The notes under the pieces were generated by a model. The model did not search any database, was not told the DNA's origin, and saw only the letters and a program-made list of their open reading frames with translations. Source: Bdellovibrionota bacterium (GTDB taxonomy: Bacteria; Bdellovibrionota_C; UBA2361; JBIKWN01). Taken from it: a stretch of 39,501 nucleotides of DNA. Positions 1 to 39,501 of this stretch are shown one piece after another. Location: assembly GCA_044356295.1 (NCBI GenBank), contig JBIKWN010000018.1, positions 1 to 39,501 on the forward strand, read 5' to 3'. Positions within the stretch are counted from its first letter, which is position 1. The number at the start of each line of letters is the position of its first letter. The translations under genes were made by a program, and so were the position numbers.

Positions 1-305
1 ATCTCTTTAACAGCTTTGTAGAGAAGAAAAAGTCCCCCAGCAAGTAAAATAAGATCTTTTCCGGTAAGGCTAGCGATGACAGGTGTTGTTAACTTTTGCA
101 GAGCGCTTACACCCAACAGTGCAACGACCCTAGCCAACAAAGCAACGGTTAAACCTAATCGTCTTGCAAATTCTTGTTGAGCTGCAGGAAGTTTTCCAAC
201 AAGGATAGATATAATAAGAATATTATCTATACCAAGGACAAGTTCTAAACCAATAAGTAGTGATAGTGTTGCCCAAGTATTTGGGTCCATGAATATTTCT
301 GACAT
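1..305 (-). CDS. TerC family integral membrane protein (5' part; runs off the window edge)
   Basis: Manual translation from ATG at 305: MSEIFMDPNTWATLSLLIGLELVLGIDNILIISIL...GKDLILLAGGLFLLYKAVKE. LELVLGIDN and GGLFLL are TerC hallmarks. Not in the ORF track. Confidence 0.9.
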   Translation of the reverse strand, partial: MSEIFMDPNTWATLSLLIGLELVLGIDNILIISILVGKLPAAQQEFARRLGLTVALLARVVALLGVSALQKLTTPVIASLTGKDLILLAGGLFLLYKAVKE

Positions 306-317
306 ACGTACCGGATT

Positions 318-791
318 CTAACCTACAAGGTCACGGTGAGAAAAGCCATCAAGTCTGAGGATCAAGTATGCTTTGAAAAGATGATTATGAAGCTCCGTTA
401 AAAGAGCATGGCGAGTACGAAAATCACTCCCTGCAGCGATGACAGTTTTTTGCAGTACAATAATATCATTATGGGATATACCCGCACTTTCAATAGCCTC
501 ATCAATCAAAGCGAAAAAAGTACTAGGCGTCATATCCAATTTCTTCTCTGAATATCCATGTAGTTCTGCATTTTCTGCAAGACCACTTGCCGTGCTCGTA
601 CGTCGATAAACATCACCAAAGGTTTCTCCTGCTCTGAAAACATTTTGAACAGTTTGAGTACGGTAAAAACCACCAGGAACGACACAGAAAAAATTATTCA
701 AATACTCTGGAGACATTTTTTCAACAGCTATCTCTACGAGTGGAGTAGTGATTGAAATTTTGGAAATATCATGAAGTGCTTGATTACTCAT
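318..791 (-). CDS. hypothetical protein
   Basis: ORF 318..797. The ATG at 791 overlaps the end of the upstream ORF. No recognisable motif. Confidence 0.6.
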   Translation of the reverse strand: MSNQALHDISKISITTPLVEIAVEKMSPEYLNNFFCVVPGGFYRTQTVQNVFRAGETFGDVYRRTSTASGLAENAELHGYSEKKLDMTPSTFFALIDEAIESAGISHNDIIVLQKTVIAAGSDFRTRHALLTELHNHLFKAYLILRLDGFSHRDLVG

Positions 792-1155
792 GAGCACCTT
801 CCATTAAATAATTGATAAACGCTTGACTTAATTGACCTGAATCAGGTGGTTTTATTTCTCCGTCTACGAGAATTTCTAATTCAGAACCTTCTCCATAGAC
901 CTGCCCTTTAATTACAAATATACCATCTGAAATTTTTGGTAATGTTTTAAGGAAATCAGTTTCGTATCCGCATTCTATGAGTCGAACAGAAGAAACTCCG
1001 GAAAGTATCAACTGTCTTTGCACTGATGGATCAAGTAATGATTGTTGAATTGCAGTGGTAGTTGAGTTTAAATGTGAAGCCTCATCCACAGGCGTGGTTG
1101 AATCTTCTTTTTTAATGCTTCCCTTCAAAATGCTACTTCGCACAACAGTCCCCAA
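784..1155 (-). CDS. hypothetical protein
   Basis: 123-aa ORF co-oriented with and overlapping its neighbour. No recognisable motif; start uncertain. Confidence 0.5.
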   Translation of the reverse strand: MGTVVRSSILKGSIKKEDSTTPVDEASHLNSTTTAIQQSLLDPSVQRQLILSGVSSVRLIECGYETDFLKTLPKISDGIFVIKGQVYGEGSELEILVDGEIKPPDSGQLSQAFINYLMEGAHE

Positions 1156-1278
1156 ACCGTCTTCTATTACTAAACCTGCACAACAAACATTATGCTAATG
1201 TTATATAGACGCTGTTTTGTTAAGAGTCGTTGCGGTATTTAAACGATTTTTTACAATTTATTTTAGGGACGAACTATA

Positions 1279-2142
1279 TTAGTCTCGAACTCGTCTTCGG
1301 ACATTTTTCTTCTTAGTTTTCGAGAAGTTAGCTCGCTCTTTCGAGAAGCCCCCTGCTCTTCCAGGCTGAGCCTTAGGCTTTAGGATTGTAGTTGTTTTTT
1401 TACCTTCGTCTAGTTCAGCGAACACTTTTTTACGCAGGGCGAGGTACTCGCTTTGGGACAGCTTTTTAAGTTGTCCACCTGTTAATGTACCAAGTTTCAC
1501 TGGACCGTGTTGAATCCGTTTGAGTCGCACCACTGGATGACCGACGCCGTCGAACATTTTACGAACCATTCGGTTTTTACCTTCACCAACTACAATCGTT
1601 AGCTCGGTTTGACCTTCTTCAGTATTTTCAACAACAACTTGCAGTGCTTTAACAAAGTCATCGTCAATCTTCATGCCGTGAAGTAATCGTCGAAGCGTTT
1701 TTTCGTTCACTTCTCCTTTAACACGAACTTCATACGTTCTTTCGAAACCGTACCGAGGATGCATTAAGCGATTTGCAAGATCACCATCGTTAGTAAGAAT
1801 TAATAGACCTGATGAATCATAATCAAGACGCCCAACAGGAAAGTAGCTTTGGTAATGTTTTGTTAAATAATCAGCAATAGATTTTCGACCTTCAGGATCT
1901 GAAAGCGTCGACATGACACTTCGTGGCTTATGCAGAAGCATCACACCTTTTTCAGCCATACGAATCGATCGATTACCGATCTGTACATTATCATCTACTG
2001 GATGAACCATAACATTCATCTCTTTTACGACGATTCCGTTTACTCGCACTTTTCCCTCGCGAATAATTTCTTCAGCACCACGCCGAGCACATTCGCCGCA
2101 TTCAGCTAGAAATTTAGTGATTCGTACGTATGCCTGACTCAC
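1279..2142 (-). CDS. rluB: 23S rRNA pseudouridine synthase, RluB/RsuA family
   Basis: N-terminal S4 domain (RITKFLAECG..RRGAEEII), catalytic VGRLDYDSSGLLILTNDG, EGKNRMVRKM; follows scpAB as usual. Confidence 0.9.
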   Translation of the reverse strand: MSQAYVRITKFLAECGECARRGAEEIIREGKVRVNGIVVKEMNVMVHPVDDNVQIGNRSIRMAEKGVMLLHKPRSVMSTLSDPEGRKSIADYLTKHYQSYFPVGRLDYDSSGLLILTNDGDLANRLMHPRYGFERTYEVRVKGEVNEKTLRRLLHGMKIDDDFVKALQVVVENTEEGQTELTIVVGEGKNRMVRKMFDGVGHPVVRLKRIQHGPVKLGTLTGGQLKKLSQSEYLALRKKVFAELDEGKKTTTILKPKAQPGRAGGFSKERANFSKTKKKNVRRRVRD

Positions 2143-2870
2143 GAGCTAATTGCTTCTTGAAAATCGAGGCTATTATCATCCTCTTGCCCAGCTGATTGAT
2201 TATCCACATCTGAAGAAGAATCCTGTTCAGCCGTCTCACCTGGATCTTCATCAAGTGGCGCAAGATCACGAAGTGTTGGGAGTTCTGCGAGGGAGCCAAG
2301 ACTAAATAATTTTAGAAACTCATCAGTCGTTGCATAGAGAGCTGGATTTCCGACAGTTGATTGATGTCCAACGATTTTAATTAAGTTCCTATCTAGTAAT
2401 GTTTTAACAGTAGGAGTTGCATCAACACCACGAATCCCTTCGATATCGCTTTTAATAATTGGTTGGCGATAAGCAATAACCGCTAACGTTTCTAAAGCTG
2501 CAGGGCTTAGACGTTTTGGTTTTTCTTCTTTAAGTTTTTGAAGAATTGGTGCGTAGAAAGATTTAGTTCTGAATTGATATTTATCACCGAGTCGAACCAG
2601 TTCAATTCCACCGCTTATTTCAGAGTATTTATTTTTAAGAGCTAAAATAGCTTCAGCGATTTCGTTTTCACTCAGTCCTGAAACAGCCCCAATTTTTTCT
2701 TCATCGATTGGTGACCCGTGGGCAAAGATGATCGCTTCGACCATTGAAGATATCTCATCAGCAGTCAAAGGTTCAGCATTCTCATCTTCTTGACTATCAA
2801 CGTCTTGCTCTTCTATTTCTGCAGCCACTTCTACAACCACAATTTCATTTTCATCAACTACATCAACCAT
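2139..2870 (-). CDS. scpB: SMC-Scp complex subunit ScpB
   Basis: LSPAALETLAVIAYRQPI, IEGIRGVD, LYATTDEFLKLFSLGSLAELP. Probable start is ATG 2870, overlapping the end of scpA (track ORF extends to 2897). Confidence 0.95.
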   Translation of the reverse strand: MVDVVDENEIVVVEVAAEIEEQDVDSQEDENAEPLTADEISSMVEAIIFAHGSPIDEEKIGAVSGLSENEIAEAILALKNKYSEISGGIELVRLGDKYQFRTKSFYAPILQKLKEEKPKRLSPAALETLAVIAYRQPIIKSDIEGIRGVDATPTVKTLLDRNLIKIVGHQSTVGNPALYATTDEFLKLFSLGSLAELPTLRDLAPLDEDPGETAEQDSSSDVDNQSAGQEDDNSLDFQEAISS

Positions 2871-3678
2871 TTTGGATCTCATCAAATTCAGATTCAAATA
2901 CTACTGGTTCAGAGCCAGCTTGGCGCCCCATACCAATAAGACCAATTTCTATATCATTAAAAACTTCATTTTGTGTTACAAAAATTATCCCTCTTTTTGC
3001 GAGTTCAAGTAACGCTAAAAATCCAGAAATAACAGACGCGCGGTTTGATTTATCAGTAACTAATCTTTCAAATGAAATCGGCTCTTTAATTGTTGATAAC
3101 ATATCAACAATACTCATCATGCGATCCACAATAGATACAGAATCAACAGTAATTGTAAAAAGCGGACCTTGTAACTTATTTTTCTCGAGAACTTTTTTGA
3201 AAGCTTTTGCTAAAAGAAGCGGTTCATGATTTTTTAGTTCAGCAGGAAGAGGAGTAATACCATCAAACAAAACCTTATTCTCAAAAACATCGAGTCCAAG
3301 AATATCGCGCTCTGAAAGCTTCATCGCCCCATCTTTATAAATAGCAGCTTCGCGGATTCGCTCTAGTAGCACTTGATGCGGGTCAACCATTGTACCGTCT
3401 TCATCGGGAACAAGTTCAACTGGTTCATTTAAAAGAATACTCGCTTTAATAGAAAGCAAGGTTGATGCAATAACCAGATACTCCCCCGCTATTTCCAGAT
3501 CCAGGTGCTTCATATTTTCAAGGCACGCAAAATACTGCGAAGTGATCTGATAAAGAGAGAGCTTTTCAATCGGAAGCTCGTTCTTTTTAACTAAATGCAA
3601 AAGAAGATCGATTGGACCATCAAAGCTGTCTAATCGAACTTCAAAGAAATGACTGGTTGATTCTGGGGTGGCACTCAC
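2863..3678 (-). CDS. scpA: segregation and condensation protein A (kleisin)
   Basis: FDGPIDLLLHLV, EYLVIASTLLSIKA, FLALLELAKRG motifs. Confidence 0.95.
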   Translation of the reverse strand: MSATPESTSHFFEVRLDSFDGPIDLLLHLVKKNELPIEKLSLYQITSQYFACLENMKHLDLEIAGEYLVIASTLLSIKASILLNEPVELVPDEDGTMVDPHQVLLERIREAAIYKDGAMKLSERDILGLDVFENKVLFDGITPLPAELKNHEPLLLAKAFKKVLEKNKLQGPLFTITVDSVSIVDRMMSIVDMLSTIKEPISFERLVTDKSNRASVISGFLALLELAKRGIIFVTQNEVFNDIEIGLIGMGRQAGSEPVVFESEFDEIQNG

Positions 3679-3758
3679 AGGTTTAAACTACTTGAACTAT
3701 TGGTTTTTGTCTATCCGTGAACCGATACTAGCATAACTTAGAATCTTTATCCCCCTTT

Positions 3759-3786
3759 CCCGTGACCGTAGGCGTGAGCGTGAGCG
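3759..3786. repeat. hexamer-based repeat tract (CGTGAC/CGTAGG/CGTGAG) upstream of the four-helix-bundle gene
   Basis: cccgtgaccgtaggcgtgagcgtgagcg; its core is the reverse complement of cacgctcacgcctacg at 4281-4296. Confidence 0.85.
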
Positions 3787-3838
3787 AAAAAATCAAAAAA
3801 ACAAGCAACTCTCACCAAATTTTATCGAATACCATAAT

Positions 3839-4179
3839 ATGTTTAGTCACGAACGTCTTGATGTCTATCATCGATCATTAGAATTGATGGATATGCTAAT
3901 CCCAATAGTAAAAGCTATCCCAAAAGGAAATAGAGAATTAGTAGACCAACTAAAAAGAGCAAGTATTTCGTTGGTTCTTAACATAGCTGAAGGGGCTGGA
4001 AAATCAGCGATTGACGACAAAAAACGATTTTACTCGATAGCGAGAGGTTCTACTTTAGAATGTGCTGCAATACTGGATTTATTACTCCCTGGGGTATTTT
4101 AAATGATGAGACTATAGCGATGGTAAAGAATAAACTTCTTCAGATTGCTTCAATGCTTTCGAAGCTAATTCTTAGATAG
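3839..4179 (+). pseudogene. four helix bundle protein (23S rRNA IVP / TIGR02436-like), frameshifted near codon 80-86
   Basis: FSHERLDVY, DQLKRASISLVLNIAEGAGK, FYSIARGSTLECAAILD. Frame 0 stops at 4102, but the -1 frame continues GILNDETIAMVKNKLLQIASMLSKLILR to TAG at 4179, the expected last helix. Confidence 0.8.
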
Positions 4180-4228
4180 TGATTGGTCACCCTCAAGCCT
4201 ACGGCTACTGTCTTCAAATGAAGAATAT

Positions 4229-4313
4229 TACCCCCGTGAACCTGACCTTGAGCGTGAGCTTGAGCTTAAATTATCTGGGTCACGCTCACGCCTACGCTCA
4301 AGGTCACGGGGTA
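4229..4313. repeat. imperfect hairpin built from the same hexamer units
   Basis: Left arm tacccccgtgaacctgaccttgagcgtgagcttgagc and right arm gggtcacgctcacgcctacgctcaaggtcacggggta are imperfect reverse complements. A further degenerate arm lies at 4186-4204. Confidence 0.85.
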
Positions 4314-4333
4314 GAAATACCTTAACTTAATGA

Positions 4334-5131
4334 CTAACCCCCCTGCATCCGGTACATACTCAAAAAAACCGCAGCCGCCTGACCAACATTTAATGAATCC
4401 ACTACTCCATGCTGACTCAAATAAATCTGAGCATCAGCCTCTTTTGCAATCAATGCCTGCACCCCATCCGATTCACCACCAAGAACAATCACAGTTTTTT
4501 CAGAAAATTTATATGAATAAGCATCAACCGCAGTATCAGAAATCATTGTAGCCACAATCTGAAACCCAGCTTTTCGAAGTCGCGTAAGAGATTCTCGAAG
4601 ATTCGAAACAACAGCGTGCGGAGCAAACTGCAAAGCTCCAGCACTAACAGAATTCACCGCATCAGTTATCGGAGCACTCCGATTTTTTGACCAAACAGTA
4701 CAAAGCGCTCCAAATGAATCAGCAGCACGAAGAATCGAACCTAAATTTTGCGGGTCTTGCACACCATCGAGTGCTAAAATGACACCTTCATCACAAGAAA
4801 AAGCAAGCTCTTCTAACTGCGATAAATCAAGTGGAGTATTTGGAATTACCTCTGCAACAAATCCTTGGTGATGTCTCGCAATCCTACTTAATTCATCAAA
4901 TCTAACTACTTCCGTCCTAGCTTTCTTAGATTCAACTAATGACAGTAATTCTTTCCCAGTTTTATCCATCCCCTCAGCTTTTTCAGAGACTTTGATACAG
5001 ATAACTCTTTCAGGAGAATTCAGCAAAAGTTGGCGCACAGCATTCCTACCACCAACAAATGAGGTTTTAGCTTTTGGGGTAGCAACTGACTTAACAGGCT
5101 GGGAATCTTTGTAATTTTTATGGTGCCTCAT
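4334..5131 (-). CDS. rlmB: 23S rRNA (Gm2251) 2'-O-methyltransferase, TrmH/SpoU family
   Basis: HQGFVA, LDGVQDPQNLGSILRAA, VLGGESDG, SLNVGQAAAV SPOUT motifs. Probable ATG at 5131 (track ORF extends to 5185). Confidence 0.88.
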   Translation of the reverse strand: MRHHKNYKDSQPVKSVATPKAKTSFVGGRNAVRQLLLNSPERVICIKVSEKAEGMDKTGKELLSLVESKKARTEVVRFDELSRIARHHQGFVAEVIPNTPLDLSQLEELAFSCDEGVILALDGVQDPQNLGSILRAADSFGALCTVWSKNRSAPITDAVNSVSAGALQFAPHAVVSNLRESLTRLRKAGFQIVATMISDTAVDAYSYKFSEKTVIVLGGESDGVQALIAKEADAQIYLSQHGVVDSLNVGQAAAVFLSMYRMQGG

Positions 5132-5238
5132 TTTGGGGCTTTTGAACTCTCGTTTATTGCAGTACAACAATTTAGAGGATATCAAAAATCAGGTTCTTTG
5201 CATCTAAACCTCTAGAAAATATTGCGATTTAACGATTT

Positions 5239-6321
5239 ATGGCTACCCCTGCTTCCAAATTTAGCTTCAACCAAACCCCAAGTGGACCAAAACCGCTGAT
5301 AATTCAGTGCCCTTCGTGCAGTACGAAGTTTGCTCTCTCTTCAGAGGCAATTACTGGGTCGCCTGCTCCAAAATTTCACTGCTCACGGTGCGACACAATT
5401 TTCTCCCAGGAAGTTCAACCGTATGAAGATCATCTAATACAAGAAGCTCCTCAAGCTGAGTCTAATTTTAATTACACCCAAACCGATAGATTCGAAGAAG
5501 CACATCACCAGATTGAAGCTTCAATGGAGCCGCATAAAGCAGAAACATCGCTAAACTATAACGACCCAATTGCTGCCGACTCTTTTGATTTTTCTTTTGA
5601 CGAAGATAGCGAAAAAATATTTGCAAGTTTTGATTCAGGAATTGGAGACGATTCACACTCAGAGATATCAGTTGCAAAGTTTGATGATGAGCCGATGGGG
5701 TATGGATCTCTAGTACGAGAGCAAGTAGCTCTACACGATCCACTTTCCACCTCCGAGAGCATTCCACTTTTTCAAAGAATTAAAATCCCAACAAAATATA
5801 AAGCCCTCGCCTATCTTACTGCCCCGTGCATTATTTTTCTTTTCTTTGCTTCTTTCATTGCTCTTGTAAGTTCAACAGCTCCATCGGTTGTAGCTTCTGC
5901 AGCGAACCTTATCTCTTCAGAAAAAACAGTCGTAGCACCTCGTGATATATTTGTTAAAAATACAAAGATAAAAAGAATCGCACTTGATTCTGGTGATATG
6001 GTTACCGAGATTACTGGAATCGCAGTTAATAAATCATCAGACACTCTTCGTGATATCGAAATAGAAGCAGTCGTCTATGATAAACTCAGTAAAAAAGTTG
6101 GAACGAATAAAGCAATCGTTTCTTCGAATATTGGAAAATCAAGATTGCAATCACTCACACCAGAGATGATCGAAGACCTTCAACAAACAAGCTCTGCAAG
6201 AAGTTTTTCAATTAAGGCGGGGCAAGAGGTTCCGTTTAGTGCGGTAGTGGTTGAAACTCCATCGAAGAATGGGGCTCCGAAGTTTTTTACTGCTCGGGTG
6301 TTTTCTGCGACTAAGCGATGA
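5239..6321 (+). CDS. zinc-ribbon (MJ0042-type) / DUF3426-like membrane-anchored protein
   Basis: IQCPSCSTKF...FHCSRCDTIF zinc ribbon, acidic linker, one TM helix, beta-rich C-terminal domain (ITGIAVNKS...GQEVPFSAV). Confidence 0.75.
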   Translation: MATPASKFSFNQTPSGPKPLIIQCPSCSTKFALSSEAITGSPAPKFHCSRCDTIFSQEVQPYEDHLIQEAPQAESNFNYTQTDRFEEAHHQIEASMEPHKAETSLNYNDPIAADSFDFSFDEDSEKIFASFDSGIGDDSHSEISVAKFDDEPMGYGSLVREQVALHDPLSTSESIPLFQRIKIPTKYKALAYLTAPCIIFLFFASFIALVSSTAPSVVASAANLISSEKTVVAPRDIFVKNTKIKRIALDSGDMVTEITGIAVNKSSDTLRDIEIEAVVYDKLSKKVGTNKAIVSSNIGKSRLQSLTPEMIEDLQQTSSARSFSIKAGQEVPFSAVVVETPSKNGAPKFFTARVFSATKR

Positions 6322-6367
6322 TTAATACACAATTGAGTCAAGAATAATGCCTTGATATCTTAGATAT

Positions 6368-6604
6368 ATGCCAACTGTTCTAATCTTGAAAGGTTTTCGC
6401 TTCTTCTTTGTGTCTCTAGACAGAGGTGAGCCAATTCATATACATATTGAAAAAGATGATGCGTATGCCAAATATTGGCTTGAACCTGTCAGGCTAGCAA
6501 AAAGCAAGGGATTTAATGCTAAAGAAATGTCTACAATTCGTGGTATTATAGAAAAACATCGAAAGATTTTTATAAAGAGATGGAATGAATTCTTTACCGA
6601 ATAA
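6368..6604 (+). CDS. DUF4160 domain protein (predicted toxin-antitoxin component)
   Basis: MPTVLILKGFRFFF...EPIHIHIEK...AKYWL...WNEFF is the DUF4160 pattern. Confidence 0.85.
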   Translation: MPTVLILKGFRFFFVSLDRGEPIHIHIEKDDAYAKYWLEPVRLAKSKGFNAKEMSTIRGIIEKHRKIFIKRWNEFFTE

Positions 6605-6833
6605 AAAACAAGTCTTTGAACCTCTAGTTGAAGATGTAAACTTTACAGAGTCAGCCCTCATCGTTGCTCTTTCTGATGGTCGCGAGATCAGCATGCCTCT
6701 GGAATGGTCAATCCGTCTTCTTAAGGCAACAACTAAGCAGAGAAAAAAATGGAGACTTATTGGTGGTGGCGTCGGCATCCATTGGGATGCACTCGACGAA
6801 GATATTTTAGTTGAAAGTCTTCTTAGAGGATAG
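6585..6833 (+). CDS. DUF2442 domain protein (predicted toxin-antitoxin partner)
   Basis: LSDGREISMPLEW..RL..AT...GIHWDALDEDI pattern; overlaps the DUF4160 gene by 20 nt. Confidence 0.85.
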   Translation: MNSLPNKKQVFEPLVEDVNFTESALIVALSDGREISMPLEWSIRLLKATTKQRKKWRLIGGGVGIHWDALDEDILVESLLRG

Positions 6834-6834
6834 A

Positions 6835-6859
6835 AATTGAACCAAGGTTGGTATCAATT
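6835..6859. terminator. possible hairpin between convergent DUF2442 and tatA genes
   Basis: aattga-accaa-gg-ttggt-a-tcaatt imperfect inverted repeat; no clear U-tract. Confidence 0.3.
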
Positions 6860-6874
6860 CAGACAGCACAATAA

Positions 6875-7075
6875 TTAAACCTTCGGACTCTCATCCTTCT
6901 TCTCTTCATCCTTCTTAGGAGTCACATCAATCGCCTGAGCTTCGCTAAAACTCTTTTTAAAATTATTAATAGCCTGTCCTAATCCAGAACCAAGCTCAGG
7001 AAGTTTTTTAGTTCCAAAAAGAAGAACAATAATTGAGCCGATAATGAGAAGTTCAACTGGGTTTAATCCGAACAT
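6875..7075 (-). CDS. tatA: twin-arginine translocase subunit TatA/TatE
   Basis: MFGLNPVELLIIGSIIVLLFGTKKLPELGSGLGQAINNFKK; likely start ATG 7075. Confidence 0.92.
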   Translation of the reverse strand: MFGLNPVELLIIGSIIVLLFGTKKLPELGSGLGQAINNFKKSFSEAQAIDVTPKKDEEKKDESPKV

Positions 7076-7129
7076 AAGATGAGGTGCTCCTAACCAAGAA
7101 AGTGTATAACACTTAAGACGAAAGCAGCA

Positions 7130-8191
7130 ATGTACCCTACCCACGCCGACCAAGACAGTGATTTCAGCCTTCCCCTCGCGGTTATCATATCGCTGTTAGT
7201 GCATGTGGGGCTGTTCTTCCTTATGCACAATACAACGATGCAACAACCTGCCCCCCAAGAGCAGGTTATTAATGTTTCACTTGTTGAAGAAGCTCCCAAA
7301 GAGCTTTCTAAAAAAGAGATTCAACAGTTTGTTTCTGCGACAAAACCAGAAGAATCGTTGCAAGACATACCAAAAGAAACAAATCGACTCTCTGATGAAG
7401 ACGTGTCCGTTGTAAAAGAGCAGATTAAAAGAGGTGATATTCTGCCCCCACCCGGAGCTAACTCAAAACTTCAAAAACCGAGCAAAGAGCAACAACCAGT
7501 AAAAGCTCAACAAGAAAAAAATGAGCCCGAAAAAAATACAACTCCTAACGAACAAAAACAAAAAAATACTCTTCAACCAAATAAAGATATTTCACTACAA
7601 GATCTCACCCTTGATACAAAATCACTCCTTTCAAATTTTAGCCAACCTACTACTCAAAGAAAAAATACCACCTCAAGACAAGTATCACCCAGCAACTATC
7701 AAGCTTTTTCCAGACCACTCGGTGCGGGCGCACAATTTATAAGTGATGCCGGAAGCGCAGACTATCTTCCTAATCTTCCTGATGGTGATATGACTCTCTT
7801 GAATGCTAAAGCAAATCAATTTGCAGTTTTTGTCAGAAGAGTAGCTATTCAAGTCTTTTCGCAGATACGCTCACTTGGGTGGGAAAACTTAACTCGCGGC
7901 GATATTGATTCAATCAATAAATTCACAACTGTCATTGCAACTATGTCAGACAAAGGTGAGCTTTTAAAAGTAACACTTGATGATTCATCATCTTCAAGCA
8001 GATTTGATGCAATTATTATTAGTGCTGCAAAAGCAGGAACAAAAGATCCAAATCCTCCTGCGGCTGCAAAAGCCAGTGATGGAAATATTAAGTTTATTTT
8101 CAAAGCAAGAAGTTGGAGTGAGATTGGTGCTGGGCGTGGTGGTGTGCCTACCGAGAGGCGATGGTTGCTGCTTTCGACGGGACTTGAATAA
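7130..8191 (+). CDS. TonB/TolA-like energy transducer with C-terminal TonB_C-type domain
   Basis: N-terminal TM helix with SLLVH (SxxxH) motif, P/Q/K-rich linker, C-terminal SSSSSRFDAIII...DPNPP. Confidence 0.7.
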   Translation: MYPTHADQDSDFSLPLAVIISLLVHVGLFFLMHNTTMQQPAPQEQVINVSLVEEAPKELSKKEIQQFVSATKPEESLQDIPKETNRLSDEDVSVVKEQIKRGDILPPPGANSKLQKPSKEQQPVKAQQEKNEPEKNTTPNEQKQKNTLQPNKDISLQDLTLDTKSLLSNFSQPTTQRKNTTSRQVSPSNYQAFSRPLGAGAQFISDAGSADYLPNLPDGDMTLLNAKANQFAVFVRRVAIQVFSQIRSLGWENLTRGDIDSINKFTTVIATMSDKGELLKVTLDDSSSSSRFDAIIISAAKAGTKDPNPPAAAKASDGNIKFIFKARSWSEIGAGRGGVPTERRWLLLSTGLE

Positions 8192-8236
8192 GTCAAAATA
8201 TTGAGTTCTCGAGTCCTTTAATGATATTAATTCTCT

Positions 8237-9073
8237 ATGAATAGCCCAAAAAAATTATCCCTTTGGAATGAGTCATCCGACCCTTACTTTAATCAAAGAA
8301 ACACAATTGCTTTCGACCTTGATGATACTCTAACCGTACACGGAGAATTATCCAGTGAAACAATCCGAGAGCTTGAACTTGCAGGAGAAAAAGGCTGGTT
8401 AAGAATCCTAGTAACGGGCAGGTCTGCAGGATGGGTTGATGCAATTATTAAACTTCTTCCTTTCGACGGTGTTGTCGGAGAAAACGGCGCCCTACTTTCA
8501 TTTTGGCAGAATAAACGTGGGAATCGTTTAGAAAGAGAAGAGCCAAAGAAATTATTTTGGACTCCAAAAGGTTACAAAGATGCTCCGCCAGAAGGCTTAC
8601 AAGAAAAGTTTAACTCTACTGCTTCAACTATAATGAAAGCTGTTCCAGGAACTAGAATTGCATCAGACCAAAGATACAGAATCTATGATCTTGCAATTGA
8701 TTTCGCTGAAGAAGTCGATCCGCCACTTCCACTTGATGATGCATATAAGATTCAAAAACTTTTTGAAGAGAACGGTGCCGTTGCTAAAGTAAGCAGCATC
8801 CACGTGAATGGTTGGTGGGGTAATTTTTCAAAACGAGATGGCCTTACAGAACTTCTTGAGAAAATTTGGTCAAGAAGTATCGCCGATAATTTAATCTATG
8901 CTGGCGACTCACCAAATGATGGTCCGCTATTTGAATGTGCAGGTGTATCTGTTGGGGTTTCGAATATCGAACCATTTTTGTCCCGCACCGACTTCCATAA
9001 ACCACTCTATATTACTGAAGGTGAAGGTGGTCATGGATCAGTTGAGCTATTAAGAAAACTAAAAGTAGTTTAA
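8237..9073 (+). CDS. HAD-IIB family hydrolase
   Basis: FDLDDTLT (motif I), VTGRS, GENGA, SSIHVNGW, YAGDSPND (motif IV). Confidence 0.88.
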   Translation: MNSPKKLSLWNESSDPYFNQRNTIAFDLDDTLTVHGELSSETIRELELAGEKGWLRILVTGRSAGWVDAIIKLLPFDGVVGENGALLSFWQNKRGNRLEREEPKKLFWTPKGYKDAPPEGLQEKFNSTASTIMKAVPGTRIASDQRYRIYDLAIDFAEEVDPPLPLDDAYKIQKLFEENGAVAKVSSIHVNGWWGNFSKRDGLTELLEKIWSRSIADNLIYAGDSPNDGPLFECAGVSVGVSNIEPFLSRTDFHKPLYITEGEGGHGSVELLRKLKVV

Positions 9074-10570
9074 TTATTTCGCTCTAACAGAAAAACCTTG
9101 AAGGAGTAGTTGTTCCATTTCATCGGTGAAAACACCCATCGATTTTAAGTTCAATTCGTACAGTTCGCGTAGTGCTTCACCTTTTCCTAAGAAATTTGAG
9201 TTTGGTGAACATTGAAGCAACTCTGCAAGTTTGATTCGAGTTGGAACTGCCCCCTCATCTAGGCCTGGAAAGACAAGTGTTTTCATTACAAGATGAGCTC
9301 TAGCTAATTCGTCACTCCCCTCTGGTCCACCATTTGAAAGTATCGCATCAGGCAACGAATTGAGATCCGATATAGAAGTAACTTGTAATCTTCCCGAATC
9401 ACGAGGGAACTGAGAAACATACTCCATATCTTCCCTTGTAGCGCCACTTGAGCTTACAAAGAAACGATCTTCGATGTTAATAACCTGACATTCTCCTTTG
9501 AGTCTTGATAAATTAATATCAGTATTAAAAATATGCGCAGTTAAATCGGATTGTTCTGGACGAGCAAATAAGTTTACGCATCCACCAGTTTCAATAACCT
9601 TAGCAGCAAGTGTAAACAGAGATGGGCTGGGGTACATCACCATTGCATCATCAAAATCACGGTGCCCAACAAAAGATTTTAGCTCTCTAACATTATGCTT
9701 GACCGCCTCTGCAATATCAGATGGCATTTGTTTTCGGTCGGCATCGGTTATCTCAAATGAGCGAAGCTCAATTCCTGCTTCATCAGCAAGAGTTTGAAAT
9801 CGCTCGACCATTTTTATTAATTTATCGTTATTTTTTCCGGCAATAGTAATGCTATTAGGCTTTGGACTAGATCGAAGCAGGTATTCAATCATGTAGGCAC
9901 CCATCGCACCTGTTGCACCAAGCAACAGAACGTTTCCTTCAGGGGTTAATCCCTCAAAGCGATTTCCATTTTTGTCTTCATGTACGTTAGCTAAAATAGC
10001 ACGTCGACAACATGCCAGCGGTTCGCGACTTGCCATCCAATATCCAGGTGCATTTTGTGGAGCAGGAACTAACGCTCTAATAAAATGATCTTCAGTCATA
10101 TGAATTTCATTTGCAAAAGTTCCTAAAGCAAATGGGTGTTGTACATCTGAAAATCCAGCCATCCAGTTTGGAAAACCTGGTTTAGGCAAAACGATATGCA
10201 AAGAAAAGAGACGACCTATCCCGTACTTTTCAGTTTCTGAACCATAGAATTTATGTTCAAGAGACTCTCGTAATTGATCACCAATACGTGTTAATTCGAG
10301 ACCACCCTCATGCCCAGCAACTATTAATCCCTTACCTTTTGGATGACGCGGGTATGGTTTCATCACCGCACCTTTCAGATCAGATCCACACACACCAGCG
10401 CTAATTACTCTTAACGTAGCAGAGAAATCTTGCTGACTTGATGTTAAAGATTCACGGGGAACGATAGAAAAGGAATCATTGAGATGTTCTGCTTCGCGAT
10501 TAAGCACAACGAGTCTGGATGTCGAAGGTGACGTCATATCTGTAAAATAAAATGAGGAAAGTTCAAACAA
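9074..10570 (-). CDS. zinc-binding (MDR) dehydrogenase, L-sorbose-1-phosphate reductase-like
   Basis: GVCGSDLK, GHEG, EPLACC, GATGAMG Rossmann loop; lacks the four-Cys structural Zn loop. Alternative start ATG 10537. Confidence 0.7.
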   Translation of the reverse strand: MFELSSFYFTDMTSPSTSRLVVLNREAEHLNDSFSIVPRESLTSSQQDFSATLRVISAGVCGSDLKGAVMKPYPRHPKGKGLIVAGHEGGLELTRIGDQLRESLEHKFYGSETEKYGIGRLFSLHIVLPKPGFPNWMAGFSDVQHPFALGTFANEIHMTEDHFIRALVPAPQNAPGYWMASREPLACCRRAILANVHEDKNGNRFEGLTPEGNVLLLGATGAMGAYMIEYLLRSSPKPNSITIAGKNNDKLIKMVERFQTLADEAGIELRSFEITDADRKQMPSDIAEAVKHNVRELKSFVGHRDFDDAMVMYPSPSLFTLAAKVIETGGCVNLFARPEQSDLTAHIFNTDINLSRLKGECQVINIEDRFFVSSSGATREDMEYVSQFPRDSGRLQVTSISDLNSLPDAILSNGGPEGSDELARAHLVMKTLVFPGLDEGAVPTRIKLAELLQCSPNSNFLGKGEALRELYELNLKSMGVFTDEMEQLLLQGFSVRAK

Positions 10571-10737
10571 AAAACAATATACTCACTCTTTCCAGATATC
10601 TCTTTCGGAGTTGGGCGAATCGTATACAAAATCTCGATACTACTCAAGTTTTGGTGGATTTTCTTCTTGGGGATAGCTAAAGAAAGATAGTCTGAATTAC
10701 TAGATTAAGTTCTGACCTTTTCGTAAACTATACCCCC

Positions 10738-12375
10738 ATGAATACAAATCCAGCCCGCCCGGAAACCTCATCCCTGACTACCAATCCACACACTAAAATC
10801 CTCATCATCGGCGGAGGCATCCACGGCGCAGCCCTTGCACGAATCGCCGCCCTAAACGGCACAGACTGCCTTCTGTTAGAGAAACAAGATTACGCTTCCG
10901 GCACCTCCTCACGTTCTTCAAAAATGGCGCACGGTGGACTTCGCTATCTTGAGACTTTTGATTTTCAACAGGTTTTCGAAGGTATCAAAGCCCGCGAACA
11001 ACTATTTGATGAAGCACGGCACATCTGTAAACCTGATCGGTTTTTGATTCCGGTTCAGAAAAATGACTGGTGGTTCAGAGTCAAGCTTGGAATTGGGTTG
11101 TACCTCTACGATTTAATGGTAACGATGAAAGAGCGTCGCCACGGATGGATTAATAGAAAAGATCTTACATTCGACGGATTCCATTCAGGGCGTACTGACC
11201 TGATGGGATGCTATTCGTATTGTGATGGAATTTTCAACGATGCTCGACTTGTTGTTGAAACTGTTGTGCACGCTCGTGAACTTGGTGCGCGTTGTTTTAA
11301 CTATATCGGTGTCGAATCAGTTAAAAAACTTTCTTCAGGCAAATTTGAAGTTACTGCAAAAGATGAGATCACAGGTGATGCATATACTTTGACTGCTGAT
11401 TTGGTGGTTAACTGTACTGGACCTTGGGCTCCATTTATTGGACATGAAGAAAGTAAGCCGCTTGCAAAACAGCTTCGTTATAGTGCCGGCATACATCTGA
11501 TTTTTAATCGTCCATGGAATCAACCTTCCCTATTCCTTCCAATGGAGCAAAAAAATCGGTACTACTTTGTTTGGCCGCATCCAGGTGGGACAATGGTTGG
11601 AACAACTGAGCGTGAAGTCACCGGTGTTCCGCTAGAACAATTTCCAGTTGAATCAGAGATTCAAGAAGTTCTTCAAAGAGTTACAAAAGATCTTCCTGAT
11701 GCTGGGCTCAATCAAGAGTCGCTTCATTATGCTTTTGCAGGTGTCCGAACACTTCCACTTCGTGACGAGAATGCTCAGGGGACTGCTACACTTTCGAGAA
11801 AACATATCTGGAAAAACCAAGCAGGCGTACTAACTTTGCTTGGCGGCAAATGGACGACTTCTTCTTGGACATCGTTTGAAGGTTACAAAGAAGCGATGAA
11901 GATGTTAGGTCTCGACGCGAGTAATGCAAAAAGTTTAACAGGTGTTAAGTTCCCTGGTTGGGCAACGGATCAAGAGCAAACAGATCTGAGAAATGCTCTT
12001 ATTAAAAAAGGAGTTTCCGAATCAACCGCAGGTAGGATTGTTAGGCGCTTAGGATCACGTGCTAAATATCTTTTAGAAAATGATTCAAGAACTGAACTAC
12101 TAACTCCAAATTTATTACGCGGAGAAGTTGAGCTTGCAATTAAAGATGAACAAGCAATGACTGTTGAAGATATTTTGCGCCGCCGCACCGAGATTGAGTA
12201 TATGAACGGAAGTGGAATTGATGAAGTTGCCAAAGTGCAAGAAGTGCTTTCGAACTTTACTTCTGCTTCTCATGCGAAGAGCTCAGCTGATGGGTATGTT
12301 GAGCGGATTCGGAAGATATTTAAGCTTATTGGGAAGAAGGATTCTGGGGCTGTGTCGGATAAGCGGGCGGCTTAG
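10738..12375 (+). CDS. glpD: FAD-dependent glycerol-3-phosphate dehydrogenase/oxidase
   Basis: IIGGGIHG, GTSSRSSKMAHGGLRYLE, DARL, GVRTL, GGKWTT, EDILRRRT. Confidence 0.92.
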   Translation: MNTNPARPETSSLTTNPHTKILIIGGGIHGAALARIAALNGTDCLLLEKQDYASGTSSRSSKMAHGGLRYLETFDFQQVFEGIKAREQLFDEARHICKPDRFLIPVQKNDWWFRVKLGIGLYLYDLMVTMKERRHGWINRKDLTFDGFHSGRTDLMGCYSYCDGIFNDARLVVETVVHARELGARCFNYIGVESVKKLSSGKFEVTAKDEITGDAYTLTADLVVNCTGPWAPFIGHEESKPLAKQLRYSAGIHLIFNRPWNQPSLFLPMEQKNRYYFVWPHPGGTMVGTTEREVTGVPLEQFPVESEIQEVLQRVTKDLPDAGLNQESLHYAFAGVRTLPLRDENAQGTATLSRKHIWKNQAGVLTLLGGKWTTSSWTSFEGYKEAMKMLGLDASNAKSLTGVKFPGWATDQEQTDLRNALIKKGVSESTAGRIVRRLGSRAKYLLENDSRTELLTPNLLRGEVELAIKDEQAMTVEDILRRRTEIEYMNGSGIDEVAKVQEVLSNFTSASHAKSSADGYVERIRKIFKLIGKKDSGAVSDKRAA

Positions 12376-12397
12376 GGGACGCTCACCTTTATATCTA
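12373..12397. repeat. left end of the ~82-bp TIR element (copy 1, partial), overlapping the stop codons of glpD and ATPase 1
   Basis: taggggacgctcacctttatatcta, identical to 17361-17385. Confidence 0.9.
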
Positions 12398-13561
12398 AAT
12401 AGCCTTCAACAAAAACTTCTTAGGATCTTTTGACTTTAACAGTGCTTCACCAGTTTCAAGATCAATCGTTACACACTGCGCTCCTTTAAAAGCATCTAAA
12501 AATGCTTTTGTGCCTTTCAAGTTTTTTTTTCTACCTGATTTTATTTCTATACCGAGTATAAGATTATCAAGCTTTATGACGAAATCTATTTCTCTATTAT
12601 CCTCTCTCCAATAAAAAACTTCTGAAAAATTATTCACAAGACATGCACCAATGGCTGCTTCGAATACTCTTCCTTTCCATTCAGGATCATTTAGTAATCT
12701 AGACGGGGATTCAAACGCATGAACGAGTGCTGGGCACAGCGGAATAAGTTTGGGGCTTGAGCTTTTCAAAGTAATTGCGCGAGTCGAAAACTTTGGAAGA
12801 CTTTTAATTATGAATCCAGCTTCAAGAAGTTCTATATATCCTCTTATTGTAGTTGTATTTCCAGAATCCTGTAGTTGTCCAAGTAATTTTTGAAGTGAAA
12901 TTTCTTGCGCAGGATGACGACAAATAAGCTCCAATGTCTGTCTAAAAAGTGCTGGCTTTGAGATCTGCTTTAAAGAGAGTAGATCTCGAGAGAGTACAGG
13001 TTCAATAATAGAATCTCTCAATAACTGCATCCATCTTTTGGGTTCATCGATTATTGCCGCAGGTGCCGGATATCCACCAAATTGAAGATACTGGTCTAAA
13101 TTCCAATTTGAAAGTTTAATATGTTCTTCGAATGACCAGTGTGGAACTCGTATTAGCTCGTATCGCCCACTCAATGTTTCTGATAATCCTGATTGAATAT
13201 GCCAACTTGCAGACCCAAGAAGTATTACTTGCAATGGAATTTCTTTGCGTCGTTCTTTGTCATACAGTTCTTTTATCGTTTCACTCCAACCTTTGACTTT
13301 TTGAATTTCATCTAAAATTAAAATTGTTTTTTCGCCTGCGAGAAGAGCTTTTTGCCACTCAGCTATAATCCACTCAGCACCAGGGGGAACCGGTGAATCT
13401 GCGGTTGCATACACTACACTGCGCTTTAATGATTTAGAAAGTGAGAGTACCCCAGTCGTTTTACCAACTTGCCTTGGTCCGATAACGACTTGAATGAAAG
13501 GAAGACATTCGCGAATTCTTTTGATGAGTTCGGTTTCAAAATATCTTGTGATTATAGGCAC
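12395..13561 (-). CDS. AAA_14 ATPase with DUF4143 / PD-(D/E)XK C-terminal domain (copy 1)
   Basis: Walker A GPRQVGKTT, Walker B ILDEIQ, GGYP, FEAAI, REIDFV...IEIKSG. Confidence 0.9.
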   Translation of the reverse strand: MPIITRYFETELIKRIRECLPFIQVVIGPRQVGKTTGVLSLSKSLKRSVVYATADSPVPPGAEWIIAEWQKALLAGEKTILILDEIQKVKGWSETIKELYDKERRKEIPLQVILLGSASWHIQSGLSETLSGRYELIRVPHWSFEEHIKLSNWNLDQYLQFGGYPAPAAIIDEPKRWMQLLRDSIIEPVLSRDLLSLKQISKPALFRQTLELICRHPAQEISLQKLLGQLQDSGNTTTIRGYIELLEAGFIIKSLPKFSTRAITLKSSSPKLIPLCPALVHAFESPSRLLNDPEWKGRVFEAAIGACLVNNFSEVFYWREDNREIDFVIKLDNLILGIEIKSGRKKNLKGTKAFLDAFKGAQCVTIDLETGEALLKSKDPKKFLLKAI

Positions 13562-13644
13562 TTACTATGAGCTCCTAGGGTTTTTCTTCAGTCTATCTCG
13601 GATAAATCTTCATTGCAACTCGTATTTTTAGTACCGAGGTAAAT

Positions 13645-13728
13645 TCGGACAAACACCTTAGTATTTACTTAATCTTAAATAGCCCAAAATTAATAAATTC
13701 AAATACTTGTAAAGGTGAGCGTCCCCTA
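13645..13728. mobile_element. ~82-bp MITE/REPIN-like element (copy 2, degenerate left end)
   Basis: ggacaaacaccttagtatttacttaatcttaaatagcccaaaattaataaattcaaatacttgtaaaggtgagcgtccccta aligns along its whole length with copies 3 and 4. Confidence 0.8.
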
Positions 13729-13732
13729 GGTC

Positions 13733-14857
13733 TTAAACCATCTTTTCCAACTGACAAAAAATCCTAAACGGCAAAACATGTATAGTGCCATCCATGTATT
13801 GTTCCTCTGCTTCAAAATGAACTTGATAAAACTTAGGAATATTCGTTCTATCTTTATAATATCTAATACTTTTTGAAATCTGTTTTGCTCCCGTTTTGCA
13901 TTCAACTGCAAATATCGGTTTTCCTTCGCGAAGAACTACAAAATCGATCTCTCTGCCATCAACATCTTTAAGATATCGTAGATCCATTTTTGCCCCTTCT
14001 GTATCTTCGAGAAAGTTACAGTATTTAAGCAGATGCGAGGCAACTACGTTCTCAATTCTTGCACCTTTGTCTTCTATTGTTGACCAATCCCATAAATAAA
14101 GTTTAGGTGTTTTCTTTACAGCCCGAATTTTCTTAACACCATAAGGATAAATTCTGTAACAAAAATATACTTGCTCGAGAAGCATAATCCAGTGAGACAC
14201 ACTATTAGGGGATACTTCAAGGTCTTCTTGTAAAGACTTAATCGAAAGTGCCGCGCCAACCTTCTGAGGTAACATATCAACAAGTAGTTCAATCATTGAT
14301 ATTTCTTTAACACGACTAAGATCATTAACATCCTGCAAGACAACACGGCTCACTCTTTCTCGCTGCCATCTCTTTAAAAAAATCTTACTTTTCTTCAAAA
14401 AAGGTTCTGGAAAGCCACCGAATTCAATGAGTGTTTCAAGCGTTTTGCTTCCACAATGAGGATCGATTTCTGGCAATGTAAAAGGATGAAGACGATAATA
14501 AAAGATCCTTCCAAACAGCGAATCACCGCCTTTACGAAAATGATCAAGTTGTGCAGAACCAGTGACTATAATTTGTAGCTTTTGCTTATACTTATCGTAT
14601 AAACCTTTCAATAACATTCTCCAGCGAGCATATTTATGAATTTCATCGAGCACTACTATACCAAGTGTCGGATCAATTTGGTGAGATTTGATTTTCTGAC
14701 GATCAGCAAGATCATCCCAGTTTAAATACTGGTTATTGTGTTTTGTATAGTGCTTTGCAAGTGTCGTTTTCCCAACTTGTCGTGGCCCTCCAATAATTAC
14801 AATTTTCTCGACTAAATCAGTTTTAACATACTGTTGGAGATACCGAGTAATATTCAT
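13733..14857 (-). CDS. AAA_14 ATPase with DUF4143 / PD-(D/E)XK C-terminal domain (copy 2)
   Basis: GPRQVGKTT, VLDEIHK, TGSA, GGFPEP, ENVVASHL, REIDFV...VECKTG. Confidence 0.9.
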   Translation of the reverse strand: MNITRYLQQYVKTDLVEKIVIIGGPRQVGKTTLAKHYTKHNNQYLNWDDLADRQKIKSHQIDPTLGIVVLDEIHKYARWRMLLKGLYDKYKQKLQIIVTGSAQLDHFRKGGDSLFGRIFYYRLHPFTLPEIDPHCGSKTLETLIEFGGFPEPFLKKSKIFLKRWQRERVSRVVLQDVNDLSRVKEISMIELLVDMLPQKVGAALSIKSLQEDLEVSPNSVSHWIMLLEQVYFCYRIYPYGVKKIRAVKKTPKLYLWDWSTIEDKGARIENVVASHLLKYCNFLEDTEGAKMDLRYLKDVDGREIDFVVLREGKPIFAVECKTGAKQISKSIRYYKDRTNIPKFYQVHFEAEEQYMDGTIHVLPFRIFCQLEKMV

Positions 14858-14860
14858 ACA

Positions 14861-14913
14861 ACTGAATTTTACTCACTACTAAAATTCAGTCAAGTGAATT
14901 TTAGTAGTAAGTA
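14861..14913. promoter_or_regulatory. overlapping inverted repeats upstream of ATPase 2 (putative operator)
   Basis: actgaatttt-N10-aaaattcagt (14861-14890) overlaps tactcactactaaaattca-N6-tgaattttagtagtaagta (14870-14913, one mismatch). Confidence 0.6.
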
Positions 14914-14936
14914 TGGAGACGCTCAACAGGGCGGCT

Positions 14937-15024
14937 TAGGGGACGCTCACCTTATATATCTACTTGATATCAGGTAGACCAATTTAATAAATTCAATTAC
15001 TTGCAAAGGTGAGCGCCCCCCCTA
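14937..15024. mobile_element. ~82-bp MITE/REPIN-like element (copy 3)
   Basis: taggggacgctcacctt...aaggtgagcgcccccccta TIRs with internal palindrome tctacttga-ta-tcaggtaga. A stray degenerate end (tggagacgctcaac) lies at 14914-14927. Confidence 0.88.
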
Positions 15025-15067
15025 AATGACCGTGCGCTTACGCCCTAATAATTTTTCCTAAAATTAC

Positions 15068-15098
15068 CACACACCCTAAGAATCCTTCGTATAACCAT
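15068..15098 (+). promoter_or_regulatory. shared bipartite motif ACA-N16-TATAACCAT
   Basis: cacaca-ccctaagaatccttcg-tataaccat, 46 nt before ATG 15145; same spacing as three other copies. Confidence 0.45.
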
Positions 15099-15144
15099 TA
15101 TTAGTACAAAGGTTTTTCATAATTAGGTTAATTAAGGATTTATT

Positions 15145-16686
15145 ATGGTTAGTGCTGCAATGTCCAGTCCACATTTCAATCATCAACATACCCAGCAACA
15201 TACAAAGCCATCACAGCAATCACTTATTCAAGCATTAGATGGATATTTAAATGCGATTCTTAAAAATCGTCGTACGGTTCACGAACCAAGTGATCCTCAA
15301 AAAAATCAATGTGGTCCTGTTGTTGATCTTAGGGCAAGTGGAACGAAAACATACGTTGTAGGGGATATTCATGCTAACTTAGAAAACCTTGATAAGATTC
15401 TTAGCAATTCAAAAATGCTTAAAGAGCTTCAAGAAGGAAAAGCAAATCTTGTTTTTCTTGGTGATATTATACACCCTCAAGAAGGTGATATGTCACAGAT
15501 GGATACTTCTTTAGCAGCACTTGCAAAAGTGGCAGAGCTAAAAGCAAGATTTCCATCAAATGTTCATATCATTACTGGAAATCATGATTTTCTAAATCAA
15601 ACTTTCTCTAAGGGCGGTATCAGTCAATCTAAAATATTTAGAGAAGCATTAAGTCAATACGGTCAAAAAGCATTACATCTTTATGATCAGATTATACAAA
15701 ATAATCCACTTGCAGTAATAACAGACCATGCAACATTTGCTCACGCAGGACCAATTGTAAATAACGTACCAGGTGGGGATCTAAAAAATATTCAAGTAAG
15801 TGACACTCCACTAAGAAGCGAGAGCGCTAAAGTTACCGATCCACAATGGCAGGCTACGTTTAGAAGACCAGGGCAAAGCGACTCATCAAACCACGGGTAT
15901 CAAGATCACGATGTTGACCGATTTTTATCTAACATTTACGGCGAAAACATTGATGACAAACTTTTAATCTGCGGCCACACCACACCAACTAATGGATTTT
16001 TTGATAAAGATCTTTCAGATACTAGTAAACTGAGGTTACTAGACAGTTCACGTACACAAGAAGGGTCGTCGGGATATATACAGTTAGAAGAAAATGGAAA
16101 AATTATTCAACATAATTTTTCAAAAATTAAATCAGCGCCTGTCAATTTAGATCAAGATACTCCACTTAATAACGAATCGATTCAGTCTGGGGATTTTTGG
16201 GACAAACTTAAAAAATCATTGGGAGGATTATTAGGTAATGTCAATTATGGAGTTGATCGAATATTGGATCAGTCTAGAAATCCTAATCAACAAACATCTG
16301 AGCAGACTAATACACATGTTGCAGCATCACCATTACAGATTGCTCAAAATGCTGGCAGTAATCGAACTTGTCACATGATGACACCGAATATGCCTTATGG
16401 GTGTATCTATAATATGTTAGCCGAGTTTTCAAATCATTCTAGCGAGTACGGAATAAAATCAGCTCTAGAAAACAAATATCTTCCAAGTGAAATTATCAGT
16501 AATTTCATTAATGTAGATAGTAACGGTAATTACTTTTTTTCAGAAAGCTTGCCGCAGTTTTTTGATTTTCTAAAACTATCTTTGAGAGATTCAAGATTTA
16601 GTAGTGCTCAATCAGATTTTAATAAACTCTCAATAAATGCATTTCACGAAGCATCAAGTTTCTTAAGATCTAAAGGAGGATACTAA
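15145..16686 (+). CDS. calcineurin-like metallophosphoesterase with long C-terminal extension
   Basis: VGDIHAN, FLGDIIH, TGNHD, FAHAG, CGHT metal-binding motifs; about 190 aa of unassigned C-terminal sequence. Confidence 0.85.
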   Translation: MVSAAMSSPHFNHQHTQQHTKPSQQSLIQALDGYLNAILKNRRTVHEPSDPQKNQCGPVVDLRASGTKTYVVGDIHANLENLDKILSNSKMLKELQEGKANLVFLGDIIHPQEGDMSQMDTSLAALAKVAELKARFPSNVHIITGNHDFLNQTFSKGGISQSKIFREALSQYGQKALHLYDQIIQNNPLAVITDHATFAHAGPIVNNVPGGDLKNIQVSDTPLRSESAKVTDPQWQATFRRPGQSDSSNHGYQDHDVDRFLSNIYGENIDDKLLICGHTTPTNGFFDKDLSDTSKLRLLDSSRTQEGSSGYIQLEENGKIIQHNFSKIKSAPVNLDQDTPLNNESIQSGDFWDKLKKSLGGLLGNVNYGVDRILDQSRNPNQQTSEQTNTHVAASPLQIAQNAGSNRTCHMMTPNMPYGCIYNMLAEFSNHSSEYGIKSALENKYLPSEIISNFINVDSNGNYFFSESLPQFFDFLKLSLRDSRFSSAQSDFNKLSINAFHEASSFLRSKGGY

Positions 16687-16763
16687 TATGTAAAGTCTAT
16701 TTCAGGTTATTCAATTTAAGTTTTTAGAATTTAATATTTTTTTAGGTTTAATTTAGAGGTTTT

Positions 16764-17327
16764 ATGGATTTATTACAAAAACAATCAGAGCTGAGGGAAG
16801 ATGTTGGACACGCAACGTTAAAGGATCGAAATAAATTTGCGTATATGCGAATGATAGAGATGGATCTGTCAAACATTAATAAAAGTGAAGCAATCAAAGA
16901 TTCACTCGATGCACTTGAAAGAAAAATAAAACAAACACATAACGCAGGCGCAACAATTCAATACACTGATAAATCAAATCCAAATTATACAGTGACGGTA
17001 AAATCCACCTTTGACCAAGAAGGGAAACGAAATGGATATGAAATTCAAATATTTGATATAGACCCAAACAAAGAGGCGATAGGTGTACAATTTGGAAAAA
17101 GTGCTGGGAGAGGTACGCATACATCGATAAAATTTGATTTAAATAAAAAAGCTATTGAAGCTGTGACTAGTAGCGCTTCAAGATCTGAAAGAAATCATCG
17201 CGCTATACAAACAGAAGATACGGGTAAATATTTTCATATGATTAATTTAGATATTATTCATGGAAAGGGCCCACAATACAGCCTTCCAAGCTTGTTTCAA
17301 CTTGAAAGAGTTTTAGCAAGAAAGTAA
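16764..17327 (+). CDS. hypothetical protein
   Basis: 187-aa ORF with AGAGGT RBS before the ATG; no recognisable domain. Confidence 0.7.
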   Translation: MDLLQKQSELREDVGHATLKDRNKFAYMRMIEMDLSNINKSEAIKDSLDALERKIKQTHNAGATIQYTDKSNPNYTVTVKSTFDQEGKRNGYEIQIFDIDPNKEAIGVQFGKSAGRGTHTSIKFDLNKKAIEAVTSSASRSERNHRAIQTEDTGKYFHMINLDIIHGKGPQYSLPSLFQLERVLARK

Positions 17328-17360
17328 TAAGGTAAATAATCCCCATGAATTTTATGTGTT

Positions 17361-17447
17361 TAGGGGACGCTCACCTTTATATCTACCTGATCTCAGGTAG
17401 ACCAAATGAATAAATTCCAACACTTGTAAAAGTGAGCGTCCCCCTTA
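17361..17447. mobile_element. ~82-bp MITE/REPIN-like element (copy 4, best preserved)
   Basis: taggggacgctcaccttt...aaaagtgagcgtccccctta; internal palindrome tctacctga-tc-tcaggtaga. Confidence 0.88.
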
Positions 17448-17489
17448 TGATAGGAACGATTCTCTGCTACCATCCCCATGAGGCTTTGA

Positions 17490-17771
17490 TTCCTATCAAT
17501 AGCATCAGGAGGTTATGAAATACAAAGAGTTGAATGCACGAGCTGCTCCGGGACCGGGAAAGTAAATTTCTGCAACGGAGGATGCAACTATGGACAGATC
17601 ATGTGTACTTACTGTTCAGGTGGACAAGTACAAACTACAAATTGGCAGGGCGAAACGGTTTATGAAACCTGTAGAAGCTGTATAGGCGGATACACGCGAT
17701 GCTCAAAATGTGGTGGTAATGGACGAATGGACTGTCAAACTTGCTACGGTTCAGGTTCAGTTTATCAATAA
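17490..17771 (+). pseudogene. DnaJ-type cysteine-rich (CXXCXGXG) zinc-finger ORF lacking a canonical start
   Basis: Manual translation: ...EIQRVECTSCSGTGKVNFCNGGCNYGQIMCTYCSGGQVQTTNWQGETVYETCRSCIGGYTRCSKCGGNGRMDCQTCYGSGSVYQ*. In-frame TGA at 17487-17489. Not in the ORF track. Confidence 0.7.
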
Positions 17772-17815
17772 GTAGGAAGGAATTTATTTCTTCTGACGAC
17801 TAAAGGTTAAACCTG

Positions 17816-17849
17816 TTGAGACTCCAGGCGGAAAATGAGTCTCAATTTT
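17816..17849 (+). terminator. hairpin followed by a short T-run after the zinc-finger ORF
   Basis: ttgagactc-N12-gagtctcaa-tttt. Confidence 0.4.
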
Positions 17850-17890
17850 ACTTCTATTTAGCTTCATCAGTTCGCTGACTATTATACAGC

Positions 17891-17906
17891 AAGTGATCGT
17901 CCCCTA
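17891..17906. repeat. isolated right end of the TIR element (copy 5)
   Basis: aagtgatcgtccccta versus aagtgagcgtcccc in copy 4. Confidence 0.65.
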
Positions 17907-18099
17907 GTCTCTCAGCTCTGAACGATGTTTTAGAATTTGACTAGATATTCCATTTATTATACTTATTTAGTTGCTACATTCAGATCACAGAATCTTTCAT
18001 TTGTTTAGATTTGAAAATCAATTCTTCTAAGATCTTCATGTCGTATTTTTACAATTTATTTTTTAACACTGCACATAAGATATTAAAAATATTAAAAAT

Positions 18100-18564
18100 A
18101 TGATGAGATTCGAACCAAATTTTACTGCTAAAATTGAACAATGTGGTGGACTAGAACTACTCGATCACTCGGCCATGTCTGTTACTTCATATAATGAGAA
18201 ATCACTTCAGTCCCTCAGACTACATGGGAATCAGCTTACTTTTTTCTCTATAACCCAATCTTTAGATGACCCTAATAACGAGAGATTTGGTATCATAGAT
18301 ATTGATGTTTCAAAATTAAATGGAACAGCAAAATACTTATATTCATCTTCATCTGATAAAGCTACCTTGGCAATTCTTTTCGATGGAAATTATCCTATGA
18401 AATTCGCTCGAAAAGAGGATCCTATGATGACAAGTTCGACTTGCTGGGGGATGTCAATCGATTTTGCAAATCATGCAGATGCCAAGAAATTTTTATCTGC
18501 TTTTACTCAAACAGTTATACCACTCCATGTCATTAACATCCCCGGCACCGAAGCATATTTATAG
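18100..18564 (+). CDS. hypothetical protein
   Basis: 154-aa ORF in AT-rich flanks; no recognisable motif. Confidence 0.6.
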   Translation: MMRFEPNFTAKIEQCGGLELLDHSAMSVTSYNEKSLQSLRLHGNQLTFFSITQSLDDPNNERFGIIDIDVSKLNGTAKYLYSSSSDKATLAILFDGNYPMKFARKEDPMMTSSTCWGMSIDFANHADAKKFLSAFTQTVIPLHVINIPGTEAYL

Positions 18565-18903
18565 AAAATATTTATTTACATTTTTTTCCCTTAGTGTTGG
18601 GCATAAGTCCCTCTTGGTGTTAGCAACAGTCCTATAGAATTTTTTGGAAAAAATGAATTGATATTTATGATGATTGAGGTGTAGCGGCTCCAGCTTGATG
18701 AAGTTTTGAAAAACAACCTACAACCCAAAGCATAGATTCTAATTAATTTTGTTAAAAGATTATTAAATTCCAATAGCAACGTACTTTAGATGTACTGGGA
18801 TCAGAAGAAACGTTTCCGTAAAGGGAATTACGAATTGAGGCAAAGGTCAATATTTGAGTAGCAATTTAAATTATGTTAAAAAATAATTTTCAAAGGTAGT
18901 ACT

Positions 18904-20394
18904 ATGAACGATTTTCAAGATATTAATCACACCCCTAGAATTCAAAAAATTTCCAACCTTGAAATGCCTAGGTTGCAAGAACCGGAAGAAGGTTTCAAAC
19001 CGCTTGGCTTTAAAGACAAAGCACCTACTGTGAGTGAACTCGTTCAGAGCATATGCACAGGGTATGGGCTTCATCAAAATCGACTTGGAATATCGTATCA
19101 AAGCTATGATCTTGATCCGATTGAAGAATCAAAAAATACTTCAAAGAAACTGCAAGACCTACATAATCGTACTGCAGGATTATCGATGACCTGTAATGTT
19201 GGACAACAACATATCATCCAACAATCAATTCGTGCGCTCGTATTACACCCTCTCCTATTAGATGATCCTGCTCGTTCAGAAAAGTTTGTAGATAAAATTG
19301 TTAATTATGTAAAAAGTATTGAAAACTTAGATGATCATAATTTTGCAGGTATTTCTCAAACACATTCTTTTCTCATGGAAATAAGTTTCTTTGATAAATC
19401 TCAAAAATTGAAAATAAGAGAGATGCTTAATGCTGTAAAACTTGGAATCAAAGATGGTGGCGGTGCATTTATTCTTGCTGAATCAGAAAGATTTTATAAT
19501 GCAGTTGAAGACATTCCTTATCAAGAGATTGGGTTTTCAGTCAAAAGCCTTGAGGCATTACTTGATTCAGCAACAAGAATAAATGTGAATGAACCTCTCA
19601 CCCCAGGGGATCGCGTTGATTATCAAAAAATTATCTCAAAATACCTACTGCAGTTAATGGAAAAGAATCACTCCCTGGCGATAACGGGATGGGATAACTG
19701 GAGAGAGTCACCAGAGGCAATATCTATACTTTACCGCGTTTTAACAAACGATGCAGATATAAGTAGTCAAATTACTTTTTATGATTTTGATGATAATTTC
19801 AATCTCATAGAGTATTACTCAAATAGTAATCAAACTTGGCGAGTGCTTCCTGTCTTAAGAGGTGAGCCTTGTTATAAAGTTTTCAATCCATTTTCTCTTT
19901 TATCGCATGATGCTCATGTGAGAACGTGGGAAGGCTTTTACAATCGGCCTGAAGGACTGGCGGGATGCTTCGCGACTAATCGAGCTCAATATGCTGACTT
20001 TCCGAATTCTACAATTGCCACGTTGTATAGCGAGGATAATCTTACAGAACAAACTTACCAAGGACGTCAATGCCGTCCAGCAGCGACACTAATATTCAAC
20101 AATCAAATATTTGATACCATTCTTTTCGATGGAAAATTAGAAACGGCTACTGCAGTAAAAGCAATTTTTAATTATGATAATTACTTCGGCGCAGTCGCCA
20201 TGTTAAAATATCAAAGAATTCTACCGTTTATAAACGGTAGATTTATTACAGAGGTTCCGGAAGGTGAGATTTTAGAATTTAATCCATATCATTCTAATGA
20301 GAATATGATAATCGGTACCGGTACAGTCAAGCGGGCGAATGGCGAAATAGTTCAGTTCGGCGATTTAGAAGTTATAGCAAGAAGATATATATAA
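18904..20394 (+). CDS. hypothetical protein
   Basis: 496-aa uninterrupted ORF with AAGGT RBS; no recognisable domain. Confidence 0.8.
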   Translation: MNDFQDINHTPRIQKISNLEMPRLQEPEEGFKPLGFKDKAPTVSELVQSICTGYGLHQNRLGISYQSYDLDPIEESKNTSKKLQDLHNRTAGLSMTCNVGQQHIIQQSIRALVLHPLLLDDPARSEKFVDKIVNYVKSIENLDDHNFAGISQTHSFLMEISFFDKSQKLKIREMLNAVKLGIKDGGGAFILAESERFYNAVEDIPYQEIGFSVKSLEALLDSATRINVNEPLTPGDRVDYQKIISKYLLQLMEKNHSLAITGWDNWRESPEAISILYRVLTNDADISSQITFYDFDDNFNLIEYYSNSNQTWRVLPVLRGEPCYKVFNPFSLLSHDAHVRTWEGFYNRPEGLAGCFATNRAQYADFPNSTIATLYSEDNLTEQTYQGRQCRPAATLIFNNQIFDTILFDGKLETATAVKAIFNYDNYFGAVAMLKYQRILPFINGRFITEVPEGEILEFNPYHSNENMIIGTGTVKRANGEIVQFGDLEVIARRYI

Positions 20395-20469
20395 ATAGGA
20401 TTCTAGTTTAGAGATACAATATAGTTAACTGCTGCAATCACTAAGTTTTAAATTTTTTAACACGAAGCA

Positions 20470-22137
20470 TCATCCATATCCGAATGGGTTTCCACCGTCA
20501 TACTCGTTACGGATGTCAGTTGATTCAGCATTTGGCAAGAGCGTTACATCAATTGATTCGCTACCTTCTCCACCTCTCCACCCTTTCAATCGCATGGTAC
20601 TATTAGGGAAATCTTTCAATAACTTTTCAAATTGTTCAGGAGTCTTTATGAGAATCTCTTTACCTGAAACTTCAACAAAAGTAATAACATCACCCCTCTT
20701 AAGTCCTGCCTTTTGAGCTGGTGAACCTTTACTAACATTGTCGATATTTATACCCTCTCTCTGGAACCATCCAGTCCAATCTGTCCATTTAGAATATCCA
20801 ATCCCAAATCCAGTTTGCTTATGACGAGATCCTACATTTACTGAAAGAGAAAGAGGAGCTTTACTACCACCCCTAAATACTCCCATGGATACAGTTTGTC
20901 CCTGACAAGGTGAAACTAAATCAAAAAATTCTTTGGCATCTAATTCATGCACAGGACTATTTGATATCTTCGGCACTTTATGATTATTAAATGTTAAAAT
21001 AACATCGCCAATTTTCAGTCCAGCACGGTCTGCAGGACTGCCAGGTGTAATAGTGGTGACTTCCGCTCCTGGAACTTTCCCCCACCAAAAGTCGATTCTA
21101 GGCTTAACTTTTACCCCTAAATAACCAACTGTCGTTCCAAGCGATGCTGCACGCCCTTCGGGCGCATTCGATCCTTTACTCGACCCTGGTTTGTCATCAG
21201 TACGTTTTACCATCGAGAAAACAGTAGCTCTTTGATCTCCATCATCACCTGGTGAAACTACAATTTGCGGATCGCGATATTCAATTGCACATTTTACTTC
21301 ATCTGCACCGATTTGTGATAAAATTCTACCAAAGAAATTCATATCTCCGGATTTACTTTTTACATCATTTAATTTCTGCTCACTGATGGCTATTGTTAAT
21401 ATTTGAAAACCAATTTTTAAGTTAAATTTATCGGCTCTCGATTTGTTACTGATCGAGGTAACAGTACCATCAGAATCAATTTCAACACCAAGTATGTCTT
21501 TAAAAGCTTTTGCTTCTTCGACTCCTAACGGCTCTTTTTGAGCTGGTTTATCAGGATCTGCTTTCTTAGGTTCATTACTATTGTTTTGTTTATTTTGCTC
21601 GATGTACTTGATAATTTTTTCACACTCTGCTGTAGCAACACTCACACAACTATCATGAAGAATATTTAAAGCAATCTTTGGATCTTTTTCTGTTTCTGAT
21701 TCCTTATATTTATTAGATAACGAATCTATCAGATTATTCGTAGAGATATCTTTATCAAGGAATTGACTGAAAAATATTCCTTGAGGTGAAGACGCATCAT
21801 GTTTTGTAAGTCCGATTCCTAAAATCAAATATGCACGGGCTTTTATGAGTTCTGGATTAGAGTCAAATAGATTCTTTACTTCGTTTTGATCAGCATTAGG
21901 ATTATCTCGTAATTCTTTCAACGTTCTTAAAGCATCAGCATTTCTTGTAATAATGTCTTGAGCATTTTTTAAAACTTTCTCAACATAAGCTTGCTTATCA
22001 ATATTAGGAATATTTTTAATATGTTCTAGCTCACGGGCAATCATCGCATCACGCTGAGCACGTCTCACTTGTGCAAGAGAAACTTCAGGACCGGGGGTAG
22101 AAGGCAATTGATCTACTTTTTGAAGAATATTATTCAT
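20470..22137 (-). CDS. multi-PDZ domain protein
   Basis: YLGV...ITPGSPADRAGLKIGDVILTFN and GFGI...VSKGSPAQKAGLKRGDVITFV, plus a degenerate LGVEI...SRADKFNLKIG repeat. Probable ATG 22137 with AGAGGT RBS. Confidence 0.85.
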   Translation of the reverse strand: MNNILQKVDQLPSTPGPEVSLAQVRRAQRDAMIARELEHIKNIPNIDKQAYVEKVLKNAQDIITRNADALRTLKELRDNPNADQNEVKNLFDSNPELIKARAYLILGIGLTKHDASSPQGIFFSQFLDKDISTNNLIDSLSNKYKESETEKDPKIALNILHDSCVSVATAECEKIIKYIEQNKQNNSNEPKKADPDKPAQKEPLGVEEAKAFKDILGVEIDSDGTVTSISNKSRADKFNLKIGFQILTIAISEQKLNDVKSKSGDMNFFGRILSQIGADEVKCAIEYRDPQIVVSPGDDGDQRATVFSMVKRTDDKPGSSKGSNAPEGRAASLGTTVGYLGVKVKPRIDFWWGKVPGAEVTTITPGSPADRAGLKIGDVILTFNNHKVPKISNSPVHELDAKEFFDLVSPCQGQTVSMGVFRGGSKAPLSLSVNVGSRHKQTGFGIGYSKWTDWTGWFQREGINIDNVSKGSPAQKAGLKRGDVITFVEVSGKEILIKTPEQFEKLLKDFPNSTMRLKGWRGGEGSESIDVTLLPNAESTDIRNEYDGGNPFGYG

Positions 22138-22162
22138 AAAACCTCTAAACAAAGAACTTACT

Positions 22163-22193
22163 ATAGATATACAGAGATTTTACAAAATGTTAC
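22163..22193 (-). promoter_or_regulatory. shared bipartite motif GTAACA-N16-TATATCTAT
   Basis: Minus strand gtaaca-ttttgtaaaatctctg-tatatctat, upstream of the PDZ gene. Confidence 0.55.
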
Positions 22194-22234
22194 ATTAGAA
22201 GATCTATAGTAACTTATTGATATCATTAATGATT

Positions 22235-23281
22235 TTACTGTTTATAGATTTCTTTTCGAAGCTTCTCTGATTGACTCTTCATCGCCTGATCAAAGTCTAG
22301 TAGAGATTGTATGCCTTTCATCCAACTCTCGTAATTACCTACGATAAAAGTTTGTGGCGTAACATCAGGAATCTTGATCTCAGAAGTAGTATCTTTTAAG
22401 CCTTTGGCGAATGTACTATTGGTCGCTGCTTGATAGGCGATTAATCTTTGATTAAAAACATCCACAGGAATCAACTCAGTAGCATCAGCATTTTCTGCAA
22501 CGCGGTCGACAGCTGCAACATCACTCGTGTTAGCTCCCCAGCCTTGATAAATTCTCACATACTGACGAATGGTACCGTCTGAATCTTTCTTTTCTACAAC
22601 TCCCAGCACCGTCACTTGATGAATACTATCCTTGGAACCAGGTAACCAATTTAAAGTAGCAAAAAGTGGTGGAGATTTTGCTATGGCATCAGCATTATTC
22701 AAGAGAGAACTAAAAACTTTTGCTTTATCCGATTCACTCCCTATACCGATGTAAGATTGCCCAAAGATCGTTGAGAACATTTCAGATGACTTAGCAATGG
22801 TTACGCCAGATTCTGTTTGTGTTTGACCGTTTTGATCTTTAAACGTACGACTTACAGTGAAAGATTTAGTAATTGACTCCTGGAAAATAGACTCTACTTG
22901 ATCACGAGCAGCGAAATTCCCAGTAGGGTCAACCTGTTCAGGTTTTAATGTAAGCGTAATCCTAGCACCATTGACAACGGTATGACCTTTAATAGCTAAA
23001 TCTGAACAGATTCTTGCTAACTCAGCGGGGTCACGCTTTGCAAGAGCATACATAGCAGCAGCAGAAACACAGTCTGAACTAATCCCTTGGTTAATCTTGC
23101 TAGGATCATTTATTAGTTCCCGAAGCTCATTGGCAAATTCAGAACCTATACCCTTTTGACAATTACCTTTGTCGATTGCATCTTGGATACGTTGTAATTC
23201 CCTCTCAATGAAAGCGTTATTAGGTAATTCAGCCTTAGCGCTTCCTGTTGTATGTCTTACGGTTTCTTCTAATTTAGTCAT
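22235..23281 (-). CDS. putative papain/calpain-like cysteine protease
   Basis: INQGISSDCVSAAAMYAL (Gln + Cys), IHQVTVLGV (His), VRIYQGWG (aligns with the calpain-type xNPWG motif). Confidence 0.55.
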   Translation of the reverse strand: MTKLEETVRHTTGSAKAELPNNAFIERELQRIQDAIDKGNCQKGIGSEFANELRELINDPSKINQGISSDCVSAAAMYALAKRDPAELARICSDLAIKGHTVVNGARITLTLKPEQVDPTGNFAARDQVESIFQESITKSFTVSRTFKDQNGQTQTESGVTIAKSSEMFSTIFGQSYIGIGSESDKAKVFSSLLNNADAIAKSPPLFATLNWLPGSKDSIHQVTVLGVVEKKDSDGTIRQYVRIYQGWGANTSDVAAVDRVAENADATELIPVDVFNQRLIAYQAATNSTFAKGLKDTTSEIKIPDVTPQTFIVGNYESWMKGIQSLLDFDQAMKSQSEKLRKEIYKQ

Positions 23282-23298
23282 ATAATTAATACGAAACG

Positions 23299-25194
23299 TT
23301 ATGCTACTTTTTCATTAGACGATACTGAAGAATTGGAGCTAGGTTTTCCCCTACTCTTTTTCTCACGTTCAAGTTCCTCGAAGTATTCACCATATGTTTT
23401 ACTTTTTGCAGTTGTAAAATCTCTTTTGGTTTCTCCCATTTTTATTGAAGTCTCACGTTCTCTTTCAAATGAATGTGCATGGAAATCATCGCTATTTCCT
23501 TGCGAAGGAATATCATCATTTTTTATGCCTTTTTTCTTCTTTGCACCGTCTATGTCTGCATCTTTAGGTCGTTTATCTTTTTTATTTTTGATCTTCATTC
23601 TTTCAGTAAGTTTTTTACAAGAACGATGCACCCCTTCTTCAAATCCTTCTTTACTAGCTGTTTTTATATCTGCACCAAATGATTCATCAACAGCTACACC
23701 ACGTGAATCAAGGAGTTGAGTCATCTCATCAACAGCTTCATTGAAACGAGTGTGATATGCCTTGGAAAAAGGTGAATCTTTAATGGTGTCAGTTAAACCT
23801 GAGGCGATACCATCTTTAAATGCTAATCTATCTGTTTTCGAGAACTTCCATCGGTCATTAGCAATTTCACGACATGCTTTTGCAAGTTTTGCTCGCTCTG
23901 CAGGGGGCAAATGAGCATACTCAGAATCTATAATTTCCTTAAAGAATGAAATGTCTTTTTGTTTTAGTTTGCGTAATCCATGCTCTTTTACTTTTTCTGC
24001 AAGAGCATTTAGAGAAGCTTCTACCTCTTTTTCTGATAATGCTTTACTTCCCTTGAGCGTTCTCGAAAGTAGATTTTGATTTTCTCGGAATAAATTTTCT
24101 GCAGCTTCTTTGAATAAAGCATCTGTACTTTCTTCGCCAACTTTAGTTGCTGATTGCTTCACTGCATCGCAAATGATCTTCTTGACCGGATCTGATGACA
24201 AATATTGTGCAAGCTCTTTACCAAGTTCTTCAGGAAGCTTTTGTGTAGCATTTTTTAAGATTCCATCCTTTGCCAGTTGTTGAAGCGCTTGCTTTGTACT
24301 TTCCTCTAAAACATTCTCAGCAGTTGCAGAAGCAAGCTTTGAAGTTGCCCATTGCTGAACAACATCATCAACAGATGATCGCATCGCTGAGGCAACAGTA
24401 TCTGCTGCTGCATTGCCGAGAGCGACCTGTCTTTCAGTTGAAACAAGTAATTTAGTAATTAAGGAACCGCCTTCTTTTCCTACGACTGATCCAGTAACTT
24501 GCATTGCTTCTTTGGCAACACTTTTATAAAGAAGTGGATTAATCATTGCACGTCCAGTTTGTAATGCAGCATTTGCCTGACCAAATGAATAAACCGTCAT
24601 TGCTAGTTTTGCACCACCCCAGAGGAGCTTACTAAATCCTTCACTGAGCCTTGTATTATCACCACTTTTCCAAGCATCGATAAGTATTGAAAGCCCTTGA
24701 TAGATATCAGTGACGCCAACTGTATTCCCAATTTTTTCGATACCCTTACAAAGGTTTTCCCATGCACCATTAAGATCTCCAGTAAATAGACATGCTATCG
24801 ATTTACCAATATCAAACAAACCAAAGCCATCTATCAACGATATAACTGTGTCTTTGATAAAGTTAGAAACCTGAGGAACCAGACTTCCTAAGGATATTTT
24901 TATTCCAGACATATTGTCCCAGATCGTAGACCAAAAAGAAGGATCTGATTTTTCAATTTCTAAACAATTTTTGCCTGTAAGAGGGGGATACTGATTTGAA
25001 AGTGATAAAGATGAGTTAGCAGGGTTTATAACCTGTAGGTTTCCATTTACAGGATATTTAACTTCGTATTGTAGCGGGCTTTTAGGTGTATTAGGTAAGT
25101 TTGAAAATTGAATTGGTTGAGTGGCAACATTTGAAACATCAATGACATTAATGTCACTACTGTCTGCTTTTTTAAATTCGAGTTGTCCTGCCAT
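23299..25194 (-). CDS. hypothetical helical protein with hydrophobic Gly-rich segments
   Basis: 631 aa; hydrophobic/amphipathic stretches in about aa 90-215, Ala/Lys/Glu-rich helices, charged tail; GAGGT RBS. Confidence 0.8.
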   Translation of the reverse strand: MAGQLEFKKADSSDINVIDVSNVATQPIQFSNLPNTPKSPLQYEVKYPVNGNLQVINPANSSLSLSNQYPPLTGKNCLEIEKSDPSFWSTIWDNMSGIKISLGSLVPQVSNFIKDTVISLIDGFGLFDIGKSIACLFTGDLNGAWENLCKGIEKIGNTVGVTDIYQGLSILIDAWKSGDNTRLSEGFSKLLWGGAKLAMTVYSFGQANAALQTGRAMINPLLYKSVAKEAMQVTGSVVGKEGGSLITKLLVSTERQVALGNAAADTVASAMRSSVDDVVQQWATSKLASATAENVLEESTKQALQQLAKDGILKNATQKLPEELGKELAQYLSSDPVKKIICDAVKQSATKVGEESTDALFKEAAENLFRENQNLLSRTLKGSKALSEKEVEASLNALAEKVKEHGLRKLKQKDISFFKEIIDSEYAHLPPAERAKLAKACREIANDRWKFSKTDRLAFKDGIASGLTDTIKDSPFSKAYHTRFNEAVDEMTQLLDSRGVAVDESFGADIKTASKEGFEEGVHRSCKKLTERMKIKNKKDKRPKDADIDGAKKKKGIKNDDIPSQGNSDDFHAHSFERERETSIKMGETKRDFTTAKSKTYGEYFEELEREKKSRGKPSSNSSVSSNEKVA

Positions 25195-25217
25195 AAAACC
25201 TCATCAACTATATATAC

Positions 25218-25248
25218 ATAGTTATGTTTTAAAGCCTAAAAATGTAAC
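25218..25248 (-). promoter_or_regulatory. shared bipartite motif GTTACA-N16-CATAACTAT
   Basis: Minus strand gttaca-tttttaggctttaaaa-cataactat, upstream of ATG 25194. Confidence 0.6.
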
Positions 25249-25281
25249 ATATAATATTACCATCTAACTTATTGCAATTAC

Positions 25282-28197
25282 TCATCTATTTGATCTTAGA
25301 GCGTGTATGAGAAAATCTTTTTTAAGCTTTATCGCTTCTAATTCAAGGCTATTCGAGATTCCACTTACTTTCCTTTCATATGCAATCAAAATTCTGGAAG
25401 TAGGTGGATGATCTTTCGTATCGAAACCAAATTCTTCAAGTACTTGTGGAAGTCTAAAATTCGAAAATCTATCACTCACAATTCGTTCTAGACTGAAACT
25501 TTTTTCGCGTATTACTGTTGGTTGTTCTTGCTTAGGGTTAAGAGAGACAAGCGTGGGCTCAAAACCTTCAATTTTTCTAATCGTAGGAACTGCAGATTGA
25601 AGTTCAAGAGCACGATAAATACCAAAGTGTTTAGCAAGCACTGCTCTTGCTCTATAAAAAGTTTCGATATTGAATCTGTATATTTTTCTGTTTTCCCATT
25701 CAAATGTAATTTCATCTCTATCTGTCTGAACAACCTTTTCACTAGTGCCATCATATTGACCCTTTTGATTTACTGGTATGAATTTCCCTCTTTGTGCCCA
25801 ATCATGTCCCGATTCTTTCCTATCTTTTTCATATCCCATGAGCCACATGATCTCATCTTGATGAGCGTCCATGTATCGCATCTCACGTTTTAATGCGACA
25901 CCCATACGTCGATAATCCTCTTCACCCGCATAGTATAAAAAAGCGGCAGCGAATTTTGGACGAAGCACAGGACTTCCATCAATGTTATATATGGGATTAC
26001 CTGATTTATCTTTTACTTCAATCACCTCACCATAAAAAGTAGGCATGTTAATATACTTTGCCTCTTCCATATGAATGTCAGAAACAGCTTGCCATTCAAA
26101 AGAATAGTTATCTTTGCCGTCTCGACTTTTATATGCAGTTAAAGTATTTAACATTGGGATCGAAACACCTAATGCCGGCACAAACACATCCTTAAATGTA
26201 TATTTAATGCTTCCCACTCGTGCTTCTGGTAAATTTTTATATCTTGGGTCATCAAGTGCTTGTATTGATTCAGCGTGATGTTCAGATGCAATACCATCAC
26301 GAACAATGACTTCACTATCAAGTTCAAGTTTGGCGGTCCCTACTCGCGATCTAGTAGAAGATTCAGTAGTATCCAAATCAAAATTGTATGTCCCATTCTG
26401 AATATTTTCATTTATCCCGTCGCATTCATACCAACGACGAGTGAATTGGGCGTCTATGGCAGAATAAAGTGCAATTCCCCCTGTCTTCATAGCAGAGGTA
26501 ACGACTCTCTGTTGTTTAAAAACAGTACCCCTATCCATCCAATATCCAAGTGTTCCAGCAATCTGCTGAACCACCCAGAAATGTTGACGAACACTCCCCT
26601 TACTTCCATTACCGCTCAGATCATGTTGGACTGCTAGGTTTATATCTATGAGTATATGTCCCGAAATTCTTGTTACAGCTGCAGAATATTGACTTTTTCC
26701 TCTGAGGTTATGGAATGAAACGAGTTGTCCATAATCAATAACTTCTTGTGGTGCGAAATCATTCAAACGTCTAAAGAGTATCTCCATCTCACTACGAAGA
26801 CCCGGCGTATCTTTTACTTGATATCTAAATACAGCACTTCTCTCTGGTACTGCCTCAGGAAAATTTTTAAAGTGAGGACCGACTAGTGCTTGCGGGTTTG
26901 TCGCAACTAGAGAAGATCCAATGTTATTCTTCCTTAGGTCAGGGCGTGGCTTTTGTCTATCTTTTACTGGGCACCCAGCTGGGCTAAGAATTCTTCCATT
27001 AACGAGTGACATTGCGTAGTCACGCATGAGTTGAGAGTGTGTCAGCCCCTTACTATGATCAATCTTTCTAGAAATTTCTAAATTGATAGGTTCACCGCTG
27101 TGTGAAGGAACCTGAACAATTTCTATCATTTTTCCGGTCCCGCTTGGCGCATGGGTTGGAAGTCCGAATCCAGCTAACGCATTATCCCGTTGATAATCAT
27201 AGACATTTTTTGCAAAACGATCTGAGACTTCATACGTATAAAGACCTAAATCAAACGAATCACCTGTTTGTGGATCTGTCATGAAAAATGGTTCATACAG
27301 ACTTCTTCCACTACAATCCTTAAGGTAATCTTGACTCGCTTCTTCAGTAGTATATGGGAGCGCCATATCACTTTCACCCGAAGAATCAATTTTTGCAGAC
27401 TGAAGAAAAAAAGTGATATCACTTACTGCTCGTTCACCTGTTTGCATGACTGCAACTTCTGAACTCTGTATTACAGACAATCCAGAAAGCTCTTCATGTG
27501 GTGCTAGTGCTTCAAGTGAATTTGCTAAGGATGCTACCATATCGCGAAAGACACTTCCCTTATCATATCCATTCGGGTATGGCTCACTCTTTGGCGTCAA
27601 GTAGGGCACTTCAACCATATGAAATTTTTCAGGATGGCCGACTATAGGATACCCTAAATAGTTGGATTGAATTACTGGCCCTCTTCCTTCTGGGGAATAA
27701 TAATCTGGGCATATTTTGGAAAATTCTACATGGTGACGACCAAGACCATTTTCTAAAGTAATCGAATTTTTTTCATCATACTGCGCTTTTTTAGATTTAA
27801 AATCTTTTGCCTTAGTAACACAAAGAAAAAATTGCTTTGGCACTTCGGTAGCAAACTCATCAAAAAATGCACCTGTAATTACTCCGAGCCGCGGTGAAAA
27901 AGATTGGTCCTCGCCGTCATATTTATCTTCCTCACTCAAAAGTTCAGGATGTTTAGAAATAAGATGATTAAACGCACGTGGATCATTTTCACTTATAATT
28001 TGTAAAAATTGATGATGTGGATTTATAAATCCGTGATTAATGTATGCTTCTGCAAGAGAAGTAATCAAAGTCACGCGGTAGCCATTAGCAGTTTCAATTG
28101 AAATAACTGTATCTTCAATAGGTTGATGAAATCTCTTGAAGTGGGCAGGTGCCTCCTCTTTAGTAGTAGGATCTATTTTTGCGAGGTGTTCAATCAT
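25282..28197 (-). CDS. large hypothetical protein
   Basis: 971-aa uninterrupted ORF with CAGGT RBS; no recognisable domain. Confidence 0.85.
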   Translation of the reverse strand: MIEHLAKIDPTTKEEAPAHFKRFHQPIEDTVISIETANGYRVTLITSLAEAYINHGFINPHHQFLQIISENDPRAFNHLISKHPELLSEEDKYDGEDQSFSPRLGVITGAFFDEFATEVPKQFFLCVTKAKDFKSKKAQYDEKNSITLENGLGRHHVEFSKICPDYYSPEGRGPVIQSNYLGYPIVGHPEKFHMVEVPYLTPKSEPYPNGYDKGSVFRDMVASLANSLEALAPHEELSGLSVIQSSEVAVMQTGERAVSDITFFLQSAKIDSSGESDMALPYTTEEASQDYLKDCSGRSLYEPFFMTDPQTGDSFDLGLYTYEVSDRFAKNVYDYQRDNALAGFGLPTHAPSGTGKMIEIVQVPSHSGEPINLEISRKIDHSKGLTHSQLMRDYAMSLVNGRILSPAGCPVKDRQKPRPDLRKNNIGSSLVATNPQALVGPHFKNFPEAVPERSAVFRYQVKDTPGLRSEMEILFRRLNDFAPQEVIDYGQLVSFHNLRGKSQYSAAVTRISGHILIDINLAVQHDLSGNGSKGSVRQHFWVVQQIAGTLGYWMDRGTVFKQQRVVTSAMKTGGIALYSAIDAQFTRRWYECDGINENIQNGTYNFDLDTTESSTRSRVGTAKLELDSEVIVRDGIASEHHAESIQALDDPRYKNLPEARVGSIKYTFKDVFVPALGVSIPMLNTLTAYKSRDGKDNYSFEWQAVSDIHMEEAKYINMPTFYGEVIEVKDKSGNPIYNIDGSPVLRPKFAAAFLYYAGEEDYRRMGVALKREMRYMDAHQDEIMWLMGYEKDRKESGHDWAQRGKFIPVNQKGQYDGTSEKVVQTDRDEITFEWENRKIYRFNIETFYRARAVLAKHFGIYRALELQSAVPTIRKIEGFEPTLVSLNPKQEQPTVIREKSFSLERIVSDRFSNFRLPQVLEEFGFDTKDHPPTSRILIAYERKVSGISNSLELEAIKLKKDFLIHALRSNR

Positions 28198-28221
28198 ATA
28201 ACCTGCTGACTTACTAGATCA

Positions 28222-31044
28222 CTATTTCTTTTTACCGCCTTCTTTTTCACCCATCAGCCAATTTTCGTACGGGTGTCTCTTCTTAGCTATTCTTTGGGCA
28301 AATCCAGGTTGTCCATTGGCAGCATAGATACCGGTTCCTTGAATATTTTGGTCCATTTGTTTGTTTGCTGAAGACATCGCCATAACACCAAGTTGGTAGT
28401 TTAATGCATTGACCAGACCATGTCCTAATTCTATGACTTCATATATATTTCTAATATCTACTTTAATTGAGTGGGCATCAGATTGTTCTTTCTCCTCTTT
28501 ATATTTCTGGTATATTGGCCAATATGCCTTTGGTACAAGAGTATAGAAACCAAGTTTTTTAGCATCTTTTTTGGGATTAAATAGATCTGAAGGCTTCTGG
28601 ATAATTTTAGCCAACATTCTGTTGTTTATTATAGTATTGCCACTACTATCTTTCGAAGAAAATATTTTCTCAAATCCAGGGTCATCTAGTACAAGGGCGT
28701 TCCACTCACTATCAGACATACGTTTTTCATTAGTGATTGCTTGCTTTTCAAATTCGTTGAGTTTATCAGATGGCAAAACACTTTCAGGTGGAAATATTTC
28801 ACCTAAGAGCAATGACATTCTCTTCTTACTATAAGATTTTTCATCAATAATTTGGCGAACCTGTTTCACAACCTCTGCATCACCATCATCATTTTCTTTT
28901 TCAAAAGAAAATTGCATATCAAATCGAATTTCACGCTTTGTACGAATAAGTTCTTTCGTAAGTAATGCTACATAATCTTCCCCAAGCTCTTCTCTATAGT
29001 CGAGCATGTACTGAATCATTGTTTCTTCTAAATGGTCAACACGTGCATTTAGTTTTAGATATCCTCGATAATCTGCTTGGATTCTAGTCGTATATGGAAT
29101 ATCGTAATATTGTACGATACGCCCATAGATTGAAATAATTCCATTTTCAATATTTTTGTTGAAAGACACTTCGGCTTTCGTTTGTAAGATTGAAGAGGCT
29201 GCACACGCAGCAAAAATCCAAGGGACAGCTGCAATAACAAAAGGAGCCGCAGCAATCGTGCCAATCCCGTACACCGCTGCACCAATTACCAAGAGGGGGA
29301 CTGGTTCAGTTAGAAGGCTACCGTAGTGAGCTGACATCAAGCCAAGTTGACCTGTAGGACTCCTTAAGAATTCAGACCAATTGATATCACCAAATATTTT
29401 CCCTTTAGGATTAGCATTTTCCAGTGATTGTTCTTTCCTTTTATTAGATCGAAAATTTTCCATTTTATCGAGCATAGCTTTCGCTTCTAAATCAAATCCG
29501 AGTCGCTCTAATGCTGCCCTGTCTTCAATCTCTTTTTTATCGTATGTACCTTTCGTATGTATATTTATTAATGTATCTCTCGCAATTCCTAAGGTATTTA
29601 TGATTAAATCTGCATCATCTCCAAGTGCTTTTTTAACACTTGGATTATTATACAGTGACATTTGTTGTTTATAAGTATTCTGAATATCGTCTAAAGAGAC
29701 GTTTTTATAATATGATGTCCCCAAGATCCCATAGAGGTCAAAGAATGTTTTATTTTTCCAAAAAGTAAGAAATGCCTCATACACTTCTTTTTCTCTTCCT
29801 GTAAGATTTTTTAATTCCTTTCCACTTTTACCACTTAATAATCTGGTAGCTTCATCCATATCAGGACACTCTAATTTGCATGAATGAGCAAAACGCTTAG
29901 CACGTGCAGCCGGCATATCAATCGATTTCGCAAATAGCTGCAGCATTTTATTGATTTGCGCATCAGCATTTGGGGCATTAATGATGTTTGATGCTTGAGT
30001 AACTCTTTCTTTTAATAAAAGTAGCTGTGTTTTTTTTTCACCTGTCTCTGATGGAAGTAATTGATCTAGTTTTTTTTGCAGTTCGGAAATTTCATTCCGG
30101 ATTTTTGGAATATCTACGTCGCCTTCAAATTCGTAAGCCGAAACTTTATCATCATTCGCTTGACTTTTTATTTTACCAGGTACGATGTCAATTCCAATAG
30201 ATGTAAAAACTGACAAAGGATCATTATGAATGTCTTTTGTCATAGATTCTTGAAAATGAGACAGAATATCATCCATCGAAGTGTTGATATGCTTAACTTC
30301 CTGAATAAGGTCAGCGTAATTTATTTTTAATAGTGCTTTCATTGCACTAAAATCAGCACGAAGATCCCCCGTAGCTTTTAATTGCTGATCTAAATACTGC
30401 GATAATGCACGTTGCCCACTAGAAGAAAGATTAGTTGAAACCGCGCTCGTTGCGTCAGCTATGTTGGTAGAAAGCTGAATAATCCTTCTTTCAATTTCAT
30501 CAAGCGTTGGTTCAAAATCCTCAAATTTAGATGAATCCCAACTTCCATCAACCCCTTTTCTTAGTGATAAATTGACAAGCGCATCAGGTCGTAACGAGTT
30601 ACTACCTTGGTCGTAAATCTGGGTTAAAAGAGCTTGATGAGTTTCATGCAACTCTTGTTGCATTTGATATAATTTTGATGCTGCTTCAGCTTTATCTATT
30701 GTACCAGGGGCAGATTCAAATTGTTTTAATTGTTCAGTTAAGGTTGTTAATTCTCTTTTTTGGTCAGGATCAATAATTGTGGTTTGAAATTCCTCTAATA
30801 AACTAATCGATTGTACTAATGAATCATTATCAACAATTTTTAAATGATTGAGAGCATTTCTTACAGCAGGACTTTTGTTACTTTGACCAATGACGATATT
30901 GATGATTCCAATTGGACCATACAAATTACGTTCCTCATCCGGAATGCGTTGAAGTTCACTGGCGAACGCTTTTGCTGGCTCGACCTGCGCCTGGACCTCA
31001 GCACCTACTTGTTGAAATATGTTTCCCATCAATGGATTCGCCAT
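28222..31044 (-). CDS. coiled-coil protein with degenerate J-domain and transmembrane segment(s)
   Basis: DLYGILGTS...VSLDDIQNTYKQQMSLYNNP...IINTLGIARDTLINIHTKGTYD resembles a J-domain; hydrophobic PLLVIGAAVYGIGTIAAAPFVIAAVPWIFAACAA. Confidence 0.7.
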   Translation of the reverse strand: MANPLMGNIFQQVGAEVQAQVEPAKAFASELQRIPDEERNLYGPIGIINIVIGQSNKSPAVRNALNHLKIVDNDSLVQSISLLEEFQTTIIDPDQKRELTTLTEQLKQFESAPGTIDKAEAASKLYQMQQELHETHQALLTQIYDQGSNSLRPDALVNLSLRKGVDGSWDSSKFEDFEPTLDEIERRIIQLSTNIADATSAVSTNLSSSGQRALSQYLDQQLKATGDLRADFSAMKALLKINYADLIQEVKHINTSMDDILSHFQESMTKDIHNDPLSVFTSIGIDIVPGKIKSQANDDKVSAYEFEGDVDIPKIRNEISELQKKLDQLLPSETGEKKTQLLLLKERVTQASNIINAPNADAQINKMLQLFAKSIDMPAARAKRFAHSCKLECPDMDEATRLLSGKSGKELKNLTGREKEVYEAFLTFWKNKTFFDLYGILGTSYYKNVSLDDIQNTYKQQMSLYNNPSVKKALGDDADLIINTLGIARDTLINIHTKGTYDKKEIEDRAALERLGFDLEAKAMLDKMENFRSNKRKEQSLENANPKGKIFGDINWSEFLRSPTGQLGLMSAHYGSLLTEPVPLLVIGAAVYGIGTIAAAPFVIAAVPWIFAACAASSILQTKAEVSFNKNIENGIISIYGRIVQYYDIPYTTRIQADYRGYLKLNARVDHLEETMIQYMLDYREELGEDYVALLTKELIRTKREIRFDMQFSFEKENDDGDAEVVKQVRQIIDEKSYSKKRMSLLLGEIFPPESVLPSDKLNEFEKQAITNEKRMSDSEWNALVLDDPGFEKIFSSKDSSGNTIINNRMLAKIIQKPSDLFNPKKDAKKLGFYTLVPKAYWPIYQKYKEEKEQSDAHSIKVDIRNIYEVIELGHGLVNALNYQLGVMAMSSANKQMDQNIQGTGIYAANGQPGFAQRIAKKRHPYENWLMGEKEGGKKK

Positions 31045-31105
31045 AAGATTAACCTAATGAAATAGTTCGTAGTGAAAAGGAGAAAAGTAAACCTTTTGTC
31101 CTTAA

Positions 31106-31136
31106 ATAGTTATGCTGAAAGAGAGAAATATGTATC
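31106..31136 (-). promoter_or_regulatory. shared bipartite motif GATACA-N16-CATAACTAT
   Basis: Minus strand gataca-tatttctctctttcag-cataactat, upstream of ATG 31044. Confidence 0.6.
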
Positions 31137-31181
31137 TTTAAAAAAAGTAGAATTTTACCAATAGTTTCGGCTAGTTACGCA

Positions 31182-32519
31182 TTACTTCAACGTTTCTAAT
31201 AATCCTTGTTTAGTAATATAGATTGTTTTAGTTTTTTTAGTCTTTGGATTTACTAAATAGACAGCTAAATAGGCATCGCCTTCACTATCAATAAATGTAG
31301 TAAATTTTTCTCTGAGTTTAGCTTCAAGTTTAGCTCTTTTTTGTGAGTCGCTTAATTCACCACCATCAAGAACAATGTCACTGACCTTTGCGATACAGTA
31401 GTCCTTCCAGTCTCCTACAGTGGTAGGAATCATTCTCTTAAGGCCGTTGTCGTACACAAAAGAATTCTTAAGGAGGGCACTCGGTTCAATAAAACGATTA
31501 AATTCATAACTACGGCCTCGTGCCGGCAGTGATGTCATTACCTGTGCACCTGTTGTTAGATCCGAGACAACAGGCCACTGCATATATGCATCAGCAGGAT
31601 TAAAGAAATACTTCTGCAAGACGCCGGATGTATTGACGCTTTTATAAATTTCAGTTTTTCCAAGTAATGTATCTATTGATGCAGTTTTTAGTTTCTCTTT
31701 GGCGCTATTGAAGTCGACAGAAGATGGTTGACCATTCCCGCTTGTATTAGAAGAGGCTTGACGAGCAGTAACTTCATGAATCGATGCTAAACAGAGGGCA
31801 AGCGACCCTCCAACCTGAAAAGAATTAGCAGCGACACTACCCTGCCCAACACCCAACTGCTGTTCAATTGCTTTCTCGGAAAGAGAAGTTCGATCACTTA
31901 GTTTTTTTAATTTTTCTGGATTCAAATTATTATTAGTGACACATTCATCCAGAATAGTTTTTGAAGCGATGATAACAGCGAGGTATCCTCTTTCTTTTAG
32001 AAAATCATTTAATGCGATATTTGTAGCAGTAATTTTTTGTATTGTTTGTGCATTAAGCGAAGTTCCCGCTGAAGCTAATGCTGCGTTTCGCTCTTTTAAT
32101 AGTTCATTGTAACGATTTAATGCTGGTTCATATTCATCCACTTTAGCAAGCATTTCTTTTAATAAAGCGTTTCTAGTATCAGGGGTACCATTTATAATAC
32201 GCGTCAGTAACTCTTCACGGGCTTCTAAAGTTGCTTGAATACGAGGCAATACAATCGCTTCCTGTTTAATAGCTGTAAGCATCTCATTAGAAAGTGCTTC
32301 ATTAGGCTTTATTTCTTTGCCTCCTGGTGCGAGCAATTCACCAAGCAACTTAACTCCTTCTTGCGAAGGCATGCTTGCTCCACGAAGACCAGCACGAATT
32401 TTATCACGATCTACTTTCACATCAGAGAAGGCATAAGACTGTAGTGCAACACTTGCAGAAACTTCTGGTTCATTTTTTCTAGCAAGTTCATCTGGTGTCG
32501 GTAGACTTTGCTGTTCCAT
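31182..32519 (-). CDS. hypothetical protein (helical N-terminal half)
   Basis: 445-aa ORF directly after the traG-like gene; no recognisable domain. Confidence 0.8.
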   Translation of the reverse strand: MEQQSLPTPDELARKNEPEVSASVALQSYAFSDVKVDRDKIRAGLRGASMPSQEGVKLLGELLAPGGKEIKPNEALSNEMLTAIKQEAIVLPRIQATLEAREELLTRIINGTPDTRNALLKEMLAKVDEYEPALNRYNELLKERNAALASAGTSLNAQTIQKITATNIALNDFLKERGYLAVIIASKTILDECVTNNNLNPEKLKKLSDRTSLSEKAIEQQLGVGQGSVAANSFQVGGSLALCLASIHEVTARQASSNTSGNGQPSSVDFNSAKEKLKTASIDTLLGKTEIYKSVNTSGVLQKYFFNPADAYMQWPVVSDLTTGAQVMTSLPARGRSYEFNRFIEPSALLKNSFVYDNGLKRMIPTTVGDWKDYCIAKVSDIVLDGGELSDSQKRAKLEAKLREKFTTFIDSEGDAYLAVYLVNPKTKKTKTIYITKQGLLETLK

Positions 32520-32577
32520 AATCTTATTACAACTGTATTTTTATCTAATATAATTTGAATTGAGATCCTAAACTAAT

Positions 32578-35500
32578 TTATTTTGAAGGCTTTTTGTCTT
32601 CATCTTTTGGTCCTTGGTCGACACGTGCCATTGGAATATCTACTCGAGGTCGATTATCCGCCCCTGCTGGAAGACTTGCAGCACCTACACCATCTGTTCT
32701 AGTCTTTGCATCAGCACCGCCATAGGTAGCAAGTGGCGCACCAAGTCCATTCGCGGTTGCAAAATTATATCCTCCATCAAGACCCCATGTTGCCACCCCA
32801 CCATTTGCTCCAGTGGCGAAGTTATTTTTGTACTCTGTATTTGCGTTACCTAATGCATTACCTAATTTCCAAGGCTCAGCTGAATCACGGAATGCTCCAA
32901 GCAATCTATTCTCGCCGTATGCTTGTCCGGCTGCATTAAACATTTGATTGTGGGTACCAAATATTCCCTTAGAATTATCACCCTGCCATGTTAAGTCTAA
33001 ATATCGAGCTTGTTGATCCTTGCCAAGCTGTCCTGAACCAACAAGGTTTCCATATTCTGTATTAAACTGACCACTATTGTTGACGTTTGTGACTGCAAGT
33101 AATCCACTATTAGCAGCCTCTAGGAAGAAATTATTTTGTCCGTCTAGTGCACTATCCTGTGTCAATCCATTAACCATACTTGTTCCACGATTGGCTGCAC
33201 CGCCAAGTAACTCACCATATGCACGAGCTCTTGCCATATCTTGATCAAGACCTCCAACTTGGGCTTGTGTCATTGCTTGAGAGTTGAGTGTCTTGGAATC
33301 AATAACAAACTGACCGGTTTTAGAATCAATATCTACACCGGTACCAAAGAAGTTGGCCATGCTATTACCAACCCATGCTTTACCATTGAAAAATCCTGCT
33401 CCAACAAACTGTTGTCCTGGCGTTGCTTGACCACCAGCTCCACCTCCTGCACCACTTGCTCCAACAAATCCACCAGATGAGTTATGATCTGCACCTTGTG
33501 GTGAAGATCTAACAACTCCCGTCGGATTACCTCCTTGTCCACCACCAGCACCACTACCGCTTGCGCCTCCGGCGGGTGCTCCACCTGAAATTCTAGCTGC
33601 ATCTGCAGCCTGAAGTTTCCCTCTATCCATTGAATCACCGTTCCAGATTTCAGATTCAAGTAAACCTTGGGCAACAGCAGGGGTCATATGTAGATTACCT
33701 GGATTACCATTAACTACATTTTGTAAATCTCGCTTTGTAGGTAATCCCTGCCCGTTGTTTCGTACAGCCTGATTCGCTAAAAATGCAATTGCAGTATTTG
33801 GATTAGCCAGCATCGAAGCCATTTCAGTTTCATACTGAAGATTTCGTGATCCCAAACGTTGACCGACATCAACCATTCCCTGCATATTACGAAGACCAGT
33901 CGCTTGTGCACCCATTGCACCAACATTTAAATTATTTCTTGCAGCAGTATTTTGCGCGCCAAGTATCCCTTGACTAAAATCAAACTTCTCACCATTGGCA
34001 AGGGTACCTTGTTCGATTGCCTTTAATGCATATGCCCTATTTTGTAATGCTTGAGCTCGTTGCATATTTCCAGTCATGTTTGCTTGCATTGCGTCGCCAG
34101 CTTTCTTACCAACTTCATTAGCCATCCCTTGAAACGCCTGAGTAATACTCCCAGCCATACTAGCCTTAGCCCCAAGCACCAACTGCCCAGTAATCATCGG
34201 GACTGCAAAATACAGCGCAGCCATAATATAAATGTAATATGAATTCTGTAGATCCAGATCCATGTTTGAAAATAATGTCATGCTGCGATCAAGGAATGCG
34301 TAGGAATTCATTGAAAGTTTAAGATTCGCAGGATCTTTGAAACCAACTAACGCAAGTTTTGTTGCATCTGGAATTTTTGCACCTGCACCCGCCCCTTGCC
34401 AAACGGTCGTACCGAAGTCGAGCATCTGTGCAATAAACGGATTTAACTGGGTTGCCTTGGAAGAGTTACCAATCGTTGCCCAAACACTTCTTTCAAATAG
34501 TACAACAATTGCAAAACCTAGATCCCAAAGTTTTGCCCAAACCCAAAATGACGCCCAAGTAAAAATTATCTTACTGCACCGAGGAAGTAACATAACAGCA
34601 CATGCAAATGGATATCCCAACGCGAGAAGATACAACAATAATCCCTGAAGATACGGCATCATCAATGCCCAGGAATAAATTTCACCAAATTTATTTCTTG
34701 AGCCTACGGTTTTTTGGTACATCTCAATTGCATTTTGTGCAGATTGCGCAGAAGTAAATCGTAATTTACGTACTGCTGCATTAGGAGCGAGTAAAAACTC
34801 GTTTTTAAACATATTAATCAATATAAGATTAATCATGAACTGTCGGCGGGCCTCGGGGGTTTCAACTTTCGGAGGATTTTTATCTTCTGCGATAATTTGC
34901 TTCCAACTTTTTGCTCCTGCAGTCGCTGGGAACAAAACTTCTTTCGGATACTTTCTTACATCCCAACCATTTAAGAAAGCATTATCAAATTGATCTGGAT
35001 TCTCAACACCAACAGGTAATTGACGAACAAGTTGTGTGTATACACCTGCAGCTTCCCAGCGGAAACCTCGAACGATAATATCTAGTAAATGCCCGCATTG
35101 AATCTGTCCTGAACTTTGTAAAAGCTCATCTAAAGTGAGGAACTCAGCAACAGGAACAGGGGAACCGTTTGGCAAAATGACACCTTTAAAAAACTTTACT
35201 TCCTCCCCTACTCCATCTTTTGCAAGTAATGCATTTCTAAAACTACCCGGCTGAGGAATATCAATACCACCATTGTCCTTAGTAGCATAAAGAAGTCGTC
35301 GGATAGCTAATGGCGTAGTCGTTGTTCCATTCAATTTTCTATTAAATTCAGAATAGGTTTTATTAAGATCTGCTTGATACTGTTCAGCGGTCACCCCCCC
35401 TGACATAAAAACGCCTGGTGGTATCGTTCCATTGATACTTTGCGAAGCAGCCATATAACGTGATGCATCAATTCCACTTTGAAAACGATCTCCACAACTG

Positions 35501-36243
35501 CTCGCCATAAACGTAATAAAAGAGTCCCGCAGTTCAGGTGAACTCAACCTTGCTTGAGCGATTGTATCAAGCATCCCCCATTTTAAATTTGAAAGCAGAT
35601 GCCAGCGACCACTAGTATCATTACCAGTTCCTGTGGAACTAGCACCAGATGTTGAACCTACCGACTGACCCTTATAGACACCCAGCCACTTGATGATTTC
35701 TTGAATTGTATCACTTACAACTCCGTCCAGCTGAGCGAATGCAAAAGAGATATTCACTGTTCCATTACCATTCACACCACCTGAAGGAGGGGCAAACCCA
35801 TTAACGACTAACCCTTCACGTTCTGTAATGTTCATCGTTTTTAAACCAACTTCAGCTAGCTTCCAAACTTCTTGTTGTTCTTGCGGAACACCAGCTACTT
35901 TCCATGCTGTTCCCATCACCGGAGAAGTCGTTCCTAATAAAAAGTGGAAAAGTACTGGGCCCATAAAAAACCACACATACATTTTTGGCGGAGATCCCAT
36001 CGCCATTCCAACCATGCCGCTTATAAGGGCAATCATATAAATAAAAACTGCGAACCGTTGAAACTCACCTGCACCCACAAAGTTCAGCATATCTGCATGA
36101 ATCCAATAACCTTGTGTTGCAAATGCTGCAGTAACAGCATGAAAACTGGACCCTGGCATTAATTCAGAGTAACCATTATTCGCAAAAAGTCCCCCAAAGG
36201 CACCGTTGATTGCGTCTATAAGTCCCTGTAATATTCCAAACAC
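32578..36243 (-). CDS. TraG_N-like (F-type mating-pair stabilisation) membrane protein with Gly-rich C-terminus
   Basis: Two N-terminal TM helices, large Cys-containing soluble domain, then MPYLQGLLLYLLALGYPFACAV...FWVWAKLWDLGFAIV and YIMAALYFAVPMI TM cluster as in TraG_N; GTG start with GAGGG RBS. Confidence 0.7.
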   Translation of the reverse strand: MFGILQGLIDAINGAFGGLFANNGYSELMPGSSFHAVTAAFATQGYWIHADMLNFVGAGEFQRFAVFIYMIALISGMVGMAMGSPPKMYVWFFMGPVLFHFLLGTTSPVMGTAWKVAGVPQEQQEVWKLAEVGLKTMNITEREGLVVNGFAPPSGGVNGNGTVNISFAFAQLDGVVSDTIQEIIKWLGVYKGQSVGSTSGASSTGTGNDTSGRWHLLSNLKWGMLDTIAQARLSSPELRDSFITFMASSCGDRFQSGIDASRYMAASQSINGTIPPGVFMSGGVTAEQYQADLNKTYSEFNRKLNGTTTTPLAIRRLLYATKDNGGIDIPQPGSFRNALLAKDGVGEEVKFFKGVILPNGSPVPVAEFLTLDELLQSSGQIQCGHLLDIIVRGFRWEAAGVYTQLVRQLPVGVENPDQFDNAFLNGWDVRKYPKEVLFPATAGAKSWKQIIAEDKNPPKVETPEARRQFMINLILINMFKNEFLLAPNAAVRKLRFTSAQSAQNAIEMYQKTVGSRNKFGEIYSWALMMPYLQGLLLYLLALGYPFACAVMLLPRCSKIIFTWASFWVWAKLWDLGFAIVVLFERSVWATIGNSSKATQLNPFIAQMLDFGTTVWQGAGAGAKIPDATKLALVGFKDPANLKLSMNSYAFLDRSMTLFSNMDLDLQNSYYIYIMAALYFAVPMITGQLVLGAKASMAGSITQAFQGMANEVGKKAGDAMQANMTGNMQRAQALQNRAYALKAIEQGTLANGEKFDFSQGILGAQNTAARNNLNVGAMGAQATGLRNMQGMVDVGQRLGSRNLQYETEMASMLANPNTAIAFLANQAVRNNGQGLPTKRDLQNVVNGNPGNLHMTPAVAQGLLESEIWNGDSMDRGKLQAADAARISGGAPAGGASGSGAGGGQGGNPTGVVRSSPQGADHNSSGGFVGASGAGGGAGGQATPGQQFVGAGFFNGKAWVGNSMANFFGTGVDIDSKTGQFVIDSKTLNSQAMTQAQVGGLDQDMARARAYGELLGGAANRGTSMVNGLTQDSALDGQNNFFLEAANSGLLAVTNVNNSGQFNTEYGNLVGSGQLGKDQQARYLDLTWQGDNSKGIFGTHNQMFNAAGQAYGENRLLGAFRDSAEPWKLGNALGNANTEYKNNFATGANGGVATWGLDGGYNFATANGLGAPLATYGGADAKTRTDGVGAASLPAGADNRPRVDIPMARVDQGPKDEDKKPSK

Positions 36244-36277
36244 TTCAATCCCTCTTATTCATACAATCAAATCATTA

Positions 36278-38080
36278 TTATTTTGAAGCAGGTGCAATCC
36301 GCTCCTTAAGTACGTTTAAAAATTGTTGATAACTCGATGCAAAATACTGCGCTGTTTCACGACTACCGTAATTTGGCGCAACATCACGAAGTAGATTTAT
36401 ACCAGCTTGTTTTGCTTCGGATTCAAAATCACCACCGGAAAGATTTCCAAGTATTGCGTAACCAGTTGCTACACTTGTATTAACTTGATCACCTGCAATA
36501 ATCGAAGCATACGTTAATGTTAACCAACGAACTCCTGCGACTCCATTACTAGCACCAGGCTTGTCAGAGAGAAGTCTTGAGACTGCTGTTTCGCCTTGTT
36601 CTAGTACCTTTGACTCAACCGGGGGTAATGTTGGATCCATCATATCGCACATTGAAGTACCACCATTCCCTCCTGGGAAAAGTATTTTTGCGTAAGTATA
36701 AATATTCTCTCCGACTACTCGATCAAAAGTTGAAAATGATGATGACAAAAGTTGCACTTCATTTCGAGTGATACGAATAGGCGACTCAACCTCTGATGGA
36801 GTCCAGAAAGCATCCGATGATGGTGGTGGTGGAGAATCTTCAGACCCTGAAGAAGGTGCTTGAATTCTGCAATACTTTGTTAATACTTTCCAAAGCGTAT
36901 AGTAAGTATAGTGAGTTTTAAAAGCTGCGTACTGCTCAAAACCGGTTGCTCCTTTATCTTTAAAAATATCAGCTTTAAACTGCTTTACATTATTTGCTGT
37001 TACTGCAGATTGATAGCTAAAAAAAGGTTTAATTTTTCTGACTGCAGTTCTCATAAAGGAAGTATTTGGGGTACCTCCTTCTTGATACACGTATTGAACA
37101 TCTCCAAAAAGATTACCCCAATCATAGGCTAATTGTGTTACAGCACGTTTAACCTCATCCGTTTTAAGAAAAGCACCAAGCGAAGCACTCACAAGAGTTG
37201 GTACAAAAAGTAGGTGTCTTAGTTTAATCTGATTAGTTTGTAGATCTTCCCCAGAAAAGATAGAACCAACTAAGCCTGCATTAAGCACATCTTCTTCTTT
37301 CCACTGGTTATTTCTAAAGACGCTTCGTTTGCCTTTAAAAGCAGGATGACTTGGGTGAAATTTGAATGATAAGGTGTCTGCTGCATTAGGATTTTCTAAC
37401 TTTGTTACAGAAAGAAGAACTTTATCTTGTTGTTTCAAACATGATTCTTGCGCAGATGCATATGTATAGTTTTGACTAACAAGTACAGCCATACATCGAC
37501 GATATGCTTCTGATAATTTTCTTCCACCTTCTCCTGAAGTATTAAATGCAAGTTGGGCATTTTGTTCTGCTTGATAACGTTGTTGACCAAAGCCCATAGC
37601 GAAAGAGAGTGACCGATCAAGTGCAGCGGCAGCTTGAGGGGATGCACTATTCCAAGACTGAAATGATAATGCTAAAGGTGAGAGCGCTTGCCCTCCTGCA
37701 GAAACACTTGCAGAAAGAACATCACCCATTTTTTTAGAATTCATTGTTTCTTTCAAAGCACCCATTGGTGATACAACAGCTATATTTGCATCAGCTGATA
37801 GCTGTTCAGAGAAAGACTCTATAGTGCATTTATCACCTTCGCATTCTTGATCTCTACGTGGATTACCCTGATTTGGAATATTTATGTTGACGTCATTTCC
37901 ACCTGTATCTTGAAGATTTACCAGCGGAACACCTGCACTGCCAATGGGACCGTTTACATTGCCAGTCAATGCTGAAACTGCTGCACCTATTGCACCTATT
38001 GGAATCCCTTGCGCTTGGGCTGAAGAGGCAGCAAACACTGCAACAATAATAAAACTAAAAATAAATTTTCTAAATTTCAT
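36278..38080 (-). CDS. secreted protein, TraH-like
   Basis: Sec signal (..AQA/Q), SFQSWNSASPQAAAALD helix, paired Cys (YRRC...QESC), LFGDV; located immediately before the traG-like gene. Assignment rests on weak motifs plus position. Confidence 0.45.
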   Translation of the reverse strand: MKFRKFIFSFIIVAVFAASSAQAQGIPIGAIGAAVSALTGNVNGPIGSAGVPLVNLQDTGGNDVNINIPNQGNPRRDQECEGDKCTIESFSEQLSADANIAVVSPMGALKETMNSKKMGDVLSASVSAGGQALSPLALSFQSWNSASPQAAAALDRSLSFAMGFGQQRYQAEQNAQLAFNTSGEGGRKLSEAYRRCMAVLVSQNYTYASAQESCLKQQDKVLLSVTKLENPNAADTLSFKFHPSHPAFKGKRSVFRNNQWKEEDVLNAGLVGSIFSGEDLQTNQIKLRHLLFVPTLVSASLGAFLKTDEVKRAVTQLAYDWGNLFGDVQYVYQEGGTPNTSFMRTAVRKIKPFFSYQSAVTANNVKQFKADIFKDKGATGFEQYAAFKTHYTYYTLWKVLTKYCRIQAPSSGSEDSPPPPSSDAFWTPSEVESPIRITRNEVQLLSSSFSTFDRVVGENIYTYAKILFPGGNGGTSMCDMMDPTLPPVESKVLEQGETAVSRLLSDKPGASNGVAGVRWLTLTYASIIAGDQVNTSVATGYAILGNLSGGDFESEAKQAGINLLRDVAPNYGSRETAQYFASSYQQFLNVLKERIAPASK

Positions 38081-38084
38081 CGTA

Positions 38085-39245
38085 TTACTTTCCCCCCATC
38101 ATCTGCTTTAGTGTCATAGCAATTTCATCTGCATTAGATGATTCACTTACACGTACAACTTTATTTGTATTTTTTGTAAGTAATAAAACTGCAGGAAGAC
38201 TTCCGCCGCTCATCGAGCCAAAAGTTTTTCCACCATTTTGAACTGGTATTGATATTCCACTTTTATCTGAAAATGAAAGTAATTCTGAAGTAGTAAGATT
38301 TAAACCACTTAGCGCAGAGAAAGTTACATTTGGATTCTGAGAAAACTTTTTATATAATTTTTCAACATCTTTTGCTCTTTCATAAGATGCATTTTGTGAG
38401 TTATCAAAAAAGAACAGAACAGATACTTCTCCTTTTGGATCAACTGGAATATCTGATTGATTTGAAACATCTCGAATTTGGCTACCCTCTTCTATTTGGG
38501 CTTCACGAATCATTCGTTGTGCTTTCGGATCAAGCCCTGCTACAGAAAGCTCTTTCTTACTCTCTGCAGAAAGTAAGTCATCTTCAAGAAGTTTTACATA
38601 AGGATTATCTTGAACATTTCCAGGACGAATTCCTTCACGCTCAACAGCTAACTCTTGCAGTTGAACAGTTCTGCCAACACGGTCAGACATGTTACGCATG
38701 TAGCGAACATATTGACGTGCATACTGGTAAGCTAGTTTATCGTTTCCAGAATCCATTGCAGCCATCATTCCTTTGAATGGAGTTGGCGCTTTGTCATCAG
38801 GGGTTAATGGAGATTCTTCGTTTGGATTTCCGTAGAATGCAAGTAACTGATCAGGTGATGCTTTTCTTGTGTCGAATGGTGGTTGTTTTGTTGCATCAAG
38901 TGGTTTGCCATTTTGGTTTTGCAATCCTACTTGTTGGATAAGTGGATCTTGGGTAGGACGATCTTTTTTCTCTTTATAAAAACCAACATCAGGTGATTCT
39001 GATTTTTCAGGCTCTTTTGCAAATACAGTGGTTGCTGCACCTTCATTGAACCAAACAGTTTCAGAAGGAAAAAATCCGTTCGTGTCTTTTTCGTTTTCAA
39101 CGCCGTCTTTCCCGCGGGCTTCGCGGTATTCTGGAAGCTCTGCCTGGACGGTGGTGGTAGCGATCGAAAAAAACCCAGCAATAATCGCCAGGGCAATCGC
39201 CCTAACACATTGAAATTGCAGTGTATTTTTATATTTCTGCTCCAT
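38085..39245 (-). CDS. secreted thioredoxin-fold protein, TraF-like (no CXXC)
   Basis: Signal peptide (..VQA/E), ARQYVRYMRNMSDR helix, C-terminal VLFFFDNSQNAS...LPAVLLL thioredoxin-like fold; traF-traH-traG gene order. Confidence 0.5.
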   Translation of the reverse strand: MEQKYKNTLQFQCVRAIALAIIAGFFSIATTTVQAELPEYREARGKDGVENEKDTNGFFPSETVWFNEGAATTVFAKEPEKSESPDVGFYKEKKDRPTQDPLIQQVGLQNQNGKPLDATKQPPFDTRKASPDQLLAFYGNPNEESPLTPDDKAPTPFKGMMAAMDSGNDKLAYQYARQYVRYMRNMSDRVGRTVQLQELAVEREGIRPGNVQDNPYVKLLEDDLLSAESKKELSVAGLDPKAQRMIREAQIEEGSQIRDVSNQSDIPVDPKGEVSVLFFFDNSQNASYERAKDVEKLYKKFSQNPNVTFSALSGLNLTTSELLSFSDKSGISIPVQNGGKTFGSMSGGSLPAVLLLTKNTNKVVRVSESSNADEIAMTLKQMMGGK

Positions 39246-39255
39246 CCCTTTAAAC

Positions 39256-39282
39256 CTATCGGCTAGTTTGGGGAAAAACTTC
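39256..39282 (-). promoter_or_regulatory. sigma28/FliA-like promoter
   Basis: Minus strand GAAG-tttttccccaaacta(15)-GCCGATAG versus consensus TAAA-N15-GCCGATAA; 10 nt upstream of ATG 39245. Confidence 0.55.
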
Positions 39283-39460
39283 CGCTTTTCCTCTTAAGGT
39301 AATCAGGATAAGTGCTGGTTTTGCTTCACAAAAAAAGGGGATTCTTGTCTTTGTAACTTATTGTATTTATTCATGATATTAATTTTATTGAAATCATTTA
39401 AGGTGTCCACCTTTGGGAGTACTACTGTCCGGTAGAAAGTAATTGAAGACATTTTTAGTA

Positions 39461-39487
39461 ACGCGAAGGTCGCGAAGTACGCGAAGG
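39461..39487. repeat. 9-bp tandem repeat x3
   Basis: acgcgaagg tcgcgaagt acgcgaagg. Confidence 0.7.
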
Positions 39488-39501
39488 ATTAGATGTAATC
39501 C

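Follow-up and report, generated by a model that had tools for sequence, protein, structure and literature searches.

Repeats that delimit an accessory-gene array behind glpD probably belong to a dispersed REP/REPIN-type family

Short inverted repeats that separate accessory genes raise the question of whether they act as recombination sites for gene capture or are dispersed elements that came to lie between genes. This question arises in a Bdellovibrionota bacterium (GenBank assembly GCA_044356295.1), in a 39,501-nucleotide (nt) stretch of contig JBIKWN010000018.1, the whole of which is termed the window here. A preliminary description of the window had interpreted the repeat-delimited genes downstream of glpD as a non-integron gene-capture platform that accumulates cassettes. 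Here we report that the elements are probably dispersed, small non-autonomous REP/REPIN-type repeats, resembling the ‘TIR repeats’ of TIRtron/TIRYT systems, and that the array probably consists of local copies in a variable slot. On this assignment, the repeats belong to an already known kind of system; a gene-capture platform is not supported, and cargo mobilisation by the repeats is a minority possibility. The outcome keeps a new gene-capture system from being claimed in error and provides a clear example from the TIRtron/TIRYT branch of REP–RAYT systems, which has received little study.

The repeat unit is an arm of ~21 nt, tAGGGGACGCTCACCTTTAtAA, and two inverted arms with a variable spacer of 25–105 nt form a doublet (about 51–106 nt in the ~10 doublets of the genome). 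Arm positions −1 to +19 are nearly invariant, and the spacers vary from locus to locus. A 13-nt core, GGGGACGCTCACC, has eight matches in the window at up to two mismatches, whereas 100 shuffles averaged 0.14 matches and none reached eight. The core lies at 12375 (+), 13714 (−), 14939 (+) and 17363 (+), with one mismatch at 15008 (−) and 17431 (−), and with two mismatches in each of the relic arms at 14915 (+) and 17892 (−), confirming repeat elements or ends at all of the positions reported earlier. The rest of the window contains no core match at this threshold. From left to right, the array and its flanks comprise the following features.

10738..12375, + strand: glpD, FAD-dependent glycerol-3-phosphate dehydrogenase (Pfam DAO and DAO_C); conserved left flank
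12373..12397, + strand: left arm of the split doublet, TAGGGGACGCTCACCTTTATATCTA; 26-nt identity to the left arm at 17360–17385
12393..12404, no strand: short direct repeat, left copy, ATCT-AAATAGCC; inner junction of the split doublet
12395..13561, − strand: ATPase 1, AAA_14 and DUF4143 (Pfam); PADLOC candidate PDC-S01 (E = 2e-126)
13672..13684, no strand: short direct repeat, right copy, ATCTTAAATAGCC; other inner junction of the split doublet
13687..13728, − strand: right (long) arm of the split doublet; 90% identity to the right arms at 14981–15020 and 17404–17443
13733..14857, − strand: ATPase 2, AAA_14 and DUF4143, PDC-S01 (Pfam, PADLOC)
14915..14927, + strand: relic arm GGAGACGCTCAAC; core match with two mismatches
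14929..14953, + strand: 25-nt direct repeat, second copy (first copy at 12365–12389)
14937..15024, no strand: complete cargo-less doublet; inner palindrome at 14959–14978
15145..16686, + strand: calcineurin-like metallophosphoesterase, 513 aa (Pfam Metallophos, E = 7e-11)
16764..17327, + strand: orphan ORF, 187 aa; no Pfam or PADLOC family
17361..17447, no strand: complete cargo-less doublet; inner palindrome at 17382–17401
17490..17771, + strand: DnaJ-type CxxCxGxG zinc-finger reading frame; first canonical start at 17601
17892..17906, − strand: relic arm with two core mismatches; right edge of the variable stretch
18100..20394, + strand: two orphan genes, 154 aa and 496 aa; right flank of the variable stretch

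The array genes lie on both strands and have their own promoter-like sites. The stop codons of glpD (12373–12375), ATPase 1 (12395–12397) and ATPase 2 (13733–13735) are in an arm or at most 5 nt away, as the preliminary description had observed for the two ATPases; the first arm opens with the glpD stop codon, TAG, and the left copy of the short direct repeat also encodes the last codons and stop of ATPase 1. ATPase 1 is enclosed by the arm pair 12373..13728; within the order, its closest homologue shares 53% identity. ATPase 2 is 25% identical to ATPase 1 and has one outward-facing arm on each side. The metallophosphoesterase has no PADLOC match, and its long C-terminal part matches no family. 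A ribosome-binding site and ATG at 17515 are in a different frame from the zinc-finger reading frame, and the zinc-finger gene is therefore probably frameshifted.

Comparison with relatives places the array in a variable region. GlpD is 79–81% identical in genome G002 and metagenome contig L155, whereas the genes downstream of glpD differ there. Homologues of the two right-flank orphan genes are located 1–3.5 kb downstream of glpD in L155 (tblastn, 46% and 28% identity). By this comparison, the 5.5-kb array fills an apparent genus-level variable slot between glpD and the two orphan genes. Both ATPases match PDC-S01, a candidate defence family of PADLOC, and the slot differs among relatives, in agreement with the earlier view that the genes between the repeats are accessory.

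The array also shows repeat-associated rearrangement scars. The left arm at 12373 and the right arm ending at 13728 constitute one split doublet with ATPase 1 inside, the 19 nt of its arms being 100% complementary and 1318 nt apart. In addition, an exact 25-nt direct repeat at 12365–12389 and 14929–14953 consists of the last 8 nt of glpD and 17 nt of arm. The ends catalogued in the preliminary description are thus real, but 13645–13728, listed there as a full copy, is the right arm of the doublet that begins at 12373. Its statement that the full copies share one orientation stands, in that a longer right arm in the same orientation is common to all three window copies (family D1, 90% identity), but the internal palindrome with GTAG occurs in only two of them (17382–17401 and 14959–14978), the only two in the whole genome. 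The doublet at 17361 is the closest relative of the one at 14937, with a spacer identity of 0.84, compared with at most 0.76 to other genome copies. Simple doublet transposition leaves the split doublet and the junction duplication unexplained.

The preliminary description had seen no copy elsewhere in the window, which the core search bears out, but the family is genome-wide rather than local. The 2.96-Mb genome contains 37 copies of the tAGGGGACGCTCACCTTTAtAA arm on 18 contigs (13-mer, at most one mismatch), and a 16-mer search at the same tolerance returned 36 arms, compared with none for a reversed control. The arms form ~10 short doublets, three arm pairs with cargo, and singlets, in an assembly that is 93.6% complete and comprises 128 contigs, often broken at repeats. 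The majority of the copies are cargo-less doublets of 65–135 bp between ordinary genes, with housekeeping neighbours including iPGM, rplT, gcvP, purA, an E2 acyltransferase, an amino-acid permease, flagellins, SufE and PhzF, and one of the 37 arms is inside an ORF (C57). About 9 of 26 places, apparently more than at random, adjoin genes of toxin–antitoxin or defence type (HipA/HTH, two PIN, BrnA, a nucleotidyltransferase and DUF4143 ATPases). At least three other small repeat families co-reside with the arm family in this genome and cluster with one another.

This distribution bears directly on the idea of a dedicated non-integron platform behind glpD, in which the repeats would be recombination sites that delimit and accumulate cassettes. 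Such a platform would fit the five accessory genes in four repeat-delimited intervals, the position of 12373–17906 between glpD and orphan genes that are located near glpD in a relative, the duplicated glpD/arm junction at 12365 and 14929, and a 1.04-kb mixed-family repeat-bounded unit that occurs twice elsewhere with unrelated flanks (C113 3311–4345 and C23 66935–68003, 87% identity). However, most genome copies carry no cargo and sit beside ordinary genes, a profile search of 27 ORFs in the window detected no recombinase or transposase, and the three Phage_integrase genes are all on other contigs (C38, C116 and C18). Moreover, each window unit turned up only once in the genome, gene orientations are mixed, and homologues of ATPase 1 elsewhere have a flanking inverted repeat at 1 of 11 loci, of different sequence. 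The same junctions are spanned by contigs from three other lake samples, none of which has gained or lost a cassette-sized segment, at odds with the gain or loss of whole cassettes among strains that the preliminary description had envisaged. We therefore consider a dedicated platform highly improbable. Scatter in ordinary intergenic DNA, named beforehand as the pattern that would speak against it, is largely what we observed; the remaining toxin–antitoxin/defence association and some repeat-bounded rearrangements sustain a weak form of the gene-capture idea.

An integron cassette array was also rejected. Integron attC arrays likewise have accessory-gene intervals in tandem, and the imperfect inverted repeats between them can fold when single-stranded. 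Here there is no adjacent IntI-type integrase, the arms and doublets lack GTTRRRY/RYYYAAC ends, as previously noted, the orientations are mixed, the genes have their own promoter-like sites, and the repeats are scattered genome-wide.

The ends of the repeats suggest a different alternative, namely that the arms are MITE ends of a TA-duplicating DDE transposon (IS630/Tc1-mariner type) and that the gene-enclosing pairs are mobile insertion cassettes moved in trans. TA is present on both sides of most complete copies (positions −2/−1 are T/A in 22 and 29 of the 37 arms), and three arm pairs enclose 1–1.4 kb of cargo without a transposase (C60 12373–13728, C107 1698–2673 and C30 663–1642). By contrast, the assembly contains no DDE_3 (IS630-type) or DDE_Tnp_1 (IS4/IS5-type) gene, its four rve-type genes are all on contig stretches without arms, and no direct repeat longer than TA was found flanking any copy; the TA may belong to the repeat itself. 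In the gammaproteobacterial genomes that share the arms, AAA/TTT takes the place of TA at the flanks, and the arms bracket Y1 genes. On this evidence, a DDE origin is very unlikely. MICs and Correia-type MITEs are transposase-less TIR pairs, with or without passengers, that have TA ends, require DDE transposases and generate target duplications. The window repeats differ from them in the lack of DDE_3/DDE_Tnp_1 genes, of duplication beyond TA and of a second copy of any arm-family cargo unit.

The occurrence of the arm in other genomes points to a Y1/HUH transposase. Of 80 fetched loci, 27 carry the identical core as inverted pairs: 26 come from Steroidobacteraceae or other gammaproteobacterial MAGs and one comes from an Acidobacteriota MAG. 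The 16-nt arm core is shared by very different bacteria. Genomes G031, G032 and G033 carry 168, 143 and 74 arms, respectively, compared with 2–6 for the control. In G031 (L146), a Y1_Tnp ORF at 1141–2079 is bracketed by inverted arms at 1104 (+), 1960 (−) and 2205 (−), and in G032 (L147), a Y1_Tnp ORF at 1408–2205 is bracketed by inverted arms at 1354 (+), 1377 (+), 2188 (−), 2210 (−) and 2232 (−), with exact or one-mismatch cores in both. In G033 (L148), the Y1_Tnp gene is bracketed by a two-mismatch arm variant. Given about one arm per 15 kb, by our estimate, these brackets are beyond chance. The HUH histidines and the Y..NP tyrosine are common to these three Y1 proteins and the four Y1 proteins of the window's genome, and their best NCBIfam match is ‘REP-associated tyrosine transposase’, below its cut-off.

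A RAYT flanked by the same repeat, which the preliminary description had suggested seeking, therefore exists in G031 and G032 but was not found in the window's genome, where none of the four Y1 genes in the 93.6% complete assembly is flanked by the tAGGGGACGCTCACCTTTAtAA arm, even at three mismatches. The arm-to-Y1 link thus rests on the other genomes, and in this assembly the family is apparently an orphan that lacks a cognate Y1 gene. Y1–repeat systems of this kind clearly do operate in the window's genome: two of its four Y1 genes are flanked by other repeat families, and the Y1 gene on C79 has 23-nt inverted-repeat flanks from a family of 46 arms on 14 contigs, mostly doublets.

Among known systems, the closest likeness is to the TIRtrons, or TIRYT (TIR-associated tyrosine transposases), whose TIRs share GGGGWSAS and whose families occur in dimers and clusters, according to passages in Di Nocera, De Gregorio & Rocco 2013 (PMC3733652). 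As described there, TIRtrons have a RAYT-like Y1/HUH gene between inverted repeats starting with GGGG, the REPtron/TIRtron arrangement seen here in other genomes, and form moderately abundant dispersed families that occur in Xanthomonadales-like Gammaproteobacteria and in Acidobacteria. The first eight arm bases, GGGGACGC, fit GGGGWSAS at seven of eight positions, and rare variant arms, GGGGACAG (C128 58764 and C57 23060), fit it fully, both being compared with the published motif rather than with individual TIR sequences (PMC3733652). The differences are that the window's own genome has no arm-flanked Y1 gene and that some arm pairs here enclose non-transposase genes.

REPIN–RAYT systems, as portrayed in Bertels & Rainey 2011 (PMC3116915) and Nunvar et al. 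2010 (PMC2817692), similarly combine inverted short repeats and a spacer into a hairpin. They occur as numerous extragenic copies alongside decayed singlets, and a repeat-flanked Y1 transposase is proposed to mobilise them in trans. Classical REPs are themselves 20–40-nt palindromes with a GTAG (or CGTC) tag. By contrast, the window arm is barely self-complementary, untagged and low in copy number (37 arms). The BIMEs, or REP clusters, of enterobacteria consist of repeats in alternating orientation that are grouped locally in intergenic DNA. The arms likewise form local intergenic clusters of alternating orientation and, in this genome, are mixed with other repeat families, but their sequence is unrelated to that of BIMEs.

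The doublets fold as long hairpins in single-stranded DNA or RNA, with −18.2 kcal/mol for 14937–15024 (z −5.9 versus shuffled sequence) and −21.7 kcal/mol for 17361–17447 (z −8.1). A single arm alone folds weakly (−1.8 kcal/mol). Members of the GTAG/CGTC REP super-families are units that each form a palindrome with an 8–14-bp stem and carry, at one end, an unpaired GTAG or CGTC tag, as defined in the relevant passage of PMC3733652. A classical tagged REP was rejected on these grounds: a single arm has little folding energy and no GTAG, and its CGTC lies inside the arm rather than in an unpaired head.

Strong hairpins, together with arms that are conserved while spacers drift, could also indicate that the arms are now mainly host-selected, as bidirectional hairpin terminators, 3′-end mRNA stabilisers or protein-binding sites, with mobility extinct here. 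Arms adjoin or overlap the stop codons of glpD, iPGM, the amino-acid permease, a flagellin and several orphans, and the lack of a cognate transposase in the assembly would agree with extinct mobility. However, a simple scan for terminators detected no excess of sites over shuffled sequence; the doublets were not among its calls, since its rule admits loops of up to 8 nt. In addition, T-tracts 3′ of the hairpins are weak in this genome. Host selection would account for persistence rather than origin and is compatible with a REP/TIRtron-type explanation; as the main explanation, we consider it unlikely.

In the favoured explanation of dispersed REP/REPIN-type repeats, a Y1/HUH enzyme would, by analogy with its family, recognise folded arms on single-stranded DNA and copy doublets into intergenic DNA, mostly just 3′ of stop codons. 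The slot downstream of glpD would be a variable region that took up accessory genes, where three close copies and two relic arms may have gathered through local spread and arm–arm recombination. One doublet may have been split by, or recombined around, ATPase 1, and the block of ATPase 1 and ATPase 2 would be bounded by the 25-nt duplicated glpD/arm junction. The repeats would mark gene boundaries because they can survive only between genes, and on this reading they are not cassette recombination sites.

A variant of this mechanism, which we regard as quite unlikely, is that arm pairs recognised by a Y1/HUH enzyme carry passengers, that units moved in trans and stacked at their arms build the array behind glpD, and that the core spreads horizontally. 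The pairs around the defence-type ATPase, a HigB-like toxin module and a PDZ protein would then be REPtron-like units in which cargo replaces the transposase, and the core shared by Gammaproteobacteria, an Acidobacteriota MAG and this low-GC freshwater host would mark a horizontally spreading arm/enzyme system. If arm pairs do move passengers, HUH enzymes would provide a route for shuffling defence and toxin–antitoxin genes.

One point against the favoured explanation is that REP/RAYT-type systems, which the RAREFAN abstract describes as mostly vertically inherited, would not be expected to share an identical 16-nt core across unrelated phyla.

The repeats of the array downstream of glpD are built from an arm of about 21 nt, and its 13-nt core, GGGGACGCTCACC, has eight matches in the window against 0.14 expected, a number reached in none of 100 shuffles. 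Doublets consist of two inverted arms and a spacer, and relics are degraded arms. Positions are those of the motif scan for the cores and relics, and of the repeat finder for the longer repeats.

Arms and related repeats of the array
12375, plus strand: 13-nt core
13714, minus strand: 13-nt core
14939, plus strand: 13-nt core
15008, minus strand: 13-nt core
17363, plus strand: 13-nt core
17431, minus strand: 13-nt core
14915, plus strand: relic arm, two mismatches in the core
17892, minus strand: relic arm, two mismatches in the core
12373–12391 and 13710–13728: fully complementary 19-nt arms
13687–13726, 14981–15020 and 17404–17443: three related right arms, 90% identity
12372 and 17360: identical 26-nt left arms
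12365 and 14929: exact 25-nt direct repeat

The preliminary description of these repeats was largely right, since the core positions were found again, and the motif scan agrees with it that the window has no core match outside 12375–17904. The element that it placed at 13645–13728 is a right arm, whose left partner in the same doublet is at 12373, so ATPase 1 lies inside one arm pair. Both complete doublets of the window fold into long hairpins (z scores of −8.1 and −5.9). An Rfam search of 12000–18500 found no family matching the arms, a literature text search for the 13-nt core returned a single, unrelated virology paper, and simple terminator and promoter scans gave no more sites than shuffled sequences.

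The repeats are not local to the array. In the draft genome G000 (2.96 Mb, 128 contigs, 38.6% GC), of which the window is the entire 39.5-kb contig C60, the 13-mer core marks 37 arms over 18 contigs, and the 16-mer arm gives 36 matches at no more than one mismatch, against 0 for the reversed control. The consensus is tAGGGGACGCTCACCTTTAtAA, near-invariant at positions −1 to +19; some 25 nt deeper inside lies a weaker TTGAA. Among the copies are many singlets and about ten short doublets, whose spacers are unrelated, and arms frequently touch or overlap stop codons. Neighbours typed by Pfam scan include many housekeeping or otherwise ordinary genes: iPGM, rplT, gcvP, purA, nuoL, SufE, PhzF, two flagellins, glycosyltransferases, a CtpA-type protease, an amino-acid permease and a 2-oxoacid dehydrogenase E2. 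Genes of toxin–antitoxin or defence type (HipA/HTH, two PIN genes, BrnA, a nucleotidyltransferase and four of the eight DUF4143 ATPase paralogues) adjoin about 9 of 26 arm places by our own count, and by this raw count the arms look enriched beside them. Self-BLAST of G000 revealed no multi-copy autonomous element with arm ends, and three arm pairs surround cargo of 1–1.4 kb.

Arm pairs enclosing cargo in G000
C60: ATPase 1
C107: PDZ protein
C30: Gp49/HigB-like gene, cores at two mismatches

Beyond G000, arms are absent from the same-genus genomes G001 (62% complete) and G002 (86% complete), and 30 relatives in the order have 1–2 matches in three genomes only, which is chance level; the two matches in genome G014 have no partner arm and fall in DNA that looks coding. 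An exact 16-mer scan of one genome per species returned at least 119 stretches, 80 of which were examined. An inverted pair within 200 nt is present at 27 of these 80 loci, 26 of them from Steroidobacteraceae or other gammaproteobacterial metagenome-assembled genomes (MAGs) and one from an Acidobacteriota MAG, and the remaining 53 are contig-edge singles from those MAGs or chance hits within the coding sequences of unrelated taxa (for example, a repeat encoding G-T-L-T-F). Three of these genomes, G031, G032 and G033, carry 168, 143 and 74 arms, against 2–6 for the control, and all three have RAYT-like genes, which encode HUH tyrosine transposases, according to a Pfam Y1_Tnp search.

Arm-bracketed Y1 genes
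G031, locus L146, ORF 1141–2079: arms at 1104 (plus) and 1960/2205 (minus)
G032, locus L147, ORF 1408–2205: arms at 1354/1377 (plus) and 2188/2210/2232 (minus)
G033, its sole Y1 gene: bracketed by a two-mismatch variant of the arm

Di Nocera et al. (2013; PMC3733652) describe TIRtrons, in which RAYT-like 'TIRYT' genes have flanking inverted repeats sharing GGGGWSAS; these repeats occur as families of moderate abundance, arranged as dimers and in clusters, with hosts including Stenotrophomonas and Acidobacteria. By that description, the bracketed Y1 genes of the three MAGs share the REPtron, and specifically the TIRtron, design. We class the repeats of the window as a new member of this known REP/REPIN–TIRtron kind.

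The idea that a RAYT would be flanked by the same repeat was borne out in G031 and G032, and in variant form in G033. In G000 the studied arm flanks none of the four Y1 genes of the assembly. Each of the four has HUH and Y..NP motifs, and their best NCBIfam match is the REP-associated tyrosine transposase, at 39–62 bits, below the cut-off of 80. Two have flanking repeats of their own, so G000 does contain TIRtron-type systems. The gene at C8 3346–4317 (L149:841–1815) has three direct copies of CTGTACCGGGGCTACT on one flank and three inverted ones on the other, a family nearly limited to this locus (seven arms, all on C8). The gene at C79 2655–3620 (L174:856–1821), RAYT-like and 321 aa long, lies within a 23-nt inverted repeat of the TGGTACAARGTAACT type (L174 790–812 and 2049–2071) whose family numbers 46 arms over 14 contigs, mainly in doublets about 54 nt apart; gene and repeats together look like a complete TIRtron, and the start of C8 holds a partial copy with 95% identity. 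For the cognate enzyme of the studied arms there are three options: its gene was missed by the assembly, it has been lost, or it is among the four Y1 proteins and works without arms at its flanks. The assembly yielded no DDE_3 or DDE_Tnp_1 gene, and its four rve and three tyrosine recombinase genes are situated away from the arms.

The array genes encode two AAA_14+DUF4143 ATPases, a metallophosphoesterase, a 187-aa orphan and a small zinc-finger frame (ORF and Pfam analysis). Both ATPases match the PADLOC candidate family PDC-S01 (E = 2e-126 for ATPase 1), of which G000 holds eight paralogues (window 12395–14857, and C87, C59, C68, C23, C93 and C128) with mutual identities of 20–46%. ATPase 1 is full length relative to its homologues, which are patchily distributed: 34 of 91 genomes in the order have one, the best at 53% identity. 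A flanking inverted repeat, of different sequence, occurs at only 1 of 11 homologue loci; ATPase 1 is not a repeat-bracketed cassette in other genomes. The DUF4143 ATPase was also considered as the partner enzyme of the arms and rejected: only half of the G000 paralogues lie near arms, none accompanies the arms at the 80 outside loci examined (of at least 119 matches), and homologues in other genomes lack brackets. Across the order, AAA_14+DUF4143 homologues are patchy and multi-copy, with up to seven per genome, often on short contigs.

The zinc-finger frame (17490–17771) has five DnaJ-type CxxC pairs in 93 codons from stop to stop. Its first canonical start does not come before 17601, and at 17507–17517 a good ribosome-binding site with an ATG starts an ORF of 16 codons in a different frame; the gene is probably frameshifted. 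A palindrome with repeated TGAATTTTAGT-like words at 14842–14910 overlaps a promoter-like site of ATPase 2 (TTGACT-16-TAAAAT, 14893–14866, minus strand), and this region may be an operator; two sub-threshold microRNA look-alikes, the only Rfam hits, fall on it.

GlpD is 79–81% identical to its counterparts in G002 and the metagenome contig L155, where a GNAT-like gene follows, and in L155 this gene precedes homologues of the two window orphans of 154 and 496 aa (46% and 28% identity). None of the five array genes lies downstream of glpD in either, so 12373–17906 occupies a site whose content varies from species to species within the genus; GC drops from 0.43 in glpD to 0.32–0.38 over the array. 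Further along the window, eight large minus-strand ORFs (348–1,221 aa) run from 22235 to 39245, with no Pfam family at E ≤ 1e-4. Strain-level breakpoints could not be placed from G001 and G002, because the DNA downstream of glpD is non-syntenic there. Seventeen public runs contain part of the stretch, one of them possibly the source of the window DNA; 16 are labelled lake-water or freshwater metagenome and one just 'metagenome'. Contigs from three other samples (X2–X4), at 99% identity or more, span four array junctions.

Junctions spanned in other samples
12274–12614 (X3) and 12230–12464 (X4): glpD / arm / ATPase 1
14795–15048 (X4): ATPase 2 / relic arm / doublet
14896–15460 (X2): doublet / phosphoesterase
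16883–17545 (X2): orphan / doublet

The same arrangement is therefore present there at contig level, at which rare variants are invisible. Among the contigs compared, none joins across a missing interval, the uncovered parts of X3–X5 being uninformative. One X3 contig joins 12393 to 13698 and was rejected as an empty site (shorter side of 20 letters, 33 other letters between); it is best read as another family doublet aligned to both arms. Loose contig ends at 12373/12378 and 13691/13728 carry flanking sequence from the C120, C23 and C12 copies. The gain or loss of whole cassettes that had been anticipated was not seen in these contigs.

With arms genome-wide beside ordinary genes, ATPase 1 homologues unbracketed and the same junctions in other samples, the array is a variable region rich in repeats rather than the dedicated gene-capture platform proposed earlier. 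What is left of that proposal, mobilisation of passengers by the arms, we regard as improbable; the room for it comes from the three cargo-enclosing pairs and a duplicated unit of about 1.04 kb with small repeats at its borders (C113 3311–4345 and C23 66935–68003; 87% nucleotide identity, unrelated outer flanks). Its parts are a studied-family doublet, a C79-type doublet, an orphan gene of 157 aa (85% amino-acid identity between copies) and a second C79-type doublet; of the studied-family doublets, only the left arm is common to both sites.

Within the window, the two complete doublets are mutually closest, with a spacer identity of 0.84 to each other and no more than 0.76 to the remaining copies, and alone among the G000 copies compared carry the inner palindrome, which points to local duplication or local spread. 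The halves of one doublet flank ATPase 1, and each inner junction carries a copy of a short direct repeat (12393–12404, ATCT-AAATAGCC; 13672–13684, ATCTTAAATAGCC). The 12365–14928 block is bounded by the 25-nt duplication, which includes the final 8 nt of glpD. Both scars would fit recombination or insertion at arms, by whatever mechanism.

Other repeats lie close to the arms. A fourth family, with CTTAACTTAATGACATTGG ends and an interior of GTGAGCG-like short repeats, has about 50 arms in G000. Examples are C107 1559/1675/2679 and C80 2563/2677, and on both contigs studied arms immediately adjoin the ends of this family. The window copy (3734–4329) lies in the interval from scpA to a SpoU methylase gene and has 60-nt arms separated by 476 nt. 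A 9-mer palindrome family (GTAACGCGAAGGTCGCGAAG...) has 99 arms on 56 contigs, often at contig ends and including window 39458, and at C12 39074, C74 27707, C128 58575 and C128 60862 it lies 50–70 nt inside a studied arm.

Follow-up and report, generated by a model that had tools for sequence, protein, structure and literature searches.

The gene row at the end of the contig

The window analysed here is a stretch of 39,501 nt from a Bdellovibrionota genome (assembly GCA_044356295.1, contig JBIKWN010000018.1). Nine minus-strand ORFs, A to I, span exactly positions 20470–39245, and the row of nine co-oriented genes reported in the preliminary description is therefore real. All ORFs of the region are intact, and the intergenic gaps across the row are 17–137 bp. 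Gene A (38085–39245, called as an ORF) encodes a secreted thioredoxin-fold protein of 386 aa, gene B (36278–38080) a secreted protein of 600 aa from a family without known fold, and gene C (32578–36243) a polytopic membrane protein of 1221 aa. They are followed on the same strand by D (31182–32519; 445 aa, an orphan without signal peptide), E (28222–31044; 940 aa, an orphan with two internal hydrophobic helices at residues 577–620), F (25282–28197; 971 aa, an orphan), G (23299–25194; 631 aa, with weak relatives elsewhere), H (22235–23281; 348 aa, an orphan) and I (20470–22152; 560 aa, whose C-terminal part holds two PDZ domains and whose N-terminal half resembles no known family). As had been stated for the window, no relaxase, coupling protein, VirB4 or integrase is encoded among its other 18 ORFs, and no compositional island is visible in it.

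Upstream of A, the minus strand carries a sigma-70-like −35/−10 match at 39382–39409, ∼137 nt from the gene; this is a consensus match only (10 of 12 positions), and such matches are rarer in the region than in shuffled sequence (37 versus 51.6). The contig stops 256 bp upstream of A, inside a multi-copy palindromic repeat of 9-mer units (CGCGAAGG-type), one arm of which occupies 39417–39490. Read depth at this terminal repeat is 165.7, compared with ∼8.9 elsewhere, and many contigs stop there. Because the motif is found at 41 of 256 contig ends, the repeat alone does not prove that the window contig (C60) is joined to any particular neighbour. The join to contig C30 comes instead from synteny with a genome of the same genus, in which gcvH-gcvP-X1-X2-X3-A-B-C form a contiguous row without mobile genes; judged from this gene order, C30 probably adjoins the end of the window. 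X1, X2 and X3, which lie behind gcvT-H-P on C30, are three further secreted proteins of no known family, and a search of the ESM Atlas with X1 gave no usable match. Two toxin–antitoxin pairs are also present on C30.

The six genes downstream of C had been described as large effector-like orphans. A hydropathy scan finds no hydrophobic N-terminus in any of them, in agreement with the claim that they lack a Sec signal. The J-domain and cysteine-protease identities proposed for E and H were rejected, as neither domain is matched by any of D–H at E ≤ 0.1 in Pfam or NCBIfam; D and F match no Pfam family at all. The PDZ protein called in the row is I, in which PDZ_6 (63.8 bits), PDZ_2 (62.3 bits) and PDZ (61.0 bits) each match two stretches above cut-off; there are also PDZ matches of DegP type, which lack the protease part. 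D has a weak PDB match to the LRR half of tropomodulin (E = 0.0068), and PDB sequence searches with D, E, G and H returned nothing usable. A search of 5.8 billion protein clusters with F, confined to word-sharing candidates, returned F alone. G shows a sub-threshold match to DUF445 (21.7 bits) and is the only one of the six with weak relatives downstream of C elsewhere (phmmer E = 2.8e-5 against ORFs in L074 and L076; family f18, three loci).

Apart from these relatives of G, no homologs of D–I occur in 113 fetched loci. The same-genus genome is without them, and there are no paralogs in their own genome. They are thus orphans particular to this strain, in a region behind C that varies between genomes. 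Purely as a conjecture, they may be candidate substrates of a machine to which C belongs; the alternative, about as likely as not, is that they are accessory genes with no tie to the machine, at a chromosomal site that is hypervariable. The lack of homologs and paralogs fits the alternative, as does the finding that 22 of 40 loci lack a co-oriented orphan of at least 250 aa behind C, which in some of them is followed directly by conserved neighbours. The other 18 loci, however, have at least one large co-oriented orphan ORF right after C; the gaps in the row studied here are short, and the genes are stable, with identical contigs covering D–I in the sequencing runs of four studies.

Genes A, B and C compared with TraF, TraH and TraG

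A, B and C had been likened to TraF, TraH and TraG, the terminal block of F-type conjugation operons. The case is clearest for C, whose description as a multi-TM protein is confirmed by its hydrophobic segments in a hydropathy scan and by the multi-helix membrane core of its AF2 model (pLDDT 84.2). Its N-terminal ∼750 aa are of the TraG_N/VirB6 class, while the remaining ∼470 aa, up to the C-terminus, vary in sequence and are rich in Gly. There is no direct match: TraG_N (PF07916) finds neither C at E ≤ 0.1 nor any other protein in the genome, and two close orthologs of C score 22.5 and 16.2 bits on this model, for which the curated cut-off is 36.1 bits. The link is made through intermediates. 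An HMM built from 37 order-level orthologs of C matches the tandem paralogs found in sister orders (L108, L110, L112) with 97–187 bits (E = 1e-28 to 7e-56), and five of these paralogs exceed the TraG_N cut-off (41.3, 45.1, 38.9, 40.0 and 52.9 bits). We collected 191 homologs of C, and among the 120 of them listed with precomputed annotation PF07916 is assigned to 12. Identity to C is 51–61% within the genus, 32–41% within the order and ∼25% in sister orders.

Structural comparison points weakly in the same direction. When the model of C residues 1–760 was compared with 48,161 PDB chains, ranks 1 and 2 were taken by DotA (9ngy_FP1) and TrwI/VirB6 (7o3v_F), at Z = 6.0 each over 232–235 aligned residues, where the tool's own noise bar is ∼8. 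In a review, DotA and TrwI are both assigned to VirB6 (PMC12857230). Foldseek returned no PDB match to the C model at E ≤ 0.001, and an hhalign comparison of the C family with TraG of F gave a probability of 0.5%, a weak test because the template was a single sequence. Profiles of A, B, C and X1–X3 also failed to match any of the F plasmid's own Tra proteins. We conclude that the evidence supports placing C, as a distant relative, in the TraG_N/VirB6 class, so that its earlier identification as TraG holds for the transitive profile link and the weak VirB6/DotA fold match, but not for a direct TraG_N match.

Both A and B have signal-peptide-like N-termini, each with a hydrophobic segment in the hydropathy scan, as had been noted. 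The N-terminal domain of A is conserved and helical, with A172 and Y175 invariant. Its C-terminus is a thioredoxin fold in which the cis-proline P351 is invariant and CxxC is absent; members of the family give weak matches to Thioredoxin_8 and Thioredoxin_2 (27.0 bits at best). In the alignment, C-S-Y-C is kept by A orthologs of sister orders and is missing in A's own order. A is read as a redox-dead periplasmic protein with a thioredoxin fold from which the CxxC motif was lost. The comparison with TraF stands as far as a secreted thioredoxin fold without CxxC is concerned, and fails at the level of the family profiles (PF13728 and the TIGR models): A matches no TraF model in Pfam or NCBIfam, none of 25 A family members matches the NCBIfam TraF models, and the sole genome-wide match to PF13728 is an unrelated thioredoxin of 109 aa. 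By hhalign, the A family reaches a probability of 39% (E = 3e-4) with TraF of F, versus 1% with TrbB.

B, in the TraH position, comes from a fast-evolving family; it consists largely of helices, plus a small sheet, and contains two conserved pairs of Cys. Of its six Cys residues, C404 and C478 show a conservation of 90% or more. A search of 1.84 billion proteins with the family profile collects 324, and no additional families trail behind them. TraH (PF06122) matches neither B itself nor any of 84 members of its family, and canonical TraH is found above cut-off in none of 124 genomes of the phylum. The hhalign probability of the B family with TraH of F is 0.15%, again a weak test with a one-sequence template. 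A tblastn search of plasmids with TraH of F returned output saturated by relatives of at least 80% identity. The identification of B as TraH is thus not supported: no link to PF06122 is detectable, and only the position between A and C agrees.

The AF2 model of B is confident (pLDDT 81.7) and has no Foldseek match in the PDB at E ≤ 0.001, while with VIA-align 2 the best PDB hit has Z = 4.9, which is no match; the PDB contains no TraH structure. A PDB sequence search with the B profile gave nothing usable, and a word-indexed search for homologs that started from the B alignment found only four matches, a number limited by the index. In the ESM Atlas the nearest named clusters carry the label ‘TraW-like’ (PF28212) on 12–25% of their members (score 0.85), which we take as a lead only. 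Complex prediction of B (residues 90–600) with the loop of C (residues 105–500) scored 0.00, which speaks neither for nor against a contact. By its profile and its predicted structure, B belongs to a new, closed family without a recognised fold. Overall, the gene row and the PDZ protein of the preliminary description are confirmed, while the J domain, the cysteine protease and direct matches to TraF, TraH and TraG are not.

A core locus elsewhere in the genome and its distribution

Whether the genes traLEKBVC lie elsewhere in the genome is answered by contig C102, on which a possible TraL, TraE-like and TraK-like genes, TraB, two lipoproteins (one of them TraV-like) and TraC follow one another, an order that agrees with traL-E-K-B-V-C of F. 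TraB and TraC are above cut-offs. TraB scores 64.5 bits on TrbI/VirB10 (cut-off 35) and 65.9 bits on the F-type TraB model, and TraC scores 49.7 bits on TraC_F_IV (cut-off 28.1); its best VirB4 model is TIGR02746 (TraC-F-type), at 195.8 bits and E = 9e-58, below the equivalog cut-off of 567. The TraE-like (21.1 bits) and TraK-like (16.5–20 bits) matches are both sub-threshold, and the TraL and TraV candidates are called from size, hairpin or lipobox only. Divergent from this row is a pair consisting of a TraD-like ATPase and a membrane protein without known family. The coupling-protein candidate on C102 is a truncated ORF that scores 24 bits on TraG-D_C (cut-off 22), and its full-length orthologs score 52.7–57.9 bits on SXT_TraD, below the family cut-off. 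The core locus is syntenic in all five relatives that were fetched, one of them from another order. TraU (PF06834) and TraN (PF06986) were not found in the genome and no pilin was recognised; in the absence of these and of canonical TraH, the machine is incomplete by F standards.

Both parts are widespread in the phylum. A TraC-F-type match is present in 121 of 124 genomes and a match to C in 108 of 124, and three of five apparent C negatives that were retested proved to hold fragments at contig ends. Nearly every genome of the order carries the A-B-C module. C is immediately preceded by B in 49 of 51 loci, A was found in 39 of 44, and in several families the module is bordered by gcvT/H/P. 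The flanks of both loci are housekeeping genes. This is not the patchy distribution of a complete integrative conjugative element (ICE) continuing past the end of the window, and together with the core genes on C102 and the lack of a detected relaxase (see below) it upholds the earlier suggestion of a chromosomally domesticated F-type apparatus.

A proposed split machine and its possible use

We lean towards the view that A-B-C belongs to a type IV secretion system (T4SS) of F-type origin that is vertically inherited, split over chromosomal loci and probably not self-transferring. C would be its channel or stalk subunit of the VirB6 class (TraG_N family), with A and B as two periplasmic partners, B being the predicted helical, disulfide-bearing one. 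A single machine would be assembled from three loci, namely the core on C102, X1–X3 on C30 and A-B-C in the window. T4SS machines need a VirB6-class subunit. Because the core locus contains no gene of this class and TrbL/VirB6 (PF04610) has no match in the genome, C is the sole VirB6-class candidate.

A fairly unlikely alternative is that A-B-C, together with X1–X3, is an autonomous envelope module of T4SS descent that no longer depends on the TraB/TraC core and may form, for instance, a membrane assembly or an adhesion complex, and that the core locus is a separate system. The A-B-C locus and the core locus are never found on one contig, which agrees with such autonomy. The single-contig genome G058 has X1–X3-A-B-C and no detectable TraC-like or TraD-like gene; it is, however, only 82% complete by markers. 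C occurs as five tandem paralogs in sister orders, which is unusual for a T4SS subunit, and B-C pairs have been duplicated on their own in L044, L072 and L077. Against an autonomous module, the core locus would be left without the VirB6-class subunit that it needs, with no candidate other than C in the genome. Both loci are also kept almost universally; by the same token, their co-occurrence as such is uninformative.

If the three loci do form a single F-type-derived machine, it might still move DNA, whether by chromosomal conjugation, by release as in the gonococcal island or by uptake as in ComB, using an unrecognised relaxase or DNA-processing protein. We regard this as quite unlikely. The TraD-like coupling ATPase has been kept, and its partner is always a conserved membrane protein of 626–714 aa of no known family, both of which would suit DNA movement. 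In a genome that is 93.6% complete, TrwC (PF08751), Relaxase (PF03432) and TraI_2 (PF07514) have no match, these three families constituting the whole relaxase screen; neither A-B-C nor the core locus showed an integrase, an oriT-like feature or a mobile-element boundary, and the distribution is vertical. That the region is an intact or decaying ICE with its remainder past the contig end is highly improbable and largely refuted, since, despite the nearby contig end and the toxin–antitoxin pairs on the probable neighbour contig, the same-genus row is contiguous and free of mobile genes, the ORFs are intact, the module is near-universal in the order and there is no visible compositional island.

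As the three-family screen gave no relaxase and no mobile element carries the genes, the split F-type-derived machine most likely serves a purpose other than its own transfer. We favour contact-dependent protein translocation, or adhesion or pilus work at the cell envelope. D–I, inserted at the variable spot directly downstream of C, would then be candidate substrates. The interpretation offered in the preliminary description, delivery of proteins to prey or host cells by a domesticated F-type apparatus, is partly supported: the support extends to the apparatus, and delivery of D–I to prey or host is conjectural. In its most far-reaching form, which we consider unlikely, a phylum-level, uncultured, lake-dwelling, Bdellovibrio-like lineage would rely on a vertically inherited, relaxase-free F-type-derived machine whose VirB6-class subunit has new partners (B and X1–X3) and is five-fold in sister orders, and the strain-specific proteins of the variable cassette downstream would be injected into prey or host, making the whole a predation or epibiosis apparatus. 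The group that carries these genes is related to bacterial predators.

Repurposed, lineage-wide chromosomal T4SSs are known for the P-type (Rickettsiales), the I-type (Legionellales) and the monoderm-type (Patescibacteria). To our knowledge, nearly all F-type secretion machines described so far are transfer devices of plasmids and ICEs. An F-type machine that 121 of 124 genomes of a lineage retain, with its genes at separate chromosomal sites and no detectable relaxase, would, if true, be a further independent domestication. A full-text search, with most subscription journals outside its scope, turned up no report of a system of this kind in Bdellovibrionota. The lineage would also provide natural variants of the little-understood TraG/VirB6 subunit, with confident models of C and of a new partner family, on which TraG function could be tested by structure and co-evolution.

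Among the closest parallels is traF-traH-traG of the F plasmid (NC_002483), where there is likewise a secreted thioredoxin-fold protein without CxxC, then a secreted Cys-bearing protein and then a large TraG_N protein that is polytopic and ends in a long, variable part, followed by variable genes (traS and traT in F). Unlike their F counterparts, A and B have no profile-level match and C is linked only via intermediates, and the A-B-C block is chromosomal, vertically inherited and apart from the core genes, with no relaxase found. In TrwI of R388 (7o3v), 232 of 261 residues align to the model of C(1–760); however, the similarity to TrwI and to DotA of the Legionella Dot/Icm system (9ngy) amounts to a Z of only 6.0 with an rmsd of ∼7 Å, and C adds a periplasmic insert of ∼400 aa and a C-terminal extension of ∼470 aa. 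The rvh system of Rickettsiales and the T4SS of Patescibacteria are reported to be lineage-wide, chromosomal, in scattered loci and not mobile (PMC2653234; PMC12102498), but they are of P-type or monoderm-type, whereas the present system is F-type-derived and belongs to an uncultured Bdellovibrio-like lineage. The gonococcal genetic island is reported to encode a chromosomal F-type T4SS for DNA secretion rather than plasmid transfer (PMC4207684); in contrast to the system described here, it was horizontally acquired and has a relaxase and canonical TraF, TraH and TraG.

The gene row and its variable end

The genome is metagenome-assembled (2.96 Mb, 128 contigs, 93.6% complete), and the window is the whole of its contig C60. 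Positions 20470–39245 are filled by nine minus-strand ORFs lying 17–137 bp apart, here A to I, in agreement with the nine co-oriented genes of the preliminary description. Its account of their architecture also held: signal-peptide-like segments begin A (38085–39245; 386 aa) and B (36278–38080; 600 aa), C (32578–36243; 1221 aa) is polytopic, and a hydropathy scan found no N-terminal hydrophobic segment in D (31182–32519), E (28222–31044; two internal segments), F (25282–28197), G (23299–25194), H (22235–23281) or I (20470–22152). The PDZ protein expected among these six is I, which carries two such domains in Pfam and NCBIfam. A to H gave no match in these databases at E ≤ 0.1 except scattered sub-threshold ones, none Tra, J-domain or protease, and the proposed J-domain-like and Cys-protease-like proteins find no support there. 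Residues 127–238 of D weakly match the leucine-rich-repeat half of a eukaryotic tropomodulin (E 0.0068, 19 bits), at most a lead.

Housekeeping genes (ScpA/ScpB, RluB-type and SpoU-type enzymes, GlpD-like) make up the left half of the window, with no transfer genes among them; no island was seen in the base composition of the window. An adjacent pair of paralogous ATPase genes (AAA_14 + DUF4143) lies at 12395–13561 and 13733–14857, minus strand. Lake-water metagenome runs of four studies hold contigs identical to the window, spanning pieces of A–C and D–I, and the nine genes are therefore real and stable. The window itself may derive from one of these runs.

No homolog of D, E, F, H or I was found in 113 fetched loci, and G gave weak matches only; a search with F over 5.8 billion protein clusters, confined to candidates with shared words, returned nothing besides F, and D–I have no paralogs in their own genome. 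Among 40 loci with at least 4 kb downstream of C, 18 have at least one large co-oriented orphan ORF after it, and the rest have other content, in some the conserved neighbours directly. What follows C thus varies between loci, and at this variable spot D–I are candidate effectors.

A, B and C beside TraF, TraH and TraG

A homolog search returned 191 C homologs (~1000–1200 aa), all metagenome-assembled, with the source names Oligoflexia, Bdellovibrionota, SAR324 and 'Dadabacteria'; a TraG_N domain is precomputed for 12 of the 120 listed. Within the phylum, 108 of 124 species genomes have a match to C. When an alignment was used as query, fragments of C appeared at contig ends in three of five retested 'negative' genomes, so assembly breaks explain at least part of the gaps in its distribution. 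Identity to C is 51–61% within the genus, 32–41% within the order and ~25% beyond.

The reading of C as TraG was sustained only indirectly. C itself matched neither TraG_N nor F TraG, by profiles, genome-wide search, comparison with F Tra proteins or hhalign. In sister orders (L108–L113), an A ortholog with CxxC (L110 32–1243; L112 1–1062) is followed by one 680–820-aa protein of no known family and then by five tandem C paralogs. Five of the sister-order paralogs exceed the TraG_N cut-off (36.1 bits) at 38.9–52.9 bits, and an HMM built solely from 37 order-level C orthologs matches such paralogs at 97–187 bits; at the level of sequence, these matches to TraG_N-passing paralogs make the transitive link solid. 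Foldseek found no match to the confident model of C residues 1–760 (pLDDT 84.2, pTM 0.84). In an exhaustive alignment to 48,161 chains, the top rank went to DotA, from the Dot/Icm protochannel, and the next to TrwI/VirB6 of R388. Each scored Z 6.0 (235 and 232 residues aligned), below the tool's noise bar; no other long alignment ranks near them. A review places DotA and TrwI in the VirB6 class of their respective machines (PMC12857230).

The C-terminus of A orthologs gives weak thioredoxin-clan matches (best 27.0 bits), and a cis-proline is invariant across the alignment. Sister-order orthologs have C-S-Y-C at the active-site position, a motif lost in the window's order. With hhalign, A aligned with F TraF across the thioredoxin core at a probability of 39% (E 3e-4), against 1% with the CxxC-bearing TrbB. 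Searches with TraF profiles (Pfam, NCBIfam, family members, genome-wide) left A below membership. The TraF claim thus stands for the design and falls for the family: A is TraF-like in build but, judged by profile, outside TraF.

B evolves fast, and its family is joined by pairwise matches in chains only. It lies immediately upstream of C in 49 of the 51 loci with room for it, and B–C pairs are jointly duplicated in L044, L072 and L077. A 23-member profile run against 1.84 billion representatives returned 324 proteins, 296 at E ≤ 1e-10, and by this search the family is closed, without a tail into TraH. None of 84 members matches Pfam TraH, and none of the 124 genomes has a TraH model match above cut-off. 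A confident model of B (pLDDT 81.7, pTM 0.81), built on 120 sequences, is mostly helical with a small sheet and has no relative in the PDB (best Foldseek E 0.53, best VIA Z 4.9), which holds no solved structure for TraH, TraG or TraF of F. B had been taken for TraH; its position agrees, but it is a new family at that position, compared with TraH by sequence and position.

The upstream genes and the core locus

In a same-genus genome, gcvH-gcvP-X1-X2-X3-A-B-C form one contiguous row. In the window's own genome, gcvT-H-P, X1 (317 aa), X2 (812 aa, 10 Cys) and X3 (294 aa) are on contig C30; the three X proteins have hydrophobic N-termini, and no family was found for them. The start of C30 (1–20) and the end of C60 (window 39417–39490, closing the contig) are opposite arms of a palindrome of 9-mer units (CGCGAAGG-type). 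This repeat occurs at 41 of the assembly's 256 contig ends, so that the inferred join of C30 to the gene A end of C60 rests on synteny. The repeat is probably a main cause of assembly fragmentation. Read depth at the window's copy is ~18 times that of the remainder. Two toxin–antitoxin pairs separate X3 from the probable junction to A: HigB-like + HTH (C30 72–661, plus strand) and Gp49-like + HTH (784–1400, minus strand). The same-genus genome lacks both at this site. Contigs of many relatives (e.g. L019, L021, L022, L024) break a few kb from A-B-C, which suggests repeats or strain-level variation there in natural populations.

A TraC-F-type model identifies one ORF of ~915 aa in 121 of the 124 genomes (about 1e-50 to 1e-62); ordinary VirB4 (PF03135) is patchy (19/124) and absent from the own genome. 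There, on contig C102, the TraC-like gene lies in a row of 168, 129, 215, 255, 406, 156, 156 and 905 aa that agrees with the order traL-E-K-B-V-C of F, with TraL and TraV putative (size, hairpin or lipobox). It comprises TraE-like (21 bits) and TraK-like (16.5–20 bits) genes, both sub-threshold, F-type TraB (64.5–65.9 bits, over the Pfam cut-off), two lipoproteins and TraC (TraC_F_IV 49.7 bits against a cut-off of 28.1; TIGR02746 195.8 bits). A divergent pair encodes a TraD-like ATPase (TraG-D_C 24 bits against 22; orthologs 52.7–57.9 bits on SXT_TraD) and a 626-aa membrane protein of no known family (L040, the C102 locus, 1782–3662, minus strand; orthologs L115 12723–14804 and L117 4815–6959). 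This protein is conserved at 626–714 aa with the ATPase as its constant partner; it may serve to recruit substrates or, as an unrecognised type, to process DNA. Four small genes behind the TraC-like gene (L040 11200–13122), for a lipoprotein, a single-TM protein, a bPH_2-domain membrane protein and an SH3-domain protein, are kept in relatives and may be further machine parts. Just behind the core, a 310-aa ORF (13115–14047, minus strand) has an IS200-like Y1 transposase domain (27 bits); it is at the same site in the same-genus genome. The core is syntenic in all five fetched relatives, one of another order included, and has housekeeping genes on either side. With this conserved core elsewhere in the genome, A-B-C no longer reads as an orphan module.

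A proposed single machine, and its relation to known systems

In the own genome (93.6% complete), searches for TraU, TraN and TrbL/VirB6, and for relaxases of three families (TrwC, Relaxase, TraI_2), gave no match. The main argument for a single machine is that the core lacks a VirB6-class subunit for which C is the sole candidate, and we infer that the two loci build one machine. Against this, core and module are never on the same contig, the TraD-like gene of one genome (G057) is on a third contig, and another (G058; a single contig, with a marker-based completeness of 82%) keeps the module but gave no match to a TraC-like or TraD-like protein. Since nearly every genome has each locus, finding the two together carries no information.

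The proposal of a chromosomally domesticated F-type apparatus is supported by the near-universal TraC-F-type protein (121/124), the housekeeping flanks and the lack of a match to the three relaxase families searched. The system is outside the class of conjugative elements, and A and B are outside the TraF and TraH families. By analogy, it would work like an F-type T4SS turned chromosomal organ of a lineage, in likeness to rvh, Dot/Icm and the Patescibacteria systems.
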